DNA of 64,000 nt from a virus (taxonomy: Duplodnaviria; Caudoviricetes): IMG/VR virus record IMGVR_UViG_3300047551_002158, one strand, 5' to 3'. The position numbers were made by a program, and so were the translations under genes. The notes beneath the pieces were generated by a model, which was not told the origin of the DNA, ran no database searches, and worked only from the letters and a program-made list of their open reading frames with translations. This document shows positions 1 to 64,000 of the stretch, one piece after another. Within the stretch, counting starts at the first letter, position 1. Each line of letters opens with the position of its first letter.

Positions 1-1
1 G

Positions 2-265
2 ACAAGTGCAGGTTCTGATAGTGCAGTAGAATATAAAATTGATGCTTCCGAAATTACTGGCGGAAGAGTGTTAGCATCTGGATTTTTTAATTCTTCACAG
101 CAAGGTTCAAGTCCAGTTGATATTCTTAAAGAAGCATTATTTAAGTTCCAATTGGAAAGGGATGGATTGACTAAAACACCTTATGAACTTTCATTAGTTT
201 GTTCGGGTAGTGTAAATGGCGCAACTGTTTATGCTGCGATGGACTGGGAAGAAATTAGTAGGTAA
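2..265 (+). CDS. 3' end of a conserved cyanophage (probably virion) protein, truncated by the window edge
   Basis: Frame is open from base 2 to the TAA at 263-265; ends AAMDWEEISR; lies upstream of the head genes. Confidence 0.6.
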   Translation, partial: TSAGSDSAVEYKIDASEITGGRVLASGFFNSSQQGSSPVDILKEALFKFQLERDGLTKTPYELSLVCSGSVNGATVYAAMDWEEISR

Positions 266-319
266 TTTTAACCTCAATTTGATTAAATAATAAATAACTA
301 AAAGTGTACTATAAAAATA

Positions 320-865
320 ATGGCTCATAGACCAATAGGTGCTGGTATTTCATTAACAACAGGTGCAGCATCAGCGATGACAACATCCTTTACTGCACAG
401 TCAAATGTGGTAAGAGTTGTTGCCGTTAGTGCTGGAGCATTTGTTGCAATTGGAACCAATCCAACAGCTACAACCGCAGATTATTATGTTCCTGCTGGCG
501 GAACTGCAACTCTCGCTATCACAAAGGCATCAAATAGAGTTGTTGGAGTAACTACCGGAACGACGACAATCATTGATTGCCCAGAAGGAACTCAAGCACC
601 TTTTGGTGTTGGTGATTTTGTAACTCTTTCAGGTTCACAATATCACAATTTCACTCACGCTGAGGTTGTTTCAGTAAATACAACTTCAAATGTTAATGGA
701 TACTACCAAAAGAGGTTTACTGTAAATTATAACTCAAGTGGAATATTAACAGCATTCAGTTCTCCAGATGCATCGGTTTCACTATCATATAGGTTAGCGG
801 CAAGAACTGAAGGTAGTGCTGGTACATTATATGCACAACAAGTACAAATCTCAGGACAAGCATAA
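320..865 (+). CDS. Hypothetical, probable virion structural protein
   Basis: Late TAAATA boxes upstream; Thr/Ala/Val-rich; immediately before the prohead protease. Confidence 0.6.
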   Translation: MAHRPIGAGISLTTGAASAMTTSFTAQSNVVRVVAVSAGAFVAIGTNPTATTADYYVPAGGTATLAITKASNRVVGVTTGTTTIIDCPEGTQAPFGVGDFVTLSGSQYHNFTHAEVVSVNTTSNVNGYYQKRFTVNYNSSGILTAFSSPDASVSLSYRLAARTEGSAGTLYAQQVQISGQA

Positions 866-1512
866 TGAAACTTATCAGAGAAGAGATCGAAAAAGTAGAA
901 GTTATTACCGAAGGAAAAGGTAGTAACGCAAAACTTTATATCAAAGGACCATTTCTTCAAGCAGAATGCGTCAATAGAAATGGAAGGCTTTATCCTCTTT
1001 CAATTATGGAGAGAGAAGTAAAGCGTTATACTGAGAGTTATGTAAACAAAGGTCGTGCTCTGGGAGAACTTGGTCATCCAGATGGACCTACTGTTAATCT
1101 GGATAGAGTTTCTCATAAGATTGTTGAACTTCATCAAGAAGGAAATAACTTTATTGGTAAAGCACAGATCTTATCTACTCCAATGGGTAAGATTGCAGAA
1201 TCTCTTCTTAAGGATGGAGTTTCTCTCGGTGTTTCTTCTCGTGGCATTGGTTCTCTGAGAGAAAACCAAAAAGGTTACAGAGAAGTTGGCGAAGACTTTA
1301 TGCTTGCAACTGCTGCTGATATTGTAGCAGATCCTTCAGCACCCGATGCTTTTGTTCAGGGAATTATGGAAGGAGTTGAATGGGTTTGGAATAATGGTAT
1401 TCTTGAGCAAAAAGTTTCAAAATTTGAGAAGAGAGTTAATACTTTAGTTGATCAAGGTATTCTCGAAGAATACAAGTTATCTTTATTCAATGAGTTCTTA
1501 AACTCATTGTAA
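865..1512 (+). CDS. gp21: Prohead core protease (T4 gp21)
   Basis: MKLIRE start; GELGHP and GVSSRG motifs; ADIVADPSAPDAFV. Confidence 0.97.
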   Translation: MKLIREEIEKVEVITEGKGSNAKLYIKGPFLQAECVNRNGRLYPLSIMEREVKRYTESYVNKGRALGELGHPDGPTVNLDRVSHKIVELHQEGNNFIGKAQILSTPMGKIAESLLKDGVSLGVSSRGIGSLRENQKGYREVGEDFMLATAADIVADPSAPDAFVQGIMEGVEWVWNNGILEQKVSKFEKRVNTLVDQGILEEYKLSLFNEFLNSL

Positions 1513-1568
1513 TTTATTAAATTATAAATAAATATAGTTTATAACGTAAGGTTAAACGGAGAGTTCAA

Positions 1569-2717
1569 ATGTCTCGTGGAGATTTACAAGAAATGGAAGT
1601 AGGCACAAAGCAATCCAAAACCGCTGTTAATGCCAATGCAAAGGCAGCGGAAGCGATGCCACATTTATCCGGTTCAACACCCGGTCAAACAGCGGGATGG
1701 GAAGATCTTGGTGGTCCTGATCCTTCCAACTATCGCTCGACTGATGATTCAGCAAAACTTAAGACACCTGGTGCAACCCTCAAGCAAGTTAAGGATGTTG
1801 TAAATAAAGGTGCTAAGCCTGCTGAAGCAATGGCTGGCGTTAAGGAAGATGAAGAATTTGAGTATGATGAAGACGAAGAACTCGTAGAAGCCGCTAAGGA
1901 AGAGGAAGAAGAGGAAGAAGAAGAGGAGGGTGGTAAGAAGAAAGGCAAGAAAGAAGAGGATGAGGAAGAAGACGAAGATGAAATGAAAGAAGAGTTTGAC
2001 ATCGAAGAAGATGTTAACGCTCTTCTTGCTGGAGAAGAACTCTCTGAAGAGTTCCAAGAAAAAGCAAGAACTATTTTCGAAGCCGCTCTTCGCTCAAAGG
2101 TTTCTGATATTCAAGAAGCTCTTGAGGAGCAGTATGCACAAGCACTTGCAGAAGAAGTCGAAGAAATTAAGACTGAACTTGCAGAGCGTGTAGATGCATA
2201 CCTTGAGTATGTTGCTGGTGAGTGGATGGAAGAAAATGCACTCACCATTGAGCAAGGTCTTAAGACCGAAATGACCGAATCATTCCTACAAGGAATGAAG
2301 GGTCTTTTTGAAGAACATTATGTATCAATCCCTGAAGATAAATATGATGTGCTTGAGAGCATGGTAGAAAAACTTGATGAAATGGAGACAAAACTCAACG
2401 AGCAAATTGAGAAAAACGTTTCACTCAACAAGCGTCTCGCAGAGTCGGTTGCTGATGGAATCTTTGAACAAGTCGCTGATGGTCTTGCAGACACTCAGAA
2501 AGACAAGCTCGCTTCACTTGCCGAAAGTGTTGAGTTTGAAAGTGAAGAAGAATATCGTGAAAAACTGGAGACTTTAAAGGAATCATATTTTCCTTCAAGA
2601 GTAGTTTCTCCATCTGCAAGAACTGAAACTCTGTCAGAAGGTCTGGATGCTACCCCAGAAGCAATTTCTGGTTCAATGGCAACTTATCTGAAGACTCTTT
2701 CAGCATTCAGCAAATAA
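1569..2717 (+). CDS. gp22: Prohead core scaffold protein (T4 gp22)
   Basis: Very acidic coiled coil between gp21 and gp23; YLEYVAGEWMEEN motif. Confidence 0.93.
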   Translation: MSRGDLQEMEVGTKQSKTAVNANAKAAEAMPHLSGSTPGQTAGWEDLGGPDPSNYRSTDDSAKLKTPGATLKQVKDVVNKGAKPAEAMAGVKEDEEFEYDEDEELVEAAKEEEEEEEEEEGGKKKGKKEEDEEEDEDEMKEEFDIEEDVNALLAGEELSEEFQEKARTIFEAALRSKVSDIQEALEEQYAQALAEEVEEIKTELAERVDAYLEYVAGEWMEENALTIEQGLKTEMTESFLQGMKGLFEEHYVSIPEDKYDVLESMVEKLDEMETKLNEQIEKNVSLNKRLAESVADGIFEQVADGLADTQKDKLASLAESVEFESEEEYREKLETLKESYFPSRVVSPSARTETLSEGLDATPEAISGSMATYLKTLSAFSK

Positions 2718-2774
2718 TTGAATTTAATATAATTCAAACCAAAAAACGCACTTTAGTAAAAAGGTAAAACGCAA

Positions 2775-4196
2775 ATGTTCCATTCAGAACAATTGCAGGA
2801 AAAGTGGGCACCTCTCCTCAACTATGAGGGTCTTGATTCAATCAAAGATTCACATCGTAGAGCTGTAACCGCTGTCCTGCTCGAAAACCAAGAAAAATTC
2901 TTAAGAGAGCAATCTTCTTTCGAGACCTCAGGTTCGTTCCTGACCGAAGCTCCAACAATGACCACCAACTCCGGCGCTAATGCTGGTTTCGGAGGTCTTG
3001 CTTCAGCTAGCGGTCCTACCGCAGGTTTCGACCCCGTTCTGATCTCACTGATCAGACGTTCAATGCCTAACCTGATCGCCTATGATATTGCAGGCGTTCA
3101 ACCAATGAGTGGTCCTACTGGACTCATCTTCGCAATGCGTTCACGCTACAACAACCAGAGTGGTGCAGAAACCTTCTACAACGAAGTAGATTCTTCCTGG
3201 TCAGGTCAACCATTCGGTCGTGATAATTCGGATGGTTTCACCGATACCGCTGCTGGTATGGGTACTACTGCTCAGAGTGGTAGCAATCCATCAGTTCTGA
3301 ATCCAGTTGGCACTGCCGCTTCAACTGGTTATAACGTTGGTCAAGGTATGCGTACCGATCAGGCAGAACTGCTTGATAGTGGTGCTGATGCATTCAACCA
3401 GATGGCATTCTCGATCGAGAAGGTCACCGTTACTGCTAAGAGCCGTGCTCTGAAGGCAGAATACAGCCTTGAGCTTGCTCAGGACCTGAAGGCAATCCAT
3501 GGTCTGAACGCTGAAGCGGAACTCGCAAACATTCTCTCAACTGAGATTCTTGCCGAGATCAACCGCGAAGTTATCAGAACCATCTATAAGGTTGCTGAAC
3601 AGGGTGCTGTACAGAACGTTGCAACTCCTGGTATCTTCGACCTCGACGTTGACTCCAATGGTCGTTGGTCAGTTGAGAAGTTCAAGGGTCTTCTGTTCCA
3701 GATTGAGCGTGATGCTAACGCTATCGCTCAGAGAACTCGTCGTGGAAAGGGCAACATCATCCTTTGCTCCGCTGACGTTGCTTCAGCACTGACAATGGCT
3801 GGTGTTCTTGATTACACCCCTGCTCTGAACGCTAACCTCCAGGTAGACGATACCGGCAACACCTTTGCTGGTACTCTGATGGGCAAATTCCGCGTCTACA
3901 TTGACCCATATGCTGCTAACCTGACTTCAGGTAATGCAACTCCAGGTAACCAGTACTATGTTGTTGGTTATAAGGGTTCTTCACCTTATGACGCTGGACT
4001 CTTCTATTGTCCTTATGTTCCTCTCCAAATGGTACGTGCCGTTGGCGAGAACAGCTTCCAGCCCAAGATCGGATTTAAGACCCGTTATGGAATGGTTGCA
4101 AACCCATTCGCTGAGGGTACTACTCAGGGTCTCGGTGCTCTTACGATCAATGCTAACCGCTACTATCGTAGAGTTGCTGTTAAGAACCTTATGTGA
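2775..4196 (+). CDS. gp23: Major capsid protein (T4 gp23)
   Basis: GVQPMSGPTGLIFAMR, KSRALKAEY, FYCPYVPL, GFKTRYG motifs; likely maturation site FLTE58/A59. Confidence 0.99.
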   Translation: MFHSEQLQEKWAPLLNYEGLDSIKDSHRRAVTAVLLENQEKFLREQSSFETSGSFLTEAPTMTTNSGANAGFGGLASASGPTAGFDPVLISLIRRSMPNLIAYDIAGVQPMSGPTGLIFAMRSRYNNQSGAETFYNEVDSSWSGQPFGRDNSDGFTDTAAGMGTTAQSGSNPSVLNPVGTAASTGYNVGQGMRTDQAELLDSGADAFNQMAFSIEKVTVTAKSRALKAEYSLELAQDLKAIHGLNAEAELANILSTEILAEINREVIRTIYKVAEQGAVQNVATPGIFDLDVDSNGRWSVEKFKGLLFQIERDANAIAQRTRRGKGNIILCSADVASALTMAGVLDYTPALNANLQVDDTGNTFAGTLMGKFRVYIDPYAANLTSGNATPGNQYYVVGYKGSSPYDAGLFYCPYVPLQMVRAVGENSFQPKIGFKTRYGMVANPFAEGTTQGLGALTINANRYYRRVAVKNLM

Positions 4197-4218
4197 TCCA
4201 TTTCACATAAATTTTTTG

Positions 4219-4245
4219 GAGGGTCCAAAAGGACCCTCTTTTTTT
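4219..4245 (+). terminator. Intrinsic terminator after gp23
   Basis: GAGGGTCC-AAAA-GGACCCTC followed by T7. Confidence 0.9.
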
Positions 4246-4267
4246 ATCTAAATATTTAAAAAATGCC

Positions 4268-4819
4268 ATGGTCGCTGGACAACCTGAGAATAGGAATTTT
4301 CTATCTCCAACAGGATTTAAGTTTACATTAAAAAGAACTCCTAAAGTTGCATTTTTCTGCAACGAAGCGAATATTCCAGAATTAAATTTTGGAGTTGCAA
4401 CACAACCAACCTATTTAAAAGATATTCCAATTCCGGGAGATAAGATTGTATTTGGGGATTTAAATTTAAGATTTTTGGTTGATGAAAATCTTGAAAATTA
4501 TATGGAAATCCAAAACTGGATACGTGGTATGGGATATCCAGAAAGTCTAAAGCAGATTTATGATTTTCAAGAAACTGGATATATAACTACAAGAATAGAA
4601 GCGCAGAAACAATTGGGATTATATTCCGATGGTACGTTGCAAGTATTGACAAGTTCTTCATTACCAAACTTTCAAATAGTTTTTAAGGATTTATTTCCAT
4701 ATTCTTTAGGAACTTTAAGTTTCGATGCCACACAAACAGACATCCAATACTTTACAGCAGACGTGAGTTTCAAGTATACTATCTACAATATAGTAGATCT
4801 TGCTGGCAATCCTTTATGA
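4268..4819 (+). CDS. gp3: Tail tube terminator / tail completion protein (T4 gp3-like)
   Basis: NFLSPTGFKF...FFCNEANIP, FLVDENLENY motifs; synteny after gp23. Confidence 0.85.
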   Translation: MVAGQPENRNFLSPTGFKFTLKRTPKVAFFCNEANIPELNFGVATQPTYLKDIPIPGDKIVFGDLNLRFLVDENLENYMEIQNWIRGMGYPESLKQIYDFQETGYITTRIEAQKQLGLYSDGTLQVLTSSSLPNFQIVFKDLFPYSLGTLSFDATQTDIQYFTADVSFKYTIYNIVDLAGNPL

Positions 4820-5253
4820 GTTTAGACCTCGATACAATTCAAAAAATGTGGGAGCAAGACTCTAAAATTGATATGGACAATCTTCATACAGAGTCAACAA
4901 ACATTCCAGTCCTTCACGCAAAATATTTTGAATTGTATAATACAATATTCCTTCTTAGAAAAAAAGCAGAACAACAAAAAAGAAATATTCGACACGAAAG
5001 ATATGAATATTACTCTGGAAAAGCGGATCCAGATGTATATGTAGAAAATCCCTTTCCTAAAAAAATCAGAGATAAAGATACAATGCAAAAGTATCTTGAT
5101 GCTGATGAAAAACTTTCAACAGTTTGTTTGAAGATTGACTATTACGATACTATGTTAGTTTACATAGAGAGTATTTTGAAAATGATTCAAAACAGAACGT
5201 ATCAGATTAAAAATGCAATTGAGTTTATGCGATTTAACGCTGGATTGGGGTAA
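4816..5253 (+). CDS. uvsY: Recombination mediator UvsY
   Basis: RYEYYSGKA, YLDADE, RTYQIKNAIEF motifs. Confidence 0.92.
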   Translation: MSLDLDTIQKMWEQDSKIDMDNLHTESTNIPVLHAKYFELYNTIFLLRKKAEQQKRNIRHERYEYYSGKADPDVYVENPFPKKIRDKDTMQKYLDADEKLSTVCLKIDYYDTMLVYIESILKMIQNRTYQIKNAIEFMRFNAGLG

Positions 5254-5280
5254 ATAAATATTCATAGCAATTATGATGCT

Positions 5281-6747
5281 ATGAGTGACGTAATCATCGA
5301 AAAGAAAAATGAGGTTTACATCAAGTTACATTGTGAGCCTCATATTTTATATGAACTTCAGCAGTATTTTACGTTCGAAGTAGAATCTGCGAAATTTATG
5401 TCCCAGTATAGAAGCAGACACTGGGATGGTAAAATTCGCCTATTAAGCACTCATACGGGAGAGATATACGTTGGTCTATTAGATAAGGTCATAGACAAAC
5501 TCACTCTCCATAATTATACATATGAGTTTAAAGAGAACAAATTTTATGGATTACCTTTTGAAGTTAATGAAGGTATATCCTACGAAGGTGTCAAGGATTA
5601 TATGCAATCTATTTGCGTTCATTCTCCGCGAGAGTATCAAGTAGAGGGAGTATACGACGCTCTGCGACATAACCGAAAATTATTGATATCACCCACTGCC
5701 TCAGGAAAATCCTTGATGATTTATTCCCTTGTAAGGTATTATGTAGATAAAGGGCAAAAAATTCTTTTAGTTGTTCCGACGACATCTCTTGTAGAGCAGA
5801 TGTACAAGGATTTCCAAGACTATGGTTGGGATGCTGAGTCATATTGCCACAGGATCTATTCTGGTAGAGAAAAAACAAATGAACATTCAGTTACAATCAC
5901 TACCTGGCAGTCTATTTATAAATTAGAACGTTCATTCTTTGAGGATTATGGCGTAGTCATTGGAGATGAAGCTCATCTATTTAAGAGCAAATCTTTGATT
6001 GAAATTATGACTAAACTTCATCATGCAAAATATAGGTATGGATTTACTGGAACTTTAGACGGAACTCAAACTCATAAATGGGTTCTGGAAGGACTATTTG
6101 GACCATCATATAAGGTTACAAGAACTTATGAATTAATGCAGCAGGGTCATATTTCTCAACTAAACATTCAGTGTCTTGTTCTTAAACACCCTGCTCAAAA
6201 ATTTGAAACATATGAAGATGAAATTCAATATCTAATACAACACGAACAGAGAAATAAATTTATCACAAATCTTTCTTTAGATTTAAAAGGTAACACCTTA
6301 GTTCTCTTTTCAAGAGTAGAAGCACACGGACAACCCTTATACGAAAGGATAAATAGTACTAAGCGAGATGATCGTAAAGTATTTTTTATTCATGGTGGAG
6401 TTGATACTGAAGAGAGAGAATTGGTTAGAGAAATTACTGAAAGAGAAAACAATGCAATCATTGTTGCTTCTTACGGAACTTTTAGTACAGGGATCAATAT
6501 TAAAAATTTGCACAATGTAATATTTGCTTCTCCCAGCAAATCAAGAATACGAAATCTTCAAAGTATCGGAAGAGTGTTGAGAAAGGGAAAAAATAAAACA
6601 AAAGCAGTTCTTTATGATATCTCCGATGATTGTACTTATAACTCAAGAAAAAACTATACGTTAAATCATTTAATTGAAAGAATTAAGATTTATAATGAAG
6701 AAAATTTCAACTACGAAATAATCACTATACAACTTAAGAAAAAATGA
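5281..6747 (+). CDS. uvsW: SF2 DNA helicase UvsW
   Basis: SPTASGKS Walker A; GDEAH; GFTGT; QSIGRVLR. Confidence 0.97.
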   Translation: MSDVIIEKKNEVYIKLHCEPHILYELQQYFTFEVESAKFMSQYRSRHWDGKIRLLSTHTGEIYVGLLDKVIDKLTLHNYTYEFKENKFYGLPFEVNEGISYEGVKDYMQSICVHSPREYQVEGVYDALRHNRKLLISPTASGKSLMIYSLVRYYVDKGQKILLVVPTTSLVEQMYKDFQDYGWDAESYCHRIYSGREKTNEHSVTITTWQSIYKLERSFFEDYGVVIGDEAHLFKSKSLIEIMTKLHHAKYRYGFTGTLDGTQTHKWVLEGLFGPSYKVTRTYELMQQGHISQLNIQCLVLKHPAQKFETYEDEIQYLIQHEQRNKFITNLSLDLKGNTLVLFSRVEAHGQPLYERINSTKRDDRKVFFIHGGVDTEERELVREITERENNAIIVASYGTFSTGINIKNLHNVIFASPSKSRIRNLQSIGRVLRKGKNKTKAVLYDISDDCTYNSRKNYTLNHLIERIKIYNEENFNYEIITIQLKKK

Positions 6748-7136
6748 TAGAAGATGATTTTTATGCAACAGTTAAATTAAAAACAGGCGAAGAATTCTTT
6801 GCTAAAGTAGCAGCTTCTGAAGAAGAAGATAGAACAATACTTATCGTCACGAATCCTATTATTGTTGCAGAGATTAAAGGTAGAACTGGTATTGTTGGGT
6901 ATAAGATAGAACCCTGGCTAAAAACAACTACTGATGATATGTTTATTCTTAATTTAGATGATGTCCTTACACTATCGGAATCATCAGATATTGAAATGAT
7001 TATGATGTACCAGTCCTTTGTACGTCAATCTAATAAAGATGGTACAAATAAATCAAAGATTAATCGTAGAATGGGATATCTTTCTAATGTCAATGATGCT
7101 AAAGAGATCTTAGAGAAGCTTTATAAAAATAGCTAA
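6744..7136 (+). CDS. Conserved hypothetical protein (possibly Sm-like fold)
   Basis: VKLKTGEE start; usual position between uvsW and gp55. Confidence 0.7.
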   Translation: MIEDDFYATVKLKTGEEFFAKVAASEEEDRTILIVTNPIIVAEIKGRTGIVGYKIEPWLKTTTDDMFILNLDDVLTLSESSDIEMIMMYQSFVRQSNKDGTNKSKINRRMGYLSNVNDAKEILEKLYKNS

Positions 7137-7186
7137 GACCAATCTTTCAACCCAGACAAAGGTTATTATACAGAGTTTGAAATGCC

Positions 7187-7215
7187 TTGTCAAGCATTTG
7201 TATAAATGCTATAAT
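7187..7215 (+). promoter_or_regulatory. Sigma70-type promoter for gp55
   Basis: TTGTCA-N17-TATAAT. Confidence 0.7.
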
Positions 7216-7239
7216 TCATACATATTATGAGTTAACCTA

Positions 7240-7737
7240 ATGATAACCACAGCAGTTATGACCAAGAGAAAAAGGTCAGAGCACTACGTCAACAATAAAG
7301 AGTTTCTTGCCGCTCTAATTAAGTACCGCGAAGATAAGGAAATCGCAGAAATTCAAGGAAAACCAAAACCTCCTATTCCTCGCTACATTGGGGAGTGTTT
7401 CCTGAAGATCGCAAATCATCTTTCTTTCAAACCAAACTTCGTGAACTATATGTTCAAGGAAGATATGATTTCTGATGGCATTGAAAATTGTGTTCAGTAT
7501 ATTCATAACTTCAATCCAGAAAAGTCACAAAATCCTTTTGCATATTTTACTCAAATTATTCACTACGCTTTCCTTCGTCGCATTCAAAGAGAAAAGCGTC
7601 AGTTGGAAATCAAAAATAAAATCCTTGAGCGTTCTGGGTACTCTGAAGTGTTTGGAGATGACAATACGGTTGACGGAGCGAACTATTCCGACTATAATAG
7701 CATCAAGGATAATATTCACTCCAAACTTCGTTATTGA
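7240..7737 (+). CDS. gp55: Late-transcription sigma factor (T4 gp55)
   Basis: HYVNNKEF; FVNYMFKEDMISDGIENC; NPFAYFTQI. Confidence 0.97.
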   Translation: MITTAVMTKRKRSEHYVNNKEFLAALIKYREDKEIAEIQGKPKPPIPRYIGECFLKIANHLSFKPNFVNYMFKEDMISDGIENCVQYIHNFNPEKSQNPFAYFTQIIHYAFLRRIQREKRQLEIKNKILERSGYSEVFGDDNTVDGANYSDYNSIKDNIHSKLRY

Positions 7738-8771
7738 TGAAAGTCGCTATTATTACTGATACTCACTATGGATGTAGAAAGGGTTCAAAGTTATTTCACG
7801 ACTACTTTGAACTTTTCTACAAGAATGTGTTTTTCCCGACGCTGGAACAGTACGGGATTGATACAATCATCCATATGGGCGATGCTTTTGATAGTCGCAA
7901 ATCAATTGATTATCAAAGTTTAGAGTGGGCAAAAAGAGTTGTGTTTGAACCTCTTAAGAATTATGAGGTTCATATGATTGTTGGTAATCATGATAGTTAT
8001 TATAAGAATACGAACAATACAAACTCTCCTCAACTTCTGTTAAAGGATTATCCAAATATTAAAACGTACTCCTCTCCTACAGAAATCAAAGTTGGAAATC
8101 TTGATGTTCTTCTTCTTCCATGGATTTGTATGGAAAATGAAGAAAAGTCATTGAAGATGATCAAAAAAACTAAAGCAAAAGTTGCTATGGGTCATCTTGA
8201 GTTTCAGGGTTTCCGAGTAAACCGTCAAATAATTATGGAACATGGACTGGAAGCAAATCTTTTTGAAAACTTCTCTAAGGTATTTTCTGGTCATTACCAC
8301 ACTCGTTCTGATAATGGAACTGTTTTCTATCTGGGAAATCCTTATGAGATTTACTGGACGGATGTAAATGATACTCGTGGATTTACAATTTTTGATACAG
8401 AAACATTGGAACATACTCCAATAAACAATCCTTATAAGATGTTCTACAACATTTATTATGAGGATACTAACTATCAAACATTTGATACTCGTGAGTATGA
8501 GAACAAAATCGTAAAGGTTGTCGTTCGTAAAAAGTCAGATACTAAAAAGTTTGAAAAGTTCATTGATAAACTTTATGCATCCAATATTGCAGAGTTAAAG
8601 ATTATTGAAAATTTCGATATTCAAGAACCCGTAGAATTTGAAGCTTTTGAGAGTGAAGATACCATTTCTATCTTGAATAGATATATTGAGGAGGCAGAAA
8701 TCGGTCTTGATAAATCAGTCATTCAAAAGATGATACAAGAAATTTATCAAGAGGCATGTGAATTGGTTTAA
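7734..8771 (+). CDS. gp47: Recombination endonuclease subunit, Mre11/SbcD-like (T4 gp47)
   Basis: DTHYG, GDAFD, GNHD, GHYH metallophosphoesterase motifs. Confidence 0.97.
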   Translation: MMKVAIITDTHYGCRKGSKLFHDYFELFYKNVFFPTLEQYGIDTIIHMGDAFDSRKSIDYQSLEWAKRVVFEPLKNYEVHMIVGNHDSYYKNTNNTNSPQLLLKDYPNIKTYSSPTEIKVGNLDVLLLPWICMENEEKSLKMIKKTKAKVAMGHLEFQGFRVNRQIIMEHGLEANLFENFSKVFSGHYHTRSDNGTVFYLGNPYEIYWTDVNDTRGFTIFDTETLEHTPINNPYKMFYNIYYEDTNYQTFDTREYENKIVKVVVRKKSDTKKFEKFIDKLYASNIAELKIIENFDIQEPVEFEAFESEDTISILNRYIEEAEIGLDKSVIQKMIQEIYQEACELV

Positions 8772-9046
8772 TGTTTATTCTAACAATTAATGGTAGAGAA
8801 ACCGAAGGAGCATATTCGGTAATTGATGACGAAGGAGAACATATCTTATATCTCTTTGAAGAAGAGGATGATGCTGTTCGGTATGCTATGATGTTGGAAG
8901 AAGACGGATATCCTGAAATGCATGTGATTGAAATTGAAGATGATGTAATGATAAAAACCTGCGAAATGCATGGTTACCAATATACGCTTATTACACCTGA
9001 CGACATTGTAGTTCCTCCAAATACTTCTGATCATGATTTTATTTAA
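8771..9046 (+). CDS. Conserved acidic hypothetical protein
   Basis: Between gp47 and gp46; FEEEDDAVRYAMML. Confidence 0.7.
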   Translation: MFILTINGRETEGAYSVIDDEGEHILYLFEEEDDAVRYAMMLEEDGYPEMHVIEIEDDVMIKTCEMHGYQYTLITPDDIVVPPNTSDHDFI

Positions 9047-10745
9047 AACTATTCGTTGGAAAAATTTCTTAAGTACTGGAAACCAATATACTGAAGTTGA
9101 TTTTACCAAAAACAAAACCAATCTGATTATTGGTACAAACGGAGCAGGTAAGAGTACAGTTCTTGATGCTCTGACTTTTTCTTTGTTTGGGAAACCATTT
9201 CGTAAAATTAACAAACCTCAACTTATCAATTCTGTGAACGAAAAAGATTGTAAGGTTGAGGTTGAGTTTAGTATTAGCAATATAGAATGGAAAGTTGTAA
9301 GAGGAATTAAACCAGCTTTATTTGAAGTATGGAGAAATGGTTCTGTTTTGGACCAATCTGCAGCTGCACTTGATCAGCAAAAGTGGTTGGAGCAGAATGT
9401 CCTTAAGATGAATTATAAGTCTTTTACTCAAATTGTGATTTTGGGTTCAAGTACTTTTGTTCCCTTTATGCAACTTTCTGCTGCTCATCGCCGGGAAGTG
9501 ATTGAGGACTTGCTTGATATTAAGATTTTCTCTTCTATGAATATGGTTATCAAAGAGAAAATCCGTCAAGCAAAAGAAGAAATTAAAGTTCTGGACCTTA
9601 AGAAACAATCTCTTGCAGAAAAACTTAAAATGCAAGAAGAGTTTATTGAAGAACTTGAGAACAGAGGAAAAGATAATATTAGCAACAATAAACGGAAAAT
9701 TTCCGACTTGGATAAAGAAATTGAACAATATATGAATGAGAATTCTTCTGTAGAAGAACCTCTTCGGGAGTATATTAGAAAGCAAGATAAGTTGGTTGGA
9801 TATGCAGATAAACTTCGTAAGTTGGGGAATCTGAAAGGTAAAATCTCTCAAAAAGTATCTACGATTACCAAAGAGCATAAGTTTTTTACTGAAAATACGG
9901 TTTGTCCTACATGCACTCAAGAGATTGATGATGACTTTAGGATAAATAAGATTAAGGACGCTCAAAATAAAGCAAAGGAGTTGCAATCTGGTTATAAAGA
10001 ACTGGAGGAGGCAATTAAAGAGGAAGAGGAGCGAGAGCGTCAATTCACTGCTCTATCGAAGGAAATATCGAAATTAACGAATGGCATTTCTCAAAACAAT
10101 ATTAAGATTAACGGATTACAAAGACAAATCCGAAATCTTGAAAATGAAATTCAAACTGTTACCGAACAACTTGAAAACCGAAATTCTGAACATGAGAAGT
10201 TAGAATCCTTCAAAGACAATCTAAAAACTACATACGACGAACTCGCTTCTAAAAAAGACCTAATCAACTACTACGATTTTTCGTATAGTTTGCTCAAAGA
10301 CGGTGGAGTAAAATCCAAAATCATTAAGAAGTATCTACCGCTGATAAATCAGCAAGTAAACCGTTATCTTCAGATGATGGATTTCTATATTAACTTCACA
10401 CTTGATGAGGAGTTTAACGAAACCGTCCAGTCACCTATTCACGAAGATTTCTCCTATGCTTCCTTTAGTGAAGGAGAAAAAATGAGGATTGACCTTTCTC
10501 TACTCTTTACTTGGAGAGAAGTTGCAAGATTTAAAAACTCCGTGAATACAAATCTTCTGATTATGGATGAGGTGTTTGATAGTTCACTTGATGGATTTGG
10601 AACAGAAGAGTTCCTTAAGATTATTCGTTATGTGATTAAAGACGCAAACATTTTTGTTATCTCTCATAAAACTGGTTTGGAGGACAGATTTGAAAGTGTT
10701 ATAAAATTCTCTAAGGTAAAGGGATTTAGTAGAATGGAACAATAA
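9033..10745 (+). CDS. gp46: Recombination ATPase subunit, Rad50/SbcC-like (T4 gp46)
   Basis: GTNGAGKST; CPTC zinc hook; FSEGE signature; LLIMDE. Confidence 0.97.
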   Translation: MILFKTIRWKNFLSTGNQYTEVDFTKNKTNLIIGTNGAGKSTVLDALTFSLFGKPFRKINKPQLINSVNEKDCKVEVEFSISNIEWKVVRGIKPALFEVWRNGSVLDQSAAALDQQKWLEQNVLKMNYKSFTQIVILGSSTFVPFMQLSAAHRREVIEDLLDIKIFSSMNMVIKEKIRQAKEEIKVLDLKKQSLAEKLKMQEEFIEELENRGKDNISNNKRKISDLDKEIEQYMNENSSVEEPLREYIRKQDKLVGYADKLRKLGNLKGKISQKVSTITKEHKFFTENTVCPTCTQEIDDDFRINKIKDAQNKAKELQSGYKELEEAIKEEEERERQFTALSKEISKLTNGISQNNIKINGLQRQIRNLENEIQTVTEQLENRNSEHEKLESFKDNLKTTYDELASKKDLINYYDFSYSLLKDGGVKSKIIKKYLPLINQQVNRYLQMMDFYINFTLDEEFNETVQSPIHEDFSYASFSEGEKMRIDLSLLFTWREVARFKNSVNTNLLIMDEVFDSSLDGFGTEEFLKIIRYVIKDANIFVISHKTGLEDRFESVIKFSKVKGFSRMEQ

Positions 10746-10780
10746 GATATAAATAAGTATAGCAATTTGAAAGTGTAATA

Positions 10781-11344
10781 ATGGAAAATTACTATACTTA
10801 TGCCTATCTAAGAGAAAATAAAACACCATATTATATTGGAAAAGGAAAGTGTAAAACTCAAAGACATTTGCATCCGGGACATTATGTTCCTGTTCCACCC
10901 GAAGAAAGAATTTTAATATTAAAAAATAATATAACTGAAGATGAAGCAATAAAACACGAAATCTATATGATTTCTTTATTTGGAAGAAAGGATAATAATA
11001 CTGGAATTTTGAGAAATCTTACGAATGGTGGAGATGGAAAAAGCGGATGGAAAGCATCAAAAGAAACTTGTGAAAAAATAAGTAAATCTTTAATAGGAAA
11101 GAAAAGAACACCAGAGCAGATTGAAAAACATAGAACTGCGATGATTGGGAGAAAACTTTCAGAAGAGCATAAGAAAAAAATAGGAGAAGGTGGTAGGGGT
11201 AAAAAGATGAGCCCTGAAACAATAGAGAAGATGAAAATCGCTGCTAAAAAAAGAGGTAATAATAGGACCGGAACAAAACATTCTGAAGAAACAAAAGAAA
11301 AGATGAGACAATCGCACCTAAAAAGAAATAAAGAGACACTTTAA
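10781..11344 (+). CDS. Free-standing GIY-YIG-like homing endonuclease with NUMOD3 repeats
   Basis: YTYAYL...YYIGKG; HSEETKEKM-type repeats; late promoter TATAAATA at 10748-10755. Confidence 0.85.
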   Translation: MENYYTYAYLRENKTPYYIGKGKCKTQRHLHPGHYVPVPPEERILILKNNITEDEAIKHEIYMISLFGRKDNNTGILRNLTNGGDGKSGWKASKETCEKISKSLIGKKRTPEQIEKHRTAMIGRKLSEEHKKKIGEGGRGKKMSPETIEKMKIAAKKRGNNRTGTKHSEETKEKMRQSHLKRNKETL

Positions 11345-11406
11345 AAACTGGACCACTTGTTTAATTTTTTAATACATAGTATGGTGGTCTGAACCACTCA
11401 AAAACA

Positions 11407-11640
11407 ATGCAAGTCCCAAACTGGAAGCACCATTCCAAAAAAGAACAGAAACGAAAACTTAAACCGCAAGCACTTCGACAAGCAAAAGCAAGACTTGCCC
11501 AGTTCAAAAAGCGTCACATGGGTCGCCCACAAGGCGACCTTTCGTTTTATGATGGTCTCATACGAAACAAACTCCGATGGCCGTTAATCACGAAATCAAG
11601 TCCCAACTCGCCAAATTGCTTGCTACTGAAGACCTTGTAG
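11407..11640 (+). CDS. Small basic hypothetical protein
   Basis: MQVPNWKHHSKKEQKRKLKPQALR; overlaps the start of the next gene. Confidence 0.6.
   Translation: MQVPNWKHHSKKEQKRKLKPQALRQAKARLAQFKKRHMGRPQGDLSFYDGLIRNKLRWPLITKSSPNSPNCLLLKTL
11498..11553 (+). promoter_or_regulatory. Dyad/hairpin/-10 promoter embedded in a coding sequence
   Basis: CCAGTT-N4-AAGCGTCAC, hairpin GGTCGCC-CACAA-GGCGACC, TATGAT starting 39 nt after the AAGCG start. Confidence 0.6.
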
Positions 11641-13757
11641 TTGAGCACAAGAAGGTTGAGACCGCTTGCTTTAACGTTCATACAAGGGTTTTGACCCTTC
11701 CGATGTGGGAGCGTGCTTCTGGGACCGTATACGATATGCTGGTGGGTCACGAAGTTGGACACGCACTCTTCACTCCCGACGAGGATTGGACTGAAACTGT
11801 AAAGGTTCCTCCCCAGTTTGTGAATGTGGTTGAGGATGCCCGTATTGAGAAGTTGATGAAGCGCAAGTATGCTGGACTTGCTAAAACTTTCTTTGGTGGT
11901 TATAAGGAACTGAACGAGCAAGATTTCTTCCAACTTGAGGGTGAGGATGTTTCTACCTTCAATCTTGCTGACCGTGCAAACCTTTATTTCAAGGTAGGGA
12001 ATTTTGTTTCTCTTGAGTTTACTCCTGAAGAGAAAGAGATTGTTGACCTGATTGCTGCTTCTGAAACTTTTGCAGATGTTCTGATTGCCGCAGAAGAACT
12101 TTATAAGCACTGCAAAAAAGAAAAGGAACAAGAAAAGGTTGATGAGATTGATGCTCAACAATCTCAAGGTTCTTCTACTTCTGCTACCGAAACTCAAGCA
12201 GATGAAGGTGAAGGGAATACTGAAGAGAAAGGTGATACGAATGGTCAGTTGGATGAAAATCAACCTTCCGATGGTGATAATCAACAATCTGTTCCTTCTG
12301 GTCCTGAAGAGGATAATGAACCTGAAATCAAGACCGTAGATAATCTTGAGGATAAAATCCGTCAACTTGCAAGCAAGGATGGATATGATAATGTTTATGT
12401 GGAAGTTCCGAAAGTAAATCTGGATACCGTTATTGGTAAGAACTCTGAAGTTCATCGGGAGATTACTTCTGCTTTCAATCAGCAACAGAAATCTTATAAT
12501 GAAATGCATAACACCACTTTAGTTGACTTGTTCAAGGAAGCAGATACTTCTTTCCGACAGTTTAAAGTTTCTGCTCAAAAAGAAGTTAACTATCTGGTGA
12601 AAGAGTTTGAGTGCCGTAAGGCTGCAGATGCTTATTCCCGTGCTTCTACTGCCCGCACAGGAGTTCTTGATACTGCTCGTCTGCATTCTTATAAGTTCAG
12701 TGAGGATTTGTTCAAGAAAGTTACTGTGCTTCCTGACGGTAAAAATCACGGACTGATTTTCATTCTGGATTGGTCAGGTTCTATGGCTAATGTCCTTCTG
12801 GATACTTGCAAGCAACTCTTTAATCTTGTTTGGTTCTGCAAGAAAGTTTCCATTCCTTTTGAGGTTTATGCTTTCACAAATGAGTGGCGTCGTTGCACTT
12901 TTGATTATGAAACTAATCAGCGTGTAGCAGCAGACCGTACTCCTCATTATGAGAAGAAAGAAGGTGTGCTTGCGATTGATGAGGACTTTGCTCTGATGAA
13001 TATTCTTACCAGTAAAGTTTCTGGTAACGAACTGGAAAAGCAACTGATGAATATCTGGCGTCTTGCTGTGTATTTCGGAGATACTTATCACACTCCTTAT
13101 ACCTGTCCTGGCCGTTTGTATTTGTCAGGAACTCCTCTGAATGAGAGTTTGATTGCTCTGCATCAAATTCTTCCGAAGTTTCAGAGTGAGAATAAATTGC
13201 AGAAAGTTCAGTGTGTGATTTTGACTGATGGTGAAGCAAATGTTCTTCCCTATCACCAGGAAATCAAGCGTGCTTGGGATAAAGAACCTTTCATCGGTAC
13301 TCGTGGTATTGGTTCTAATGCTTTTCTGCGAGATAGGAAACTTGGAACAACTTACAACTTTGATTGTATGTATTATCAGGGATATCATAAGTTCACTGAT
13401 GTAATGCTTCGCAATCTTCGTGATAAGTTCCCCTATACCAACTTCATCGGTATTCGTGTTCTTTCCAGTCGTGATGCTCACCGTTTCATCAATCTGTATC
13501 ATTCTGCTTCCGATGCTGACTATAAGCAGTACAACAAAATTCAGGATGATTGGAAGAAACTGAAGAGTTTTACGATTACCAATTCTGGTTATCACGCTTA
13601 CTTTGGTCTCTCTTCTTCTGCTCTGTCTCAAGATGCAGAGTTTGATGTCTCTGATACTGCTACAAAAGCACAAATCAAATCTGCTTTTGTGAAGTCCCTG
13701 AAGACAAAGAAACTCAACAAAAAGGTTCTTGGGGAGTTCATTTCCCTTGTTGCATAA
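11577..13757 (+). CDS. CobT-like protein: N-terminal HExxH peptidase-like domain, acidic linker, vWA domain
   Basis: HEVGH; FILDWSGSM MIDAS; GTPLNE; LTDGE. Confidence 0.88.
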   Translation: MAVNHEIKSQLAKLLATEDLVVEHKKVETACFNVHTRVLTLPMWERASGTVYDMLVGHEVGHALFTPDEDWTETVKVPPQFVNVVEDARIEKLMKRKYAGLAKTFFGGYKELNEQDFFQLEGEDVSTFNLADRANLYFKVGNFVSLEFTPEEKEIVDLIAASETFADVLIAAEELYKHCKKEKEQEKVDEIDAQQSQGSSTSATETQADEGEGNTEEKGDTNGQLDENQPSDGDNQQSVPSGPEEDNEPEIKTVDNLEDKIRQLASKDGYDNVYVEVPKVNLDTVIGKNSEVHREITSAFNQQQKSYNEMHNTTLVDLFKEADTSFRQFKVSAQKEVNYLVKEFECRKAADAYSRASTARTGVLDTARLHSYKFSEDLFKKVTVLPDGKNHGLIFILDWSGSMANVLLDTCKQLFNLVWFCKKVSIPFEVYAFTNEWRRCTFDYETNQRVAADRTPHYEKKEGVLAIDEDFALMNILTSKVSGNELEKQLMNIWRLAVYFGDTYHTPYTCPGRLYLSGTPLNESLIALHQILPKFQSENKLQKVQCVILTDGEANVLPYHQEIKRAWDKEPFIGTRGIGSNAFLRDRKLGTTYNFDCMYYQGYHKFTDVMLRNLRDKFPYTNFIGIRVLSSRDAHRFINLYHSASDADYKQYNKIQDDWKKLKSFTITNSGYHAYFGLSSSALSQDAEFDVSDTATKAQIKSAFVKSLKTKKLNKKVLGEFISLVA

Positions 13758-13783
13758 ATACCTAAAAAGTATTTTTGCGTAAA

Positions 13784-14656
13784 ATGATAACTTATCAAGA
13801 ATTTATTACCGAAATCAAAAGGTATCGTCTCCGTCGTTCTGGCGGAGACCCTTTTACGCATTATAGTGATGGTAAGCAAAAACCACTGGATTTATCTGCT
13901 ATTCACGCTGCAGGTAATGCTGATGCGAAAGCTTCTGTAGGATATAAAGAAAAACGCTTAAAGCAATACAGAAGACAAGAAACTGTGAGAAGGATGGATG
14001 CTGCTGGTAAGAAACTTGGATTGCCTGAAGAGAATGTTCAAGAGTTATTCATTACAAGAAAATCTCCTGAAGAGAGAGCAGACGCAAAAAGAAAGAAACA
14101 AGTAGAAACACTTATTCGTTTAATGAAGCACGCAAAGGACCCTTCTGCTGATGTTGCTAAAACCAAAAAGGAAGATTATGATTTAAGTGAAACTTCCCTT
14201 ACTCGTGTAATGAGTAAGTCAAAAAAAGGTGGTATGGCGATTATGTCTGCTCAAAGAGGAGATAAATCAAAGGCAGAAAACAAAGAACGCTCAAAGCAAC
14301 TTGAGCGTGATGTAAGAGGTGCTGGACTTCCTGGACCTACAAAAGTTGCTGGTAGATACACTGAAAATCCAGGAACACCTGATGAGAAAAAGGTAGGAGA
14401 GAAATCTCATATTATTACTCCAGGTAAAAAAGGCAAAAGGAAGTTTAAGAAAGCGATTGAAAAACTTGGTAAAAAATACAATCAAGATTCAGTTTTAATC
14501 CAACGCAAACCTGGTGGAAGTTCAACTCTTAAAGGAACTTCCAAAACATCTTGGCCTGGTCAAGGTAAAAATGTTAAAATAGGTTCTATGAAACCAGGAA
14601 GAACTGGCGAATTTGATACTAAAGTTAAAAACAAAACATTTACTGTTGAGCATTAA
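13784..14656 (+). CDS. Basic late protein with a T4 IP-like capsid-targeting leader; probable internal head protein
   Basis: Starts MITYQEFITE; CATAAATA at 13753-13760; C-terminal ETSLTRV...SAQRGD domain. Confidence 0.7.
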   Translation: MITYQEFITEIKRYRLRRSGGDPFTHYSDGKQKPLDLSAIHAAGNADAKASVGYKEKRLKQYRRQETVRRMDAAGKKLGLPEENVQELFITRKSPEERADAKRKKQVETLIRLMKHAKDPSADVAKTKKEDYDLSETSLTRVMSKSKKGGMAIMSAQRGDKSKAENKERSKQLERDVRGAGLPGPTKVAGRYTENPGTPDEKKVGEKSHIITPGKKGKRKFKKAIEKLGKKYNQDSVLIQRKPGGSSTLKGTSKTSWPGQGKNVKIGSMKPGRTGEFDTKVKNKTFTVEH

Positions 14657-14658
14657 TT

Positions 14659-14841
14659 ATGAAAAAGTTCCCATTTGAGCACATTGTAAAATACGACACT
14701 CAAGAAGTTTGGGTGAAGTGTGATAGCAGTATTACTGCTATGGGACTTCCTACTCTTGTAAATCAATATTATCCTGGTTATAAAGCAAAAGTTGCAACCG
14801 AAGAATATTTGGACAAGTTACGGAACCAGTTGCTGAACTGA
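14659..14841 (+). CDS. Small hypothetical protein
   Basis: 60-aa ORF in operon context. Confidence 0.65.
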   Translation: MKKFPFEHIVKYDTQEVWVKCDSSITAMGLPTLVNQYYPGYKAKVATEEYLDKLRNQLLN

Positions 14842-14880
14842 CCACTGGGGGTCCTTGAGACCCCTTTTTTGTCCTATAAT
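14824..14880 (+). promoter_or_regulatory. Dyad/hairpin/-10 promoter for cobS
   Basis: AACCAGTT-N4-AACTGACCAC; GGGGTC/GACCCC hairpin; TATAAT 14875-14880. Confidence 0.7.
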
Positions 14881-14908
14881 AACTTCAGTGAAACAAACCA
14901 CTCACATT

Positions 14909-16015
14909 ATGTCTCGCACTAAAATGACCAACGATCAAATCCTTGAAGATCTCAAAAACACTTTTGGAAAAGAATTCACTGCTGCCGATGTTCGCGGATA
15001 CTGTGCTGCTAAAAGCATCTCCTATCAAACTGTTACCAAGCGACTGGAGCAGTTTAAAGTTGGTCGTGGTAAGTGGAACCTGGAAGTGACGCAACGAAAA
15101 GTGGAAGAAATCGAACGTTCCTTTAATTCCGTTGCTGTTCTTCCTGAAGTACATCAAAACCTCATTCCTGATAAAGATGATACCTTCGTCAAGTTTGGTA
15201 ATTTTAACGACGTTAAAAAAATTATTCAGTCCAATCTTTTTTATCCTACGTTTATTACGGGTCTTTCGGGTAACGGTAAAACGTTCTCGGTGGAGCAAGC
15301 GTGTGCTCAACTTAAGCGTGAACTCATCCGTGTGAATATTACGATTGAAACTGATGAGGATGATCTGATCGGTGGTTTCCGTCTTGTGAATGGTGAAACC
15401 GCCTGGCACAACGGTCCCGTGATTGAGGCACTTGAGCGTGGTGCTATCCTGCTTCTGGATGAGATTGACCTTGCCTCTAACAAGATCCTCTGTCTTCAGT
15501 CTGTGCTTGAGGGTAAGGGTGTCTTCCTGAAGAAAATCGGTAAGTTCGTCAAACCTGCCGCTGGTTTCAACGTGATCGCCACCGCAAACACCAAGGGCAA
15601 GGGTTCTGATGATGGACGTTTCATCGGCACCAACGTGCTCAACGAAGCGTTCCTTGAGCGGTTCCCTGTGACCTTTGAGCAGTCCTATCCCGCTCCTTCT
15701 GTGGAACAGAAGATCCTTGAGGGTGTTGCTCTGGATCTTGGTGTGGAAGACCGCGACTTCTGCAAGCGTCTGGTGGACTGGGGTGATATCATCCGCAAGA
15801 CCTTCTACGATGGTGGTATTGAGGAAATCATCAGCACCCGCCGCCTGGTTCATATCATCCGTGCCTACAGCATCTTCCAAGACAAGGCAAAGGCAATCCA
15901 AGTGTGCGTCAATCGTTTCGACGATGAAACCAAACAGGCATTCCTGGAACTGTATGATAAAGTTGATGTTGACTTTGTGATGCCTACTGAGGTTGACCAA
16001 CAAACCCAATCCTGA
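14909..16015 (+). CDS. cobS: CobS-like MoxR-family AAA+ ATPase
   Basis: GLSGNGKT Walker A; LLLDEID Walker B; ATANTKG; NEAFLERF; ISTRRL. Confidence 0.92.
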   Translation: MSRTKMTNDQILEDLKNTFGKEFTAADVRGYCAAKSISYQTVTKRLEQFKVGRGKWNLEVTQRKVEEIERSFNSVAVLPEVHQNLIPDKDDTFVKFGNFNDVKKIIQSNLFYPTFITGLSGNGKTFSVEQACAQLKRELIRVNITIETDEDDLIGGFRLVNGETAWHNGPVIEALERGAILLLDEIDLASNKILCLQSVLEGKGVFLKKIGKFVKPAAGFNVIATANTKGKGSDDGRFIGTNVLNEAFLERFPVTFEQSYPAPSVEQKILEGVALDLGVEDRDFCKRLVDWGDIIRKTFYDGGIEEIISTRRLVHIIRAYSIFQDKAKAIQVCVNRFDDETKQAFLELYDKVDVDFVMPTEVDQQTQS

Positions 16016-16079
16016 TAGAATATGGGAAGGTAATTGTGCCTTCCCTCTTTTTATGATTGATCAAACTTTTACTTTTACT

Positions 16080-16406
16080 ATGACTGAAACAAAAAATCAT
16101 CTTTGGAAATACAACGAAGATAAAATCATTAAGGATATTGAGGATTATGTGACCAGCACTTACGGAAGTCACTACTGCGGTCACAATCAAGAATACAAAG
16201 ACATCCAAACCATTGATCTGATGGCAGCAAAGGATCTTGCTCCTGGTTTCTGTCAGGCAAACATTCTGAAGTATGGTAGTCGTTATGGTGACAAAGATGG
16301 TCGCAACAAACGTGACCTTCTGAAAGTCATTCACTATGCTATGCTTCTGCTTCACTTTGATGGGCATTACTCCCGCAAAGATAACGGTCTCTCTGAATTT
16401 CGCTGA
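16080..16406 (+). CDS. Conserved cyanophage hypothetical protein
   Basis: TYGSHY...NILKYGSRYG.KDG...DLLKVIHYA. Confidence 0.75.
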   Translation: MTETKNHLWKYNEDKIIKDIEDYVTSTYGSHYCGHNQEYKDIQTIDLMAAKDLAPGFCQANILKYGSRYGDKDGRNKRDLLKVIHYAMLLLHFDGHYSRKDNGLSEFR

Positions 16407-16411
16407 TTATT

Positions 16412-17077
16412 ATGAAACTCTCTGACAAAACTCTCACTCTGCTTAAGAACTTTTCTTCGATTAACCAGTCTATTCTGTTTAAGGAAGGTAGTTCGCTCCG
16501 GACAATTTCGGTAATGAAGAACATCTTGGCAGAAGCAACAATCGAAGAAGAACTGCCCAAGGATTTTGGTATCTATGATCTGAACCAGTTTCTGAATGGT
16601 CTGAACCTTCATCAGAATGCAGAACTTGATTTCCAGAACGATGGTTATGTGGTCATCAAAGAAGGTCGGTCTCGCTCCAAGTATTTCTTTGCAGATCCGA
16701 ATGTAATCGTTACTCCGCCAGATAAAGCAATCTCTCTTCCTTCTGAAGATGTTTGTTTTATCCTTGATACTAAAGAACTGGATAAACTTCTTAAGGCTGC
16801 TGCAGTGTATCAATTGCCTGATTTGTCTGTGGTTGGAGAAGCAGGTGTTGTGAAACTGGTGGTTCGTGATAAGAAGAACGATACCTCCAACGATTTCTCT
16901 ATGGTTGTTGGTGAGACTGATGAAGTATTCACTTTTAACTTTAAGGTGGAGAACATTAAGATTATTCCTGGTTCTTATGAGGTGGTGATCTCTTCTAAAC
17001 TTTTGTCACGTTTTAAGAATACTGGGTTTGATGTGACCTATTATATTGCTCTTGAACCTGACAGTACTTTTGGATGA
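16412..17077 (+). CDS. gp45: Sliding clamp (T4 gp45)
   Basis: MKLSDKTLTLLKNFSSINQSI; FGIYDLNQFL; YYIALE. Confidence 0.97.
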   Translation: MKLSDKTLTLLKNFSSINQSILFKEGSSLRTISVMKNILAEATIEEELPKDFGIYDLNQFLNGLNLHQNAELDFQNDGYVVIKEGRSRSKYFFADPNVIVTPPDKAISLPSEDVCFILDTKELDKLLKAAAVYQLPDLSVVGEAGVVKLVVRDKKNDTSNDFSMVVGETDEVFTFNFKVENIKIIPGSYEVVISSKLLSRFKNTGFDVTYYIALEPDSTFG

Positions 17078-17493
17078 TGGAATTTCTTCTTTACCTGACC
17101 CCTATTGGTCGTGATATTATTGGTAATGTAAATAAAGCGGGATACTCAGTTAAAGAGAATATTGGATACTGTAGAGATAAAAACTTTTTTGGATATGCTG
17201 ATTTTGATAAGTTAGTTGTCTGTACTAAAAACATTAAAGAAGGTGGATATGATCTAAAACATTACATAAATGAAACGGTTTATCACGAGGCAACACATAT
17301 TGCTCATATGTGTAAAGGATATAAACCATTTTATATTTCATTAAAAGATATGCCACTTCCCGAAAATAAACTTCAGGATGTTGGAAAATCTGTCAGTATG
17401 TCTACTGCTTCAAGTCAAATGGAACACGAAGCATTTTGGATGGAAGACAAACCAGAAAAAGTGAATTATGTTCTTAAAAAATTCTGCTTTTGA
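17074..17493 (+). CDS. Hypothetical protein with HExxH (possible zinc metallopeptidase)
   Basis: VYHEATHIAH and a distal EHEA motif. Confidence 0.55.
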   Translation: MMEFLLYLTPIGRDIIGNVNKAGYSVKENIGYCRDKNFFGYADFDKLVVCTKNIKEGGYDLKHYINETVYHEATHIAHMCKGYKPFYISLKDMPLPENKLQDVGKSVSMSTASSQMEHEAFWMEDKPEKVNYVLKKFCF

Positions 17494-17495
17494 TT

Positions 17496-18008
17496 ATGAA
17501 CATCTTCGTAACTTCCCCTTGGCCCGCTGAAAGTGCTATCTGTCTCCCCGATAAACATATTGTCAAGATGCCGCTTGAGTGCTGCCAAATGCTCTCTATC
17601 GTGGCATCTGAGAAATGGGGTCGCGGGTATGGCAATCTTTATAAGACTGATAACACACCATATCGAACTGAGAAAGGTGCGTTTCGTAATCATCCCTGTA
17701 CCAAATGGGCACTGGAAAGTATCCACAACGCTTATTGGTTAATTAAGCACGGTCTCAACTTGTGTGATGAGTACACACTGCGGTACAATAAGGTTCACGC
17801 CTGCTACAAGACCCTTGTAGATGCTTATTACCTCTTTCCCAAGGGTAAGATTACTGATGTAACTCCATTCGCTCGTGCGATGCCAGATGAATGGAAACAC
17901 GACAATACTATTGACACATTTGAAGCATACAAGAAATACATCGCGTCCAAACCTTGGGTTGCTGATAATTATCTTCGTATGCCCGAAAGAAAACCTTCGT
18001 GGATTTAA
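17496..18008 (+). CDS. Pyrimidine-dimer DNA glycosylase (DenV)-like family protein
   Basis: MNIF...DKHIVKMPLECCQML; NHPCTKW; FARAMP. Confidence 0.75.
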   Translation: MNIFVTSPWPAESAICLPDKHIVKMPLECCQMLSIVASEKWGRGYGNLYKTDNTPYRTEKGAFRNHPCTKWALESIHNAYWLIKHGLNLCDEYTLRYNKVHACYKTLVDAYYLFPKGKITDVTPFARAMPDEWKHDNTIDTFEAYKKYIASKPWVADNYLRMPERKPSWI

Positions 18009-18010
18009 TT

Positions 18011-18955
18011 ATGGCAAGTGAATTTCTTCTTACAGAAAAGTATCGTCCTCAAGTGATTGAGGATTGTATTCTTCCTGATGATACTAAAAAAACCTTTAAG
18101 GAGTTTGTGGAGAAAGGTGAGATCCCTAATCTCCTTCTTGCAGGACCTCCTGGTATTGGTAAAACTACAATCGCAAAAGCATTATGTAATGAATTGGGGG
18201 CAGATTATTATGTCATCAACGGATCCGACGAAGGACGTTTCTTGGATACTGTACGGAACCAGGCAAAAAACTTTGCTTCGACCGTCTCACTTACGGGATC
18301 TTCTAAACACAAAGTCATCATCATCGATGAGGCTGATAACACAGGAAACGACGTACAACTCCTACTACGGGCAAATATTGAGGCATTTTATAACAACTGC
18401 CGCTTCATCTTCACCTGTAACTATAAGAACAAAATTATCGAACCTCTGCACTCCCGATGTGCAGTCATCGACTTCACAATCCGAGGGAAACAGAAGCAAC
18501 AACTTGCAGCAAGTTTCTTCCAACGCCTCCAAACAATCTTGGATGCGGAAAAGGTTGAGTACGATCAAAAGGTTCTTGCAGAACTTGTATCCAAGCACTT
18601 CCCAGATTTTCGTAGGGTCCTCAATGAATGCCAGAGGTATTCTACAGGCGGAAAGATCGACGCAGGCATTCTTGCATCTTTCTCTGACATCTCTGTAAAT
18701 GAACTCATCAAGAACCTCAAAGACAAAAACTTTCCTGAAGTCAGAAAGTGGGTGGTCTCCAACCTGGACAACGATGCTAACAGTCTACTTCGTAGGGTGT
18801 ATGACGCCTGTTATGATTGCCTTTCACCCCAATCTATTCCTGCTGCCGTTCTTGTTATTGCTAAGTATCAATACCAATGTGCGTTCGTGGCTGATCAAGA
18901 AATTAACCTCCTAGCAGCACTAACTGAACTTATGTGTGAGTGTGAATTCAAATGA
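18011..18955 (+). CDS. gp44: Clamp loader large subunit (T4 gp44)
   Basis: EKYRP; GPPGIGKT; IIDEAD; SRC motif. Confidence 0.97.
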   Translation: MASEFLLTEKYRPQVIEDCILPDDTKKTFKEFVEKGEIPNLLLAGPPGIGKTTIAKALCNELGADYYVINGSDEGRFLDTVRNQAKNFASTVSLTGSSKHKVIIIDEADNTGNDVQLLLRANIEAFYNNCRFIFTCNYKNKIIEPLHSRCAVIDFTIRGKQKQQLAASFFQRLQTILDAEKVEYDQKVLAELVSKHFPDFRRVLNECQRYSTGGKIDAGILASFSDISVNELIKNLKDKNFPEVRKWVVSNLDNDANSLLRRVYDACYDCLSPQSIPAAVLVIAKYQYQCAFVADQEINLLAALTELMCECEFK

Positions 18956-19836
18956 CTTCTCAAAAATCTCTTAAAACTTGTTTAAGGTATCCTGGTGGCA
19001 AAAGTAGAGCAGTCGCCAAAATGGATCCATATTTTCCAGATCTTCGTAACTATGATGAGTTCCGCGAACCATTCCTGGGTGGTGGTTCTGTTGCAATTCA
19101 CGTTACTAAGAAATATCCAAACCTTAAGATTTGGGTGAATGATCTTTATGAACCTCTGGTAAACTTCTGGCAACAACTCCAGATGTTTGGTCCTGAACTC
19201 AAGGATCATTTGCTTCATTTTAAGAGTGTTTGTCCTGATCCAGAGTCGGCACGAGGACTTTTTGACATTTCAAAAACCATCTTGGAGGATCCTGTAACTG
19301 GAAGTTTCGAACGTGCTGTAAGGTTTTATATTGTAAATAAGTGTTCTTTCAGTGGTTTGACTGCAAGTTCTTCTTTCTCTCCTCAGGCATCCAACTCAAA
19401 CTTTAGTGTTCGTGGGATTGAGAAACTTCCCGAATATTCTAAGTTGATTGAAAAGTGGCGTATCACTAATTATTCCTATGATTATTTGATGGATGGGGAG
19501 AGTAGTGCTTTTATGTATCTCGATCCTCCTTATGACATTAAGGATAATCTCTATGGGAACAAGGGATCAATGCATAAAGGATTTGATCACGATAAGTTTG
19601 CTGCTGATTGCGATGCTAACGATATGGATATGTTGGTAAGTTATAATTCGGATCAACTTGTGAAAGATCGCTTTAAGAACTGGAACGCTGCTGAGTTTGA
19701 TCTTACTTACACGATGCGTTCTGTTGGTGAATATATGCGAGAGCAAAAACAACGTAAAGAACTGCTGCTATTTAATTATGGAATTGAAGGACTGGTTAAA
19801 CTCGATCAATCAGACGAAACAGAACTTGATGGATGA
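18952..19836 (+). CDS. dam: DNA adenine methyltransferase (D12/Dam family)
   Basis: LRYPGGKS; EPFLGGGSV; DPPY. Confidence 0.93.
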   Translation: MTSQKSLKTCLRYPGGKSRAVAKMDPYFPDLRNYDEFREPFLGGGSVAIHVTKKYPNLKIWVNDLYEPLVNFWQQLQMFGPELKDHLLHFKSVCPDPESARGLFDISKTILEDPVTGSFERAVRFYIVNKCSFSGLTASSSFSPQASNSNFSVRGIEKLPEYSKLIEKWRITNYSYDYLMDGESSAFMYLDPPYDIKDNLYGNKGSMHKGFDHDKFAADCDANDMDMLVSYNSDQLVKDRFKNWNAAEFDLTYTMRSVGEYMREQKQRKELLLFNYGIEGLVKLDQSDETELDG

Positions 19837-20158
19837 GGATCCTTCTTTAGTGAAGGAATATGCACCATTTATTATTAATCGTTGCTTATCTGGTCACATT
19901 GATTGTGTTCTTTTTGCGAATGAGATGAATATAAATTCTCATTTGGATAAAGATATGCAATATTCTTTTTTTCTAAATACTATAAGAAAAAGGAAGAGAT
20001 TTTCTCCCTGGCTCCGTAAAGATAAAGTTCAAGACTTAGAATGTGTAAAGCGTTATTATGGTTATAGTAACGAGAAGGCATCCCAAGCACTGAAGATTTT
20101 GTCAAAAGAGCAAATCAACTTTATTAAACAACGACTTGAAACTGGCGGAACAAAATGA
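19778..20158 (+). CDS. gp62: Clamp loader small subunit (T4 gp62)
   Basis: LKDWLNSIN; YAPFIINRCLS; RKRKRFSPW. Confidence 0.93.
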   Translation: MELKDWLNSINQTKQNLMDEDPSLVKEYAPFIINRCLSGHIDCVLFANEMNINSHLDKDMQYSFFLNTIRKRKRFSPWLRKDKVQDLECVKRYYGYSNEKASQALKILSKEQINFIKQRLETGGTK

Positions 20159-20595
20159 CTACTCAAACTATTGAACCTCAAGTAAATTGGTCGCAGGACC
20201 AAATGGTTGAAGTTATTCTCAACGAACCTGATGATTTTCTGAAAGTTCGTGAAACTTTGACCCGTATCGGAGTTGCATCCAGAAAGGAGAAAAAACTCTA
20301 TCAATCTTGCCATATTCTTCATAAGCAAGGTAGATATTATATTGTGCATTTTAAAGAGTTGTTTGCTCTCGATGGGAAACACGCAAATCTTACGGTAAAT
20401 GATGTTCAGCGTCGTAATCGTATTGTTCGTTTGCTTGCAGACTGGGGACTTATTACTGTAGTAAAACCAGATTCTGTATCTGATATTGCACCTCTAAATC
20501 AGATTAAGGTACTTTCTTATAAGGATAAGGGAGACTGGATTCTTGAGCAAAAGTATAATATTGGTAAGAAGGGCAAAACTCAAGAAGATGTTTAA
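20155..20595 (+). CDS. regA: Translational repressor RegA
   Basis: DDFLKVRETLTRIG; LYQSCHILHKQGRYYIVHFKELF. Confidence 0.97.
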   Translation: MTTQTIEPQVNWSQDQMVEVILNEPDDFLKVRETLTRIGVASRKEKKLYQSCHILHKQGRYYIVHFKELFALDGKHANLTVNDVQRRNRIVRLLADWGLITVVKPDSVSDIAPLNQIKVLSYKDKGDWILEQKYNIGKKGKTQEDV

Positions 20596-20721
20596 TGCAG
20601 TTTGTTTATTTCTTTTAGTTATCGCTGCGTATACAAATCTTTATTTAAATTTAAAATCTAGAAAAAGACGATAAATAAGTATGAGACCTTCGTGCGGTCT
20701 CTACAAAAGTCGGAACACCCT

Positions 20722-20757
20722 AAAAAGAGGTTCGGTTTTGCCGATACCTCTTTTTTT
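20722..20757 (+). terminator. Intrinsic terminator after regA
   Basis: AAAAAGAGGT-TCGG-TTTTG-CCGA-T-ACCTC followed by a T run. Confidence 0.75.
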
Positions 20758-20872
20758 CGTTTCTGGTATAATTATTAATGATGAGGTGAGGTTCTCTGAA
20801 CCCCTCATTCACTAAAGCGGAGTCTTAGGATCCGTAATGTTAAACAACACTCGCTTTTTAAGGAGAACTAAA

Positions 20873-21310
20873 ATGTACACAACTCTTGCAAAGTACAACG
20901 CTGGAAATATTGAAAAGTTTTTAACAGACTTGGAAAAAAATTTTATTGGAGCAGATGAGTGGCTTAGCCGTTTTGGAACGGTACACGAATCTTCTACCAA
21001 TTACCCACCATATAATTTAATTAAGGAAAGTTCGACAGAGTTTACTCTGGAAATTGCTCTTGCTGGATATAAAAGAGAAGATATTGAAGTATCTTCTGAA
21101 TGGAATAAACTTTTTGTAGAGTGTAAGAAAGCACCTACGGAATATGAATATATGCATAATGGGATTGCTCGTAGAGCATTTACTCGCACTTGGACATTAT
21201 CCGATGACGTAGTTGTTGGTGATATTTCTTTTGTTGATGGATTGCTCACTATTAAACTAAATAGAGTTATTCCAGAACATCAAAAGAAAAAGGTATATGA
21301 AATCGTTTGA
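20873..21310 (+). CDS. hsp20: Small heat-shock protein Hsp20
   Basis: NYPPYN; LEIALAGY; GIARRAFTRTW; DGLLTI; AGGAG RBS. Confidence 0.95.
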   Translation: MYTTLAKYNAGNIEKFLTDLEKNFIGADEWLSRFGTVHESSTNYPPYNLIKESSTEFTLEIALAGYKREDIEVSSEWNKLFVECKKAPTEYEYMHNGIARRAFTRTWTLSDDVVVGDISFVDGLLTIKLNRVIPEHQKKKVYEIV

Positions 21311-21461
21311 TGAGTTCAAATCAATCGCATATAAAGGAGCAGCCCCTCATACTGTATATTCCCGAGAAAAATCTAAAAAGATTCCAAAAGGGGAAGCAGT
21401 TCCTGTAAGAAGCCGTTCGAGTGCTGGAGGAAATGGAGATTCTGGTGATGGTGGAGAATAA
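21297..21461 (+). CDS. 54-aa ORF not in the ORF track, overlapping the hsp20 3' end
   Basis: Manual translation MKSFDEFKSIAYKGAAPHTVYSREKSKKIPKGEAVPVRSRSSAGGNGDSGDGGE*. Confidence 0.55.
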   Translation: MKSFDEFKSIAYKGAAPHTVYSREKSKKIPKGEAVPVRSRSSAGGNGDSGDGGE

Positions 21462-21566
21462 ATAATAATTGAACTATCGTCGGTGCTATTCCATAGAGGA
21501 GTCCTGGCAAAATCCAGGTTAACTCCTCATTTTTTATAAATACCAATAAAGAGTAAGAGTGATTAA

Positions 21567-22145
21567 ATGGAATACTATACATATGCTTATTTTGATGAAA
21601 ATAATATTCCTTATTATATTGGTAAAGGAAAAGGTAAAAGAGCTTGGGACAAAAATCACTCTGTTTTGATGCCACCAAATGAAAGAATAGTAATTTTGAA
21701 GAACAATCTTACGGAGGAAGATGCATTTAAGCACGAAATTTATTTAATCGAAATTCTTGGTAGAAAAAGTCAAGGAACTGGTATATTGGAAAATATACAT
21801 AGTGGTGGATGTCAACCCTCTGGATTTATACAGCACTCGGAAGAAACTAAATCTATGATGAGATTGAGAAGACACAGTGAAGAAACAAAGAAAAAAATTG
21901 GAGAATCTTCAAAAGGTCGCCCTTGTAAAGAAGAAGTAAAACAAAAATTATCAAAATTGTGGACCGGAAGAAAATTAACAGAGGATACAAAAAATAAAAT
22001 AAGTAAATCTCATAGGGGTAAAAAATTAAGTGAAGAGACAAAAAGAAGAATGAGTGACGCAAAAAAACAAATGAGTGAAGAGACGAAAAGAAAAATGAGT
22101 GAGAAGGCAAAATTGAGAGAAGCAAAAAAACGAGGAGAAACTTGA
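21567..22145 (+). CDS. Free-standing GIY-YIG-like homing endonuclease with NUMOD3 repeats
   Basis: YTYAYF...YYIGKG; several HSEETK repeats; TATAAATA 21535-21542; paralog of 10781-11344. Confidence 0.87.
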   Translation: MEYYTYAYFDENNIPYYIGKGKGKRAWDKNHSVLMPPNERIVILKNNLTEEDAFKHEIYLIEILGRKSQGTGILENIHSGGCQPSGFIQHSEETKSMMRLRRHSEETKKKIGESSKGRPCKEEVKQKLSKLWTGRKLTEDTKNKISKSHRGKKLSEETKRRMSDAKKQMSEETKRKMSEKAKLREAKKRGET

Positions 22146-22170
22146 CTCCTCCTTTTTTTGTTGCTATAAT
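22142..22170 (+). promoter_or_regulatory. Sigma70-type promoter overlapping a terminator hairpin
   Basis: TTGACT-N17-TATAAT. Confidence 0.8.
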
Positions 22171-22191
22171 ACTTAGAGGTATGGAGTAAAA

Positions 22192-22572
22192 ATGACAGTA
22201 AGACTTTTGCTTTTAAAATCTGGTGAAGATATTATTGCAGATGTAAAAGAAATGGTGGTCGGAGACACTGAAGAATCCCGAAGAGTAGTTGGATATTTTC
22301 TTCATAAACCTTGTGTTGTTAAAATGTCCTCTCCGGCAAATCTTTTTGATGAGAAGACGAAATTAAATACTACTCCTTTTAAAGTTTCTCTTTTTCCTTG
22401 GATGCCATTGTCAAAGGATAAAACAATTCCAGTTTCTGCTGATTGGGTAGTAACTATGGTTACCCCAAGCGATAAATTAAATCAAATGTATAATGAGGAT
22501 GTAATTAATTATGGAAAAGATAATCAAAGTAATAGTGTTAGTCAACAAACAGATTCTAATCAGTCAGATTGA
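22192..22572 (+). CDS. Conserved hypothetical protein upstream of gp43
   Basis: LLLLKSGEDIIADV; FPWMPLS. Confidence 0.75.
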   Translation: MTVRLLLLKSGEDIIADVKEMVVGDTEESRRVVGYFLHKPCVVKMSSPANLFDEKTKLNTTPFKVSLFPWMPLSKDKTIPVSADWVVTMVTPSDKLNQMYNEDVINYGKDNQSNSVSQQTDSNQSD

Positions 22573-22789
22573 TGAAGTTGGTGCCGATATTGGAGAACCT
22601 GATTGCAAATTAATTGATCCATTTCTTATAAAAGAAAATCAAATTTCAGATTTACAAAAAGTTCTTGAGCCTTTCTTGTCTGGATATACAAAACAAAATA
22701 CATTTATGATGAGTTCTGATAAGATTTTAACTCTTGCAGATCCAACACCTACACTACTTGAAAAATATCAGGACCTTATTAAAGAATGA
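22511..22789 (+). CDS. Conserved hypothetical protein upstream of gp43
   Basis: GADIGEPDCKLIDP; KILTLADP. Confidence 0.75.
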   Translation: MEKIIKVIVLVNKQILISQIDEVGADIGEPDCKLIDPFLIKENQISDLQKVLEPFLSGYTKQNTFMMSSDKILTLADPTPTLLEKYQDLIKE

Positions 22790-25281
22790 GATTTTATACT
22801 AATGTTCAGTTGATTGGAAATCAAATTTTAGTTCGTGGAGTTGAGAATGGAAAAAGATTTGAGAACAGAGATGAGTTTTATCCCTCTCTCTTTGTAAAAA
22901 CTAAAAAGGAATCCAAGTATAGAACATTAAGTGGAGAATCTGTAGAACCAATAAAACCAGGAACAATTAAAGATTGTCGTGAGTTTTATAAAAAGTATGA
23001 GAGTGTTGATGGATTTGAGATCTATGGAAATGATCGATATATCTATCAATACATTTCGGAAAACTATCCTGAAGATGAAATCAAGTTTGATATCAGTAAA
23101 ATCAAACTGGTGACTTTGGATATTGAGGTTGCTTCTGAAGGAGGATTCCCTGATGTGGAATCAGCATCGGAAGAAATTCTTTCAATCTCTATTCAAGATT
23201 ATACAACTAAAAAAATCATTACTTGGGGTGTTAAACCATTTAATCACAATCGCAAAGACCTCACATATCATTATTGTCCTTCAGAGTATGAACTTCTAAA
23301 TCACTTCATTAACTATTGGATGTTCAATGTCCCCGATGTAATTACTGGTTGGAACATTCAGATGTATGACGTTCCTTATATTTGTAAGCGTCTGAATCGT
23401 GTTCTTGGTGAAAAACTGATGAAGCGTTTTTCTAACTGGGGTCTTGTTACTGAAGGCGAAATATTCGTCAACGGTCGTAAGCATACCGTATTTGATGTTG
23501 GTGGGTTAACTCAACTTGATTATCTTGATCTTTATAAGAAATTTACTTATAAGGCACAGGAATCTTATCGTCTGGATTATATTGCTGAAGTAGAACTTGG
23601 GCAGAAAAAACTGGATCACTCTGAGTATGATACCTTTAAGGATTTCTATACAAAGGGTTGGCAAAAGTTTATTGAATACAACATCATTGACGTAGAACTT
23701 GTTGACCGCTTGGAAGACAAGATGAAACTCATTGAGTTGGCACTTACTATGGCATATGACGCTAAGGTAAATTATGCAGATGTATTTTATCAAGTTCGTA
23801 TGTGGGATAACATTATCTACACCTATCTGAAGAAAAGAAATATCGTTATTCCTCCAAAGAATAAAACTCAGAAAGATGAGAAGTATGCTGGTGCCTATGT
23901 AAAAGAACCAATTCCTGGAATGTATGACTGGGTAGTGAGCTTTGACCTTAACTCTCTGTATCCTCACTTGATTATGATGTACAACATCTCACCAGAGACT
24001 TTGTTGGAAGAGAAACATCCAACAGTTTCGGTGGACAAAATTCTTAATCAAAGTCTTAATTTTGAGTTATATAAAGACTATGCAGTATGTGCTAATGGAG
24101 CGATGTTCCGAAAAGACGTTCGTGGATTTCTTCCTGAACTAATGGAGAAGATTTACAATGAACGTGTTATCTTTAAGAAGAAGATGCTTGTTGCTGAACA
24201 AGAATATGAGAAGACGAAGAACAAGGAGTTAATCAAAGAGATTGCCAGATGTAATAATATTCAGATGGCACGTAAGATCCAACTGAACTCTGCTTATGGT
24301 GCGATTGGTAATCAGTATTTTCGTTATTACAAACTTGCAAATGCTGAGGCAATTACACTGTCTGGACAAGTTTCGATTCAGTGGATTATGAATAAGGTTA
24401 ATTCTTATCTAAACAAGATTCTAAAAAGTGGAGATGTAGATTATGTTATTGCTTCTGATACTGATTCTTTGTATATCAATATGGGTCCTTTGGTTGAAAA
24501 TGTATTCAAAGGAAGAGAGAAAACTACTGAAAACATTGTGTCTTTCCTTGATAAGGTGTGTCAGGTGGAATTTGAAAAATATATTGAGAGTTCTTACCAA
24601 GAATTGGCTGATTATGTGAATGCTTATGAGCAGAAAATGTATATGAAGCGTGAGTGTGTCGCTGAACGTGGAATTTGGACTGCTAAGAAGCGTTATATTC
24701 TCAGTGTTTGGGACAGTGAAGGTGTTCGATATGAAGAACCCAAACTCAAAATCAAGGGTATTGAAGCAATCAAATCTTCTACTCCAGCACCTTGTCGTAA
24801 GATGTTGAAAGAATCATTTAACATTATGATGAGTGGTTCTGAAGATGATATGATTAACTTCATTGAAAAGTCTAAACAAGAGTTTAAGAAACTTTCTCCG
24901 GAACAAATTGCCTTTCCACGATCTGCTTCTGATGTTCAGAAGTATTCATCTTCTTCGGATGTTTATATTAAAGGAACCCCAATTCACGTTCGTGGAGCAC
25001 TTTTGTTCAATTTTTATATTAAAAAGAATAAACTTACAAACAAATATTCTTTGATTCAAAATGGAGAAAAGATCAAGTTTGTTTACCTCAAAAAACCAAA
25101 TATCATTCACGAAAATGTAATCTCATTTATTCAGGAGTTTCCGAAAGAACTCAATCTTGACAAATACATAGATTATGAACTACAATTTGAGAAAGCATTT
25201 CTAGAGCCACTCAAAATTATTCTTGATACAATTGGGTGGAGCGTAGAAAAAACTGTAAACCTTGATTCATTTTTTGCGTAA
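22786..25281 (+). CDS. gp43: Family B DNA polymerase (T4 gp43)
   Basis: LDIE exonuclease; SFDLNSLYP; KIQLNSAYG; SDTDS; no intein visible. Confidence 0.99.
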   Translation: MRFYTNVQLIGNQILVRGVENGKRFENRDEFYPSLFVKTKKESKYRTLSGESVEPIKPGTIKDCREFYKKYESVDGFEIYGNDRYIYQYISENYPEDEIKFDISKIKLVTLDIEVASEGGFPDVESASEEILSISIQDYTTKKIITWGVKPFNHNRKDLTYHYCPSEYELLNHFINYWMFNVPDVITGWNIQMYDVPYICKRLNRVLGEKLMKRFSNWGLVTEGEIFVNGRKHTVFDVGGLTQLDYLDLYKKFTYKAQESYRLDYIAEVELGQKKLDHSEYDTFKDFYTKGWQKFIEYNIIDVELVDRLEDKMKLIELALTMAYDAKVNYADVFYQVRMWDNIIYTYLKKRNIVIPPKNKTQKDEKYAGAYVKEPIPGMYDWVVSFDLNSLYPHLIMMYNISPETLLEEKHPTVSVDKILNQSLNFELYKDYAVCANGAMFRKDVRGFLPELMEKIYNERVIFKKKMLVAEQEYEKTKNKELIKEIARCNNIQMARKIQLNSAYGAIGNQYFRYYKLANAEAITLSGQVSIQWIMNKVNSYLNKILKSGDVDYVIASDTDSLYINMGPLVENVFKGREKTTENIVSFLDKVCQVEFEKYIESSYQELADYVNAYEQKMYMKRECVAERGIWTAKKRYILSVWDSEGVRYEEPKLKIKGIEAIKSSTPAPCRKMLKESFNIMMSGSEDDMINFIEKSKQEFKKLSPEQIAFPRSASDVQKYSSSSDVYIKGTPIHVRGALLFNFYIKKNKLTNKYSLIQNGEKIKFVYLKKPNIIHENVISFIQEFPKELNLDKYIDYELQFEKAFLEPLKIILDTIGWSVEKTVNLDSFFA

Positions 25282-26288
25282 TGGACTTCCTTAAAGATAT
25301 TGTAAAAGAAATAGGTGATGATTTCACTAAGTTAGCATCTGATATTGAAGAGACTGAAACTTATGTTGACACGGGTTCGTACATTTTTAATGCACTGGTT
25401 TCAGGTAGCATTTTTGGTGGTGTATCTGGGAATAAGATTACTGCTATTGCTGGAGAGTCTAGTACTGGAAAGACTTTCTTCTCTCTCGCTGTGGTTAAGA
25501 ATTTTCTGGATACTCACCCCGATGGTTATTGTCTCTATTTTGATACTGAGGCTGCCATCACTAAATCTCTTCTAGAAAGTCGTGGTGTAGATACTCAACG
25601 TCTTGTGGTTGTTAATGTTGTTACTGTGGAAGAATTTCGCACTAAAGCACTTAAGGCAGTTGACCTTTATATGAAAAAACCTGAAGGTGAACGCAATCCT
25701 TGTATGTTTGTGTTAGACTCTTTGGGAATGCTTTCTACAAGTAAAGAAATCACTGATGCACTGAATGAAAAAGAAGTTAGAGATATGACTAAATCTCAAC
25801 TGATTAAAGGTGCCTTCCGAATGCTCACACTAAAATTAGGTCAAGCAAATGTTCCACTTCTTGTCACAAATCACACATACGATGTCATCGGAGCTTATGT
25901 ACCAACGAAAGAAATGGGTGGAGGTTCTGGACTCAAATACGCAGCCTCTACAATCATTTATCTCAGCAAGAAGAAAGAAAAGGATGGAACGGAAGTGGTC
26001 GGAAATCTTATCAAGGCTAAGACTGCTAAATCGCGTTTGAGTAAGGAAAATAAAGATGTGGAGATTCGTCTTTTTTATGATGAACGTGGTTTAGACAGAT
26101 ATTATGGTCTTCTTGAACTCGGTGAGATTGGTGGTCTGTGGAAGAATGTCGCAGGACGCTATGAGATTGATGGAAAGAAACTCTATGCTAAGCAGATTCT
26201 TAAAGAACCTGAAGTATATTTCACTGAAGAAGTGATGCAACAGTTGGACGAAATCGCACGTAAGGAATTTAGTTATGGAGAAAGTTGA
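25281..26288 (+). CDS. uvsX: RecA-like recombinase UvsX
   Basis: GESSTGKT; FDTE; VLDSLG; MGGGSGLKY. Confidence 0.96.
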   Translation: MDFLKDIVKEIGDDFTKLASDIEETETYVDTGSYIFNALVSGSIFGGVSGNKITAIAGESSTGKTFFSLAVVKNFLDTHPDGYCLYFDTEAAITKSLLESRGVDTQRLVVVNVVTVEEFRTKALKAVDLYMKKPEGERNPCMFVLDSLGMLSTSKEITDALNEKEVRDMTKSQLIKGAFRMLTLKLGQANVPLLVTNHTYDVIGAYVPTKEMGGGSGLKYAASTIIYLSKKKEKDGTEVVGNLIKAKTAKSRLSKENKDVEIRLFYDERGLDRYYGLLELGEIGGLWKNVAGRYEIDGKKLYAKQILKEPEVYFTEEVMQQLDEIARKEFSYGES

Positions 26289-27606
26289 GTTTCTAATTCT
26301 TAGAAACCTGTTGTTTAATGAAGAATATATCCGAAAAGTAATACCTTTTCTAAAGTCTGAATATTTTGAAGACCAAAATCAAAAGATTGTCTTTGAAGAA
26401 ATTCTTGAATTTGTTTCTCACTACAATCAACCAGCAACTAAAGAAGTTCTTTGTATTGAAGTAGAAAAACGTAACGACATTAACGATACTTCTTTTAAAG
26501 AAATTCTTCAGTTGATCTCTTGTCTTGAGGATGTTCCTGTTGAGATGAACTGGTTGATTTCAACAACCGAAAAATGGTGTCGTGATAGAGCAATTTATCT
26601 TGCTCTTATGGAGTCAATTCATATTGCCGATGGTAAAGATGAAAAGAAGAATCGTGATAGTATTCCTTCTATTCTCTCTGATGCTCTTGCTGTAAGTTTT
26701 GATAATCATATTGGACACGATTATCTTGAAGATTATGAACAACGCTATGAGTCTTATCATAAAAAGGAGGATAAAATTGAATTTGATCTTGAGTACTTTA
26801 ACAAAATCACGAAAGGTGGTCTCCCTAACAAAACTCTTAACATCGCTCTTGCTGGTACGGGCGTCGGCAAGTCTTTATTCATGTGCCATGTGGCTAGCTC
26901 CGTCTTGCTCCAAGGACGGAACGTTCTGTACATTACGCTGGAGATGGCAGAAGAACGCATTGCTGAAAGAATTGATGCAAACCTCTTGAACGTCCCTATT
27001 CAGGATATTGTTGATCTTCCCAAGCAGATGTTTGAGAATAAGGTCACAAATCTTGCAAAGAAGACTCAAGGAACTCTTATAATTAAGGAATACCCAACAG
27101 CGTCTGCTCATGCTGGTCACTTTAAGTCACTTCTTAATGAACTTTCACTTAAGAAGTCATTTAGACCTGATATTATTTTTATTGATTACCTTAATATTTG
27201 TGCTTCCAGCAGGTATAAAGGAAACAGCAATATCAATTCATATACATTTGTTAAAGCAATTGCTGAGGAACTTAGGGGGCTCGCAGTTGAGTTTAATGTC
27301 CCAATCGTATCCGCTACTCAGACCACTCGTTCAGGTTATTGCTTGGACTTGAAAACACAAGTTCAAACACAGCAAGGATTGAAAGATATTTCTAACATTC
27401 AAGTTGGGGATTTAGTGCTTTCTAATACTGGTTATAATGAAGTATTGAATGTCTTTCCTAAAACTAAAAAGAAATCTTATAAAATTACTTTGGAGAATGG
27501 TAAAGAAATCATTTGTAGTGAAGAGCATTTGTTCCCAACAGAAAATGGAGAACTGAATATCAAAGGGGGTCTTGAAGAGGGAATGTATCTTTATGTAAAG
27601 GAATAG
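26275..27606 (+). CDS. gp41: gp41 replicative helicase N-fragment (355 aa) fused to split-intein IntN
   Basis: AGTGVGKS; FIDYL; ends ATQTTRSGY followed by intein Cys1. Confidence 0.95.
   Translation: MEKVEFLILRNLLFNEEYIRKVIPFLKSEYFEDQNQKIVFEEILEFVSHYNQPATKEVLCIEVEKRNDINDTSFKEILQLISCLEDVPVEMNWLISTTEKWCRDRAIYLALMESIHIADGKDEKKNRDSIPSILSDALAVSFDNHIGHDYLEDYEQRYESYHKKEDKIEFDLEYFNKITKGGLPNKTLNIALAGTGVGKSLFMCHVASSVLLQGRNVLYITLEMAEERIAERIDANLLNVPIQDIVDLPKQMFENKVTNLAKKTQGTLIIKEYPTASAHAGHFKSLLNELSLKKSFRPDIIFIDYLNICASSRYKGNSNINSYTFVKAIAEELRGLAVEFNVPIVSATQTTRSGYCLDLKTQVQTQQGLKDISNIQVGDLVLSNTGYNEVLNVFPKTKKKSYKITLENGKEIICSEEHLFPTENGELNIKGGLEEGMYLYVKE
27340..27603 (+). mobile_element. Split intein N-half (88 aa), gp41-1 type
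   Basis: CLDLKTQVQTQQGLKDISNIQVGDLVLSNTGYNEV...CSEEHLFPT...YVKE; near-identical to the gp41-1 IntN as I recall it. Confidence 0.95.
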
Positions 27607-27655
27607 TGTGTGTAAGTTATACTTCTTATAAATAATAGTAGTATAACTTACTGAT

Positions 27656-28321
27656 ATGAAAGTAAAGATTTATCTAATTACCAACACAGCAGTCAATCCA
27701 CATATGTATTATGTTGGATTGACTAAAAATGAACTGGATAGAAGATTACAAGAACACATTACTCTTGGAAGGCACGAAGGTAATAAACTTTTGTCTGATG
27801 CTATTATTGAATATGGTAAAAGAAACTTTACTATTGAAGTTATAGAAGAAGTTGATGAGAGTGAAGCAAGAATAAAAGAAGATTATTATATCCGTAAATA
27901 TAAATCTCATTATGTGGATGGGTGTGGATATAATATGAGATATGAAACTTGTAATTATAAAAAACATTATCACGGAGCAAATCAAGAACAGATAGAAGAG
28001 AACATTAAAAATGGAAGAGTGTGGAATTATGGAATAAGTTTTTCTTCACAATCAAAAGAGAAAATGAGAAAAACTAAAAAACATAGATACTCTCTGGGAC
28101 TTTATAAAAAGTTTAATACAAATCACTCACAAGAAACAAAAGAAAAAATTGCTGAAAGTAAAAGAGGACAAAAACTATCACAAGAGCACAGAAAAAATAT
28201 TGCTAAATCTTCTTCTGGTAGAGTTTGGATTTCTAATACTGAATTGAATGAAAGAAAGTTTGTAAAGCAAGATGAGTTGGAAATGTTTTTGGAAAGTGGT
28301 TGGAAGAGAGGTAGGATATAA
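27656..28321 (+). CDS. GIY-YIG homing endonuclease inside the fractured gp41 gene
   Basis: KIYLIT...YYVGLT...RRLQEH; GYN motif; NUMOD3; C-terminal NUMOD1-like tail. Confidence 0.9.
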   Translation: MKVKIYLITNTAVNPHMYYVGLTKNELDRRLQEHITLGRHEGNKLLSDAIIEYGKRNFTIEVIEEVDESEARIKEDYYIRKYKSHYVDGCGYNMRYETCNYKKHYHGANQEQIEENIKNGRVWNYGISFSSQSKEKMRKTKKHRYSLGLYKKFNTNHSQETKEKIAESKRGQKLSQEHRKNIAKSSSGRVWISNTELNERKFVKQDELEMFLESGWKRGRI

Positions 28322-28344
28322 ATACCTAAAAAGTATTATCAAAA

Positions 28345-28803
28345 ATGGACGCACAAGATTTTCGTAGTCTTCAAGAAGCATATATGGAAGTTGTTATGAA
28401 TGAAGCAAAGAAACCTTTTCCATTTGAAAAGGTTTCTAATAAATCAAAGTCCAAAGAAAAACAAAAATTACAATTAAAAAAAGATGTTGAGGGTGGTTTA
28501 ATTTCTCATAAAAGAGCAACTCCATTAATTTCTAAACTTGTTAATCAAAAAGTTAAAATGGGTATGGTTTGGGCAAAAGAAAGAGAAAAGAAAAAAGAAG
28601 ATGATAATTCAAAAAGGTCTTCAACATTCTATAGAAAAGATAAGCATTTATCAAAAATGACTAAAACTCAAAGAGAACAAGTAGATATTTACGACATCAT
28701 CCTTTCACATTTACTTGATGAAGGATATGCTGAAACACCAGAAGCAGCAGAAGCAATTATGGTGAATATGAGTGAAGAGTGGAGACAGAGTATTATTGGT
28801 TGA
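28345..28803 (+). CDS. Constant-ends/variable-core late protein, copy A
   Basis: MDAQDFRSLQEAY...YDIILSHLLDEGYAETPEAAEAIMVNMSEEW; TATAAATA 28317-28324; paralog of 43581-44123. Confidence 0.8.
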   Translation: MDAQDFRSLQEAYMEVVMNEAKKPFPFEKVSNKSKSKEKQKLQLKKDVEGGLISHKRATPLISKLVNQKVKMGMVWAKEREKKKEDDNSKRSSTFYRKDKHLSKMTKTQREQVDIYDIILSHLLDEGYAETPEAAEAIMVNMSEEWRQSIIG

Positions 28804-28836
28804 TTACCAAAATAAAATTCAATCCAACCACTCACC

Positions 28837-28865
28837 TTGATTTTGGTGAGTGGTTTTGTTATAAT
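28837..28865 (+). promoter_or_regulatory. Sigma70-type promoter for the gp41 C-fragment, overlapping a terminator-like hairpin
   Basis: TTGATT-N17-TATAAT; AACCACTCACC/GGTGAGTGGTT inverted repeat. Confidence 0.7.
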
Positions 28866-28884
28866 GTGAGAAGGTAAGAACTCT

Positions 28885-29307
28885 ATGATGCTGAAAAAAA
28901 TTCTAAAAATTGAAGAACTTGATGAAAGAGAAATGATAGATATTGAAGTATCAGGAAATCACTTGTTCTATGCGAATGCTATTCTCACACATAATAGTAG
29001 TTCTGATGTTGAACTTACTGATACTTCTGAATCCTTTGGTCTCCCTGCTACTGCTGATCTTATGTTTGCCCTTATTAGCACTGAAGACTTGGAGGGGCTT
29101 GGTCAGATATTGGTGAAACAACTGAAGAACCGTTATAATGATCCTACCATTCATAAGCGTTTTGTGATTGGTATTGACCGCGCTAAAATGCGTCTTTATG
29201 ATTGCGAACAATCTGCTCAAAATGATATCCTTGACAATGGAAAGGATGAAGAGTATGATTACGAAGAAAAGAAACCTAAAAAATCATTTGAAGGATTTAA
29301 ATTCTAA
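28885..29307 (+). CDS. gp41: Split-intein IntC (37 aa, 28885-28995) fused to the gp41 C-fragment (103 aa)
   Basis: MMLKKILKIEE...LFYANAILTHN then Ser+1 (SSSDV); ESFGLPATAD; KQLKNRY. Confidence 0.95.
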   Translation: MMLKKILKIEELDEREMIDIEVSGNHLFYANAILTHNSSSDVELTDTSESFGLPATADLMFALISTEDLEGLGQILVKQLKNRYNDPTIHKRFVIGIDRAKMRLYDCEQSAQNDILDNGKDEEYDYEEKKPKKSFEGFKF

Positions 29308-29308
29308 T

Positions 29309-29722
29309 ATGACTCAAGTTATTGATACAAACAAATATATTGAATTCGTTCGTCAAACTACAAGTCCTGCGAGCAGTGATTTTGCTCAACTGCTTTCTCG
29401 TCTGACTGAACTTGAAGCAAGTGCTGATGCAGATGTTCCCCGCCTTCTCACTGCTGCTCTTGGTATGAGTGCTGAAGCAGGAGAGTTTACTGAAGTTGTT
29501 AAGAAAATTATTCTTCAGGGCAAACCTTATAATGAAGAGAATGCTTTTCACCTGAAGCGAGAACTTGGAGACATCTGTTGGTATCTGTCTCAAGCATTTA
29601 TGGCACTTGATACTAACTTTGAAGAGATTCTCAAGATGAACTATGAGAAACTGAGTGCTCGTTATCCTGAAGGAACCTTTGATGTTTATCGTTCTGAAAA
29701 TCGTGTGGAGGGAGACCTGTGA
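29309..29722 (+). CDS. mazG: MazG-like nucleotide pyrophosphohydrolase
   Basis: GMSAEAGEF; RELGDICWY; NYEKLSARYP. Confidence 0.92.
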   Translation: MTQVIDTNKYIEFVRQTTSPASSDFAQLLSRLTELEASADADVPRLLTAALGMSAEAGEFTEVVKKIILQGKPYNEENAFHLKRELGDICWYLSQAFMALDTNFEEILKMNYEKLSARYPEGTFDVYRSENRVEGDL

Positions 29723-29904
29723 GTAAAGAAAAACAAGTAACAATTAAAATGGATGCTCGTTCAGCAGCAGCAGTTCGTCAAGTCCTCTTTGATTCTCAAA
29801 AAGGATATACTTATGATGAAGTAAGTGTTCCTCCTCGTATTGCTGATATTCGTGGAGTTATTCAGCAACTTGATGATAGTATTGGTGCTGTTGTTGGTGT
29901 TTGA
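29719..29904 (+). CDS. Small hypothetical protein
   Basis: 61-aa ORF coupled to mazG, followed by a terminator-like hairpin. Confidence 0.65.
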   Translation: MSKEKQVTIKMDARSAAAVRQVLFDSQKGYTYDEVSVPPRIADIRGVIQQLDDSIGAVVGV

Positions 29905-29959
29905 CCCTTCTGGGTCTTTTTTTATAAATAAAATTATTAGAACTTTAAATTTATAAAAA

Positions 29960-31315
29960 ATGGATCCTAAAATTCTGAGAGAAGCAGCTCTTGCATATCA
30001 AGCAGTTTATGACCAAGATCTGCGTCAGGAAATTGAAGAGCAGCAAGACTTTGAGAACTGGGTAAATTCACTTGTAGAAGAAGGTTATGACCTGAGTGAG
30101 TATACCTGGGAAGATATGTATGAAACATATATAACAGAAATTGCCGTTCCTCCGAAAGATCCAGCAGCTGCCCGTGCTCAAAGTGCAGCTGCTGCACAAG
30201 GATTTCGCAATATTGGTAATGCAGTTAGAACAGTAGCAAATCCTATGGGTGCTATTGTTAGAGGTATGCAGGATGCAACTACTCGCTATAGGGCAGCAGG
30301 TCCTCGTGATGTTAAAGGTAGACCATTAAATCAAAAACCAACACAAACTCCAGCAAAACCAACATCATCCTCAACTCAATCTCGTTTTTCTGGAGCAAGA
30401 GACGCTGCAGTTGCAAGAGCAAGACAAATTCAAGGTTCTCCTGTAGTTGGATCAAAACCCTCTACAGGTTCTGCAGCAAGACCTTCTGCAGCACCAGCAG
30501 CAAGACCTTCTGGTGGTTCTTCTGCTCCTGCAGCAAGACCAGCAGCATCCGCACCAACTGCAAAACCATCACCAACCCCATCTGCAGCTGCACCAGCAAA
30601 ACCAACTCCAGCACCTTCAACTCCTGCGGCAAAACCATCTGCGATGGATCAGTGGGCAAAGGCAAATCCAAAACTTGCTGCAGCAAAAGCAGAAAGAGAT
30701 AGAACAAGAGGAACAAGTTCAACAACTAATCCTCAAATGGCAGACTTGAAGAGCAAACTTCCTGCGCCAAAATCGCCATCACCAACTACAACATCAACAG
30801 CATTTGCAAAACCAACTCCAGCATTAGGATCATCTTCATCTGCAGTTCAGTCTGGAGGTTCTGCGGCAGCTTCTAGACCATCAACCAATCAAACTGCAAC
30901 TGCATTTTCTAGTCCTTCTTTAGCAAGGTCATCATCTTCAACACCAGCAGCAAAACCAACTCCTATGAAGAAACCTATGGGTTCTTCAAAACCAGGAAGT
31001 CTTGTTTCTGGTTTTGATTTGTTTGATGTTGTAAAGGGATATTTGATTGATGAGGGATTTGCTGAAACTGAACAGGCAGCAATTGCTATTATGGCAAATA
31101 TGAGTGAAGAGTGGAAACTTGAAATTATTAGTGAAATGAGTCCTACAATGCAGAAACTTACTTCAAGACCATCTGTAAACATTGGTGGAGGTAGTTCATC
31201 GGGTTCAAGACCATTAACAACTTCTTCTGCGGCAAAAAAACCTACTACACAATCTAATAGTGGGTTAACTCCAATGCAGAGATTGCAAAGACCAGCAAGT
31301 GGAACTATCCAATAA
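29960..31315 (+). CDS. Pro/Ala/Ser-rich late protein carrying the same acidic modules as copies A and B
   Basis: LVEEGYDLSEYTWEDM; DLFDVVKGYLIDEGFAETEQAAIAIMANMSEEW; low-complexity core. Confidence 0.75.
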   Translation: MDPKILREAALAYQAVYDQDLRQEIEEQQDFENWVNSLVEEGYDLSEYTWEDMYETYITEIAVPPKDPAAARAQSAAAAQGFRNIGNAVRTVANPMGAIVRGMQDATTRYRAAGPRDVKGRPLNQKPTQTPAKPTSSSTQSRFSGARDAAVARARQIQGSPVVGSKPSTGSAARPSAAPAARPSGGSSAPAARPAASAPTAKPSPTPSAAAPAKPTPAPSTPAAKPSAMDQWAKANPKLAAAKAERDRTRGTSSTTNPQMADLKSKLPAPKSPSPTTTSTAFAKPTPALGSSSSAVQSGGSAAASRPSTNQTATAFSSPSLARSSSSTPAAKPTPMKKPMGSSKPGSLVSGFDLFDVVKGYLIDEGFAETEQAAIAIMANMSEEWKLEIISEMSPTMQKLTSRPSVNIGGGSSSGSRPLTTSSAAKKPTTQSNSGLTPMQRLQRPASGTIQ

Positions 31316-31342
31316 ATAATTACGGAAGGTTGCTCTAACCCC

Positions 31343-31371
31343 TTGACTTTTTAGTTGAGGGGTTTTATAAT
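31343..31371 (+). promoter_or_regulatory. Sigma70-type promoter for the solitary tRNA-Ala
   Basis: TTGACT-N17-TATAAT inside an AACCCC/GGGGTT hairpin. Confidence 0.75.
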
Positions 31372-31381
31372 ATCCGAACTT

Positions 31382-31453
31382 GGGGTGTTCGTATAACGGC
31401 TATTACTCTGGATTTGCATTCCAGCAATAAGGATTCGATTTCCTTACACTCCA
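31382..31453 (+). tRNA. tRNA-Ala(UGC), solitary
   Basis: Acceptor GGGGTGT/ACACTCC with G3:U70; anticodon arm CTGGA-TTTGCAT-TCCAG; T arm AAGGA-TTCGATT-TCCTT. Confidence 0.9.
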
Positions 31454-31490
31454 TTATAAAAAGAATAATAAATACTTGAAAAAAAGTATT

Positions 31491-32645
31491 ATGGCAGTAG
31501 ATTACAATAAGGGGGATGTTTCCGAAGCTATCCTTGCCGCTGCTATTGCTGCAAAATTTAAAAAAAGAATTAATGCTTCGGATTTTAAATCAACCAATAT
31601 TCCAATTAAGGTAGGAAATCTTCCACCAATAACAAAATCAGATGTTGAGGAAATACTTTCATTTTTAGTTAAATCTTTTAGATATTCAACTTCAGTTAGA
31701 GATATTGATAGATTAACAAAAACGACAACAAATATATATGACAACATTCAAGTTAGCGTTAGTATTCCGCAAAAAAGTGCTGAATTCTTAAAAAAGAGGT
31801 CGAATTGGTCCAAGGTTTCTAATATATTTACTTCTGCAATAGCAAAGGTAAATACCGATCCAAGATTAAAAGCAAAGGCATATGGTTTATCTGTAAATAA
31901 AAAAAACGATACTATTATTGTAAGAGCAGTTGGTACAGAAGCACAGACAGCAACTAAAGTTGATATTAGGGTTGAGATTATAAATCAAGGACAAAGATTG
32001 CCCAATAAAGCAAATCAAATATCATTAAAGTATGATGCTCCACAATTTGCCCAATCCGTAGGACTTGAGTTTGAAAATTTTGGAAAAATATTTGATGCTC
32101 TTGGATTGAACAATTATTTAAAATATAATCAGATGTTTTTATCTGAAGTTATGGATGTTTATCCTGATATTATGGGTAAGAAGTTTGATAGTAGAGATGC
32201 TATAAAATCTTCTAATGAAGTTAAAGCATTAAAAAAGGTTGCAAAGGAAGTTTTTGCGACTATTGGAGATCAATTAGAAGATAAATTAACTGGGTCTGGA
32301 AGAGAGCAGTTTAGAAGATCTTTGGCAGCATACTGTAAGGAAAGAGCTACAAAAAATGAAAGCGGAGTTGAATTGGTTAAATTTACTACAAGAGGTGGAT
32401 CAGTAACCCAAACATTTGGTCAGTCATTTTTTGAAAATGTTGCAAATGCTGATTTAAAAGTTCATAAGGATCTGGGTGGGAGTGATCCAAAAATATTAAT
32501 ATATTCCGGAACATCTGCGACAAAAACAAATACTTTAATACAGTTTAGATATAGAACTGATGCAACAGCAAAAGATAAAAATGGTAAATATAAAATTTTA
32601 ATGAGGTCTTATGTTGAATCTGGCGATCTTTTGTACAAATTATAA
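31491..32645 (+). CDS. Hypothetical late protein, possible PD-(D/E)xK-like nuclease
   Basis: NKGDVSEAILA; TKVDIRV...QISLK pattern; late TAAATA box upstream. Confidence 0.5.
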   Translation: MAVDYNKGDVSEAILAAAIAAKFKKRINASDFKSTNIPIKVGNLPPITKSDVEEILSFLVKSFRYSTSVRDIDRLTKTTTNIYDNIQVSVSIPQKSAEFLKKRSNWSKVSNIFTSAIAKVNTDPRLKAKAYGLSVNKKNDTIIVRAVGTEAQTATKVDIRVEIINQGQRLPNKANQISLKYDAPQFAQSVGLEFENFGKIFDALGLNNYLKYNQMFLSEVMDVYPDIMGKKFDSRDAIKSSNEVKALKKVAKEVFATIGDQLEDKLTGSGREQFRRSLAAYCKERATKNESGVELVKFTTRGGSVTQTFGQSFFENVANADLKVHKDLGGSDPKILIYSGTSATKTNTLIQFRYRTDATAKDKNGKYKILMRSYVESGDLLYKL

Positions 32646-32682
32646 ATAACTAAAAGACACTTAAGTGCGATAAGATACATTA

Positions 32683-33975
32683 ATGAAAAGTTTTCTAAAT
32701 TTTCTTACTGAAGCAACGCAGTCGCAAGCAGCAATGCAAGCGAAGAAACTTGGTTTAACTGGAGACGGTCATGGCGGATGGATTGACCGTTCTGGTAAAG
32801 TTATTGCAAGAACAGAAAAAGGAAAACTTAAGTATATTGATGGTCGTCAATCAAAAGGTGCAGAGCAACCAGCAGCACAAGCACCTCAAGCAGCACCCGC
32901 TCCTGCTCCTCAACCAGTTGCAACAGCACAAGCACCTATTCCACAACCCCAAGCAGCACCAGGACAAGCACCAGAGGAGCAACCCGCAGAAGAACTACCA
33001 CCACTCACTGTTGTCTTTGGTCGCTTCAATCCACCAACAGTAGGACACGAAAAACTTCTTAAGTCTGCAAAGAGAATTTCTGCTGGTGGAGATATTAAGA
33101 TTTATCCTTCAAGATCCCAAGATCCAAAGAAAAATCCTTTAGATCCTGATATTAAAGTTTCGTATATGAAAAAGATGTTTCCTGAATTTGAGGAAACTAT
33201 TATTAATGATAAAGATATGAAGACTATCTTTGATGTTCTTGTAACTGCTAATGAAGATGGATATACAAGTGTCAATATTGTAGTTGGTTCGGATCGTCAA
33301 GCAGAATTTGAAAATTTAGCACAAAAGTATAATGGAGATCTTTATTCGTTTGATCAAATTCGTGTAATATCTGCTGGAGTAAGAGATGCTGATGCTGAAG
33401 GTGTGGAAGGAATGTCTGCATCCAAGATGAGAAAAGCAGTTCTTGATGATGACTTTGCATCATTCCGTAGAGGAACTCCAAAGACACTTGATGATGGAGA
33501 AACTCAAGCACTCTTTAATGCAGTTCGCCAAGGAATGGGTGCAAAGAAGTCAAAAGTTAAAAAGGAAAGTTATTCCCTATGGGAGATTGCCCCAAAGTAT
33601 GATATGAGAAATCTTCGTGAGAATTATGTAAGAGGAAAAATTTTTAGAATGGGTGATAAAGTTCAAAATCTCAATACTGGATTGATTGGAGAAGTAATGC
33701 GTAGAGGAACTAATCATCTCATTTGTGTAACTGAAGAAGGTTATATGTTTAAGTCTTGGATTAAGGATTTGATGGAATATACTGAAGTTAAGATGGATAG
33801 TATGTATAGATCTCCAGGAAAACCAAATACTCTTGCGGGAACAACAGGGTATTTGAAGTATGCAATGAAACAAACTCCAGGATCTACTTTAGGAAAAGAA
33901 AATCTTCAAGCAGGTGGATCTTCATTTTTAGACAAATTTATAAATAAGTATAAGAAACAAAAAGTACGTGTTTAA
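32683..33975 (+). CDS. Cytidylyltransferase-like (HxGH) nucleotidyltransferase with a capsid-targeting-like leader
   Basis: FGRFNPPTVGH; VVGSDR; MSASKMR; starts MKSFLNFLTEA. Confidence 0.85.
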   Translation: MKSFLNFLTEATQSQAAMQAKKLGLTGDGHGGWIDRSGKVIARTEKGKLKYIDGRQSKGAEQPAAQAPQAAPAPAPQPVATAQAPIPQPQAAPGQAPEEQPAEELPPLTVVFGRFNPPTVGHEKLLKSAKRISAGGDIKIYPSRSQDPKKNPLDPDIKVSYMKKMFPEFEETIINDKDMKTIFDVLVTANEDGYTSVNIVVGSDRQAEFENLAQKYNGDLYSFDQIRVISAGVRDADAEGVEGMSASKMRKAVLDDDFASFRRGTPKTLDDGETQALFNAVRQGMGAKKSKVKKESYSLWEIAPKYDMRNLRENYVRGKIFRMGDKVQNLNTGLIGEVMRRGTNHLICVTEEGYMFKSWIKDLMEYTEVKMDSMYRSPGKPNTLAGTTGYLKYAMKQTPGSTLGKENLQAGGSSFLDKFINKYKKQKVRV

Positions 33976-33980
33976 TTAAG

Positions 33981-35702
33981 ATGTCTATCAATCCTCTAAA
34001 TGATATTTCCAGAGTATATCTGGAGCAGGTTGTCGAATCTTCTCATCTTGAGACTGATATGAAAACGCGTCGTAAGAATAATGAAAAAGCAGTTAAAGAT
34101 ATGAAAAAAACAAAAGCATATCAAGATATGGTTGATGCTGCCAGAAAGAAGTTTGATGAGGCATTAGATCCAGTAGGGCAAGAAGATGCTGATGTTGATA
34201 ATGATGGTAAGAAAAATACAAAGTCCGATAAGTATCTCCTAAAGCGTAGAGCAGCAATATCAAAAGCAATTACTCATAAAGAGGCATTAGATCCTGTTGG
34301 TAAGGAAGATGATGATATTGATAATGATGGAATTCCAAATACTAAATCTGATAAGTATCTAAAGCATCGTAGAAAAGTTCGCGGAAAAGTTATTGCTAAA
34401 GAAGGTTTCTCAAACTGGAGAGAGGATCTGATTGAAGTTACCAGCAAACTTGAAGGAAAGGATGGTAAGGAACCAAAAATTGTAGAAAAATCTGTTGATA
34501 ACAAAATAAATATCAATCCAAATCTTGATCTTGGTGAAGCAGTAGAAAATCTTGGTGGAACTCTGCTTGAAATGGTTGAGATTGAAAACTTTGAAGGAGT
34601 TCTTGATGAATTTACTGAATCTGAAATCTTCTTACTTTCTGATCAATTAATTGAACAAGTAGTGGAAGAATTTTTCTATGAGTGTATTGAAGAAGGTTAT
34701 GATATTTTAGAAGTAGAAAATAGACTTATAGAGTCCCTTGAAATTTCTTGTTCTATTCTGACAGAAGAAGAAAGTATTAAAGAAAGTAGACTTGAAAAAA
34801 TTAAAGGTGCTGTAAAGAGAGTTGGTAAAGCACTTGCTCATGGAGTTGGATATGCTGCTGGTGCTGCTGTAAGAGGTATAAAAGCAGCAGGTAGAGAGGT
34901 GAAATCTGGATATGAGAGAGGTAGAAGTGGTTCTTCTCAGGGCAGAACTCAAACTTCATCTTCATCCACATCTGATGGTGGAGATTCTGGTGAAAAGAAA
35001 CCTGGACTTCTTTCTAGAATTGGATCTAAGTTAAAGAGAGGTCTTGCAAAGACTGCAAGAGCAGTTTCCAGAGGAGCAAGAAATGTTGCACGCAGAGTTG
35101 AAGGTGGCGAGAAAAAAGCAACTCCCAAAGTAGCACCTAAAAAAGCAGAAAAACCAGAAGATCCTTGGTCAGGTAGTGCAACAACTCCACCAAAAGCAAA
35201 AGCAAAAACCAAAAAGGCAGCAGCACCAAAAGCAAAATCACCTACCGCAGCAAAACCAAAAGCAAAAAGAAAGTCTAAGTTAGATGATTTACTTGCTAGT
35301 GTAAGAAGCGAAGAAGCACAACTTGATGAAATTGCTCCATTAGTTGCTGGTGGTCTTGCTATAGGTGGAGCAGCTCTTGCTGGAAAGGCTATTGCAGATA
35401 AAATGGAGCAGAGTAGACAGAAAGTAACTTCACCATCTACTGCTAAACCAACTCCATCTTCATCATTATCAGATAAAATGAGAGCAAGAAATCAGCAAAT
35501 GAGAGAATTGATGAATTCTTATGAATTGGAAGGAAATCAAATTGATGAAAAAACACTAAGTGATGCTGAAACGAAAAAGAAGGAAGAAATTGTAAAGTCA
35601 ATGAAAGATAAAGCATCAGACTTTGAAAAGAGATATCCTGGTCGTGGTAAAGAAGTAATGTATGCTACTGCCACTAAGATGGCTAAAAAAATTGCAAAAT
35701 AA
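33981..35702 (+). CDS. Large modular late protein with alternating acidic and basic blocks
   Basis: Two 41-aa EALDPVGxEDxDxDNDG repeats; Lys/Ala-rich segment; many L/I-x-E motifs. Confidence 0.7.
   Translation: MSINPLNDISRVYLEQVVESSHLETDMKTRRKNNEKAVKDMKKTKAYQDMVDAARKKFDEALDPVGQEDADVDNDGKKNTKSDKYLLKRRAAISKAITHKEALDPVGKEDDDIDNDGIPNTKSDKYLKHRRKVRGKVIAKEGFSNWREDLIEVTSKLEGKDGKEPKIVEKSVDNKININPNLDLGEAVENLGGTLLEMVEIENFEGVLDEFTESEIFLLSDQLIEQVVEEFFYECIEEGYDILEVENRLIESLEISCSILTEEESIKESRLEKIKGAVKRVGKALAHGVGYAAGAAVRGIKAAGREVKSGYERGRSGSSQGRTQTSSSSTSDGGDSGEKKPGLLSRIGSKLKRGLAKTARAVSRGARNVARRVEGGEKKATPKVAPKKAEKPEDPWSGSATTPPKAKAKTKKAAAPKAKSPTAAKPKAKRKSKLDDLLASVRSEEAQLDEIAPLVAGGLAIGGAALAGKAIADKMEQSRQKVTSPSTAKPTPSSSLSDKMRARNQQMRELMNSYELEGNQIDEKTLSDAETKKKEEIVKSMKDKASDFEKRYPGRGKEVMYATATKMAKKIAK
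34158..34403 (+). repeat. Tandem 123-nt (41-aa) duplication with DxDNDG motif
   Basis: EALDPVGQEDADVDNDGKKNTKSDKYL / EALDPVGKEDDDIDNDGIPNTKSDKYL. Confidence 0.85.
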
Positions 35703-35738
35703 AAAATCTAAATAGTTAAAATCATATAGGAGGTTATT

Positions 35739-35930
35739 ATGCTAACAGGTTCTCTATTATTTGCAGTTAAAAGCGGTGCTCTAAGTGCTGTTAATGTTCA
35801 ACTCATTCTTGGCATTCTTCTTGCTGTTTCTGAAGTTCTTGGTGCCGATCCAAGAGTTAAGGCAAATGGAATTATTTCATTTATCTTAGTCCAGGCACAA
35901 AATCTTCTGAAAGCAAAAAAAGAAGGTTGA
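35739..35930 (+). CDS. Small membrane protein
   Basis: GGAGG RBS; hydrophobic helices; basic C-terminus. Confidence 0.65.
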   Translation: MLTGSLLFAVKSGALSAVNVQLILGILLAVSEVLGADPRVKANGIISFILVQAQNLLKAKKEG

Positions 35931-36024
35931 GATAAAATAAAATAAGTTTTATAGAGACTGAGTTTTATCAGTCTCTATTTTTTATAAATAATTTTTAGCA
36001 AATAACTTTTACGGAAGAAAGAAC

Positions 36025-36777
36025 ATGGCACTCTGGGGAAATAATGATGCTAAAGGATCTGGCGGTACAGTATCTTTAAATTATGAGACTCTTGTTGTAA
36101 CTGGATCAGGAACTACCTTTGGTCAAGTTGGAGCAGCAGCAACTGGTGATGTAATTAGATTTGGCGCGGCATTCGGTGTGCATTATGGTGATGCCGTAAT
36201 TGTTGGAATTGCAAGTACTACAGTGCTCTCAATTGCATCGACTGCTGGACTAAGTGGAGATGCAATTTCTGGAGTTCAATTCCAGATTAGCGAATCTCCA
36301 AAATTTGCTGTTCTTGACAGCCATTGGAATCAGTCAACTGGTTCTGTAACAGAGACTTATAACTTCTTACAGACTACTGCAACTTACACTGCAGGTGTTG
36401 GAACAGATAAAATTTTGGTTGGAAGTGTTGTTGGAGTAAAAACTGGAGATACTCTAACCGGAGTTAATACGACTGGCGTTGTTGCTTCTATTGGAACAAC
36501 TTCTGTTTCTCTTGCATCCACTATTGGATCTGCTATTACTGCGGGAGATATTATTAAATTCTCAAGAGTAACTGGTGGACATGAATCCGTTGTGGTTGGA
36601 GTCAGTAGTATTTCTGTTGGAGCTGCTGCATCCACTAAGTTTGAATTAACTCACTCTGGGTGGGTTGGTATTATGACATACACAGATAGTGAAGGTAATC
36701 TGAGAGTTAAGAGTGAAGTTCTTGTTGCAATGTCTGGAATCACGACAGGAAATACTGATTATCCACCTGCACTATAA
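36025..36777 (+). CDS. Probable virion structural protein
   Basis: MALWG start; Gly/Thr/Val-rich; HSGWVG...RVKSEVLVAMS; late promoter. Confidence 0.7.
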   Translation: MALWGNNDAKGSGGTVSLNYETLVVTGSGTTFGQVGAAATGDVIRFGAAFGVHYGDAVIVGIASTTVLSIASTAGLSGDAISGVQFQISESPKFAVLDSHWNQSTGSVTETYNFLQTTATYTAGVGTDKILVGSVVGVKTGDTLTGVNTTGVVASIGTTSVSLASTIGSAITAGDIIKFSRVTGGHESVVVGVSSISVGAAASTKFELTHSGWVGIMTYTDSEGNLRVKSEVLVAMSGITTGNTDYPPAL

Positions 36778-36780
36778 TGT

Positions 36781-37173
36781 ATGATCTTTAATGAATTGAA
36801 TGAGGATAATTTCCTCATGTTTGCTATTAAACATTATGAAAATCCTCAGGCAGTTACTAAAGAAGACTTTGAGAAGGATTTAAATCACTTTAAGTATATT
36901 AAAAGATTATTGAAAAGATATAAAAGAGAAGGTGAATTAAAAACTCATCTTCTCTTGAATCATTTTATTATTCTTTATAATATTTTTGGAGAAGCAACAA
37001 CTCCAATGTTATTTTTTAAAATTGAAAAAGATCTTTGGTCCTCTGTAAAATCATTTATAATATTTCTTGGTAGATTTCCAGAATATCCTAAAACATTAAT
37101 ACACGATATTCCTGTTGATATAAATTGCCTATCCGAACTCTATAAAATCTACAATGGAAAAGAAGAAGATTGA
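36781..37173 (+). CDS. Conserved T4-like hypothetical protein
   Basis: EDFEKDLNHFKYIKRLL; LNHFIILYNIFG. Confidence 0.75.
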   Translation: MIFNELNEDNFLMFAIKHYENPQAVTKEDFEKDLNHFKYIKRLLKRYKREGELKTHLLLNHFIILYNIFGEATTPMLFFKIEKDLWSSVKSFIIFLGRFPEYPKTLIHDIPVDINCLSELYKIYNGKEED

Positions 37174-37387
37174 TAAAGTCATTGAAGCATTTCGTAATTA
37201 TATTAATTTAAAAGAAGAGGGAATGGTCACGGGAAGTTCTTCTGGTTCTCCTGGGTTTAGTGGATCTTCTGATCCGAAAGGTCCAACCGCAGGATTTGAT
37301 CCTGTAATGGGATTGGGAAAAAGAAAAGGTCCGCAGATAAAACTTCCACCTGGTTCCCGTAGAAGGTGGATGAAACCAAAAAACTAA
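37154..37387 (+). CDS. Small hypothetical protein
   Basis: LKEE motif; GPTAGFDPV. Confidence 0.65.
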   Translation: MEKKKIDKVIEAFRNYINLKEEGMVTGSSSGSPGFSGSSDPKGPTAGFDPVMGLGKRKGPQIKLPPGSRRRWMKPKN

Positions 37388-37452
37388 ATAATATTAAAAC
37401 TACTTGAGTTATTTGTTTCCAGTAGTGTAAGAAATAATAACTCACACGGAAA

Positions 37453-37857
37453 ATGTTTAATTCAAATACTTCTGCTGATACTAAAATTGCTGTATTAGAA
37501 GAGCGTCTATCTTCTTATGAACTTATGTTAAAAAAGATAGATGAAGCAATTCAAATTATGGGGAAGACGAGTCAAAATATTAGCAAGATGCTTGCCGTTC
37601 ACGAAGAAAGAATAGAGCAGTGTCACAAAGCTGATGATTATGTTAGCAGACTGATTGAAGAATTGAAAATTGAGAATAAAGATTCGCACGAAGCAGTGGC
37701 AGAAAGAATTGAAAAAGTTGAAAATAAATTGGAAGAATTTGTAAAATTTCGTTGGATAATAGTTGGAGTTTTTGCAGTTATATCTTTTGGACTATCGCAA
37801 TCACACGTAGTTGTTGATTTATTAACTCCAGATACTCAGCAACAAGTAATAAAATAA
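37453..37857 (+). CDS. Coiled-coil protein with a C-terminal transmembrane segment
   Basis: Heptad pattern; FRWIIVGVFAVISFGL. Confidence 0.7.
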   Translation: MFNSNTSADTKIAVLEERLSSYELMLKKIDEAIQIMGKTSQNISKMLAVHEERIEQCHKADDYVSRLIEELKIENKDSHEAVAERIEKVENKLEEFVKFRWIIVGVFAVISFGLSQSHVVVDLLTPDTQQQVIK

Positions 37858-38027
37858 ATAATTGAGTGTTGGCACAGGATGCCAATGAAAACTAAAAATC
37901 AAGCAACACTCTACTCTCTTCAGAGAATTACAAATTCGGTCGTAAAATGGACAGGGATTATGACCGCATTGTGTCTTGACAAAACGCGATAGACTGGTAG
38001 AATAAGTACACTCATTAAGGTTTGGTT

Positions 38028-39023
38028 ATGGATTTTGTTGATGTTAAATACATCAATTTGATTTCTGGAAGATTTCATAAGTTCAAAAAAATAAAACATA
38101 ATCTTTATAATTTTCGTTGCCCAATCTGTGGAGATTCGCAAAAGAATAAAAATAAGGCAAGGGGATATCTCTATCAAGTAAAAAACAATACAAACTTTAA
38201 GTGTCATAATTGTGGTATCAATATATCTTTTAATAACTTTTTAAAACAAATTGATATTACGATTCATAAGCAATATACCTTTGAAAAATTTAAAGAAGGT
38301 CATAGTGGTAAAAACTTTACTGCAGAAGAACCTCAGTTTAATTTTCAGAAACCAGACTTTTTCACAAAACGTGAAAATTCGGAAAATGTGAAAAAGTTGG
38401 GTTTACCGAAAGCGTTAACAAATCCTAACGCAAAAAAGTATCTGGAAAGTAGAAAATTAAATCCAGATAACTATTATTACACCGAAAAATTTAAAGAGTG
38501 GACTAATTCTCTTCGACCAACATTCGACAATACAAATCAAGATGAACCAAGGATTATTATTCCTTTGTTTTATCAAAATAAGTTAGTCGGATTTCAGGGA
38601 AGAGCACTTGGTCCCAGTAAGGTAAAGTACATTACTATAATGCTTGATGATGACGCACCAAAAATTTATGGTCTTGATGAAGTCAAAAAAAGTGAAACTG
38701 TCTACATCACAGAAGGTCCCTTTGACTCAACATTCATTCGCAACGCGATTGCTCTTTGTGGAGCTGATGGCGATCTTGATAAGTGGAATATTGGCAGGCG
38801 TGTTTGGATTTATGATAACGAACCACGTAATGCAGAAATCACCAACAGGATCGCAAAGCGTATTGATGAAGGAGAACAAGTTGTAATTTGGCCTTCTACA
38901 ATATCCGAAAAGGATATTAATGATATGGTTTTATCTGGACTGAATGTTCAAGATGTGATAGAATCAAATACTTACTCTGGTTTAGAAGCAAAACTTAAAT
39001 TTACTACCTGGAAGAAAATATGA
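38028..39023 (+). CDS. gp61: DNA primase (T4 gp61)
   Basis: CPICGDS and CHNCG zinc finger; TEGPFDS; YDNE TOPRIM; KDIND. Confidence 0.97.
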   Translation: MDFVDVKYINLISGRFHKFKKIKHNLYNFRCPICGDSQKNKNKARGYLYQVKNNTNFKCHNCGINISFNNFLKQIDITIHKQYTFEKFKEGHSGKNFTAEEPQFNFQKPDFFTKRENSENVKKLGLPKALTNPNAKKYLESRKLNPDNYYYTEKFKEWTNSLRPTFDNTNQDEPRIIIPLFYQNKLVGFQGRALGPSKVKYITIMLDDDAPKIYGLDEVKKSETVYITEGPFDSTFIRNAIALCGADGDLDKWNIGRRVWIYDNEPRNAEITNRIAKRIDEGEQVVIWPSTISEKDINDMVLSGLNVQDVIESNTYSGLEAKLKFTTWKKI

Positions 39024-41317
39024 GCAACGGTACAAAAGTTAAAAAGCGTGATGGTCGAATTGAGTCTCTTGACCTGGAAAAGATGCACTTGATGGTTGAA
39101 GAGGCGTGTAAGGGTCTTGCAGGCGTCTCTGCGAGTCAAGTTGAGATGACATCTGGTATTCAGTTTTATGATGGTATCACCACTGCAGAGATTCAGGAGA
39201 TTCTGATTCGATCTGCTTCTGACCTGATCGATCTTGATCACCCTAATTATCAGTTTGTTGCTGCCCGTCTGCTTCTTTTTGCAGTTCGTAAGCAACTTTA
39301 TGGAAAGATGAAAGAACTTCCTCATCTTGAGCAGCACATTTATAACTGTGTTAATCAGGAAGTTTATGATAATGATATTTACAGCAAGTACTCAAAGGAA
39401 GAGATTGATAAGGCAAACTCTTTTATTGATCACGATAGAGATTATCTCTTTACTTACGCTGGACTTCGCCAGGTTGTTGATAAGTATTTGGTTCAGGATC
39501 GCAGTTCAGGTGGAGTATATGAAACTCCGCAGTTCATGTATATGATGATTGCTCTGACTATCTTTGCAGAGTATCCAAAAGAAACAAGAATGTCATATGT
39601 CAAGAGGTATTATGACGCAATCTCCAAACACAAAATCAACATCCCTACCCCCATTATGGCAGGCGTTAGGACACCACTTAGACAATTCGCTAGCTGTGTT
39701 CTTGTTGATGTTGATGACACCCTCGATAGCATCTTTAGTTCTGATATGGCTATTGGCAGATACGTTGCACAAAGGGCGGGAATCGGTATCAACGCAGGTC
39801 GCATCAGGGGTATCAACAGCAAAATCAGAGGTGGAGAAGTTCAACATACAGGTGTTGTCCCTTTCCTCAAAAAGTTTGAAGCAACTGTCCGATGCTGCAC
39901 TCAGAATGGCATCCGTGGTGGATCAGCAACTGTCCACTTCCCAATCTGGCACCAAGAAATAGAAGACATTCTTGTTCTTAAAAACAACAAGGGAACGGAA
40001 GATAATCGTGTCCGTAAACTTGATTATTCTATCCAAATTAGTAAGTTGTTTTATGAAAGATTTATTCAAGACGGTGAGATCACGCTTTTCTCTCCACATG
40101 ATGTACCTGGACTTTATGATTCTTTCGGACTCCCTGAGTTTGACGATCTCTATGTTTCGTATGAAAAAGATTCGTCCATTCCGAAAAAAACTATTAAAGC
40201 ACAAGAACTCATCCTTAACCTTCTTAAAGAACGTGCGGAAACAGGTCGTATCTACCTTATGAATATTGACCATTGCAATTCTCACTCTTCATTTAAGGAT
40301 AAAGTTAATATGAGCAATCTCTGTCAAGAGATTACTCTTCCTACTGATCCTATTCAGCATATTGATGATACTCATGGAGAAATTGCTCTGTGTATTCTTT
40401 CTGCCATTAACGTGGGCAAAGTTAAATCTGATGAAGAACTTGAGGATCTTTGTGATCTTTCTGTTCGTGGTTTGGATGAGTTGATCGACTATCAGAAATA
40501 CCCCGTAGAGGCGGCAGAAATCGCCACGAAGGCACGTCGTTCTCTTGGCATAGGATTTATTGGTCTTGCTCACTATTTGGCAAAACTTGGTTTTGATTAT
40601 GATTCTCAAGAGGCGTGGGATGCTGTTCATGGACTTTCAGAATCATTCCAATATTATCTTTTGAAAGCATCTAATCAACTTGCTAAAGAAAAGGGATATT
40701 GTGAATACTTTGGTCGTACCAAGTATGCTGATGGTATTCTTCCAATTGACACTTACAAAAAAGATGTAGACGAAATTTCATCTATCACACTTCAACATGA
40801 TTGGGAAAATCTTAGAGCATCCATCTTGGCTCACGGTCTCAGGCACTCAACATTGTCCGCACAGATGCCATCGGAGAGTAGTTCCGTTGTGTCAAATGCG
40901 ACAAATGGAATCGAACCTCCCCGTGGTTTCCTGTCCGTTAAGAAATCGAAGAAGGGCCCTCTCAAGCAGATTGTCCCTCAATATCAAACTCTTAAGAACA
41001 ACTATACGCTTCTTTGGGATATGGAGTCCAATCGTGGTTACATTAATATTGTTGCTTTGATGCAGAAGTTCTTTGATCAAGCGATTTCTGGAAACTGGTC
41101 TTATAATCCAGAAAATTATCAAGATAATGAAGTTCCTGTATCAGTAATGGCAAATGACTTTTTGACTACATACAAGTACGGGTGGAAAACTTCTTATTAC
41201 CAAAACACTTATGATATTAAGACTGATGAGGTAGTAGAAGAAAAACCCAATCTTCAAGATTTGTTAAGTGAGTTAAGTTCAGTAGAGGAGGGAGAGTGTG
41301 AATCCTGTGCAGTTTAA
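39020..41317 (+). CDS. nrdA: Class Ia ribonucleotide reductase alpha subunit
   Basis: ATP cone VKKRDG; ASCVL; SNLCQEI; AQMPSESSS; YY pair; ends ECESCAV. Confidence 0.98.
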   Translation: MSNGTKVKKRDGRIESLDLEKMHLMVEEACKGLAGVSASQVEMTSGIQFYDGITTAEIQEILIRSASDLIDLDHPNYQFVAARLLLFAVRKQLYGKMKELPHLEQHIYNCVNQEVYDNDIYSKYSKEEIDKANSFIDHDRDYLFTYAGLRQVVDKYLVQDRSSGGVYETPQFMYMMIALTIFAEYPKETRMSYVKRYYDAISKHKINIPTPIMAGVRTPLRQFASCVLVDVDDTLDSIFSSDMAIGRYVAQRAGIGINAGRIRGINSKIRGGEVQHTGVVPFLKKFEATVRCCTQNGIRGGSATVHFPIWHQEIEDILVLKNNKGTEDNRVRKLDYSIQISKLFYERFIQDGEITLFSPHDVPGLYDSFGLPEFDDLYVSYEKDSSIPKKTIKAQELILNLLKERAETGRIYLMNIDHCNSHSSFKDKVNMSNLCQEITLPTDPIQHIDDTHGEIALCILSAINVGKVKSDEELEDLCDLSVRGLDELIDYQKYPVEAAEIATKARRSLGIGFIGLAHYLAKLGFDYDSQEAWDAVHGLSESFQYYLLKASNQLAKEKGYCEYFGRTKYADGILPIDTYKKDVDEISSITLQHDWENLRASILAHGLRHSTLSAQMPSESSSVVSNATNGIEPPRGFLSVKKSKKGPLKQIVPQYQTLKNNYTLLWDMESNRGYINIVALMQKFFDQAISGNWSYNPENYQDNEVPVSVMANDFLTTYKYGWKTSYYQNTYDIKTDEVVEEKPNLQDLLSELSSVEEGECESCAV

Positions 41318-42488
41318 GATTTCTTCAACGGAAGAACCCCAAACAAATATTAAAGGAATGACCGTTTTTAACACTGAAAAAGTTGATACCAAAAAACAAC
41401 CAATGTTTTTTGGAAAACCTCTTGGAGTTCAAAGGTATGATTCATACAAATATCCAATCTTCGACAAACTGACTACTCAACAACTTGGATACTTCTGGAG
41501 ACCCGAAGAGGTGTCTCTCCAGAAGGATCGTGGCGATTATCAGACACTTCGCCCAGAGCAAAAGCATATCTATACTTCTAATCTGAAGTATCAGATTATG
41601 CTTGATTCTGTTCAGGGTCGTGGTCCTGGCATGGCATTTATTCCATACTGTTCACTTCCTGAACTGGAAGCGTGTATGGAAGTGTGGGGATTTATGGAAA
41701 TGATTCACTCACGCTCATACACATACATCATCAAAAACGTTTATTCAGATCCATCTGAGGTGTTTGATACTATCATTGGAGATGAGCGTATTCTGGAACG
41801 TGCTAAGAGTGTTACAGAGTCTTATGATGACTTTATTCAATCAGCACAACAATATGGTGTGTCCGATACTTGGATGCATAGACTTGAGGGAGTATCATAC
41901 GCAAAGGAATCACTCAACGATGTCAAACGAAAACTGTACAGAGCAGTCGCAAACGTTAATATTCTTGAAGGTATTCGCTTCTACGTTAGTTTTGCTTGTA
42001 GTTTCGCCTTTGGTGAACTTAAGCTTATGGAAGGATCCGCTAAAATCATTAGTCTCATCGCAAGAGACGAAAACCAACACTTAGCACTTACTCAGAACAT
42101 TCTGAATAAGTGGAAAGAAGGTGATGATCCTGAAATGAAGCAGATTGCAAAAGAAGAAGAAGAGTGGGTCTATAAAATGTTTGATCGTGCTGTAAACGAA
42201 GAGAAGAAATGGGCAGATTACCTGTTCAAAGATGGCAGCATGATTGGACTGAATGATAAACTTCTTCAGCAATATGTTGAATGGATTGCTAACCGTAGAC
42301 TGAAAGCAATAGGACTAAAACCACAGTATGATATTTCAGCAAACAATAATCCACTTCCTTGGACACAACACTGGATTTCTTCCAAAGGTCTTCAGGTTGC
42401 TCCGCAGCAAACTCAAGTGCAGTCTTATGTGGTTGGTGGAATAAAACAAGATGTCAAAAAAGACACATTTAGTGGTTTTAAACTTTAA
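41298..42488 (+). CDS. nrdB: Class Ia ribonucleotide reductase beta subunit with an atypical Gln-rich C-terminal tail
   Basis: FWRPEE; EMIHSRSY; ILEGIRFY; RDENQH; tail QVAPQQTQVQSY. Confidence 0.97.
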   Translation: MNPVQFKISSTEEPQTNIKGMTVFNTEKVDTKKQPMFFGKPLGVQRYDSYKYPIFDKLTTQQLGYFWRPEEVSLQKDRGDYQTLRPEQKHIYTSNLKYQIMLDSVQGRGPGMAFIPYCSLPELEACMEVWGFMEMIHSRSYTYIIKNVYSDPSEVFDTIIGDERILERAKSVTESYDDFIQSAQQYGVSDTWMHRLEGVSYAKESLNDVKRKLYRAVANVNILEGIRFYVSFACSFAFGELKLMEGSAKIISLIARDENQHLALTQNILNKWKEGDDPEMKQIAKEEEEWVYKMFDRAVNEEKKWADYLFKDGSMIGLNDKLLQQYVEWIANRRLKAIGLKPQYDISANNNPLPWTQHWISSKGLQVAPQQTQVQSYVVGGIKQDVKKDTFSGFKL

Positions 42489-42548
42489 TTGACTTTAAGA
42501 CTGAAATAGTGTATTATATAAATAATAATAGGTAAGTTCAGTCTTAAA

Positions 42549-43163
42549 ATGAATAATTATATTCTTTACTATTACTTAAGGGAGGACTTTAGTTCTCCCT
42601 TTTATGTTGGTTATGGAAGACCAAGAAGAATTAATTCCAGACACTCCAGGAGAAATGGTGCTGAAATATTACCACCAAGAGAAAGAAGATGGATTGTAAA
42701 ATCTGGATTAACTAAAGAAGAAGCAATAGAACTTGAGATAAAACATATAGCACTCTGGAAAAGAGAATGTGATGGTGGGGTTTTGTTAAATCAAAATCTT
42801 GGTGGTGAAGGAAAACCTGGAGGACAGAGAACTAAAGGATTTAGTGGAAGGAAACATAGTGAAGAAGCAAAGAAAAGAATAAGTGAAAAAGCTGCTGGCA
42901 AGAATAATCCAAGATATGGTGTTAAATTATCACAAGAGACAAGAAATAAGATAAGTCAAAACAGAACACCAAAGTTTGGTAAAGATAATCCAAACTCTAA
43001 AACTTGGAAGATTGTTTCTCCAGAAAATAAAGAGTACATTATTACTGGAGCATTAAAAGAGTTTTGTAAGTCTCAAAATATTTCATATGCAACGATGCAC
43101 GCAGCAATTCTTTACGATAGAAAAGGGCCAAGAAGAAATGGATGGAGTATTGAGAAAGTTTAG
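42549..43163 (+). CDS. Free-standing GIY-YIG-like homing endonuclease after nrdB
   Basis: YILYYYL...FYVGYG; LLNQNLGGEG; HSEEAKKRIS NUMOD3; TATAAATA 42517-42524. Confidence 0.85.
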   Translation: MNNYILYYYLREDFSSPFYVGYGRPRRINSRHSRRNGAEILPPRERRWIVKSGLTKEEAIELEIKHIALWKRECDGGVLLNQNLGGEGKPGGQRTKGFSGRKHSEEAKKRISEKAAGKNNPRYGVKLSQETRNKISQNRTPKFGKDNPNSKTWKIVSPENKEYIITGALKEFCKSQNISYATMHAAILYDRKGPRRNGWSIEKV

Positions 43164-43551
43164 AATATCACTACCAGAAGATGAGTGTGTGATAAAACTT
43201 CAGGAGTATTGTAAGTTCTCTCATACTTTGTTAAAAGTTCCTGTAGTTTCTAAACCTTTATGTGCCGACGCAAACTGCCACAATAATGTTAATCATTATG
43301 TGAATACTTATGGTGGAGAAAAGATAAGTGGATATTATCTAATCACCGATGTTGATGATGAAACTTATGGATGTGCGATATATCATAGTATTTGGAAAAA
43401 TACTTACGGAGATTTGATAGATATAACTCCATTTGATGATGGTAGAGAATATAATATGTTCTCTGTGCTAGATGCTATAGATTATTACTCTGGAGTTGCT
43501 TATGATGGAAAAGTTTATAGAATATTAGAACCAGGACTTAATGTTGTTTAA
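43138..43551 (+). CDS. Cys-His-Asp triad protein (papain/transglutaminase-like), candidate Gln deamidase
   Basis: NCHNNV (C47), HSIW (H83), DITP (D95); overlaps the endonuclease 3' end by 26 nt. Confidence 0.55.
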   Translation: MDGVLRKFRISLPEDECVIKLQEYCKFSHTLLKVPVVSKPLCADANCHNNVNHYVNTYGGEKISGYYLITDVDDETYGCAIYHSIWKNTYGDLIDITPFDDGREYNMFSVLDAIDYYSGVAYDGKVYRILEPGLNVV

Positions 43552-43580
43552 ATTATAAATAACTAAAAAGTATTTGTAAA

Positions 43581-44123
43581 ATGAACGCACAAGATTTTCG
43601 TAGTCTTCAAGAAGCATATTTGGAAGTTTATAATGACTTGGATGAAGGTGCTTCGGAAGACGTTGCTGCTAGATCCGAAAAACTTGCAAAACAAAGAAAG
43701 GGGCAAACACCTCAAAGAAAAGCAATGTATCAGGGACTTGCACTTAAAGCAAGAATTCGTGCTTCTGGAGGAAATCCTGGAGATAAATCACAGGGACATC
43801 CTTTAAGGAGAGCATCTAATAGACCTATTCACCCCCACGATAGTAAGTATGGTAGATCTGGTTTAACTCAATCTAAAAGAGATGAAAGAAGAGATATAGA
43901 TGCCGCAACTCATGGTGAGTATAGTGATGGTCCTGGAACTGTAACAAAAAATCCAAAAAAACTTCGTAAGCAAAAAGCACTTGGAGAACTTGGAGAACAA
44001 GCAGACCTCTACGACATCATTCTCTCACACCTTCTTGATGAAGGATATGCCGAAACACCAGAAGCAGCAGAAGTCATTATGGTTAATATGAGTGAGGAGT
44101 GGAGAAACTCCATTCTTGGTTAA
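43581..44123 (+). CDS. Constant-ends/variable-core late protein, copy B
   Basis: MNAQDFRSLQEAY...YDIILSHLLDEGYAETPEAAEVIMVNMSEEW; TATAAATA 43554-43561. Confidence 0.8.
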   Translation: MNAQDFRSLQEAYLEVYNDLDEGASEDVAARSEKLAKQRKGQTPQRKAMYQGLALKARIRASGGNPGDKSQGHPLRRASNRPIHPHDSKYGRSGLTQSKRDERRDIDAATHGEYSDGPGTVTKNPKKLRKQKALGELGEQADLYDIILSHLLDEGYAETPEAAEVIMVNMSEEWRNSILG

Positions 44124-44142
44124 TTTACTTTTTTGATTTATT

Positions 44143-44292
44143 ATGTTACCAAAAATACTTTCTCAGGATTCAAACTATGATGAGTGGTGTGAACAAGAAA
44201 TTCTGAATGCTTATAAAGAAGCAGCAGAATGTGATGAATTTATGTTTGGAGATTATGACTTTTGTAGAGAATGGTTAGGTACAAATAACTAA
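44143..44292 (+). CDS. 49-aa acidic hypothetical protein
   Basis: Manual translation MLPKILSQDSNYDEWCEQEILNAYKEAAEC... Confidence 0.55.
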   Translation: MLPKILSQDSNYDEWCEQEILNAYKEAAECDEFMFGDYDFCREWLGTNN

Positions 44293-44330
44293 TTTCGTAT
44301 AGATAGAGGAGATCACACTCCTCTTTTTTA

Positions 44331-44492
44331 ATGTCTAAAAATCAGTTAACTAAAGATGAATTTAAAGTTCGTGTTTTAAAATTAAAAAATAATCTTTATA
44401 ACGAACACGTCAGACACGATATGGATATGAAAGGACTTGCCCATAAATATCTGAATGAAGTCCTTGATATTATTGATGAGTATAGATATTGA
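44331..44492 (+). CDS. 53-aa hypothetical protein
   Basis: Manual translation MSKNQLTKDEFKVRVLKLK...LAHKYLNEVLDIIDEYRY. Confidence 0.55.
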   Translation: MSKNQLTKDEFKVRVLKLKNNLYNEHVRHDMDMKGLAHKYLNEVLDIIDEYRY

Positions 44493-44919
44493 CTACGAAA
44501 ACCCTTGGATTTATAATGGAAGTCCCTTTATAAGTTCTGATATAGATGACCACTATGGATTTGTTTATTTGATAGAAAACAAACTAAATGGTCGAAAATA
44601 TATTGGAAGAAAATACTTTTGGCAGTTTAGAACACCTAAAGGTAAAAAAAGAAAGGTAAAATCAGAATCTAATTGGAAGGATTACTATGGGTCTTGTCCG
44701 GAACTTAAAGAAGACATTGATAAATTGGGCAGAGAGAATTTTAGTCGAACTATCCTATCATTACATAAAACAAAGGGCAAAACAAACTTTGAGGAGACCA
44801 GACGACTCTTTCTCAATGATGTCCTCACCGAATCTCTTGACAACGGAGGACCAGCCTGGTACAATAGTAACATCCTCAACAGGTACTTCCGAAAAGATTA
44901 TTATGGAAACAACGACTGA
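44476..44919 (+). CDS. Conserved GIY-YIG-fold protein lacking DNA-binding repeats
   Basis: GFVYLIEN...KYIGRK; YYGS; WYNSNI. Confidence 0.75.
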   Translation: MSIDIDYENPWIYNGSPFISSDIDDHYGFVYLIENKLNGRKYIGRKYFWQFRTPKGKKRKVKSESNWKDYYGSCPELKEDIDKLGRENFSRTILSLHKTKGKTNFEETRRLFLNDVLTESLDNGGPAWYNSNILNRYFRKDYYGNND

Positions 44920-45076
44920 AGATATTGTCGCACATGTGAGGAGTTGGTCTCTTGATCGTGCTGCTGATATGAGTATCGATAAAGAGGATGCTCGTGCTAT
45001 TCTTGCAGAGTTTTATGAGTGGATTGAACCAGAAGATGACGAATTGGAGATCGTTTCTCTGGAACCACAAGATTGA
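44903..45076 (+). CDS. 57-aa acidic hypothetical protein
   Basis: METTTEDIVAHVRSWSLDR...LAEFYEWIEP. Confidence 0.6.
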   Translation: METTTEDIVAHVRSWSLDRAADMSIDKEDARAILAEFYEWIEPEDDELEIVSLEPQD

Positions 45077-45101
45077 CAAAAACTAAATAAAAACTTATAA
45101 T
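45073..45101 (+). promoter_or_regulatory. Sigma70-type promoter with a late box nested in its spacer
   Basis: TTGACA-N17-TATAAT; TAAATA within the spacer. Confidence 0.8.
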
Positions 45102-45154
45102 GTTAAAATCCCTGTTATGAGCAGGGTTTTTTATTATGAGACTTTGAGGATTGA

Positions 45155-45225
45155 TTTAGAGCCGTGGAGATTGCCCCTTGAGAGAGGGGAAGTGCGCTTT
45201 CTCTATACGGATGTAGAGTTCTATT
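45155..45225 (+). ncRNA. Candidate structured 5' leader of the lysozyme gene
   Basis: GC-rich island; CCCCTT-GAGA-GAGGGG GNRA hairpin; competing outer stems. Confidence 0.4.
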
Positions 45226-45232
45226 AAATTTA

Positions 45233-45859
45233 ATGCGAAACTGCTTTACTGTAGCCCTCTTGCCTCTTCTGGCAACGGTTACAACCACAACGGCAACACT
45301 GCCATCATCTGCTACTGCTCCCCAATATTCTATTATTAAGGAGTTTGAAACAGAGAAGACAGCAATCCGCGAGGTTGCTCCCGAAAAGCCAAAAGAGAAA
45401 AGGCTAATTTGTAAAGGGTGTAATGAACATGAAAATGCTGCCCTGGCATACTTTCAGGGAATTGGTATTAAAGACAGAAACGCCCTTGCTACCATCATGG
45501 GTAATATTCGTCAGGAATCAACTTTTATTCCTAACATTTGTGAAGGTGGTAGTAGAACCTCATACTATAATTGTGGAAGAGGTTATGGTTTGATACAATT
45601 TACTTCTGCTTCTCGTTATTATGGACTGGGTGCTTTTGCTAAAAAAATAGGAGGCAATCCTTCTACTGCTGATACTCAACTTCGGTATATTACTACTGAA
45701 CCACAATGGAAGAGTATTGAAAACAGAATGAGAGTTTCTGGAAAATCTATTGATAGGTATATGAATTATGCCTACGAATGGATTGGATGGGGACACCATG
45801 GAGCAAGAACACAATATGCTTATGACTATGCTAAACGATTGGTTCTTGCTGATGTCTAA
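45233..45859 (+). CDS. Phage tail-lysozyme-like cell-wall hydrolase with an N-terminal signal or anchor
   Basis: ALATIMGNIRQES; GYGLIQF; hydrophobic N-terminus. Confidence 0.75.
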   Translation: MRNCFTVALLPLLATVTTTTATLPSSATAPQYSIIKEFETEKTAIREVAPEKPKEKRLICKGCNEHENAALAYFQGIGIKDRNALATIMGNIRQESTFIPNICEGGSRTSYYNCGRGYGLIQFTSASRYYGLGAFAKKIGGNPSTADTQLRYITTEPQWKSIENRMRVSGKSIDRYMNYAYEWIGWGHHGARTQYAYDYAKRLVLADV

Positions 45860-45956
45860 ATAACTTTACCTGACTTGCTGACACTTTTCAGGTGAGATTG
45901 GAGTGCTTCGGCACTCCTTTCTTGTATAAATAGTAATGTCAGCAAGTTAGAGTAGT

Positions 45957-46607
45957 ATGAAACACTTTTATGTGTATTATTCCTATGAGGAATATGGAAG
46001 GGGATATATTGGAAAAAGAGAATGTAAATGTCTTCCAGAAGAAGATGTAAGTTATTTTGGAAGTTTCAAAGATAAAACTTTCAATCCAACTCAAAAAATA
46101 ATATTAGAAACTTTTGATAGTGTGGAGAAAGCCCTGGCAGCAGAATGTGCTCTCCACGACTTTTATGAGGTAGATAAAAATCCACACTTTGCTAATAGAG
46201 CAAAACAAACTTCTACTGGATTTTATTGTAATAAAGGTGCTGGTGAAGAAGCAAATAAGAAAAGAAGTGAGTTGATGAAAACAGAATACAATCCTATGAG
46301 TAATCTAAAACTCAAAGAGAAAGCAAGAAAAAACTTGATTAGAACTTTGAGTAATCCAGAAATGAGAAAACTAAAAAGTAGAGTTGGAAAGAAAGCACAC
46401 AATCGTCCAGAAGTAGTTGAGAACCATAGACAGGCAGCACTCAAATCTCATCAAAATCCAGAAACAAAAAGAAAACATATTGAGGCAAAACTTGGTGAGA
46501 AAAATCCTTGTTATGGTAAAAAGTGGATTACAAATGGAAATGAAAACAAATACATAAATTCTATTGATGAAGTTCCAAGTGGTTTTTGGTATGGTAGAGT
46601 TGTTTGA
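45957..46607 (+). CDS. Free-standing GIY-YIG-like homing endonuclease
   Basis: FYVYYSY...GYIGKR; YFGS; FANRA; terminal KKWITNG NUMOD-like tail; TATAAATA 45925-45932. Confidence 0.82.
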   Translation: MKHFYVYYSYEEYGRGYIGKRECKCLPEEDVSYFGSFKDKTFNPTQKIILETFDSVEKALAAECALHDFYEVDKNPHFANRAKQTSTGFYCNKGAGEEANKKRSELMKTEYNPMSNLKLKEKARKNLIRTLSNPEMRKLKSRVGKKAHNRPEVVENHRQAALKSHQNPETKRKHIEAKLGEKNPCYGKKWITNGNENKYINSIDEVPSGFWYGRVV

Positions 46608-46689
46608 GGACACTTGACGAACTGGCACAGGGACACTCCAAATGCCCCTGTGATGCCTTATAATACTCTCATACGCAACCAAACCGATG
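46603..46689 (+). repeat. Promoter/leader cassette, copy 1
   Basis: GACACTT-N4-AACTGGCACAGGGACACTCCAAATGCCCCTGTGATGCCTTATAAT...CAACCAAACCGATG. Confidence 0.9.
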
Positions 46690-46905
46690 ACTACTCCCAA
46701 AGAAACCTACGAATACTGCGAACAACTCATTCAAAAAGAGATTGATGAAGTATTTGTGACTATTAGTAAATGGGGCAAAGAATGTGCTGACCACAATGAA
46801 GAGTTTATTTCTTTTAAAGAGAGAAAGAGTAGTGAACTCAAAAAACTCTATAAACACTTGGAGAACATCCAAGTAATGAAAACCTCTTATCTTTCTGGAC
46901 GATGA
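46687..46905 (+). CDS. Small hypothetical protein
   Basis: Starts at the ATG ending the cassette. Confidence 0.65.
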   Translation: MTTPKETYEYCEQLIQKEIDEVFVTISKWGKECADHNEEFISFKERKSSELKKLYKHLENIQVMKTSYLSGR

Positions 46906-47141
46906 CTGACCTTTCCCCTCAAGCACAAGCAATCATAGATGCTGCTGATGAAGTATTTTCTCACGGAGGAACAATTAGAGAGGGCTTTGCTGCTGCTCTT
47001 CGTGTTCTTGCTGATAATGTTGCCCCTGAAAATTATGCCTGTTTTTCGGGGCATAGAGAGTGGGATGAAGCACTTGAAACAAGAAATGAAAGTATTCGTG
47101 AGGCAATTTTAGATATTGCTACTGAACTGGAGGCACTATGA
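46902..47141 (+). CDS. Small hypothetical protein, paralog 1
   Basis: QAQAIIDA...ILDIATELEAL. Confidence 0.7.
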   Translation: MTDLSPQAQAIIDAADEVFSHGGTIREGFAAALRVLADNVAPENYACFSGHREWDEALETRNESIREAILDIATELEAL

Positions 47142-47347
47142 CTGACCAAGCACAACAAATCTGGGATGCTTTTTATTTTACTTTCGCAGATAAAAGAGTA
47201 GATTTTACCATTCAAGAACTTAATAATAATGCTCTTGCTAATGTTCTCCGTGCTCTTGTGAGTAATAATGAGGAGTGGGTAGATGGAACTTATATGGTAA
47301 AATCAGAAGACATTCTCAACATCGCAACTGAACTTGAAGCATTATGA
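47138..47347 (+). CDS. Small hypothetical protein, paralog 2
   Basis: QAQQIWDA...ILNIATELEAL. Confidence 0.7.
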   Translation: MTDQAQQIWDAFYFTFADKRVDFTIQELNNNALANVLRALVSNNEEWVDGTYMVKSEDILNIATELEAL

Positions 47348-47532
47348 CTAAACTCACGGCACTTGATTTGATGGTAATTTCAGATACTTTGTATAGAACT
47401 CTTTCTATCGCAGGATTTGGGGGAACTCTTGGTGGATATACAAAAGAAGCAAGAGAAAATGTTGCGAATAAAGTTCAAATAATTTTGAGTAATATGGAAG
47501 TAGAACTACCTGTGGGGAAAACTGATGCCTAA
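47344..47532 (+). CDS. Small hypothetical protein
   Basis: ATGA translational coupling. Confidence 0.6.
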   Translation: MTKLTALDLMVISDTLYRTLSIAGFGGTLGGYTKEARENVANKVQIILSNMEVELPVGKTDA

Positions 47533-47692
47533 GATGACTTATGAAGAATGGAGTGAAAAAAACCCAATTGATTGGGATGAGATTGAAAAAAATGATAATC
47601 CAGATATGTTAATTACTAAAACAGGTGTAGAAATGATGCATTACCAACTCTATTTGTGGGAATGTAAAAAAGAAGAGGAGAACCAAAAATGA
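47525..47692 (+). CDS. 55-aa hypothetical protein
   Basis: Manual translation MPKMTYEEWSEKNPIDW... Confidence 0.5.
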   Translation: MPKMTYEEWSEKNPIDWDEIEKNDNPDMLITKTGVEMMHYQLYLWECKKEEENQK

Positions 47693-48282
47693 CTGAAAGA
47701 TTAAATCATAAACTTAATGTAGATACAATCAAAACAGTTAAAGATGTGAAGAATGTCTTTTATACTATGGAGTTGGTTGCTTCTATTGATGTAGATAATC
47801 CAATATATGAAGTCGCAAAGGAATACTTTACCATTCCTTATGTTCATCCTGAACTAACATTCCCAACACCACGCAAGAGTATTGAAGAAATCACACAAGA
47901 ACTTGATGAGAAGATTGATGCTCTTATGAAGACAACAAAAGAAAAGTTTGAGTGTTCTAACTATTTTGCTGGAAAAAGATATAACGAAAAGTTTGATAGG
48001 ATTATTCAGGACTTTGAGTATGCGAAGAAACACGGAAGTTTTCCACTAACTCAAACACTTACTCTTGATTACTCCAATTTTGATTACTCCAATTTTGTTG
48101 TGACTGGTAGTTCTTTGGAAAGTTCTTTTGTAATCAAACAGGGGAAAACACACGAAGGTTATTATACGAATGGAAACCGTAAATATTTGAAGTATTATAT
48201 GCCCGATAAACCTAATCGTTTGGTGAGGTTCTTTATGAGAACTTGTCTTGGATTTTATTGGGTAGATGAGAAGGACGGATGA
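47689..48282 (+). CDS. Hypothetical protein
   Basis: 197 aa; ends KPNRLVRFFMRTCLGFYWVDE. Confidence 0.65.
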   Translation: MTERLNHKLNVDTIKTVKDVKNVFYTMELVASIDVDNPIYEVAKEYFTIPYVHPELTFPTPRKSIEEITQELDEKIDALMKTTKEKFECSNYFAGKRYNEKFDRIIQDFEYAKKHGSFPLTQTLTLDYSNFDYSNFVVTGSSLESSFVIKQGKTHEGYYTNGNRKYLKYYMPDKPNRLVRFFMRTCLGFYWVDEKDG

Positions 48283-48464
48283 GATACTACGAAACCAGAA
48301 CTTATGAGCACCAGTGTGACTTTGATGCTAAAAACAGAGCAGAAAAAGCATCACAAGATTACTACAAAAAGTGGATAAATCTTCGTAAAGAAGTAAGAGA
48401 ACTGGTAAAAACTCAAAACATTTCTATTACACCCGAATTTGCTAAACTGATTGGAATGAAATGA
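48279..48464 (+). CDS. Small hypothetical protein
   Basis: Coupled ORF in the accessory island. Confidence 0.6.
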   Translation: MRYYETRTYEHQCDFDAKNRAEKASQDYYKKWINLRKEVRELVKTQNISITPEFAKLIGMK

Positions 48465-48742
48465 CTAATCCACTCCTACAAAAATACGAAGAACTCTACG
48501 GAAAGAAAGAAGAACCAAAACCACAAAAGACACACACAGAAAAACTGAAAGAACTTCGGGATACTTCTACTATTCCAATCACAAAATTCACAACTCACGA
48601 TATTGATAGTATTAACGATAGTTTCTTACAGATTGCCGAAAAGATAAAAAACAAAGAGGCACAAGTAACTTCTATGAATATGGATTATGAACATCATACT
48701 CACACACAAAGAATTACTTTTGAGGTTTTGACCAATTTTTGA
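48461..48742 (+). CDS. Small hypothetical protein
   Basis: Coupled ORF in the accessory island. Confidence 0.6.
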   Translation: MTNPLLQKYEELYGKKEEPKPQKTHTEKLKELRDTSTIPITKFTTHDIDSINDSFLQIAEKIKNKEAQVTSMNMDYEHHTHTQRITFEVLTNF

Positions 48743-48811
48743 ACTGGCACAGGGAGACCCCACAAGGTCTCCTATTGGTCTATAATACTCTCATAAGCAA
48801 CCAAACCGATG
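48730..48811 (+). repeat. Promoter/leader cassette, copy 2 (variant hairpin)
   Basis: GACCAATT-N4-AACTGGCAC; GGAGACC-CCACAA-GGTCTCC; TATAAT 48781; CAACCAAACCGATG. Confidence 0.85.
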
Positions 48812-49138
48812 ATTGACCTCTCGCAACTGACCGAAGACCAAATCAACGAACTTGAACTTCAAATCCAAAAACATAAGGAAGAACAAAAACACAAAGATAA
48901 TCTAAAAAATCTAAAAGGTTATAAAGTGACCTTTTATATTAGGTTTGACCCTGAAAAGCATAAGGATGATGATATGCTTACAGATGAGGGAGAACTTGAC
49001 CCTAACATTTTTGCTGATTATCTGTGTGATAATCTTGTTACAGACCTGATTAGGGGTTTTGAATTGTATGGTTATGAGGATGTGAGTTATCCTAATGTGG
49101 AAGTAGCAACACAACAAGATATTGAAGAGAAGTTTTGA
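48809..49138 (+). CDS. Small acidic hypothetical protein
   Basis: Starts at the cassette ATG. Confidence 0.65.
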   Translation: MIDLSQLTEDQINELELQIQKHKEEQKHKDNLKNLKGYKVTFYIRFDPEKHKDDDMLTDEGELDPNIFADYLCDNLVTDLIRGFELYGYEDVSYPNVEVATQQDIEEKF

Positions 49139-49219
49139 GGACACTTGAAGAACTGGCACAGGGACACTCCAAATGCCCCTGTGATGCCTTATAATAACCT
49201 CATAAGCAACCAACCGATG
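49134..49219 (+). repeat. Promoter/leader cassette, copy 3
   Basis: Near-identical to 46603-46689. Confidence 0.9.
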
Positions 49220-49417
49220 ACTGAAGAACAAATCCTTGAAATTGCTGAAAATCACCTAACTCTTGAAAAGTGGGAGGACATTTGTTGGAGGGCAGATACT
49301 TTACAACTCTTGAAGTTTGCCCGAGAACTTTATGATGAGGGTTATACAAAAGGTTTCAAAGTAGGACACGATGCTGGTTGGGAACTAAACGATGAAGTAT
49401 CACGCAGAGGATTATGA
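49217..49417 (+). CDS. Small hypothetical protein
   Basis: MTEEQILEIAE...LLKFARELY. Confidence 0.65.
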   Translation: MTEEQILEIAENHLTLEKWEDICWRADTLQLLKFARELYDEGYTKGFKVGHDAGWELNDEVSRRGL

Positions 49418-49680
49418 CTTTACTTGAAACTCTTGAATACTTTCTCACAGAAACCGCAGCAGATATGGATGGTTTGTCTTGGGAAATCCGTGAGGAAACT
49501 AACTTTGAGGACAACAACATAGAACATTTGACTGAATGTTATGATTTCAATAAACAACTTTATGATAATCTCAAACAAATCAAATCTATTATTGAGAATA
49601 TTGAAGCACTAAAATGGGCAGATAAAATTTTAGATGGTGTTGATTTGAATGAGGAACTACCTGATGAAGAAACTACCTGA
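49414..49680 (+). CDS. Small acidic hypothetical protein
   Basis: Coupled ORF. Confidence 0.6.
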   Translation: MTLLETLEYFLTETAADMDGLSWEIREETNFEDNNIEHLTECYDFNKQLYDNLKQIKSIIENIEALKWADKILDGVDLNEELPDEETT

Positions 49681-49819
49681 TAAACTACAACTTGATATTA
49701 TGTGGAGTGTTGCTACAAGTTCAGCAATAGAAACAAGACAGAAACCACATCTTATTTTTGCTAAACTTCTTTATGACGAACTAAACGACATCAAATTGCC
49801 AGTAGAACTTGGTAAATAA
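49664..49819 (+). CDS. 51-aa hypothetical protein
   Basis: Manual translation MKKLPDKLQLDIMWSVATSSAIE... Confidence 0.5.
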   Translation: MKKLPDKLQLDIMWSVATSSAIETRQKPHLIFAKLLYDELNDIKLPVELGK

Positions 49820-49821
49820 AA

Positions 49822-50088
49822 TTGGAATGGACATCTGCCGATCGTTATTATGGATTGGGTGATTTTGCTAGAAAGACTGGTGGTAATCCATCGTCTATTC
49901 ACACGCAACTTAATTATCTAACGACTGAGGTTCAATGGAAACGAATTGTAGATAGGATGAAAACTCCTGGTAAGTCTATCGATCGTTACATGAACTATGC
50001 GTATAGTTGGATTGGTTGGGGGCATCATGGTGCCCGCACTTCGTATGCCTATGATTATGCCAACCGACTGATCACGGTAGAAGTTTGA
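49822..50088 (+). pseudogene. Orphan 3' half of a lysozyme gene
   Basis: 86 codons from 49828 align without gaps to 45599-45856 (62/86 identical by hand count); lacks the catalytic N-half. Confidence 0.85.
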
Positions 50089-50137
50089 TACAATAGAATA
50101 ATAAATAGTGGGGAGTAACAACTACTCCCCCTTTTTT

Positions 50138-50437
50138 ATGTCTATAGAAAATCTTCCAGACGACGAAAAGGATATTATAAATCTTGCCTCAAAGGCGGGA
50201 TATTTAAAAGTTTCTACTGATATAGGGGAAATCAAACTCAACTCATATAATCAAGTAGAAATTCAACCAAAAGGAACACCATTTGGGGCAAAGATAAAGG
50301 TTGAAGAGAATGGTAATGTAACTCCAACATTAACTTTCGATACTAAAAAACTGAGAGAACCAAAAAAGAATATAGATACAAAACAACTATTGGACGATGC
50401 TCTAGAGGATTTTTGGAATGAGCAAGACCAAGTTTAA
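50138..50437 (+). CDS. Hypothetical protein
   Basis: ATG after a terminator-like hairpin at about 50109-50137. Confidence 0.6.
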   Translation: MSIENLPDDEKDIINLASKAGYLKVSTDIGEIKLNSYNQVEIQPKGTPFGAKIKVEENGNVTPTLTFDTKKLREPKKNIDTKQLLDDALEDFWNEQDQV

Positions 50438-50708
50438 TATCTTTGAGTTTAAGTATGGAAGGGAAAAGAAATCTCTAAAAGAATTGATAAAAATAGGAGC
50501 CGTATTGCACGGTTCATTGGATATAATTTCTTTAATACCAGGAATAGAAAAAAAGAAAGTTTTTAATTTAATTGATATTATTCAATTAAAAATGGGAACG
50601 ATTAGTATTATTAACGATTATATTATTCGGGATGAAGAATTGCTCTCTTATCGTATAGATAGGGTGGTTACTAAAGCAATCTCAGAGTACGAAAAGGATA
50701 ATGTTTAA
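50418..50708 (+). CDS. Hypothetical protein
   Basis: Overlapping operon ORF. Confidence 0.6.
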   Translation: MSKTKFNIFEFKYGREKKSLKELIKIGAVLHGSLDIISLIPGIEKKKVFNLIDIIQLKMGTISIINDYIIRDEELLSYRIDRVVTKAISEYEKDNV

Positions 50709-51126
50709 ACTTTTTGAGATTAGAAGCGGAAAATTTACTGCTCTTCCGGATATAAGTCCAAAGAACATTAAGAGATCAATTATTGCTGTTGTTATTGTGG
50801 CAGTAGTTGTTTTCTTATCTGGATGGTTGAAGATTGAAGAGAAGGAACTTTGGAAGTTTTATAACTCTATTATACAGCATTTTGGATTAAAAGAAAACCT
50901 ACCAGACATAAAGAATAATAAAAAACTTGAAGCAAATATAGAGTCTGAAGTTGATAGGGCAATAGAAGAATATAAACGCTTGACAGGGTATTCAAATGAA
51001 CCTATAATACCTTTGCCAAGGTTGATTGAAGTAGCTCCTGATAATTCTATATGTTACTCTGAAGAATGTAAGAAACTTGGTGGAGAAATGAGATTATGTG
51101 CTCCTTGGAGAGAAGATTGCGTTTAA
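50701..51126 (+). CDS. Membrane-anchored hypothetical protein with Cys-rich C-terminus
   Basis: IIAVVIVAVVVFLSGW; SICYSEECKKLGGEMRLCAPW. Confidence 0.65.
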   Translation: MFKLFEIRSGKFTALPDISPKNIKRSIIAVVIVAVVVFLSGWLKIEEKELWKFYNSIIQHFGLKENLPDIKNNKKLEANIESEVDRAIEEYKRLTGYSNEPIIPLPRLIEVAPDNSICYSEECKKLGGEMRLCAPWREDCV

Positions 51127-51166
51127 AGCGTCTAAATAACATATCCTTATTATATTAGAGGTTATT

Positions 51167-51361
51167 ATGTCATCATCACAACAACTACTTGATGCTGTTG
51201 AAGCGTGGAAAGTAGAAGACGAAAAGTTTACTAATGGTAATGCATCTGCAGGTACTCGTGCTCGTAAAGCACTTCAGGAAATTGCTAAACTTGTAAAAGC
51301 ACGTAGATCAGAAATCACTGAAGAAAAGACCGCACGTAAGGAAGCAAAAGCATCTGGTTGA
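51167..51361 (+). CDS. Histone H1-like (Hc1-family) small basic protein
   Basis: GNASAGTRARKALQEI motif; GAGG RBS; TAAATA upstream. Confidence 0.7.
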   Translation: MSSSQQLLDAVEAWKVEDEKFTNGNASAGTRARKALQEIAKLVKARRSEITEEKTARKEAKASG

Positions 51362-51386
51362 CATTTGAGCACCAGTCCCTTATAAT
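51358..51386 (+). promoter_or_regulatory. Sigma70-type promoter of the tRNA cluster
   Basis: TTGACA-N17-TATAAT. Confidence 0.85.
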
Positions 51387-51472
51387 ACTCTCATAGGCAG
51401 CGGGGGTCCAAACTCCGCATAAATCCTTCACCCCCCAAGCCTCTTTATAATGCTCAAACAGGGGGGTCTCTT

Positions 51473-51546
51473 GTCTCAGTAGCTCAGTTGGATAGAGCAT
51501 CTGCCTTCTAAGCAGTTGGTCGGGGGTTCAAGTCCCTCCTGAGACG
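51473..51546 (+). tRNA. tRNA-Arg(UCU)
   Basis: GTCTCAG/CTGAGAC; anticodon loop CTTCTAA; TTCAAGT. Confidence 0.93.
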
Positions 51547-51642
51547 TTACCACTTGCGCTGGAAAGATAAACCAGAATGCCGTGGTAAGATAGAGGGTAA
51601 GCCTCTGTTATATCCTTGAGGTATATTACGTTTACTCCATCT

Positions 51643-51725
51643 GCTTCAGTGGTGGAACGGTAGACACAGCGGACTTAGAATCCGCCGCCTTAAAAAGCGT
51701 GGAAGTTCAAATCTTCTCTGGAGCA
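51643..51725 (+). tRNA. tRNA-Leu(UAG)
   Basis: GCTTCAG/CTGGAGC; GCGGA-CTTAGAA-TCCGC; long variable arm. Confidence 0.93.
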
Positions 51726-51765
51726 CTTGACAATCAAACTTAAATAGTTTATGATTGTCTTATAA

Positions 51766-51836
51766 GCGGGTATGGTGTAGCGGTAACACGCCATCCTTCC
51801 AAGTTGGAATCACCGGTTCGAACCCGGTTACCCGCT
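51766..51836 (+). tRNA. tRNA-Gly(UCC)
   Basis: GCGGGTA/TACCCGC; loop CTTCCAA; U73. Confidence 0.93.
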
Positions 51837-51838
51837 TT

Positions 51839-51911
51839 CCTCTGCGTAGTCTATTGGTAAGGACGGGTGGACAACACACATGGAAACTGGGTTCGATTCC
51901 CAGCCAGAGGT
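51839..51911 (+). ncRNA. tRNA-like RNA with a non-canonical anticodon arm
   Basis: Intact T arm CTGGG-TTCGATT-CCCAG and D arm; bulged acceptor; loop GACAACA lacks U33. Confidence 0.65.
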
Positions 51912-51928
51912 ACACTTACTTTTTTCTT

Positions 51929-52108
51929 ATGGAAGTTGAAATTAATTCTATAAATATCGCAAGACTTCTAAGTGAATTAGAAGGTTGCTATATCTTCACC
52001 AAGTATATGGGTTTTGAAGATGATATGAATACAATTGATGAAATGAAGAAACGTTATTATAAACTTTACTTCAAACTTTATAAGGAAGAAAAAAGTAATC
52101 CACAATAG
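51929..52108 (+). CDS. 59-aa hypothetical protein
   Basis: MEVEINSINIARLLSELEGC...; stop overlaps tRNA-Asn. Confidence 0.6.
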   Translation: MEVEINSINIARLLSELEGCYIFTKYMGFEDDMNTIDEMKKRYYKLYFKLYKEEKSNPQ

Positions 52109-52170
52109 CTCAGCGGTAGAGTCGGTGACTGTTAATCACTTGGTCCCTGGTTCGAATCCAGGTTGTGGAG
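52099..52170 (+). tRNA. tRNA-Asn(GUU)
   Basis: TCCACAA/TTGTGGA; GGTGA-CTGTTAA-TCACT. Confidence 0.93.
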
Positions 52171-52237
52171 TTGGGTGGTCGCGGTTGACGGTTAATTACC
52201 TTCTCAACATGCGAGTGGGAATACCTACCACCCTTAA

Positions 52238-52310
52238 GGGCGATTAACTCAGCGGTCAGAGTGTCTGCTTTACACGCAGAAAGTCCACGGTTCAAATCCG
52301 TGATTGCCCA
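52238..52310 (+). tRNA. tRNA-Val(UAC)
   Basis: GGGCGAT/ATTGCCC; TCTGC-TTTACAC-GCAGA. Confidence 0.93.
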
Positions 52311-52337
52311 CTTGATAAATAAAAATAAAAGAGTATA

Positions 52338-52772
52338 ATGGAAAAACTGTATAAATTACTCAGTGATGCTCAGTCATCACTTTTTGTTTTATTCCATAAA
52401 ACTTGGGCATTTCATTGGAATGTTGTTGGTGAAGATTTCACTCAACTTCATCAACTCTTTGGTGGTCAGTATGAAACTATGTTTGAAGAGATTGACCGTC
52501 TCTCAGAACATATGAGATACTTAAATGTAAAACCTCTCAGTTCTCTCTCCAGAATGCTTGAGGTAACTCAAATTAAAGAGGCAGCAAGTTCGACAGGAGC
52601 AAAGGAAATGCTTCAAGAACTTCTTGAAAACAACGAAAAGTTTTGTGAGTTGATGGTAGAAATCTCAGAAGAAGCAGAAGAACAAAAGTCATATGCTACT
52701 GCTAATTTAGTTCAAGATTTAATGGAATCGCACGGTAAATTTATTTGGATGTTAAGATCACACCTACAATGA
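52338..52772 (+). CDS. dps: Dps / ferritin-like DNA-protection protein
   Basis: FHWNVVG; LHQLF...QYE; DRLSEHMR; WMLRS. Confidence 0.88.
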   Translation: MEKLYKLLSDAQSSLFVLFHKTWAFHWNVVGEDFTQLHQLFGGQYETMFEEIDRLSEHMRYLNVKPLSSLSRMLEVTQIKEAASSTGAKEMLQELLENNEKFCELMVEISEEAEEQKSYATANLVQDLMESHGKFIWMLRSHLQ

Positions 52773-52787
52773 ATAGGATGAAGAACA

Positions 52788-53039
52788 ATGTTATCAATAA
52801 GATGCAAAGACTGTAATAGAGAATTAACAGGACATCATTCAAAAACAGTAAGTTGTGGATGTCCAAATATGGCAACAATTCGCGGAGATAAGATTTCAGC
52901 ACTTGACTTATCCCGTATTGTTATGTTAAACTCTTTAAAAGAAAATTCAAAAACAAACATACTGACCTCTCAAGATATTGCTTGGCAGGAAGCACGTAGA
53001 CAACGTAAAGTTCGTCGTTTGGATTTTGAGGTTCGCTGA
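52788..53039 (+). CDS. Conserved small zinc-finger-like protein
   Basis: CKDC...CGCPN. Confidence 0.7.
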   Translation: MLSIRCKDCNRELTGHHSKTVSCGCPNMATIRGDKISALDLSRIVMLNSLKENSKTNILTSQDIAWQEARRQRKVRRLDFEVR

Positions 53040-53049
53040 ACCTCTCATT

Positions 53050-53134
53050 GGAAAGGTGGCCGAGTGGTTTAAGGCAACTGTCTTGAAAACAGTCGATGTG
53101 AGAGCATCCGGAGGTTCGAATCCTCTCCTTTCCG
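53050..53134 (+). tRNA. tRNA-Ser(UGA)
   Basis: GGAAAGG/CCTTTCC; ACTGT-CTTGAAA-ACAGT; long variable arm; G73. Confidence 0.94.
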
Positions 53135-53249
53135 TTTTAAGTTAAGTTACAAATTTAACAATCTCTTCAGCAGTGTTAAGAATTCAACACCAAATGTTGA
53201 CGATGAAAGTTCTGTGGATAGTATATAGTAGTACTATCATTCAAAACTT

Positions 53250-53399
53250 ATGGACCAACATACCTATAATAATTGGGTCCGTATAAAGGAAACATTTGAA
53301 AAGTCTGGTAATACAGATAATATGTTCTATAAAAGAGCAATTGAAATTGTAAAAACAAGAGTTGATCCTCTTGCTAAATTTCTTGGAGATGAAAAGTGA
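53250..53399 (+). CDS. 49-aa hypothetical protein
   Basis: Manual translation MDQHTYNNWVRIKETFEKSGNTDNMFYKRA... Confidence 0.55.
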   Translation: MDQHTYNNWVRIKETFEKSGNTDNMFYKRAIEIVKTRVDPLAKFLGDEK

Positions 53400-53599
53400 T
53401 GGAACCTCAAGACGAATTTATTACACGTTCTGAAGTTCAGGAGATGATCGATGCAGCAATACGACGACACAACCGTAATGCTTCTATCATTAGCATGTGC
53501 GTCGGTTGGGTGGTTCTTGCTTTATTTGCTGAAGGACTATTAAGACTGATTGGAGTTATTCCTCCACTACTTCCTTTTCTTAAAATTACTTTAAATTAA
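53396..53599 (+). CDS. Small membrane protein
   Basis: EVQEMIDAAIRRHNRNASIISM followed by a TM helix. Confidence 0.65.
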   Translation: MMEPQDEFITRSEVQEMIDAAIRRHNRNASIISMCVGWVVLALFAEGLLRLIGVIPPLLPFLKITLN

Positions 53600-53604
53600 A
53601 GAAG

Positions 53605-53694
53605 ATGAGTAATACCATATATACTGCAATAACAATCTTTGGAGTTATTGGTTATTTAATTATTTGGGCCTTGACACACGCTTATCCATCATGA
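53605..53694 (+). CDS. 29-aa single-TM peptide
   Basis: Manual translation MSNTIYTAITIFGVIGYLIIWALTHAYPS. Confidence 0.45.
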   Translation: MSNTIYTAITIFGVIGYLIIWALTHAYPS

Positions 53695-53810
53695 TAAAAT
53701 TTGTAGAGTTCCTTCTGACCAACCAAGTGTCTTTATTCGTCATTGGTTGCCTCTTGACAATCGCTCCAGCAATGGGTATAATGATTGTACATTCAACGAA
53801 GGAAAAGTAA
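53691..53810 (+). CDS. 39-aa hydrophobic peptide
   Basis: Manual translation MIKFVEFLLTNQVSLFVIGCLLTIAPAMGIMIVHSTKEK; ATGA coupling. Confidence 0.45.
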   Translation: MIKFVEFLLTNQVSLFVIGCLLTIAPAMGIMIVHSTKEK

Positions 53811-53886
53811 CGGAGTATCGCCTAACTTGGTCATGGCACCTGCTTTGGGAGCAGGAATAATTTCGGTTCAAATCCGAATACTCCGA
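53811..53886 (+). tRNA. tRNA-Pro(UGG)
   Basis: CGGAGTA/TACTCCG; CCTGC-TTTGGGA-GCAGG. Confidence 0.92.
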
Positions 53887-53903
53887 CTCATAAATCTCAC
53901 TTT

Positions 53904-54134
53904 ATGAAAATGAATCAGGAAATTGACGATCTTACAACGTTTACAATTGAAGAATTTCAGGCAGATTTTGACAATCTTATGAATAGAGTTGAAAGTGGAG
54001 AATCATTTATCATAAAAAGTGAGCATGGAAATGCAGTAATAGTACCATATAACGAAGTGGTGCAAGTATTTCAAGAATCTGGTATGAGTGACGAACTCAT
54101 ACGAATACACACAGACCACGAAGAAGGTTCTTGA
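53904..54134 (+). CDS. Phd/YefM antitoxin-like protein
   Basis: FTIEEFQADFDNLMNRVESGESFIIK...AVIVP pattern; acidic tail. Confidence 0.55.
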   Translation: MKMNQEIDDLTTFTIEEFQADFDNLMNRVESGESFIIKSEHGNAVIVPYNEVVQVFQESGMSDELIRIHTDHEEGS

Positions 54135-54173
54135 CAAAGGGTTCCAGGTCCTCTACAATAGATCTGGTTTTAA

Positions 54174-54261
54174 GCGAGTGAGACTTGGTAGTCAGAGAGG
54201 TCTTATAAACCTTTTCCGCCAGATTAGCGGCTTTGAGATGGTTCGAATCCATCCACTCGTA
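54174..54261 (+). tRNA. Atypical tRNA-Ile(UAU) with a long variable arm
   Basis: GCGAGTG/CACTCGT; AGAGGT-CTTATAA-ACCTTT; GATGG-TTCGAAT-CCATC. Confidence 0.75.
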
Positions 54262-54265
54262 CCTT

Positions 54266-54338
54266 GCTCCTTTAGCAATCTGGTGAATGCAGCGAACTCA
54301 TAATTCGCCTGAGGCGTGTTCGATCCACGCAAGGAGCA
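54266..54338 (+). tRNA. tRNA with CAU anticodon (elongator Met, or Ile2 if lysidine-modified)
   Basis: GCTCCTT/AAGGAGC; GCGAA-CTCATAA-TTCGC. Confidence 0.88.
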
Positions 54339-54414
54339 CTGGACGCTTACTAAAGCGTCCTACTTGACTTTCAAACATCACTTCTCTATAATACTAAGGT
54401 CAACAATCAAAACA

Positions 54415-54630
54415 ATGACTCTCACTTCTAAATTCAAGAAAGACGTTCAAACCCTTCGTGGTGCAGCAAATGGCGAATTCTACCTTGATGTAAAGAATCC
54501 GAAACTCTACAAAAAGGTTCGTCGTTACTATGAAAACGAAGGTGTGGTATTTTCTGGTGATCCTCTGGATGATTATGAAATGCTTATGGAATATGTCGCT
54601 GCTGATCTTGAGTCTGTTGAGGTTGCATGA
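54415..54630 (+). CDS. Conserved cyanophage hypothetical protein
   Basis: LDVKNPKLYKKVRRYYE; TTGACT-N17-TATAAT promoter upstream. Confidence 0.7.
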   Translation: MTLTSKFKKDVQTLRGAANGEFYLDVKNPKLYKKVRRYYENEGVVFSGDPLDDYEMLMEYVAADLESVEVA

Positions 54631-54860
54631 AGACTAAAGTTCTTCTTGAACGAGAAGGATATCGCTTTATAGAAGCAGGTATTCTTGAGATAAATGGTAA
54701 ACCAGATTATCGTCTGCAAAAGCAGAATTACTATACAAAACGCTGGTACGACATTTATTTGTTTGATAATCAAATGCAGTGTTTAACTGCTATGGAAGAT
54801 CATCAATATTGTCGTTGGTTAGATCCAGATCGTGTTCCTTGTTATGTAAAAGATGATTAA
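54627..54860 (+). CDS. Conserved hypothetical protein
   Basis: GYRFIEAGILEINGKPDYRLQK. Confidence 0.7.
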   Translation: MKTKVLLEREGYRFIEAGILEINGKPDYRLQKQNYYTKRWYDIYLFDNQMQCLTAMEDHQYCRWLDPDRVPCYVKDD

Positions 54861-54907
54861 ATAGTCACGGAGAGACTTTAAAAGTACTGGTCGGGAGCAA
54901 ACCCCTT

Positions 54908-55135
54908 ATGTCCAAGACAAGTATCTTAAGATATCTTGGAAACCTTCTCCTCATAATTGGTTATCAAACTATGTTATGGGGAGATTTTAAATACGGTTTA
55001 ATGTTAAAAGTTGTTGGGGGATTACTCACAGTACCTTTTGCTATTAAACTTAAACTTTGGGATGTATTATTCCTGTGTGCTTTCTTTGGTATTTCCGAGA
55101 TATCAAAAGTAGTACAACTTTTCTCAGTTAGTTAA
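54908..55135 (+). CDS. Small membrane protein
   Basis: Three short hydrophobic segments. Confidence 0.65.
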   Translation: MSKTSILRYLGNLLLIIGYQTMLWGDFKYGLMLKVVGGLLTVPFAIKLKLWDVLFLCAFFGISEISKVVQLFSVS

Positions 55136-55141
55136 AACTGA

Positions 55142-55265
55142 GTGGTGGAGTCAAAAATGACCCTATTATGAGTTTCTTGCTTCTCTCAAGAGCAAGTGGT
55201 GCGGATGGGGAATTCTTTCTCCGCCTGGTTTCCAATTTCCAGTCAAAGAATTGGTGGCGAGCCTG
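55142..55265 (+). ncRNA. Structured cis-regulatory RNA of the cyanophage manA/wcaG motif class
   Basis: Two similar GTTTC-stem-GTGG units, repeated TGGTG, GCGGA/TCCGC stem; upstream of a WcaG-type epimerase. Confidence 0.65.
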
Positions 55266-55272
55266 AGCACAT

Positions 55273-55301
55273 AGGGTGGGTTGCATAAACCCACCCTTTT
55301 T
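55273..55301 (+). terminator. Intrinsic terminator between the RNA motif and the sugar operon
   Basis: AGGGTGGGTT-GCATA-AACCCACCCT followed by TTTT. Confidence 0.75.
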
Positions 55302-55335
55302 AGTATAATATATACTAAGAGTAAATTATTCATCT

Positions 55336-56385
55336 ATGAGTGATTATAAGAAAACAGCACTTGTTCTTGGTGCTGGTGGTTTTATTGGAAACCATATGGT
55401 AAAAAGACTGAGAGCAGAAGGTTACTGGGTTCGTGGTGTAGATCTTAAGCGTCCAGAGTTCTCTGAAACTGAAGCAAATGAGTTCATTCAGGGAGACCTG
55501 AGAGACATGAACTTTGTTGAAAGGGTGATTCGGTTTAAGGGGTATCTTGGAAACTTCTACCATTTTGTAGCATCACAGTATCTCCAACCCTTTGATGAAA
55601 TCTATCAGTTCGCTGCAGATATGGGTGGTGCTGGTTTTGTTTTTACCGGCGAAAATGATGCCGATATTATGCATAATTCTGTTACTATCAATCTTAATGT
55701 CCTTGAAGCACAAAGACAACTTAACGATCTCAAAGGTGTAAATAAAACCAAAATTTTCTATTCTGGATCAGCGTGTATGTATCCAGAGCATAATCAATTA
55801 GATCCAGACAATCCAGATTGTCGTGAAGAGTCTGCTTATCCTGCTAATCCAGATTCTGAATATGGTTGGGAAAAACTCTTCTCAGAACGTCTCTATTTTG
55901 CCTATCATAGGAATTATGGTATTTCTGTTAGGGTTGCTCGCTATCACAATATCTTTGGACCAGAAGGAACTTGGGAAGGTGGAAGAGAGAAGGCACCTGC
56001 GGCAATTTGCCGTAAAGTTGCTTACCTTCCAGAGGAAGGTGGAACCATCGAGGTGTGGGGAGATGGTCTACAAACTCGTTCCTTCTTGTATATTGATGAA
56101 TGTATCGAAGCAACCCGCAGAATGATGGAATCCAACTTTATTGGACCCGTGAATATTGGTTCAGAAGAAATGGTTAGTATCAATCAACTTGTAGATACTG
56201 CCGCAAGAGTTGCTGGTAAAATAGTAGAGAAGCAACATATTCTTGATGCTCCTCTTGGCGTTCGTGGTCGTAATTCTAATAACGATTTAATTCGTGAAAA
56301 ACTTGGATGGGATTATTCACAAACTCTTGAAGAAGGAATTCGTAAGACTTACAATTGGATTTCTGAACAAATTAAAAAGAAATGA
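55336..56385 (+). CDS. GDP-mannose 3',5'-epimerase-like NAD-dependent epimerase (WcaG family)
   Basis: GAGGFIG; FAADMGGAG; SACMYP; YGWEK; RYHNIFGP. Confidence 0.88.
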   Translation: MSDYKKTALVLGAGGFIGNHMVKRLRAEGYWVRGVDLKRPEFSETEANEFIQGDLRDMNFVERVIRFKGYLGNFYHFVASQYLQPFDEIYQFAADMGGAGFVFTGENDADIMHNSVTINLNVLEAQRQLNDLKGVNKTKIFYSGSACMYPEHNQLDPDNPDCREESAYPANPDSEYGWEKLFSERLYFAYHRNYGISVRVARYHNIFGPEGTWEGGREKAPAAICRKVAYLPEEGGTIEVWGDGLQTRSFLYIDECIEATRRMMESNFIGPVNIGSEEMVSINQLVDTAARVAGKIVEKQHILDAPLGVRGRNSNNDLIREKLGWDYSQTLEEGIRKTYNWISEQIKKK

Positions 56386-57242
56386 AAATAACTATTCTTG
56401 GATCTGGTGGTCAGATTGGTGCTTATCTCACAGACTACCTAAAAACTAAAGGTCACGATGTAATTGAGTTTGATGTTGTAAATGGAGAAGAACAGGATCT
56501 CAGAAAGATTCCTAACTATAAACTTGAAGATGACATCAAGGCATCTGACTTCGTTTTCTTTCTTGCATTTGATGTAGGTGGTTCTCGTTATCTCAAGAAG
56601 TATCAACACACTTTTGATTTCATTGATAACAACACCAGAATTATGGCGAATGTGTTTGGATACTTGAAAGAATATCGCAAACCATTTATCTTTGCCTCAT
56701 CACAGATGAGTAATATGAGTTACTCTCCATATGGTGTTATGAAAAGAGTTGGTGAGATGTACACCCAAAATCTTGGTGGGTTGATTGTTAAGTTTTGGAA
56801 TGTTTATGGTATAGAAAAAGACCACGAAAAATCTCACGTAATTACAGACTTCATTCGTAAAGGATTTGAAGAAGGTGAGTTTGAAATGATGACAGATGGT
56901 ACTGAAGAGAGACAATTCTTATATGCTCAAGATTGTTGCGAAGGACTAGAAACTATAATGAATTATTATGGAGATTTTAAGTCAACAGACCCACTTCATA
57001 TCACTTCATTTAGATCCGAATCTATTAAGACGGTTGCTCAAATTATTCAAGGACAATTTAATTTGATAGGTAAGTATGATGTGAAAATTAAACCAGGTAT
57101 CGCAAAAGATAGCGTACAGATGGATAAAAGAAATGAAGCAGATAATTACATTCAAGGTTGGTGGCTACCAAAAACAAATTTAGAAACTGGTATTGGAAAA
57201 GTATTTGTGGAAATGAAAAAGGAGTATGGTTACAATGACTGA
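56382..57242 (+). CDS. NAD-dependent epimerase/dehydratase
   Basis: GSGGQIG; YGVMK; NVYG. Confidence 0.85.
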   Translation: MKITILGSGGQIGAYLTDYLKTKGHDVIEFDVVNGEEQDLRKIPNYKLEDDIKASDFVFFLAFDVGGSRYLKKYQHTFDFIDNNTRIMANVFGYLKEYRKPFIFASSQMSNMSYSPYGVMKRVGEMYTQNLGGLIVKFWNVYGIEKDHEKSHVITDFIRKGFEEGEFEMMTDGTEERQFLYAQDCCEGLETIMNYYGDFKSTDPLHITSFRSESIKTVAQIIQGQFNLIGKYDVKIKPGIAKDSVQMDKRNEADNYIQGWWLPKTNLETGIGKVFVEMKKEYGYND

Positions 57243-57993
57243 TATGAAAGCACTGAAAAATTTTATTGATGAACCCCACTGTGATTTGGGTTCTAATGCA
57301 TGGATTCTTGCTGAACTTGTTAAGAAGTATAAGAATGCAAGGTTTATTGATCTCGGGGTAAGACTTGGAGCTTCTTCGGCAATACTATCCATTGATGCGG
57401 AAAAGAATAACAATCAGGTTTGTGGTTGTGATTTGATGTTCACTGGGTTTCAAAATTATGGAGCAAAGTTTGTAAATGAAAATTATATCTGCTATATGGC
57501 AGATAGTGTGACTCTTGGAAAGAATTGGGACGAAGATCCTTTTGATATTATTTTTGTAGATACTATTCATACTAGAGAACAAGTTCTAGCAGAACTTTAT
57601 TTCTGGAGTAATCATATCAAGGAAGGTGGATATTTTATTTTCCACGATTCGCATTGGGAAGGTCCTGGTGATGTTATTGGCGGAAAGCAGTGGGAACGTA
57701 TTGATGTTGCCGTCACCGATTTCTTTGGTCTTCCCAAGAGTGTCCGTGAAATGGATCAGTATGAAGATGAAAACATTCGTCTTGAGCACTATACTCCAAG
57801 TTATGGAATGACTTTTGTTCAAATCAAATCTCTTGATGCTATTAAAAAATTCAAGAGCAACGTAGATTGGAAAAAGGTTTTTGAAATTCGTAATTGGTTG
57901 AATGACCTTCACTTCAATAGAAGCAATTTAAACTTTGTTGATTGGAATCAGGATATTGAAAACATTGAGAACGAATTAGTAATTGAACCATGA
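57226..57993 (+). CDS. Class I SAM-dependent methyltransferase
   Basis: IDLGVRLGAS; IIFVDTIH; FIFHDS. Confidence 0.82.
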   Translation: MVTMTDMKALKNFIDEPHCDLGSNAWILAELVKKYKNARFIDLGVRLGASSAILSIDAEKNNNQVCGCDLMFTGFQNYGAKFVNENYICYMADSVTLGKNWDEDPFDIIFVDTIHTREQVLAELYFWSNHIKEGGYFIFHDSHWEGPGDVIGGKQWERIDVAVTDFFGLPKSVREMDQYEDENIRLEHYTPSYGMTFVQIKSLDAIKKFKSNVDWKKVFEIRNWLNDLHFNRSNLNFVDWNQDIENIENELVIEP

Positions 57994-58811
57994 CTTGTTC
58001 AGTATCGCATTGGAGTGGAAGACTTGGGAATAATATTCAGCAAGTCGCTAATTGTATAATGAGAGCAGAACTCACTGGTGATGCTTTCTATCAAAAATTA
58101 AGTCACGAAGTTATCAAAAAGTTTGTTCTTAATTTTGGTAGAGAAGAATCTTCAGAAGAGTATGAAGGTAGATTTTATTCTTGGGAACCACTTGTGCATT
58201 GTGAAAGGGGAATATATGAAGGTGGAAATGAAATTGGTGTAGATAAGAAATACGTCTACGAAAATATGAGACGTGTCTGTAGAAATTACATTATTCCTCA
58301 TTTAGATGTTGTTGAACGGGATGTGATTGGAGACGATACTATTGTTATGCATCTCAGGAGTGGTGATAACTATCATCGAGTATTTGATCCTCCCACCAAT
58401 TACATTCCCAATCCTCTAATTTATTATCTTAACTTGATTGATTCTTTTGATAAGTGTATTCTGGTGACAGAACCTGATAGGGAGAATCCAATAGTTCACG
58501 AGTTAATGAAGAATGATAAAGTCCAGATTCAATCTTTGGATGTAAAGTCCGACTTCTCAACGCTTCTATCTGCAAAGAATCTTGCTTTATCTGGTGTTGG
58601 AACTTTCGCTATGGCAGCAGCATTGTGCTCAAAAAATATTCAAAATCTTTTTACTACAGATTTGCTATTGACTGAGCACCTAAATTATAGTATGCTATTC
58701 AATACAGATGTCAATGTGCATGTGATGGAATTGGAAAACTATCTTTCCGTTTTTCCGTGCAGTTGGAAAAATACAGAAGAGCAAAGAAAGTTTATTTTAG
58801 AGTATAGATGA
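57990..58811 (+). CDS. GT11-like (alpha-1,2-fucosyltransferase-related) glycosyltransferase
   Basis: GRLGNNIQQ; HLRSGD; DFSTLL...SGVGTF. Confidence 0.7.
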   Translation: MTCSVSHWSGRLGNNIQQVANCIMRAELTGDAFYQKLSHEVIKKFVLNFGREESSEEYEGRFYSWEPLVHCERGIYEGGNEIGVDKKYVYENMRRVCRNYIIPHLDVVERDVIGDDTIVMHLRSGDNYHRVFDPPTNYIPNPLIYYLNLIDSFDKCILVTEPDRENPIVHELMKNDKVQIQSLDVKSDFSTLLSAKNLALSGVGTFAMAAALCSKNIQNLFTTDLLLTEHLNYSMLFNTDVNVHVMELENYLSVFPCSWKNTEEQRKFILEYR

Positions 58812-59797
58812 AAATTTTTGTAACCGGATGTGCTGGCTTGTTGGGTGCAAACTACACTAGACACTTACTTTCTAATGGTCATCAAGTAATTGGAATTGAT
58901 GATTTATCTGGCGGATATAAAGCCTTTGTACCAAAAGCAGAAAACTTTATCTTTGTCAAATTTGATTTGGAAAGGAGAAAAAAAGTAGTAGAACTTTTTG
59001 AAGAACATAAACCCGATGTTCTTCTTCATTTTGCTGCTTATGCTGCAGAAGGACTCTCTCCTTTTATTCGTAACTTTAACTATAGAAATAATCTCATTTG
59101 TTCAGCAAATCTGATTAATGAATGTATCACTCACGATACTAAGTTTATTTTTACATCAAGTATGGCAGTCTATGGGGAGCAAGAACCTCCCTTCACTGAG
59201 GACAAGCGACCTCAACCAATTGATCCATATGGTATTGCTAAGTATGCTGTTGAGTGTGATCTAAAACTTGCTAATGATCAATTTGGTCTGAGATATAATA
59301 TTGTTAGACCTCACAATGTTCTTGGAATTTATCAAAATATTTGGGATAAGTATAGAAACGTTATCGGTATTTTCATTCGTAAGACTTTGAATGGTGAACC
59401 AATTTTAGTTTATGGTGATGGTGAGCAAACTCGTGCTTTCTCAGATATCAAATATTATATGAAACCGTTTGATAAACTCTTAACTGATTATGATGGAGAG
59501 ACATTTAATATTGGAGCTGACAAATATTTTACTTTGAATGAAGTTGCGGAAGCAGTTCAAAGAATTGGTAAAAAATATGGTTATGATGTTCCAATTCAAC
59601 ACAGTGAACCAAGGCACGAAGTTAAACACGCATATTGCGATCATACAAAAGCAAAAACTATGATAGACTTTAAAGATGAAACTAATCTTGAAGAGTTAAT
59701 TGACAGTATGTTTGTTTGGGCAATGAAGCAGCCAAACAGAAAAGTAAAGAAAATGGAATATGAAGTTACAAAAGACATCTACGATTATTGGAGGTAA
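58808..59797 (+). CDS. NAD-dependent epimerase (GalE-like)
   Basis: VTGCAGLLG; SSMAVYG; YGIAK; RPHNVLG. Confidence 0.88.
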   Translation: MKIFVTGCAGLLGANYTRHLLSNGHQVIGIDDLSGGYKAFVPKAENFIFVKFDLERRKKVVELFEEHKPDVLLHFAAYAAEGLSPFIRNFNYRNNLICSANLINECITHDTKFIFTSSMAVYGEQEPPFTEDKRPQPIDPYGIAKYAVECDLKLANDQFGLRYNIVRPHNVLGIYQNIWDKYRNVIGIFIRKTLNGEPILVYGDGEQTRAFSDIKYYMKPFDKLLTDYDGETFNIGADKYFTLNEVAEAVQRIGKKYGYDVPIQHSEPRHEVKHAYCDHTKAKTMIDFKDETNLEELIDSMFVWAMKQPNRKVKKMEYEVTKDIYDYWR

Positions 59798-59939
59798 TTT
59801 ATGAATTTATTAGAAAAAAGGGCAATTGTTGATGAAATGATCCGATGTCAGGAAAAACCTTGTCCTGATGGTATGTGCCAAGTGCTGTCTATTGGAAAAA
59901 AACCAAATAAAAAATTTTAAAATATATTGGACTTGACAT

Positions 59940-60566
59940 ATGCTATTAAGTTTTAATTCTTTAATCAAACAGTATCATATAAACATCACTGGAGTTATTC
60001 ATGTTGGTGGGCATATTGGAGATGAACTTCATGAGTATAAAATAAATGGGGTAGAAAATATTATTATTTTTGAACCTCAATCTCATTGTTTTGAAAAACT
60101 TTCTATAAAGGCAAGGGAAGTTGACTTACCTGCCAAACTTGTTAATAAAGCACTTGGTAACAAAAATGGTAGGATTGATATGACTTCAGATCCTACTGGT
60201 TTATGTGGTTCCATTCTTAAACCTAAACTTCATTTGGAGTTATCTCCAGATGTTCTTTTTTCCGAAACTTTAAATGTAGAAATATCTAAACTTGATGATG
60301 AAATTCCAGAGAATCATACTTATAATTTTCTGAATATGGATACTCAGGGATATGAATTGGAAGTTTTAAAAGGAGGAGTAAAAACTTTAGAAAAAATTGA
60401 TTACATTTATACCGAAGTTAATCAAGCAGAAGTTTATGAAAATAATGCTATGATTGGGGAACTTGATGAATTTTTAAATGATTATGATATGGAAAGAGTT
60501 GCTACTGGTTGGCATGGATCTCAAACTTGGGGAGATGCTCTTTATATTAAAAGAGGTTTAGTTTGA
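59940..60566 (+). CDS. FkbM-family methyltransferase
   Basis: IHVGGHIG; FEP; MDTQGYELEVLKG; WGDALY. Confidence 0.88.
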   Translation: MLLSFNSLIKQYHINITGVIHVGGHIGDELHEYKINGVENIIIFEPQSHCFEKLSIKAREVDLPAKLVNKALGNKNGRIDMTSDPTGLCGSILKPKLHLELSPDVLFSETLNVEISKLDDEIPENHTYNFLNMDTQGYELEVLKGGVKTLEKIDYIYTEVNQAEVYENNAMIGELDEFLNDYDMERVATGWHGSQTWGDALYIKRGLV

Positions 60567-61423
60567 TGAGAGTATTTGATTCTTTTATTTTTTTCAATGA
60601 ACTCGAACTGTTAGAGATGAGACTCAACATTCTTAATGATGTTGTGGATTATTTTGTTTTAACAGAATCTCCTTTTACAGTTAGTGGAAATGAAAAACCA
60701 TTATATTATCAAGAAAACAAAGATAGATTTTCTAAATGGAATGATAAAATAGTTCATTACGTGACTGAAGAAATTCCTAATGATTTTAGTCATATGTTGG
60801 ATAAAACCAAGTATCACGTTGCATATAGTGATGTTGATCCCTATGGGACTAAGTTCATAGATCTTCCAATACGTTTCCAGAGGGCTTTGTACAATAGGAA
60901 CAACAGTGCTTTTGGAATAGAAAAGGCAGGAGCAACTGATGAGGATTTAATTATCACAAGTGATGCCGATGAAATTATCAATCCATATGTTATAGAAGAT
61001 CTTTCTTGGTTTGATTTAAATAATCATTATCTTGCAGTTTGTAATGCCTATTATTATAAACTAAATTTTCTATATCAAGATGATTGGATGGGTTCAAGAC
61101 TTTGTACTTGGAAGCATTTAAAAAACACTACAATTGATCAACTTCGACAAGATCATTCCAATGCATATAGAATTGAGAATGCTGGGTGGCACTTTAGTTT
61201 CCTTGGCAATGCTGAGAATTTTAAACTAAAACTAGCGTCTTATGAGCACACTGAAAATAACACAGCAGAAGTTTTGTCTAATGTTGAGGAAAAAGTTGAG
61301 AATGGTCTTGACCCCCTTAATAGAGGAATGACTTACAGAGCAGTTCCTATTGATGATACCTATCCAGAATACATTCAAAATAATCAAGAAAAATACTCAG
61401 AGTTTATTAAAAAATGGAATTGA
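60563..61423 (+). CDS. GT17-family N-acetylglucosaminyltransferase-like protein
   Basis: FFNELELLEMRL; SDADEI; AGWHFSF. Confidence 0.82.
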   Translation: MMRVFDSFIFFNELELLEMRLNILNDVVDYFVLTESPFTVSGNEKPLYYQENKDRFSKWNDKIVHYVTEEIPNDFSHMLDKTKYHVAYSDVDPYGTKFIDLPIRFQRALYNRNNSAFGIEKAGATDEDLIITSDADEIINPYVIEDLSWFDLNNHYLAVCNAYYYKLNFLYQDDWMGSRLCTWKHLKNTTIDQLRQDHSNAYRIENAGWHFSFLGNAENFKLKLASYEHTENNTAEVLSNVEEKVENGLDPLNRGMTYRAVPIDDTYPEYIQNNQEKYSEFIKKWN

Positions 61424-62343
61424 TTGAAGGAGTGGCATTATCTAAGTTGTGTGATTATTCTTTTGGTGATCAATCTGGGAAGTGGGGTAATATCTACACT
61501 TCCTTTATGAAAGAAGCGAATTTAACTAATACTGAGTTTGTGAGCAAGTTATTTGATATAAAGAAAAGTCGTAATTATATGACTTTGTTTATTGATAATA
61601 TTCGTTTATATAAAAGAACTATTGTTGAAGTAAGTGAAAATGATAAAGAGTATATAAACTCCCTTCACCGAAAAAATGATTTACTACACCTCTGTTCTTG
61701 TTTCCCAGATATGAAGTTTATTATCTTCACCAATCTTGAGGATACACCTATAGATGATTATATTTTTGATTTGATCCCTGATAATGTAGTTTGCATATCT
61801 GCTGTTAATGCTGTTTCTTTTGGTGGAAAGGTAACTCCTGCTCCTTATGGAGTGCAGAGAAGAATGTCTTCATCGGATAAAAGAATTGAAGATTTGAAAT
61901 CCTATATGAAAAATCTTCTACAAAATCCTTCGGGACTTTTGTATGTAAGTCATAACGAAAGTTCTCATTCTGAGAGAATGGGAATAAAAGATTTTTTCAA
62001 TGGAAAGGATTGGGTTGAGGTTCACGATAAGAGAGTTACTTACTCAGTATTTCTTTACAATCTAAGTCAATCTAAGTTTATGATTTGTCCTAGAGGAAAT
62101 GCTATAGATTGCCACCGAAACTGGGAAGTTCTTTATATGAGAAGAGTTCCCATTATGAAAAATCATCCATACCTACTTGAGTTGTACAAAGACTATCCTG
62201 TTCTATTTGTTGATGAATATTCTGAAGTTACCAAAGAACTTTTAATTGAGAGTGATTATCTGTTTCAACAAGCTCAGACTATGGATTTAAGTGGACTTGA
62301 TTTGAACACCTTTTTCGACAAAACATTGGAGAGTTGTTTATGA
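61414..62343 (+). CDS. Exostosin/GT47-like glycosyltransferase
   Basis: KFMICPRGNAIDCHRNWEVLYMRRVPI. Confidence 0.7.
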   Translation: MELIEGVALSKLCDYSFGDQSGKWGNIYTSFMKEANLTNTEFVSKLFDIKKSRNYMTLFIDNIRLYKRTIVEVSENDKEYINSLHRKNDLLHLCSCFPDMKFIIFTNLEDTPIDDYIFDLIPDNVVCISAVNAVSFGGKVTPAPYGVQRRMSSSDKRIEDLKSYMKNLLQNPSGLLYVSHNESSHSERMGIKDFFNGKDWVEVHDKRVTYSVFLYNLSQSKFMICPRGNAIDCHRNWEVLYMRRVPIMKNHPYLLELYKDYPVLFVDEYSEVTKELLIESDYLFQQAQTMDLSGLDLNTFFDKTLESCL

Positions 62344-63074
62344 ATTTTTTATGCATTTCCAATTACAATAATGATTTAAGTTGGTTATCTGATTATCCAA
62401 ACCCACATTTAATATATGATAAGACTTGGGCAGGTGGAGTAACTGATAATGATAACTCTGGTCTTATTCCACCTTCCAATTTAAAAGAAAGATATCCAAA
62501 TTATAACATCACTAATGGTGATCCTAATGGATATAATATTAGTGATTATATGACTTTTATTATTGACCATTATGATAATCTTCCCGACGTAGTTTGTTTT
62601 GTCAAAGGAAACACTATTGGCAGACACGTAAGTAAAGAAGTCTTTGATAGATTAATCAACAATAAATGCTTTACTCCTATTGAGGATTGGAAGTCTCACG
62701 ATCCAAATCAGCAGGCATTATTGAATGGATATGCAATGATATCTTGTGATGGTGGTTGGATGGAAACAAATGATAGTTGGTATTTGAATCATCCCAAACA
62801 TCCAACAAAGTATTTTCAAAACTATAACGACTTTCTTAGATTTTGTTTTAAAGATCCTGTACTTCCAAAGTATGTAAGATTTCCACCTGGTGGAAATTTT
62901 GTTGTGCCAAAAGAATATATCTTAAAGTATGATAAAATTTTTTATCAAAATCTAAGAACATTTACTAGACACACAAGAGTTTCTGGTGAGGGTCAGATGA
63001 TAGAAAGAGCATTGTTTACGATTTGGATTGCCAATTTTGAAGTGGCAGATACTATGAGGGAATTGGTATGCTAG
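62334..63074 (+). CDS. DUF3431-like glycan-modifying protein
   Basis: YMTFIIDHYDNLPDVVCFVKG; ERALFTIW. Confidence 0.65.
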   Translation: MFMNFLCISNYNNDLSWLSDYPNPHLIYDKTWAGGVTDNDNSGLIPPSNLKERYPNYNITNGDPNGYNISDYMTFIIDHYDNLPDVVCFVKGNTIGRHVSKEVFDRLINNKCFTPIEDWKSHDPNQQALLNGYAMISCDGGWMETNDSWYLNHPKHPTKYFQNYNDFLRFCFKDPVLPKYVRFPPGGNFVVPKEYILKYDKIFYQNLRTFTRHTRVSGEGQMIERALFTIWIANFEVADTMRELVC

Positions 63075-63958
63075 CAACTGAATTTATTCACGGTCAAGGA
63101 TTGGGAAACCAATTATTTTGTTATGTAACAATTAGAATGTTGGCACATAAACTTGGATATGATTTTGGTATTGGTGGACTTAGAAATGCTGGAGATTCTA
63201 GAGTAAACAAAAAAGGTTTTTACTTTATGAATCTGGATTATGGTAAAGAAGTTCCTGATGGGTTAACAAGGTACGATGAATATCGTCACGGTGCTTTTAC
63301 TGATTCTTGGATTAGAACTGATATAAGACTCACTGATAGAAATCTTTTTTCTATATCAGATAATACTATTATCTATGGAAACCTTCAATCTGAAGAATAT
63401 TTTTGCAACAGACTTGATCTTGTTAAGGACTGGTTGAAAGTTGGGCAAGAGTATGAGCATATGGATACCAACGGAAAAAATATCTGTATTATGAATTTCC
63501 GTGGCGGTGATATGGTTGGAAATGCTGGTGGATTTGTTCCACGATCATATTGGTTAAAGGCAATTGATAATATGCTTCAGTACAATCCAAATATGGAGTT
63601 TTGTATTGTAACTGATGATGTTAAAACAGCAAATGTAATGCTTCCCGAATATCCAGCCTATCACGAAGATGTTGCTTGGGATTATGTTGCGATTAAAAAT
63701 GCTAGAAATGTAATTTGCTCAACTTCAACCTTTGCTTGTTTTCCTCTTTGGACTAGTGAAACATTGGAGTATTGTATTGCTCCTAAGTATTGGTTTCATC
63801 ATAACTTATCTCCGGGATGGTGGAGTCTTGGATGTAGCATATATAGTTTTCCCACTCACTATATGGATAGAGATGGGAAACTATTTACACCTGAAGAATG
63901 TGTGATAGAATGGGAAGAGTATAAAAAAACTTCAAACATATATGAAGGCGATTTATGA
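63068..63958 (+). CDS. GT11 alpha-1,2-fucosyltransferase-like glycosyltransferase
   Basis: GQGLGNQLF; GNLQSE; NFRGGD; STSTF. Confidence 0.8.
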   Translation: MLATEFIHGQGLGNQLFCYVTIRMLAHKLGYDFGIGGLRNAGDSRVNKKGFYFMNLDYGKEVPDGLTRYDEYRHGAFTDSWIRTDIRLTDRNLFSISDNTIIYGNLQSEEYFCNRLDLVKDWLKVGQEYEHMDTNGKNICIMNFRGGDMVGNAGGFVPRSYWLKAIDNMLQYNPNMEFCIVTDDVKTANVMLPEYPAYHEDVAWDYVAIKNARNVICSTSTFACFPLWTSETLEYCIAPKYWFHHNLSPGWWSLGCSIYSFPTHYMDRDGKLFTPEECVIEWEEYKKTSNIYEGDL

Positions 63959-64000
63959 TAGAATTACCTGATGTAACATTAGTTTCTATTGATACTACTT
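63955..64000 (+). CDS. 5' end of the next glycan-cluster gene (truncated)
   Basis: MIELPDVTLVSIDTT, ATGA-coupled. Confidence 0.5.
   Translation, partial: MIELPDVTLVSIDTT

Follow-up and report, generated by a model that had tools for sequence, protein, structure and literature searches.

A large gene family of cyanomyoviruses with constant acidic ends and exchangeable basic cores

Two small genes, here called ORF A and ORF B, are nearly identical at both ends and unrelated in the middle in a 64,000-nucleotide stretch of DNA from a virus of the Caudoviricetes (IMG/VR record IMGVR_UViG_3300047551_002158; hereafter the window). This arrangement raises the question of whether the ends form a frame within which the middles are exchanged, and of where the encoded proteins act. 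A first-pass annotation had read the pair as a swappable cassette for capsid cargo, the acidic ends of which would be removed by gp21 to release a variable basic peptide into the head. After comparative analysis, we lean towards a family of exchangeable-core cassettes whose proteins are packed into the prohead and trimmed by a protease.

ORFs A and B were found where the first-pass annotation had placed them (Table 1), and the late promoter context that it described, TATAAATA followed by (C/A)CTAAAAAGTATT and a leader of 19-20 nt, is common to both genes. Their first 48 coding nucleotides differ, as it had noted, at 2 positions, both nonsynonymous. The last 129 nt, also described as highly similar, are 83.7% identical (21 mismatches), with synonymous differences in 10 codons and nonsynonymous differences in 5. 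The common parts are an N-module of about 20 amino acid residues and a C-module of about 42 residues, and BLASTP gave a convincing alignment of A and B at these ends only. The middles, or cores, are both Lys/Arg-rich and are indeed unrelated: profiles built from the relatives of each gave an hhalign probability of 0.1% (E 0.52). A third gene in the window, coding for 451 amino acid residues and overlooked in the first-pass annotation, also carries both modules.

Table 1. Positions of the cassettes, the long paralogue and neighbouring features in the window
Feature	Position	Strand	Description
gp41 helicase N-terminal part and N-terminal intein half	26275..27606	+	'Fractured gene' context
GIY-YIG homing endonuclease gene	27656..28321	+	In gp41 split-intein gap, directly 5' of cassette A
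Cassette A 5' arm, non-coding	28317..28344	+	Late promoter TATAAATA 28317-28324 and 20-nt leader
ORF A	28345-28803	+	N-module, core A and C-module
ORF A N-module	28345..28404	+	20 aa, net charge -4
Core A	28405..28674	+	About 90 aa, basic, helix-predicted
ORF A C-module and stop codon	28675..28803	+	42 aa, net charge -9, three short predicted helices
Terminator hairpin 3' of cassette A	28826..28865	+	Site-specific
C-terminal intein half and gp41 helicase C-terminal part	28885..29307	+	Context
Long syntenic paralogue	29960..31315	+	451 aa, phrog_3708; own TATAAATA at 29923-29930
GIY-YIG/NUMOD3 homing endonuclease gene	42549..43163	+	Downstream of nrdB
154-aa ORF	43087..43551	+	Between endonuclease gene and cassette B
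Cassette B 5' arm, non-coding	43554..43580	+	TATAAATA 43554-43561 and 19-nt leader
ORF B	43581-44123	+	N-module, core B and C-module
ORF B N-module	43581..43646	+	LQE/A and LDE/G sites
Core B	43647..43994	+	Basic; C-terminal end LGE-LGE
ORF B C-module and stop codon	43995..44123	+	

The collection of cores from metagenomes, which the first-pass annotation had proposed, yielded thousands of proteins with the same two ends; thus, a chance resemblance is excluded. The family is very large, undescribed and found in cyanomyoviruses. A search at E<=1e-10 of a library with clustering at 50% identity gave 2301 representatives, and no Pfam family and no published description were found for it. Near-constant acidic ends surround unrelated basic middles, and further basic tails are optional. 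The net charge was positive in 311 of the 311 cores examined (median +12); as the N- and C-modules carry -4 and -9, the whole proteins are near neutral. The cores are predicted to be cationic helices or disordered segments, and the acidic C-module is predicted to form three helices. L9, Q10, E11, A12 and Y13 of the N-module are invariant (L9-Q10-E11-A12 in 34/34 aligned members). At every site, the DNA conserved across the family starts exactly at ATAAATA and stops at the stop codon. Core B represents a sub-family of its own, with 50-60% identity in many metagenomic proteins. Profile searches gave no core with an assignable function. A hit of one unrelated core type to the RyR domain (PF02026) was rejected (18.3 bits, below the curated cut-off of 27.4), and neither A, B nor any of the 34 members matched this domain, even at E<=5.

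The idea that the ends could act as recombination arms was borne out by comparative genomics. Among relatives with 80-90% identity, synteny is lost at the border between the N-module and the core and is regained at the border between the core and the C-module. Syntenic relatives have unrelated cores in place of core A, the alignments breaking at 28396-28408 and resuming at 28663-28679; for cassette B, they stop at 43628 and start again at 43989-44009. The family occupies at least nine insertion sites in cyanomyovirus genomes, with up to nine unrelated cores at one site and a single core at up to five sites. Core A recurs at a different site in another phage with 96.3% nucleotide identity, against 85-87% for the arms. 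In eight pairs with the same core at different sites, divergence was 1.0% in the core, 10.6% in the 5' arm and 7.8% in the 3' arm (Fisher p 6e-36). As the cores are less diverged than the arms, they move by recombination inside the arms. In gp41 gaps of the HNH type, the arms are 94-96% identical and gp41 itself 72-80%. The synonymous codon diversity of the two arms, 0.10 and 0.22, was below the 0.40 expected after amino-acid matching (P<1e-4); part of this lowering may stem from codon bias in late genes with high expression, and C-ending codons are used consistently in the C-module. These comparisons show that the promoter plus N-module (about 85 nt) and the C-module (about 130 nt) are homology arms for core exchange, which runs between family genes at many sites and between phages. 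Core swapping among near-identical genomes, for which the first-pass annotation had suggested a search, was not seen in the genomes sampled: 33 of 33 pairs with flanks at least 97% identical had the same core. Cores thus turn over quickly compared with the divergence of species, and these pairs give no sign of rapid switching within populations or strains.

Both copies had been linked to homing endonucleases, and this link holds well beyond the window. Each of A and B adjoins a GIY-YIG gene, and across the family an endonuclease gene immediately adjoins 32 of 58 members (55%), compared with 71 of 1600 other genes (odds ratio 26, p 1e-25); the other 45% have no adjacent endonuclease gene. Four endonuclease clusters are involved (two GIY-YIG, two HNH), and the same insertion sites are found both with and without an endonuclease gene. 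At cassette A, the insert in the gp41 gap is the block 27340-28993, with the intact gp41 of S-SM2 and S-SCSM1 as reference. The stop codon of the upstream GIY-YIG gene falls within the promoter box of the cassette, and the downstream hairpin overlaps a sigma-70-like promoter that serves the C-terminal half of gp41. At cassette B, the order is nrdB, GIY-YIG gene, 154-aa ORF and ORF B; the endonuclease belongs to the cluster commonest beside family genes, and the last three elements keep their order in three relatives (L016, L044 and L031). In at least one pair with a common core, L043 and L022, the endonuclease genes beside the cassettes are dissimilar and were not transferred together with the core. 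The double-strand breaks for exchange would probably come from the adjoining homing endonucleases.

As to where the proteins act, the late promoters and the long paralogue point to the virion. The promoter box TATAAATA occurs 14 times in the window, against 4.5 expected, and lies upstream of A, B, the long paralogue and homologues of S-SCSM1 virion proteins. The long paralogue consists of an N-module-like start, a Pro/Ala/Ser-rich basic core, a C-module at residues 348-392, and a tail. The phrog_3708 profile matches it over residues 28-394 (E 1.3e-17) and also matches A (E 7.8e-6) and B (E 9.6e-7), in the C-module only. The long paralogue lies between mazG and an NMNAT-like gene, and A (in the gp41 gap) and B (after nrdB) do not; it is the positional homologue of S-SCSM1 gp089, a protein with both modules that was found by mass spectrometry in CsCl-purified virions. 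The module-bearing proteins of the cultured phages in the collection searched are all diverged, and the proteomic support thus comes from a paralogue. The neighbouring NMNAT-like protein, homologues of which have been repeatedly detected in cyanophage virions, begins with MKSFLNFLTEA; T4 IPII and IPIII begin with MKTYQEFIAEA.

The distribution of protease motifs points in the same direction. The T4 prohead-protease motif, aliphatic-x-Glu (reviewed with the capsid targeting sequence in PMC9026906), is kept at the module borders. Its most conserved sites are LQE/A near the N-terminus, the junction of the N-module and the core, LLDE/G in the C-module, and SI-x-E/ before the tails (the slash marks the putative cut). 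In ORF A, the putative LQE/A site lies in the invariant L9-Q10-E11-A12-Y13, the N-module/core junction carries MNE/A, and the C-module includes the invariant LLDE/G. Where sequence follows the C-module, I-x-E stands at a fixed position in 157 of 188 cases, and 283 proteins terminate exactly at this position. The first-pass annotation had set the boundaries at four Glu motifs; LDE/G and LGE/Q match L/I-x-E, but QRE/Q does not, and MNE/A has Met at P3. Where the core meets the C-module, a canonical site is often missing, as with QRE/Q in A, and the nearest universal site, LLDE/G, sits within a predicted C-module helix.

The motif is avoided within the cores. Core A contains no aliphatic-x-Glu, and [LI]xE was observed once in 52 cluster representatives, against 16.9 expected, and three times in 172 cores, against 57.8 expected; the control motifs [LI]xD, Ex[LI], [LI]E and [LI]xxE were at expectation. 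In 156 independent core segments, the depletion affected L, V, I and M at P3, spared F, Y and W, and was confined to Glu at P1, with LxE more strongly depleted than any other i,i+2 residue pair. The replication proteins and endonucleases of the window showed no depletion of the motif. In the gp22 scaffold homologues of family-bearing phages (net charge about -60), it is enriched twofold (z about +4). Three of four family-bearing contigs, and S-SCSM1 as well, encode a gp21-type protease (PF03420), and an acidic gp22-like gene rich in L/I-x-E adjoins the protease gene; the protease and scaffold genes lie outside the window. In T4 IPI, IPII and IPIII (sequences from NC_000866), the sole L/I-x-E is the cleavage site of the capsid targeting sequence, and the mature parts have none against 2.7 expected.

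The conservation of the motif at borders, its avoidance in cores, the late promoters and the paralogue in virions together lend strong, though indirect, support to the reading of the small N-core-C proteins as head-packed and protease-trimmed cargo, like the T4 internal proteins. The cassette proteins would be made late and would then enter the prohead core, where a T4-type prohead protease (a gp21 homologue) would cut after aliphatic-x-Glu within the acidic modules or at their margins. The protease-resistant basic core would remain in the head with the DNA and would probably be ejected along with it. Delivered cores could act as DNA counter-ions or anti-defence effectors; that they are injected effectors is a guess.

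Three other explanations were weighed against this reading. There is next to no chance that A and B are plain paralogues in which the middle has simply evolved faster than the two ends. A full-length BLASTP alignment at 40% identity might suggest so, but it is carried by the ends. The unrelated core profiles and the near-identical cores between more diverged arms refute this explanation, and synteny breaks at the module borders also speak against it. It is improbable, too, that the cassettes are selfish, that is, passengers or landing pads of free-standing endonucleases that spread by homing and co-conversion with little benefit to the phage, the constant ends being kept as endonuclease targets or recombination substrates. 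The frequent abutment of endonuclease genes from four clusters, the occurrence of the same sites with and without such a gene, and the nucleotide-level conservation of the arms would fit such a spread. However, long paralogues retain the C-module at protein level, down to about 50% identity, and the changes between A and B are mostly synonymous. Every core is positive and avoids one tripeptide class, which argues for selection on the product; moreover, nearly half of the family genes adjoin no endonuclease gene, and virions of a cultured phage contain the syntenic long paralogue.

The remaining explanation accepts core exchange but takes the products to be late cytoplasmic proteins, such as nucleoid or DNA binders, lysis helpers resembling cationic peptides, or intracellular anti-defence factors, with modules for oligomerisation or regulation and with motif avoidance due to another protease or a structural rule. 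We consider it unlikely, with a small but real chance. The virion detection concerns a paralogue and no small member, the cores resemble DNA- or membrane-binding peptides, and a fold search gave no capsid-related match. Against these points, the avoided motif is that of the T4 prohead protease in register, orientation and P1 specificity; the scaffold protein of these phages is enriched in it, and it is fixed at the module borders. Furthermore, virions contain a paralogue with both modules, and family genes share late promoters with virion-protein genes.

The capsid-cargo reading has a wider version, which we put forward tentatively and hold to be doubtful: a population-wide exchange of capsid-delivered cores, in which a fixed address and processing frame would carry thousands of basic cargoes, fuelled by endonucleases and directed against host defence. 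If true, it would be a phage counterpart of antigenic variation or integron-like diversification for injected anti-defence effectors. T4-like cyanophages had been regarded as having nothing that corresponds to the T4 internal proteins; the family and the T4-like targeting-peptide pattern of the NMNAT-like enzyme suggest a capsid-targeting and processing system in cyanophages, which would supply thousands of candidate proteins delivered by abundant aquatic phages into picocyanobacteria. Avoidance of protease sites is a sign of head-internal cargo that can be read from sequence and used on other phages. As a natural case of modular gene-content diversification, the exchange of cores through the arms is unusually clean; the homing endonuclease link offers a testable mechanism for it, and the constant frame could become a tool for packing foreign proteins into cyanophage heads.

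[quoted passage not shown] Like the family proteins, they are small and basic with a short conserved N-terminal peptide ending in L/I-x-E/A, and their mature parts, like the cores, are highly diverse between related phages and free of protease sites (for T-even internal proteins and their hypervariable loci, see PMC9026906 and PMC3012670). T4 Alt is cut back at its two termini. The resemblance lies in the pattern alone, without sequence homology, and Pfam and PHROG gave no link of the family to IPI, IPII or IPIII. In contrast to the T4 proteins, the family has a second, much larger constant module on the C-terminal side, many members are poly-modular, the genes are under a canonical late promoter, and they are scattered over at least nine sites, where the T4 genes occupy one or two loci. 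Core exchange by way of coding arms can be demonstrated in the family; packaging and cleavage are putative. S-SCSM1 gp089 (phrog_3708) shares the N-module-like start, the C-module and the late promoter, but its gene is single-copy and has a fixed place downstream of mazG, its core is long and of low complexity, and its modules match the family consensus at only about 50% identity. The small cassettes A and B, in contrast, are mobile, with nearly invariant ends.

The PeSL mobile regulatory cassettes of T4-type phages (PMC2839356, PMC4122927) are similar in that short conserved flanks around variable genes are substrates of recombination for modular shuffling. Their flanks, however, are non-coding early-promoter and terminator (stem-loop) motifs between genes, whereas the arms of the family consist of a late promoter and coding modules under protein-level selection, the exchanged unit is the interior of a gene, and the downstream flank of the cassettes is site-specific instead of a non-coding repeat. 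The cassettes also recall intronless homing with co-converted flanks and trans-homing by mobE (PMC2790892), as well as the 'fractured genes' with the gp41-1 split-intein position (PMC2677866), in that late-promoter GIY-YIG or HNH genes lie between conserved genes or in the gp41 gap at the gp41-1 position. The fractured-gene account (PMC2677866) mentions no passenger gene in the gap. Unlike these free-standing endonuclease systems, one gene family is here the preferred neighbour of several endonuclease families.

Genes A and B are small late genes on the plus strand, each made of an acidic N-module of about 20 residues, a variable basic core and an acidic C-module of about 42 residues. Direct comparison confirmed their positions, promoter and constant ends as given in the first-pass annotation. 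Upstream of both genes we found TATAAATA, then (C/A)CTAAAAAGTATT, and then a leader of 19-20 nt. Two mismatches separate their first 48 coding nucleotides. Identity over the final 129 nt is 83.7%; 10 of the codon changes there are synonymous and 5 nonsynonymous. The two cores, previously described as unrelated, proved to be so: hhalign, comparing profiles built from the relatives of each core, gave a probability of 0.1%. When the C-terminal 42 aa were made into a hidden Markov model, it detected a third C-module copy in the window, inside the long paralogue, whose start is in register with the N-module.

Positions of the features discussed in the text
Feature	Position	Remarks
GIY-YIG endonuclease gene	10781-11344	free-standing
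GIY-YIG endonuclease gene	21567-22145	free-standing
gp41 helicase region	26275-29307	'fractured gene'
Block inserted in gp41	27340-28993	
GIY-YIG endonuclease gene	27656-28321	free-standing
Gene A	28345-28803	152 aa
Syntenic alignment at A, break	28396-28408	
Syntenic alignment at A, resumption	28663-28679	
Terminator	28826-28855	
Sigma-70-like promoter	28837-28865	
Long paralogue	29960-31315	451 aa
TATAAATA of NMNAT-like gene	32641-32648	
NMNAT-like/cytidyltransferase gene	32683-33975	
573-aa protein gene	33981-35702	
GIY-YIG endonuclease gene	42549-43163	free-standing
Gene B	43581-44123	180 aa
Syntenic alignment at B, break	43628	
Syntenic alignment at B, resumption	43989-44009	
ORF	44455-44919	also GIY-YIG-like motif
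GIY-YIG endonuclease gene	45957-46607	free-standing

The window (G+C 36.5%) comes from the replication region of a T4-like cyanomyovirus. Among cultured phages, the Synechococcus phages S-SCSM1, Bellamy and S-SM2 are closest to it, with conserved genes that are about 77-79% identical at the nucleotide level. Near-identical DNA came mostly from freshwater and estuarine metagenomes, and the phage probably does not originate from the open ocean. The public runs that hold most of the stretch 27300-29400 are likewise freshwater or estuarine; they contain at most 0.92 of the sampled words, and the run with the largest share is possibly the source sample itself.

A profile of both ends, proposed at first pass as a check, was built and recovered thousands of metagenomic proteins. 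In a library clustered at 50% identity it matched 3192 representatives, of which 2301 reached E<=1e-10. With either B or A as the query, a search gave about 3000 proteins, and the best 150 of roughly 3000 representatives were available for sequence-level tests. In a 34-member alignment, all 33 invariant columns were in the ends, with zero alignment between them. Strict greedy clustering of 172 distinct simple members gave at least 52 core clusters; most pairs of clusters were unrelated, and a few had common sub-modules. Among the members examined, 211 had the order N-module, core, C-module, 88 had an additional basic tail, and others had two C-modules. P0188, P0144, P0037, P0045 and P0018 (individual family proteins) have all or part of the C-module duplicated internally, e.g., with the start YDIILSHLLDE present twice or with DEGYAET..MS.EW repeated; these duplications look like scars of unequal recombination in the arms.

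Neither A nor B matched a named family in Pfam, PHROGs or the ESM Atlas, where the matching clusters were unnamed and viral, and a text search of the literature for the motif strings of the family gave no paper containing them. In the collection of cultured phages searched, the module-bearing proteins were all diverged. In the AlphaFold prediction, A consists of helices throughout, and the C-module has three of them (pLDDT 74-87). Foldseek with this model found no solved structural relative in the PDB, and in BFVD it matched only cyanophage proteins with the shared module. The reading of A, B or the C-module as an RyR domain was unsupported by a profile test. One core type, AVHQGW...PEKK...LPDDEKEKDR (residues 79-130 of P0247; also in P0048 and P0243), matched RyR (PF02026) at 18.3 bits, below the cut-off of 27.4; because of this sub-threshold match, some cores, instead of being simple basic peptides, may be small folded domains.

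Across 80 IMG/VR loci, conservation of the DNA starts precisely with ATAAATA and ends with the stop codon; both flanks are site-specific. We found family genes at at least nine sites: downstream of nrdB, in the split-intein gap of gp41, near psbA/psbD, between a peptidase-like gene and a lysozyme gene, adjoining a porin-like gene, and at several further sites. Contigs related to the window, from which the head genes gp21 and gp22 were also read, had one to five copies each. Nine relatives had nine unrelated cores at the nrdB site, at least six were seen in the gp41 gap, and a single core was found at five sites. When the window was compared with syntenic loci (80-90% identical), the genes on either side and the endonuclease gene were aligned as far as the module border, and the alignment was interrupted over the cores of A and B.

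Cores at different sites often had 97-100% nucleotide identity, with similarity limited to the span from promoter to stop codon. In eight pairs with the same core at different sites, the divergence was 1.0% in the core, 10.6% in the 5' arm (promoter, leader and N-module DNA) and 7.8% in the 3' arm (C-module DNA). Similarly, core A had 96.3% identity to its copy in another phage, where it occupies a different site, and the arms were 85-87% identical. Movement of the whole gene would leave core and arms equally diverged; because the arms are more diverged than the core, the comparison shows that cores were recently transferred into resident genes via crossovers within the arms. The proposal that the constant ends serve as recombination arms for core exchange is thus borne out. 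The synonymous diversity of the arms was 2- to 4-fold lower than that of amino-acid-matched core-gene columns from the same loci, a difference to which codon bias may contribute. The search for swaps among near-identical genomes, also suggested at first pass, gave none: all 33 pairs with flanks at least 97% identical had a common core, against only 4 of the 17 pairs with flanks 85-90% identical. None of the pairs among the loci searched had flanks 90-97% identical.

The suggested association with homing endonucleases held, as a GIY-YIG or HNH gene immediately adjoins 32 of the 58 distinct family genes, compared with 71 of 1600 other genes. Double-strand breaks by the adjoining endonucleases, with putative cleavage in the arms, probably stimulate the exchange of cores. 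An endonuclease gene and a cassette that always travel as a unit were also considered. The same sites occur with and without the endonuclease gene, and this possibility was rejected because both gene orders were seen and same-core similarity ends at the stop codon. An exact TATAAATA lies about 30 nt ahead of each of the five GIY-YIG genes in the 64 kb, and just two of these genes adjoin a family cassette. At L023, L043, L046, L050, L038 and L041 (loci compared), the endonuclease leader begins within a few nucleotides of the family stop codon. The leader of an endonuclease gene located 3' of a cassette has an inverted repeat across a terminator and TATAAATA (..TTGTTTGTGGTTAT.. / ..ATAACCACAAACA..), reminiscent of the translational hairpins of fractured-gene endonucleases. 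The block inserted in gp41, relative to the intact gp41 of S-SM2 and S-SCSM1, consists of an N-intein half, a GIY-YIG gene, cassette A, the terminator, the sigma-70-like promoter and a C-intein half. In the gp41 gap of the relatives L059 and L068, a cassette is accompanied by an HNH gene on the opposite strand. This context is a 'fractured gene' as in PMC2677866, a paper in which a passenger gene is unmentioned.

TATAAATA was found 14 times in the window against 4.5 expected, and lies about 30 nt 5' of A, B, the long paralogue, the NMNAT-like, 573-aa and 250-aa genes, and the five endonuclease genes. Several of the genes that it precedes encode homologues of proteins that were detected in S-SCSM1 virions. 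Among S-SCSM1 proteins, gp089, the homologue of the long paralogue, was detected by mass spectrometry of CsCl-purified virions and matched the family profile at both ends.

T4 gp21 cleaves after L/I-x-E (PMC9026906), and in T4 IPI, IPII and IPIII the sole L/I-x-E is the site that removes the targeting peptide. In the 34-member alignment, L-Q-E-A-Y is invariant at the centre of the N-module. The junction between N-module and core is usually L/M-x-E followed by G or A, and LLDE|G is invariant in the C-module. An I-x-E occurs at a fixed position in 157 of the 188 C-modules with further sequence, and 283 tail-less proteins end exactly there. Basic cores and tails are nearly without aliphatic-x-Glu. 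[LI]xE was seen once in 52 core-cluster representatives (16.9 expected) and three times in 172 distinct cores (57.8 expected), whereas the controls [LI]xD, Ex[LI], [LI]E and [LI]xxE were at expectation. In 156 independent segments, LxE was the most strongly depleted of all 400 i,i+2 residue pairs; the P3 depletion extended to L, V, I and M, not to F, Y or W, and the P1 effect was limited to Glu. The depletion was absent from the replication proteins and endonucleases of the window. In the gp22 scaffold homologues of family-bearing phages, which adjoin a PF03420 protease gene, the motif was enriched twofold. All 311 cores were cationic (median +12) and the modules had charges of -4 and -9; therefore, whole proteins are near neutral.

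We infer that the family products are head cargo with gp21-type trimming, because acidic, site-rich modules flank basic, site-free segments, as expected of passage through the prohead. The proteins would pass through a prohead that contains a gp21-like protease, which would cut the modules and leave the basic part behind.

The NMNAT-like protein starts with MKSFLNFLTEA (MKSFLQFLKEA in the S-SCSM1 homologue), almost the same as the capsid targeting sequence of T4 IPII/IPIII, MKTYQEFIAEA, including the L/I-x-E|A site. As homologues have been repeatedly detected in cyanophage virions (PMC9602691), this start suggests packaging of the enzyme via a T4-like targeting peptide. By position, the 573-aa protein is the homologue of a virion protein of S-SCSM1. 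Of its 13 L/I-x-E sites, 11 lie in an acidic stretch (residues 150-266) and none in the basic flanks, and its N-terminal part has two copies of a DPVG..ED.D.DNDG..NTKSDKYL repeat. In the gp21-gp22 regions of S-SCSM1 and three IMG/VR contigs (L084-L087), the gp22 homologues have net charges of -58 to -64 and start with MSRGDLQEM (L-x-E at residues 6-8). The gp21 homologues start with MKLI(R/T)EE, whose I-x-E at residues 4-6 echoes the LIE site near the N-terminus of T4 gp21 (PMC9026906).

The cassette family follows the same logic as the T4 internal proteins and the hypervariable internal-protein loci of T-even phages (PMC3012670, PMC9026906), although it is without sequence homology to the T4 internal proteins and adds a second constant module. 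The dispersed, arm-mediated exchange also recalls PeSL-mediated shuffling (PMC2839356, PMC4122927); in the cassette family, however, the arms are coding.

Follow-up and report, generated by a model that had tools for sequence, protein, structure and literature searches.

A large family of late-expressed cyanomyovirus proteins with constant ends and exchanged basic cores

Two genes in the window, the 64,000-nucleotide stretch of T4-like cyanophage DNA analysed here, have nearly the same ends and different middles (Table 1). P0001 (28345-28803) and P0002 (43581-44123), whose coordinates we confirmed, are each preceded, 20-27 nt before the ATG, by TATAAATA and then (C/A)CTAAAAAGTATT, the common late promoter context noted in the original prediction; TATAAATA occurs at 14 sites in the window against 4.5 expected, and both genes are predicted from this context to be transcribed late. 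Their 5' ends are identical at 46 of 48 nt, exactly the two mismatches claimed, and their 3' ends, said to be highly similar over the last ~130 nt, at 110 of 132, with identity collapsing further upstream. The proteins, which start MDAQDFRSLQEAYMEV and MNAQDFRSLQEAYLEV, respectively, are near-identical over 16 N-terminal and ~40 C-terminal residues. Both ends are acidic (N16 net -3 in P0001 and -2 in P0002; C end -7 in both), and the middles are basic (+15 and +9) and, as had been claimed, unrelated: hhalign on core-only alignments detects no similarity between them (probability 0.3%). The P0001 core has only 11 relatives, the P0002 core thousands. Relative to related contigs, DNA homology breaks at window positions 28404/28673 in P0001 and 43628-43647/43994 in P0002, within 1-2 codons of the boundaries previously placed at MNE/A, QRE/Q, LDE/G and LGE/Q. 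As sites of the T4 gp21 type (L/I-X-E), LQE/A, LDE/G and LGE fit, but MNE/A and QRE/Q do not.

Both genes had been placed inside homing-endonuclease-associated insertions, which holds for P0001 and not for P0002. P0001 lies in a fractured gene, an arrangement in which split intein halves have a free-standing homing endonuclease gene between them (Dassa et al. 2009, PMC2677866): two gp41 ORFs carry the intein halves, although the Hint/Intein_splicing match in the upstream one is weak (aa 350-423), and an endonuclease gene separates the gp41 N part and N-intein from the C-intein and C part, as in the published system. Unlike that system, the insert here also carries a family gene, complete with promoter and terminator, and the endonuclease is of the GIY-YIG/NUMOD3 type. 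The P0001 promoter contains the stop codon of this endonuclease, and a sigma-70-like promoter at 28837-28865, overlapping the P0001 terminator, probably restarts transcription of the C-intein and gp41 C half. In phage S-SZBM1, gp41 is uninterrupted. P0002 merely sits beside endonuclease indels, because the endonuclease-less alleles L006 and L023, relative to which the NUMOD3 gene and ORF 43087-43551 form an indel, still have a family gene directly after nrdB.

Several other genes in the window share parts of this organization. P0003, preceded by a separate TATAAATA at 29923, starts much like the N motif and contains an internal degenerate copy and a Pro/Ala/Ser/Thr-rich middle; its true C domain is internal (31049-31114), with ~60 residues following. 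P0136 begins MITYQEFITE, matching the T4 capsid-targeting sequence (CTS) MKTYQEFIAE at 8 of 10 residues, and, after a basic linker, carries a SAM-lyase domain (PF23780, 52.7 bits against a cut-off of 28). The virions of both S-SZBM1 and S-CREM2 contain orthologues of the cytidylyltransferase/NMNAT-like protein; a SAM hydrolase has also been detected in those of S-CREM2. P0004 occupies the position that ORF139, a virion protein, has in S-SZBM1.

Table 1. Positions of the genes and features in the window
Feature	Position	Strand	Details
Leader as in P0001/P0002, then P0136	13754..14656	+	ATG at 13784
gp41 (DnaB-like) helicase N part and N-intein half	26275..27606	+	DnaB_C 7e-18
GIY-YIG/NUMOD3 homing endonuclease, free-standing, within fractured gp41	27656..28321	+	23 nt upstream of P0001
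Late promoter (TATAAATA) and conserved leader CCTAAAAAGTATT, P0001	28317..28344	+	T4-type
5' homology arm, P0001	28345..28404	+	codons 1-20, N motif with L-Q-E/A; alignment to L005/L034/L052
Variable core, P0001	28405..28672	+	Lys-rich, net +15
3' homology arm, P0001	28673..28803	+	codes acidic three-helix C domain
Intrinsic terminator, 3' of P0001	28826..28855	+	
C-intein half and gp41 C part	28885..29307	+	Intein_splicing profile positions 120-155 at aa 3-37
P0003, third family member, 451 aa	29960..31315	+	phrog_3708, E 1.3e-17
Late promoter and cytidylyltransferase/NMNAT-like protein	32641..33975	+	CTS-like start MKSFLNFLTE/A
P0004, late, partly basic	33981..35702	+	degenerate N- and C-motif-like segments
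Second homing endonuclease, NUMOD3	42549..43163	+	
Late promoter and leader, P0002	43554..43580	+	
5' homology arm, P0002	43581..43647	+	N motif through LDE
Variable core, P0002	43648..43993	+	net +9; submotifs e.g. TKNPKKLRKQKA-GE; common core type
3' homology arm, P0002	43994..44123	+	codes C domain
SegE-like GIY-YIG endonuclease	44455..44919	+	PF19835, 1.7e-53; 332 nt downstream of P0002

P0001, P0002 and P0003 are members of a cyanomyovirus protein family that is expressed late, very large and as yet undescribed. Its diversity is enormous: in cyanomyovirus metagenomes, no fewer than 2,918 clusters (50% identity) have the C domain (profile of 43 positions, ~100 bits), and a search with P0002 alone gave 3,412 matches. 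The family has no Pfam family. The three proteins match phrog_3708 (E 8e-6 to 1e-17), a PHROGs entry of unknown function and without description, P0001 and P0002 by the C-domain region only. Genomes carry 3-5 dispersed copies. The typical protein consists of a short acidic N-terminal helix (..LQEAY.EV..) with an invariant L-Q-E/A site, a basic and mostly disordered core of 48-225 residues, open to almost any sequence, and at least one copy of an acidic 40-residue three-helix domain. Across the family, core net charge has a median of +9 and is positive in 99% (K+R 23%), against -3 for N16 and -8 for C38; the cores are predicted at pLDDT 42-67 and the C domain as a confident fold at 89.7. The C domain also occurs internally, N-terminally (S-SCSM2R ORF205) or two to three times per protein, and in multi-unit proteins (N-core-C-core-C) the cores are shuffled among units.

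The unrelated cores form at least four clusters, plus singletons. Aligned to the three other large types, the P0001 type, a rare one confined to 11 clusters of 152-aa proteins, gives hhalign probabilities of 0.3-24%, and no pair of core types shares more than a few boundary columns. The arms, by contrast with these cores, are conserved at the nucleotide level in 46-49 distinct genes, non-preferred codons included; the N arm exists as two linked haplotypes and has a synonymous-site heterozygosity of ~0.07 (49 genes), and the leader of P0001 is likewise conserved before 49 different family genes on IMG/VR contigs. As to the fold of the C domain, structure searches return generic three-helix matches only (Z at most 4.9). 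The LisH dimerisation motif (PF08513) matches one divergent member at 27.1 bits (cut-off 21.6), others reach 17 bits, and none of 35 canonical C domains matches.

What happens to the cores is visible at two syntenic loci. At the fractured gp41, the window and contigs L005, L034 and L052 carry four different cores between flanks that are 79-90% identical, with alignment breaking at window 28392-28404 and resuming at 28665-28675. Downstream of nrdB there are at least seven different cores, and the 5' part of P0002 aligns to L080, L028, L060, L036, L067 and L023 only over window 43550-43628/43647. At both loci, gene ends and flanks alike are 79-90% identical among related contigs. Cores also move between loci: the P0001-type core is present in three genomic loci with a core dS of 0.02-0.08, while dS in the adjoining 3' arm is 0.38-0.70 (and dN 0.07-0.08). 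The ends are homology arms: recombination within them replaces cores, both at fixed loci in collinear genomes and between loci, with breakpoints where the original prediction had put its boundaries. For the P0001-type core itself, dN/dS is ~0.5 on few substitutions, too little to show that its particular sequence matters for function. That the cores are instead one homologous, disordered region diverged in place is very improbable: such basic sequence does evolve fast, MAFFT aligns a few Lys/Arg patches, and the two window cores, aligned as nucleotides, reach z = 3.6 relative to mononucleotide shuffles (probably a composition effect), but both locus comparisons contradict it, 80-90% identity falling to nothing at sharp, common breakpoints, as do the dS contrast, the 0.3% hhalign probability and the recurrence of cores in other unit positions and behind different N-termini.

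What drives the exchange? Neighbouring homing endonucleases would probably raise its rate through double-strand breaks beside the arms. A stronger form of this idea, compatible with packaging of the proteins in the capsid, makes adjacent free-standing endonucleases the main drivers: a break in or beside an arm would be repaired with a co-infecting genome or paralogue as template, and a foreign core would be copied in when the event is resolved in the far arm. We regard this stronger form as possible and hold it tentatively. A GIY-YIG gene lies within 700 nt of 21 of the 49 family genes, whereas such genes cover 4% of loci; it is on the same strand and often 26-28 nt upstream, with the family promoter spanning its stop codon. 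Of the three loci with the P0001-type core, two adjoin such genes, and T4 endonucleases have been linked with transfer of adjacent DNA (PMC4122927). However, part of the adjacency comes from a few syntenic loci and not from many independent events, and over half of the family genes have no endonuclease nearby. Moreover, the gp41-locus endonuclease is 90-96% identical among contigs with different cores, so core and endonuclease are not co-inherited.

Why would a phage exchange the middles of these proteins? The family is a variation on the theme of T4 internal proteins and hyperplastic cassettes. T-even internal proteins have been described as a very diverse set with the CTS alone in common (PMC3012670). 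Like T4 IPI, IPII and IPIII (and Alt), the family proteins are small, basic and late-expressed; like them, they begin with a short conserved segment that ends in L/I-X-E and is followed by Ala, they place extremely diverse payloads behind a constant end, and their loci vary from one related phage to another (PMC3012670, PMC9026906, PMC8442874). Unlike them, they have an N motif different from MKTYQEFIAE, an obligatory, highly conserved and sometimes repeated three-helix C domain, ends conserved at the nucleotide level, and cores by the thousand. The second likeness is to the PeSL promoter-terminator cassettes, which undergo modular shuffling in T4-type hyperplastic regions (PMC2839356, PMC4122927): here too, short conserved regulatory DNA flanks unrelated sequence and serves homologous exchange, and upstream of many members a terminator hairpin is joined directly to the promoter. 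Unlike PeSLs, which have an early promoter and swap whole ORFs, the family has a late one, and its arms reach into the coding sequence at both ends, yielding in-frame chimeric proteins; with a late promoter and exchange points inside the coding sequence, we do not count it among the PeSLs.

We consider it an even question whether, besides exchanging cores through their arms, the family proteins work in the manner of T4 internal proteins, as packaged cargo. On this model the proteins would be made late and taken into the prohead, and a gp21-type prohead protease would probably remove the N-terminal 11 residues at L-Q-E/A. The basic core would stay with the packaged DNA as counter-ion, injected effector or both, and the C domain would be no simple pro-piece but a portable module for binding, self-association or charge neutralisation. 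Both targeting to the capsid and processing by gp21 are plausible on several grounds: the promoters are of the late type; cores and ends balance in charge; L-Q-E/A (residues 9-12) shows little or no variation and fits both L/I-X-E, a very short motif, and the known Glu-Ala cleavage; the family shares its extended leader with the CTS-tagged SAM lyase P0136; many basic proteins in the same contigs have T4-like CTS starts (MKTF..F[IL].E/A); CTS-bearing proteins and family members have cores in common (E 6e-20 and 1e-8); and the CTS-like cytidylyltransferase and a SAM hydrolase are among the virion proteins mentioned above. One member, P0196, offers a lead only: between two C domains it has an ADP-ribosyltransferase-like core (Pfam PARP at 20 bits, below cut-off; Atlas features 0.91; Atlas structure TM ~0.6), which recalls the packaged T4 Alt. 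No virion proteome has shown a family member; in that of S-SZBM1, the one examined in full, neither the relative ORF194 nor ORF142, the positional counterpart of P0003, is among the 30 proteins detected, a negative weakened because Lys/Arg-rich proteins yield poor tryptic peptides.

The same absence from the S-SZBM1 proteome would also be expected if these late proteins are not packaged at all and their conserved ends are functional, as two binding modules or one formed by both, joined by a flexible polycationic tether that might, for instance, condense or handle phage DNA while it is replicated or packaged, or bind a host component. Cores would then swap since only their composition is selected. 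None of the 269 C-domain proteins examined has a canonical CTS, P0001 and P0002 showing only a loose hydrophobic-Q-E-x-x-x-E resemblance, so that the N motif and C domain, always found together, form an obligatory pair of their own and may act otherwise. The ends are under strong purifying selection, the cores are alike in charge and disorder only, and 56 long members lack any consistent Pfam domain. We nevertheless find non-packaged proteins rather unlikely, given the cores in common with proteins bearing a T4-type CTS and the leader shared with the CTS-tagged SAM lyase. The P0001-type core, moreover, is invariant in length and recently spread to three loci, which would be odd for a spacer.

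The original prediction went further than packaging and took both acidic ends as pro-regions that neutralise the core and are removed by the prohead protease, the core then being injected. Ends and core do balance in charge, P0002 has L/I-X-E sites at LQE/A, LDE/G and LGE/Q, multi-unit proteins resemble polyproteins with ..EVLDE/ junctions, and S-SZBM1 ORF194 has an internal CTS-like ITYREFIAE/G before its SAM-lyase-like part. The C end, however, speaks against the proposal: it is a folded, portable three-helix domain that some proteins carry internally or at their very start, and its conservation, the highest in the family, points to a role beyond that of a pro-region. In P0001, no L/I-X-E site separates the core from the C domain, and the sole C-side site lies inside helix 1 of the confidently folded domain. 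We judge this strict version improbable.

A broader proposal, which we think unlikely as a whole, would make the family a cyanomyovirus cassette system for capsid-delivered proteins, its constant ends providing late expression, head targeting, processing and recombination arms, with endonuclease-aided core swaps to counter host defence. If true, thousands of basic or enzymatic cores would be swapped between paralogues and co-infecting phages, and the repertoire injected alongside the DNA would be continually re-assorted against host defences.

Comparison of related cyanophage sequences demonstrates cassette exchange within the gene family to which P0001 and P0002 belong, with the near-identical ends of these genes acting as recombination arms around a variable basic core. 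The window in which the two genes lie is part of a T4-like cyanomyovirus. Its gene order, polymerase - UvsX - gp41 - MazG - ... - primase - NrdA - NrdB, is the same as in S-SZBM1 and S-SRM01; at the DNA level the window matches Synechococcus and Prochlorococcus phages at no more than ~80% identity, in gp41 only, and no near-identical phage was found among the records searched, the nearest contig being L001, of 5 kb. The original prediction described two ORFs with a common late promoter and near-identical ends around unrelated middles, and this description holds: coordinates and reading frames are correct, TATAAATA and then (C/A)CTAAAAAGTATT precede both ORFs, 20-27 nt upstream of the ATG, and the two genes agree at 46/48 bases at the start and 110/132 at the end, so that the proteins have 16 N-terminal and ~40 C-terminal residues in common. 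Identity collapses between these ends, and comparison of profiles built from the cores alone detects no relationship (hhalign probability 0.3%). Two further window genes, P0003 and P0004, carry versions of the same motifs. The middle of P0003 (window 30200-31000) has a long Pro/Ala/Ser/Thr-rich low-complexity run, whereas the cores of short members are Lys/Arg-rich.

Features of the family and its neighbours; positions refer to the window unless a contig (L number) is named
Feature	Position	Description
P0001	28345-28803	family gene in fractured gp41
P0002	43581-44123	family gene downstream of nrdB
P0003	29960-31315	third family member; C motif internal, N motif-like start
P0004	33981-35702	degenerate N and C motif versions
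P0136	13784-14656	gene with the exact family leader
Cytidylyltransferase/NMNAT-like gene	32641-33975 (start 32683)	MKSFLNFLTE/A start, N-terminal extension, similar leader
Terminator	28826-28855	overlaps sigma-70-like promoter
Sigma-70-like promoter	28837-28865	overlaps terminator
GIY-YIG-type homing endonuclease genes	10781-11344, 21567-22145, 27656-28321, 42549-43163, 44455-44919	five in 35 kb
MKTF..F[IL].E/A proteins	L002 (1255, 2403), L030 (1217, 3806), L033 (4039), L037 (2837), L062 (127), L078 (7331), S-SZBM1 L086:3974	
S-SZBM1 ORF194	L088:4253-6376	707-aa basic protein, terS/ORF194/terL

The family is extensive. P0002 has 3,412 relatives, which are 99-315 residues long, and a 43-position C-domain profile retrieves 2,918 clusters (50% identity), mostly at ~100 bits, which means that the C domain is kept near-perfectly though the rest of the proteins is less than 50% identical. 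Pfam gave no match for P0001-P0004, PHROGs assigns family proteins to phrog_3708, whose function is given there as unknown, and a literature search for the family motif found no report. Among isolates, members are confined to some cyanomyoviruses (S-SRM01, S-CRM01, DSL-LC02/03, B3/B23, ACG-2014f and S-SCSM2R); in S-CREM1 and S-SZBM1 the relatives have core motifs, with the C motif present only in degenerate form. A partial genome (115-205 kb) contains as many as four scattered copies. M1, L9, E11, A12, Y13 and V16 are invariant in alignments of the N block, as is YDIILSHLLDEGYA.T..AE.IMVNMSEEW in the C block, with the middles free to vary; the cores comprise at least four unrelated clusters and many singletons. 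Multi-unit proteins of the form N-core-C-core-C are common, one and the same core may follow either an N motif or a C domain, and S-SCSM2R ORF205 has the C domain at its N-terminus. Cores have a median net charge of +9 and 99% are positive, set against -3 for the first 16 residues (N16) and -8 for the C-terminal 38 (C38), so that the whole proteins are roughly neutral.

AlphaFold predicts the C domain confidently as a three-helix mini-domain (pLDDT 89.7), with low confidence for the N-terminal helix and for most of the core. A fold search with the full P0002 model gave no match at E <3.9, and one with the C-domain model returned generic three-helix matches only (Z <=4.9; HMG-box-like, UBA-like, RNAP fragments), and the domain was placed in no fold family; the LisH dimerisation motif is a tentative lead to its identity. 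Complex prediction pairing the first 30 residues with the C domain scored 0.02, which counts neither for nor against binding. By eye, ..EEWRESIVEEVLDE and ..QEAYMEV..LDE are alike over a very short stretch, which had prompted the idea, not adopted here, that the N motif is a copy of the C domain's final helix.

How do the cores change while the ends persist? Among 49 distinct IMG/VR genes that differ widely in upstream sequence and core, hardly any variation is seen in the promoter, the leader or the initial 48 bases, even at synonymous positions, with two linked N haplotypes (GAT TTT CGT AGT and GAA CTT CGC AAT), and a particular codon pattern, C-ending and G-ending codons included, is retained in the C block. 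At the fractured gp41 locus the window is collinear with contigs L005, L034 and L052 at 79-90% identity, on the 5' side from gp41-N through the endonuclease to window positions W28392-28404 and on the 3' side from W28665-28675 onward across the C-intein, gp41-C and MazG; the stretch between the breakpoints is a different core in each of the four sequences. Downstream of nrdB the flanks of seven related contigs are 79-90% identical to the window, alignment inside the gene is limited to W43550-43628/47 and W43994-44105, and there are at least seven cores. The core boundaries originally named are the DNA breakpoints at both loci, and the swapping of cores among related genomes that had been proposed is seen in collinear flanks that enclose different cores. 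P0001-type cores (11 clusters, always within 152-aa proteins) occupy three unrelated loci: the fractured gp41, an interval flanked by a peptidase-like gene and lysozyme, and the region downstream of nrdB. Across these, core dS is 0.02-0.08 and that of the attached C arm 0.38-0.70 (dN 0.07-0.08), so that core and arm have different histories; the C arm is under purifying selection as a protein. That the cores are one region diverged in place is ruled out by both locus comparisons together with the dS contrast.

A close known system is the shuffling mediated by PeSLs, the promoter-terminator cassettes of T4-type phages (PMC2839356, PMC4122927). The family differs from the closest known systems, PeSL among them, in its second, obligatory conserved domain, in arms that lie within coding sequence at both ends and yield in-frame chimeras, in a promoter that is late rather than early, and in scale.

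Homing endonuclease genes (HEGs) are frequent companions of the family. The fractured gp41 (window 26275-29307) comprises an N-intein half, a GIY-YIG/NUMOD3 endonuclease, P0001 followed by a terminator of its own, a sigma-70-like promoter that probably drives the gp41 C half, and the C-intein half; such fractured genes have a precedent (PMC2677866). P0002 is flanked by two endonuclease genes. Both copies had been placed inside HEG insertions, which stands for P0001 and fails for P0002: HEG-less alleles (L006, L023) retain the family gene, so the indel consists of the endonuclease and ORF154. Directly 5' of the family promoter these alleles have a remnant of the endonuclease C-terminal end (..NRTGPRKNGWSIKEL; L006:290-340, L023:2806-2871), suggesting loss of the endonuclease by deletion. 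A GIY-YIG gene lies <=700 nt away from 21 of the 49 family genes, often 26-28 nt upstream and with its own stop codon within the family promoter; of the five in the window, four are preceded by a TATAAATA of their own and one by an ATAAATA core immediately upstream. Where gp41 is fractured, differing cores are accompanied by endonucleases that are 90-96% identical; the endonuclease may stimulate exchange and is not co-inherited with the core.

What might these proteins do? The best reading, put forward as a well-motivated hypothesis, is a capsid role like that of T4 internal proteins, because leader, neighbours, shared cores, L-Q-E/A site and an enzyme-like core all point the same way when taken together. 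The exact family leader also stands in front of P0136 (region 13754-14656), whose N-terminus, MITYQEFITE, matches the T4 capsid-targeting sequence (CTS) MKTYQEFIAE (PMC8442874) at 8 of 10 positions and is joined by a basic linker to a SAM-lyase domain (PF23780, 52.7 bits). A PDB sequence search with P0136 gave no match; the protein is likely a capsid-delivered anti-restriction enzyme. It is located after a conserved 'peptidase' (phrog_459), and at its position S-SRM01 has a family-type protein, gp231, with an N-like motif and a C domain. The S-SZBM1 orthologue of the window cytidylyltransferase starts MRFRQFIIE/A and was found in virions, and S-CREM2 virions contain a cytidylyltransferase and a SAM hydrolase. 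Encapsidation of the virion cytidylyltransferase had been the authors' guess only; its CTS-like start offers an explanation, and T4-like CTS starts would explain both the cytidylyltransferase/NMNAT and the SAM hydrolase in cyanophage virions. Many basic proteins of related contigs begin with MKTF..F[IL].E/A, the T4 CTS consensus, and in L002 CTS-type genes and family genes are arrayed in tandem, which suggests wide use of the CTS system among cyanomyoviruses. Two of these L002 proteins share cores with family members, L002_1255 with the second core of protein P0079 (E 6e-20) and L002_2403 with protein P0059 (E 1e-8). In ORF194 of S-SZBM1, core motifs of the family type occur together with a degenerate C motif, a CTS-like ITYREFIAE/G inside the protein and a part resembling the C-terminal half of P0136, the site of its SAM-lyase domain; ORF194 has the make-up of a possible polyprotein substrate of the prohead protease and is absent from the published virion proteome.

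The invariant L-Q-E/A of the family fits the rule of the T4 prohead protease gp21 (L/I-X-E) and a Glu-Ala bond. In P0196, a metagenomic member, residues 185-290 form an ADP-ribosyltransferase-like core (..YHGT.., ..GVYS..) between two C domains that recalls T4 Alt; its scores are sub-threshold, weak but concordant, and make it a lead (Pfam PARP 20 bits, below cut-off; Atlas features 0.91; Atlas structure TM ~0.6, PARP/DUF3990 clusters). Against the capsid role, the N motif is not a canonical CTS and the canonical CTS occurs on none of 269 C-domain proteins, no family member is among the virion proteins detected, and P0001 has no protease-type site ahead of its C domain. Because of these three points we hold the capsid role to be evenly poised between right and wrong. 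The last of them also weighs on the original proposal that both ends are pro-pieces, which we rate considerably below the capsid role itself.

This previously undescribed family, with its built-in payload exchange, is found in ecologically dominant cyanophages of fresh and estuarine waters; if its proteins are head cargo, it would far exceed every known internal-protein family in size and diversity. The N motif and C domain might work as portable packaging tags in cyanophage engineering, and the two syntenic loci provide a natural system in which recombination, and gene conversion assisted by endonucleases, can be measured in wild populations of phages. Should the capsid role prove wrong, the family would still be a clear example of cassettes exchanged in frame via coding homology arms.

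On one cyanophage contig a 62-aa Hc1 gene (L082:9548-9736; chlamydial histone H1-like, PF07432) lies two ORFs 3' of a P0001-type family gene. At 290-865 of the window, a gene for a DUF7243 protein follows a comparable extended late leader (ATAAATAACTAAAAGT); extension of the leader may be a mark of the strongest late promoters, not of one gene class.

Follow-up and report, generated by a model that had tools for sequence, protein, structure and literature searches.

CheD/CheB mature chemoreceptors by converting encoded Gln residues to Glu after translation, and CheD has a catalytic cysteine. A comparable conversion occurs in Actinobacteria, where some species encode the protein Pup with a C-terminal Gln, which Dop deamidates to Glu before Pup can function, and others encode the Glu directly. 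In the beta subunit (NrdB) of the class Ia ribonucleotide reductase of Escherichia coli, E350 is described as an essential residue that positions the C-terminal tail, its essentiality having been measured in the E. coli enzyme. The alpha residues K154 and S647 contact it, substitutions of E350 disrupt radical transfer, and the E350Q variant specifically is reported to be inactive. The stretch of DNA that we analysed, 64,000 nucleotides of a virus from the class Caudoviricetes (IMG/VR record IMGVR_UViG_3300047551_002158; hereafter "the window"), encodes a class Ia NrdB with Gln in place of this Glu, followed by an endonuclease gene and a small open reading frame, ORF137. The features concerned are:

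39020–41317, plus strand: nrdA, class Ia ribonucleotide reductase alpha subunit, 765 aa (phmmer matches to solved alpha chains)
41358–42488, plus strand: nrdB, beta subunit of class Ia, 376 aa when begun at ATG 41358 (reading frame open from GTG 41298; stop codon 42486–42488)
42393–42428, plus strand: NrdB tail motif QVAPQQTQVQSY (direct reading; alignment to E. coli)
42489–43580, plus strand: insertion relative to Glu-tail genomes that separates nrdB from the next shared gene and holds both the endonuclease gene and ORF137
42549–43163, plus strand: free-standing homing endonuclease gene, 204 aa (NUMOD3 and a GIY-YIG-like N-terminal motif)
43138–43551, plus strand: ORF137, candidate NrdB-tail glutamine amidohydrolase, 137 aa (family alignment; position beside nrdB)

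The window NrdB matches PF00268 (Pfam, 4.2e-58) and, over its full length, the R2 chains of E. coli (phmmer, 3e-125). It has W48, D84, E115, H118, Y122, E204, E238, H241 and Y356, i.e. every metal-ligand and radical-pathway residue, which confirms the view of the initial annotation that nrdB is intact apart from its tail. Codons 42393–42428 are CAG GTT GCT CCG CAG CAA ACT CAA GTG CAG TCT TAT, and phmmer pairs QVAPQQTQVQSY with QVAPQEVEVSSY of E. coli R2, with the first of the replacing Gln residues at E350 and the Tyr at Y356. The Gln codons that replace Glu at 350, 352 and 354 are CAA 42408, CAA 42414 and CAG 42420, so that re-reading and alignment return the same tail (QVAPQ-Q-T-Q-V-Q-SY) and the same three positions as first reported. 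That Gln350 (CAA 42408) is encoded where Glu is expected for a class Ia beta is a reading at the level of the gene. Glu is found at 350 and 352 in E. coli and most phage relatives, and at 354 in cyanophages; the nearest relatives of the Glu type have QVAPQETEVESY, with the remainder of the tail identical. NrdA matches solved class Ia alpha chains with E-values down to 6.6e-278 (phmmer), in agreement with the earlier statement that nrdA is intact. Its equivalents of K154 and S647 are invariant in both Gln-tail and Glu-tail phages, and our search for a compensating change in NrdA found no column that splits the two classes (best separation 0.70).

Sequencing noise had been judged an unlikely source of the Gln codons, and the metagenomes bear this out: the Gln-tail allele is present in more than 200 contigs and in runs of at least 14 studies, and contigs of two other studies are identical to the window across the site (42369–42618 and 42374–42587, zero differences). 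An assembly or sequencing artefact is ruled out by this recurrence and by the identical contigs, and we give it virtually no chance. Gln350 occurs in 24 of the 120 closest NrdB proteins (95–98% identity) and the tail QETQVQSY in six of the 120. A search of 185,579 prokaryote species genomes for the DNA pattern of the Gln tail found nothing. With radical transfer disrupted by E350 substitutions in E. coli, one could suppose that the Gln-tail NrdB is inactive or regulatory and that the phage gets its deoxynucleotides by another route; we regard this as highly improbable, as the neighbouring nrdA is intact and all metal ligands, Y122, W48 and Y356 are kept in every one of 71 distinct Gln-tail NrdBs, down to 45% identity. 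Judging from these residues, the Gln-tail NrdBs appear clearly to have been kept functional.

Two unbiased scans for the Gln-tail DNA pattern tie this allele to relatives of ORF137. In IMG/VR the pattern retrieved 117 loci, and a family member directly follows nrdB in 111 of the 111 that have enough downstream DNA. Among 103 distinct metagenome loci, 93 have the family (including L417, where just the start of the family gene is present, at the contig end); the other ten are nine contigs that end less than 610 nt past nrdB and one locus that is not nrdB. Candidate counter-examples were rejected: L451, one of the nine short loci, is a chimeric contig with a bacterial gene and ends in the endonuclease gene, the contig of L467 stops inside the endonuclease gene, and L435 is not nrdB. 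In a non-redundant table, loci with the family have Gln350 (54), Glu350/Gln352 (17) or an all-Glu tail (2), and loci without it have a Glu tail (59) and never Gln (0); Glu is kept in all ~157 family-less relatives, from three NrdB clades. Put differently, tails beside the family are QQ.Q, mixes of the QE.Q type or EE.E, and tails without the family have Glu alone. The co-occurrence of Gln tail and triad ORF, which the initial annotation had offered as a check of its idea, holds with zero counter-examples in three NrdB clades and several gene arrangements.

The same pattern is found among close relatives. The 79 nearest relatives of an NrdB with the tail QQTQISSY have QETE or QEVE at 349–352 (mostly QETEI..Y; five QEVELSSY), and no family member was found near any of these 79, one relative at 95% identity included. 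In the clade of 360-aa NrdBs, Glu350 and Glu352 are present in 42 of 42 family-less loci and Gln in seven of seven family-bearing loci of the scan (a matched example is QQTQIISY in L383 versus QETEIISY in L382); the two loci that had pointed to this clade, L360 and L363, likewise have the family and Gln. On an NrdB tree built without the tail residues the state of the family changes at least 24 times, and in nine well-supported independent pairs Gln352 tracks the family eight to nine times and never the reverse (p ~0.004). The exchange is chemically specific, in that Glu is replaced by its isosteric amide only; the Gln codon may be CAA or CAG, and the wobble sites around the tail Gln codons are free to vary. 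A single ancestral event could lie behind all Gln tails.

Family members are found on their own after nrdB, behind an endonuclease gene, fused to a GIY-YIG endonuclease or fused to a DUF723 zinc-finger protein. In the window, the first gene shared with Glu-tail genomes past the insertion lies at 43581–44123 and encodes a 180-aa protein, the homologue of which begins ~60 nt past nrdB in Glu-tail relatives (e.g. L002). The endonuclease gene is missing at 77 of the 80 nearest nrdB loci, and three metagenome runs show a drop in summed contig depth, which is a rough guide, from ~42388 to ~43532. The 204-aa endonuclease has NUMOD3 (Pfam, 6.4e-13) and matches PHROG 314 "homing endonuclease" (1.2e-17). 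As to its original description as GIY-YIG-like, the Pfam GIY-YIG models have no match on residues 1–104, where just the motif YILYYY...FYVGYG resembles GIY-YIG; relatives in which the endonuclease and ORF137 are fused pass the cut-off for LEM-3-like GIY-YIG. In an RNA library, a single 262-nt contig covers 42942–43201, too little to claim transcription.

Another explanation is hitch-hiking, namely that the Gln codons are only cleavage-resistant polymorphisms co-converted by endonucleases, that the unmodified beta is adequate, and that ORF137 aids the endonuclease in some other way, for instance as an accessory or anti-host domain. The tail lies only ~70–140 nt from the insertion point, and since homing co-conversion alone would hold tail and cassette together, the association falls short of proof of a functional link. 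Moves of the cassette from one nrdB background to another number at least 24, fusions join the family to two endonuclease-like types of partner, and free-standing endonucleases near T4 nrdB are known to co-convert flanking DNA (PMC2790892). Such an explanation has more difficulty with the nature of the change: immunity could be had more cheaply through synonymous changes, but Glu-to-Gln is the sole change observed, even at a residue described as essential, and among NrdBs with as little as 45% identity the Gln is kept as CAA or CAG and never gives way to His or Lys. At least five distinct pairs of family and Gln tail (L160, L207, L211, L247 and L272) have no endonuclease and keep the triad intact, and in phages the family was never found away from nrdB. 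We consider an origin of the Gln tail by co-conversion, with no role for ORF137 in the tail, unlikely. It is the triad ORF, and not the 204-aa endonuclease, that is tightly tied to the Gln tail; the pair occurs both without any endonuclease and with two unrelated endonuclease-like types of partner.

ORF137, which would be 154 aa long if begun at 43087, shares 26 nt with the 3' end of the endonuclease gene. Across 44 aligned members of the family (18–91% identity), C47, Y67, H83, D95 and P98 are invariant, and C47, H83 and D95 are the exact set of invariant polar residues; the Cys47-His83-Asp95 triad, first pointed out in the window sequence, thus extends to the whole alignment. In the AlphaFold2 model (pLDDT 88.9, pTM 0.80), the helix 47–58 opens with C47, and the successive strands 78–87 and 93–95 carry H83 and D95. 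On the strength of this alignment and this model the family looks like an enzyme; the conserved Cys, His and Asp could alternatively bind metal. Of the papain/transglutaminase likeness suggested earlier, the Cys-His-Asp order is conserved but the fold is not recovered: Foldseek found no match among PDB structures and Swiss-Prot models, and the top Z in an exhaustive VIA-align search was ≤3.7, with TglA, PeiW, PeiP, staphopain C, LapG and NAT at Z 2.6–3.4, amid unrelated glyoxalase-like matches. ORF137 has no Pfam and no NCBIfam family, the family profile has no match among PDB sequences, and in PHROGs there is phrog_37148 alone, which carries no function. Searches of the AlphaFold DB clusters and of the ESM Atlas brought up nothing beyond unnamed proteins, of which some carry a SEC-C motif, and weak YunG-like leads. 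A family profile search collected 1,744 cluster representatives, including bacterial members; the contexts of two bacterial homologues are uninformative (one short contig and one integrase/IS66 neighbourhood). In tblastn searches of 50,697 phage records with three family members, no nrdB-linked homologue was found, and the only match was a weak one to an unannotated faecal contig.

A complex prediction for ORF137 and the 47-aa NrdB tail scored 0.50 against 0.00 for the best control, graded "weak support" by the tool; in the calibration 58 of 80 solved complexes passed the mark, as did two of 110 mismatched pairs, and scores ≤0.60 comprise seven of the 80 solved complexes and both mismatches that passed. 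At least 42% of the contacts agree between the runs, and the partner pLDDT is at least 77. This predicted contact and the co-occurrence data would equally suit an ORF137 that transamidates the tail Gln (cross-linking it to an NrdA lysine or adding an amine), or one that binds and regulates the tail, with the Gln form as the working substrate. Cys-His-Asp enzymes of the transglutaminase type catalyse transamidation as well as deamidation, and K154 of alpha adjoins E350, although a covalent alpha-beta link should block catalysis, because each turnover requires the tail to come out of the active site. For transamidation and binding alike, the mixed and all-Glu tails beside the family fit an equivalence of Gln and Glu rather than a requirement for Gln, and we hold this pair of explanations to be decidedly unlikely.

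Taken together, the co-occurrence, the invariant triad and the apparent maintenance of functional Gln-tail NrdBs strongly support a functional coupling between ORF137 and the tail, and they fit a restoration of Glu from Gln. The best explanation of the sequence data, to which we give an even chance of being correct, is that ORF137 acts as a glutamine deamidase dedicated to maturation of the NrdB tail; this suggests an essential enzyme that is repaired after translation. According to this proposal, ORF137 would be a thiol amidohydrolase with the Cys47-His83-Asp95 triad, and its substrate would be the disordered C-terminal tail of the NrdB encoded by the same phage, in which Gln is encoded where Glu would be required (350, 352, plus 354 in cyanophages). 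After translation, ORF137 would deamidate the tail Gln residues to Glu (+0.984 Da each), and the regained carboxylate would dock the tail on NrdA (on K154 and S647 in E. coli) and allow radical transfer. In the presence of the enzyme Gln would be equal to Glu at the tail sites, and hence mixed tails would occur; in its absence only Glu would be viable. A homing endonuclease usually accompanies the gene pair, either as a separate protein or in fusion with the proposed enzyme. The G-to-C changes at first codon positions would probably shield the carrier allele from cleavage, and homing with co-conversion would leave the recipient's reductase dependent on the enzyme. In this scheme we infer the catalysis, the substrate, the endonuclease target and the dependence. 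A broader version, which we put forward tentatively and consider rather doubtful, is that endonucleases that target invariant nrdB Glu codons gain immunity by Gln recoding and carry a deamidase, at times within one and the same polypeptide, that restores Glu in the protein; after homing, the reductase would depend on the element.

A literature search found no published description of such a system, and nothing relevant on a phage reductase deamidase or on E350Q; the pair may have been overlooked because no cultured phage seems to have both the Gln tail and the family. If the proposal is correct, it would mean the first known case of a ribonucleotide reductase that depends on side-chain deamidation for activity, the first function for a large uncharacterised family (with bacterial members among its cluster representatives), and a new strategy of selfish DNA, which would dodge a nuclease by changing an essential codon and reverse the change in the protein. 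For a radical-transfer tail that has been heavily studied, the Gln-tail phages provide E350Q, E352Q and related variants from nature, which would allow tests of what E350 does in the company of a cognate converting enzyme. Should ORF137 prove not to be a deamidase, the near-perfect and deeply conserved link between a neighbouring gene and a tail polymorphism at an essential residue would still need to be explained.

One close parallel to the proposed maturation is CheD/CheB, with gene-encoded Gln at sites that must be Glu and a dedicated deamidase; in contrast to our proposal, the substrate is a signalling receptor and not a radical enzyme and no mobile element is involved, and ORF137 has no detectable sequence or fold relation to CheD/CheB. 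The Gln/Glu polymorphism of Pup across species matches that of the NrdB tail, but Dop, unlike ORF137, is ATP-dependent and related to glutamine synthetase, acts on one residue, and has no link to an endonuclease or a ribonucleotide reductase. CNF1, Cif, OspI, protein-glutaminase and Ntaq1 share with ORF137 the Cys-His-Asp triad with the Cys at a helix N-terminus (predicted in ORF137), and they hydrolyse Gln side chains in proteins, as proposed for ORF137; they give no significant structural or profile match to it, and their targets are mostly foreign or N-terminal rather than the product of a neighbouring gene. The endonucleases of the T4-family nrd genes (mobE, I-TevIII and Seg; PMC2790892) share with our locus its position, the presence/absence polymorphism, the NUMOD3 region and the co-travelling flanks, and also the GIY-YIG domain, in relatives. 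They differ in that the target-site differences in the known cases are tolerated ones, and no case is reported in which an essential residue is altered or a gene is carried for an enzyme that could reverse this in the protein. As in toxin-antitoxin and restriction-modification systems, a carrier that lost the element would be harmed, which would stabilise the element, but the harm proposed here, with the dependence that we infer, would come from a disabled essential enzyme and not from a toxin.

The initial annotation placed Gln at an essential Glu position in the C-terminal tail of an otherwise intact NrdB, next to an intact NrdA. Direct reading of the codons, alignment to E. coli R2 and inspection of the remaining residues confirm this: the tail sequence is QVAPQQTQVQSY, in which the Gln codons at 42408, 42414 and 42420 align opposite E350, E352 and S354 of R2 and a Tyr opposite Y356, and the iron ligands, Y122 and W48 are all present in the rest of the protein. 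The region belongs to a T4-like cyanomyovirus; the cultured phages closest to it, S-SCSM1 among them (nrdB ~79% identical at the nucleotide level), infect marine Synechococcus, yet most of the runs with 42300-43600 are metagenomes of freshwater or freshwater sediment, and one comes from an estuary. The genes concerned are:

39020-41317, + strand, nrdA, intact
41358-42488, + strand, nrdB, intact
42549-43163, + strand, homing endonuclease gene adjoining nrdB, 204 aa, NUMOD3
43138-43551, + strand, ORF137, 137 aa, overlapping the 3' end of the endonuclease gene
43581-44123, + strand, 180-aa gene
44455-44919, SegE-type GIY-YIG gene (PF19835, 1.7e-53; best PHROG oddly labelled "NAD synthetase")
45957-46607, 216-aa endonuclease-like protein (PHROG 314 match; weak NUMOD3 match)

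Three homing-endonuclease-like genes (42549-43163, 44455-44919 and 45957-46607) thus lie within ~4 kb. The nrdB frame is open from a GTG at 41298, overlapping the last 20 nt of nrdA; many of its database relatives are annotated from this upstream GTG (~396 aa), others from the ATG (376 aa).

An assembly error as the source of the Gln codons is excluded, as the allele recurs and contigs of two other studies, which run from the tail into the beginning of the endonuclease gene, show zero differences from the window. Of the 120 NrdB proteins most similar to the window's (95-98% identity), 90 possess Glu tails (QETEVESY, QETEIESY or QETEQETY), Gln occupies position 350 (E. coli R2 numbering) in 24, and six carry QETQVQSY; from some of the Glu-tail proteins the window NrdB differs in the tail solely at the three Gln positions. 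In three metagenome runs the summed contig depth, which is a rough guide, is several-fold lower inside 42388-43532 than on either side, and in one run a contig departs from the window at 42412 into Glu-type GGAGGTAGAA. Phages with and without the cassette (the endonuclease gene plus ORF137, inserted after nrdB) therefore seem to coexist in one sample.

As judged from sequence comparison, the Gln-tail reductase is kept functional, because the pathway residues are retained, Gln is used exclusively over both of its codons, and NrdA shows no change that goes with the tail type. W48, D84, E115, H118, Y122, E204, E238, H241 and Y356 are kept in 71 of 71 distinct Gln-tail NrdBs, at identities down to 45%. 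For tail Gln both CAA and CAG are in use, wobble positions nearby are free to vary, and replacement by His, Lys or any other residue one step away was not seen at these sites. Gln-tail and Glu-tail phages are not told apart by any column of NrdA (best separation 0.70), and the window NrdA often has the Glu-class residue. The equivalents of the E. coli alpha residues K154 and S647, by which beta E350 is held in cryo-EM structures, are invariant in both groups of phages; E350 is called essential for turnover and key to tail positioning in reviews and structural papers.

Co-occurrence of the Gln tail with the family of ORF137 (characterized by Cys47, His83 and Asp95) was followed in IMG/VR from three starting points: NrdB, ORF137 and a degenerate pattern matching Gln-tail DNA, blind to downstream content. 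With NrdB (80 loci), all three Gln-tail loci contained both the endonuclease gene and the ORF, and neither was present in any of the 77 Glu-tail loci. With ORF137 (80 loci), the ORF was directly 3' of nrdB wherever the locus reaches upstream, and all tails had Gln save those of two loci, L085 (QETEVESY) and L126 (QETEQETY). The DNA pattern yielded 117 loci, in which a profile built from the ORF's relatives detected the family just 3' of nrdB in all 111 with sufficient downstream DNA; the other six end ≤430 nt from nrdB. Metagenome contigs, which partly share their origin with IMG/VR so that the two pattern scans are not fully independent, provided 103 distinct loci. The family is present in 93 of them (including L417, a contig whose end holds only the start of the family gene), one is not nrdB and nine stop too near nrdB to judge. 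L451, which belongs to these nine, was rejected as a Gln-tail locus without the family: it joins the start of a GIY-YIG gene 3' of nrdB to the end of an apparent bacterial DUF1501-type gene, and is probably an assembly chimera ending in the endonuclease gene. The initial expectation that the Gln tail always occurs with the ORF was thus borne out in both scans, and also in the locus table.

Table. NrdB tail type and presence of the family (loci, duplicate NrdB sequences removed)
All-Glu tail, family absent: 59
Gln350, family present: 54
Glu350 and Gln352, family present: 17
All-Glu tail, family present: 2
Any Gln, family absent: 0

On a tree of NrdB minus its tail, presence of the family changes at least 24 times, and Gln352 tracks it in 8-9 of nine well-supported independent pairs, never in the opposite direction (p ~0.004).

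Many of the pattern matches are NrdBs only ~50% identical to that of the window, whose tails read QQTQISSY or QQTQITSY. For one of these NrdBs, the 79 closest relatives (one at 95% identity) all have QETE or QEVE at 349-352 (mostly QETEI..Y, five QEVELSSY), and no family member was found near nrdB in them. A third clade, of 360-aa NrdBs, was reached via distant family members at loci L360 and L363, which carry the family together with tails QQTEVQSY and QESELQSY. In this clade Glu occupies both 350 and 352 in 42 of 42 family-less loci, and Gln occurs in all seven family-bearing loci of the same scan (e.g. QQTQIQSY, QESQLQSY, QETQIQTY); in one matched pair QQTQIISY stands against QETEIISY of a relative. 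Where the family is present, every mixture of Gln and Glu is found at 350, 352 and 354; where it is absent, 350 and 352 are always Glu. These data fit the rule that Gln is tolerated at the tail Glu positions only with a family gene adjacent, in which case either residue serves equally well. That the family and the tail are functionally coupled in some way is quite likely.

Counted as distinct family ORFs, ~54 show the order nrdB, endonuclease gene, family gene, as in the window, with endonucleases 33% to 100% identical to the window's. In ~40 ORFs the family domain and a GIY-YIG/NUMOD3 endonuclease share one open frame with a conserved linker. Examples are L166:2589-3716 (- strand) and, among ~40 other such loci, L161, L167 and L200; a Met always lies just ahead of the YYVY start of the endonuclease part, and therefore a fusion protein and an internal start are both possible. 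In ~6 ORFs the family gene is directly 3' of nrdB with no intact endonuclease gene, and the tails are still Gln (no endonuclease whatever at loci L160, L207, L211, L247 and L272, a fragment only at L242). Third-clade loci have the family domain at the C-terminal end of either a 538-aa protein bearing DUF723 and treble-clef zinc-finger repeats or a 191-aa remnant, both just 3' of nrdB (L360:3861-5477 and L363:4852-5427); an FDFYLP...VEYDG..H stretch of the 538-aa protein may resemble Vsr-type endonuclease motifs. Since the pair is found across differing endonuclease arrangements and without an endonuclease, it is the family, and no one endonuclease, that invariably accompanies the Gln tail, and the fusion of the family to endonuclease-like partners of two unrelated types shows that the mobile elements of the nrdB locus gain from carrying it.

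The initial annotation also ascribed to ORF137 the triad of papain/transglutaminase-fold enzymes, of which the triad itself stood. In an alignment of 44 diverse members (18-91% identity) five columns, C47, Y67, H83, D95 and P98, are invariant, and H48, N50, G65, T97, D101 and R103 nearly so. In a confident AlphaFold2 model (pLDDT 88.9, pTM 0.80) C47 opens helix 47-58, H83 is within strand 78-87 and D95 within strand 93-95, a predicted layout typical of papain- or transglutaminase-type thiol hydrolases. Foldseek found no match to the fold in PDB or Swiss-Prot models, an exhaustive structural aligner gave Z of 2.6-3.4 at most for TglA, PeiW, PeiP, staphopain C, LapG and NAT, among glyoxalase-like matches, and Pfam, NCBIfam and PDB-profile searches returned no match for the family. 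Because no fold or profile match is significant, the fold is assigned less firmly than the enzyme type: a Cys-His-Asp enzyme is a well-supported prediction, and a transglutaminase-fold deamidase a reasonable but unproven candidate. A profile search collected 1,744 cluster representatives, none of them a characterised protein, including bacterial proteins of ~200 aa, some with a SEC-C motif; no nrdB-linked member was found in cultured phage records. The bacterial relatives (such as loci L358:795-1394 and L359:4001-4552) span ~180-230 aa, with the SEC-C motif C-terminal in some, and one has an integrase, an MT-A70 methylase and an IS66 fragment in its neighbourhood.

The Gln codons differ from Glu codons by a G-to-C transversion at the first position, within a stretch where protein function otherwise fixes codon positions one and two. 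Sites of this kind are just those that homing endonucleases exploit, and the family-tail pair usually travels with such an endonuclease. Recoding of Glu to Gln would confer immunity to cleavage by the endonuclease, the enzyme would pay the protein-level cost, and the carrier would then depend on the enzyme. This idea, already proposed in the initial annotation, would fit the codon changes, the endonuclease link and the asymmetry of the table, where two all-Glu tails occur with the family and no Gln tail without it, which points toward dependence. According to the main rival explanation, which we consider unlikely, the Gln codons are immunity polymorphisms only and the family has another role; the tail is so close to the insertion point that co-conversion alone would also hold tail and cassette together, but Gln-tail/family pairs without an endonuclease exist, Gln is used exclusively, and E350 has essential status (E350Q specifically is reportedly inactive).

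The most economical mechanism for the coupling would be conversion of the tail Gln residues to Glu by the family protein. We give this predicted deamidation an even chance, and favour it because a Cys-His-Asp enzyme is suited to such a reaction and its proposed substrate, the tail, is disordered and accessible. When ORF137 was predicted in complex with the 47-residue tail, the score was 0.50 and that of the best control 0.00, rated "weak support" by the tool. In the tool's calibration 58 of the 80 solved complexes and 2 of the 110 mismatches attain its mark, but scores ≤0.60 belong to just seven of the 80 and to both of the mismatches attaining it. At least 42% of contacts are shared between runs, with partner pLDDT at least 77. 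Full-text searches turned up no paper describing this family, a deamidase linked to the reductase or an NrdB with a Gln tail. Precedents for gene-encoded Gln matured to Glu are the chemoreceptors (CheD, CheB) and Pup (Dop), in which, as would be the case in the proposed maturation of the NrdB tail, the encoded Gln becomes Glu.
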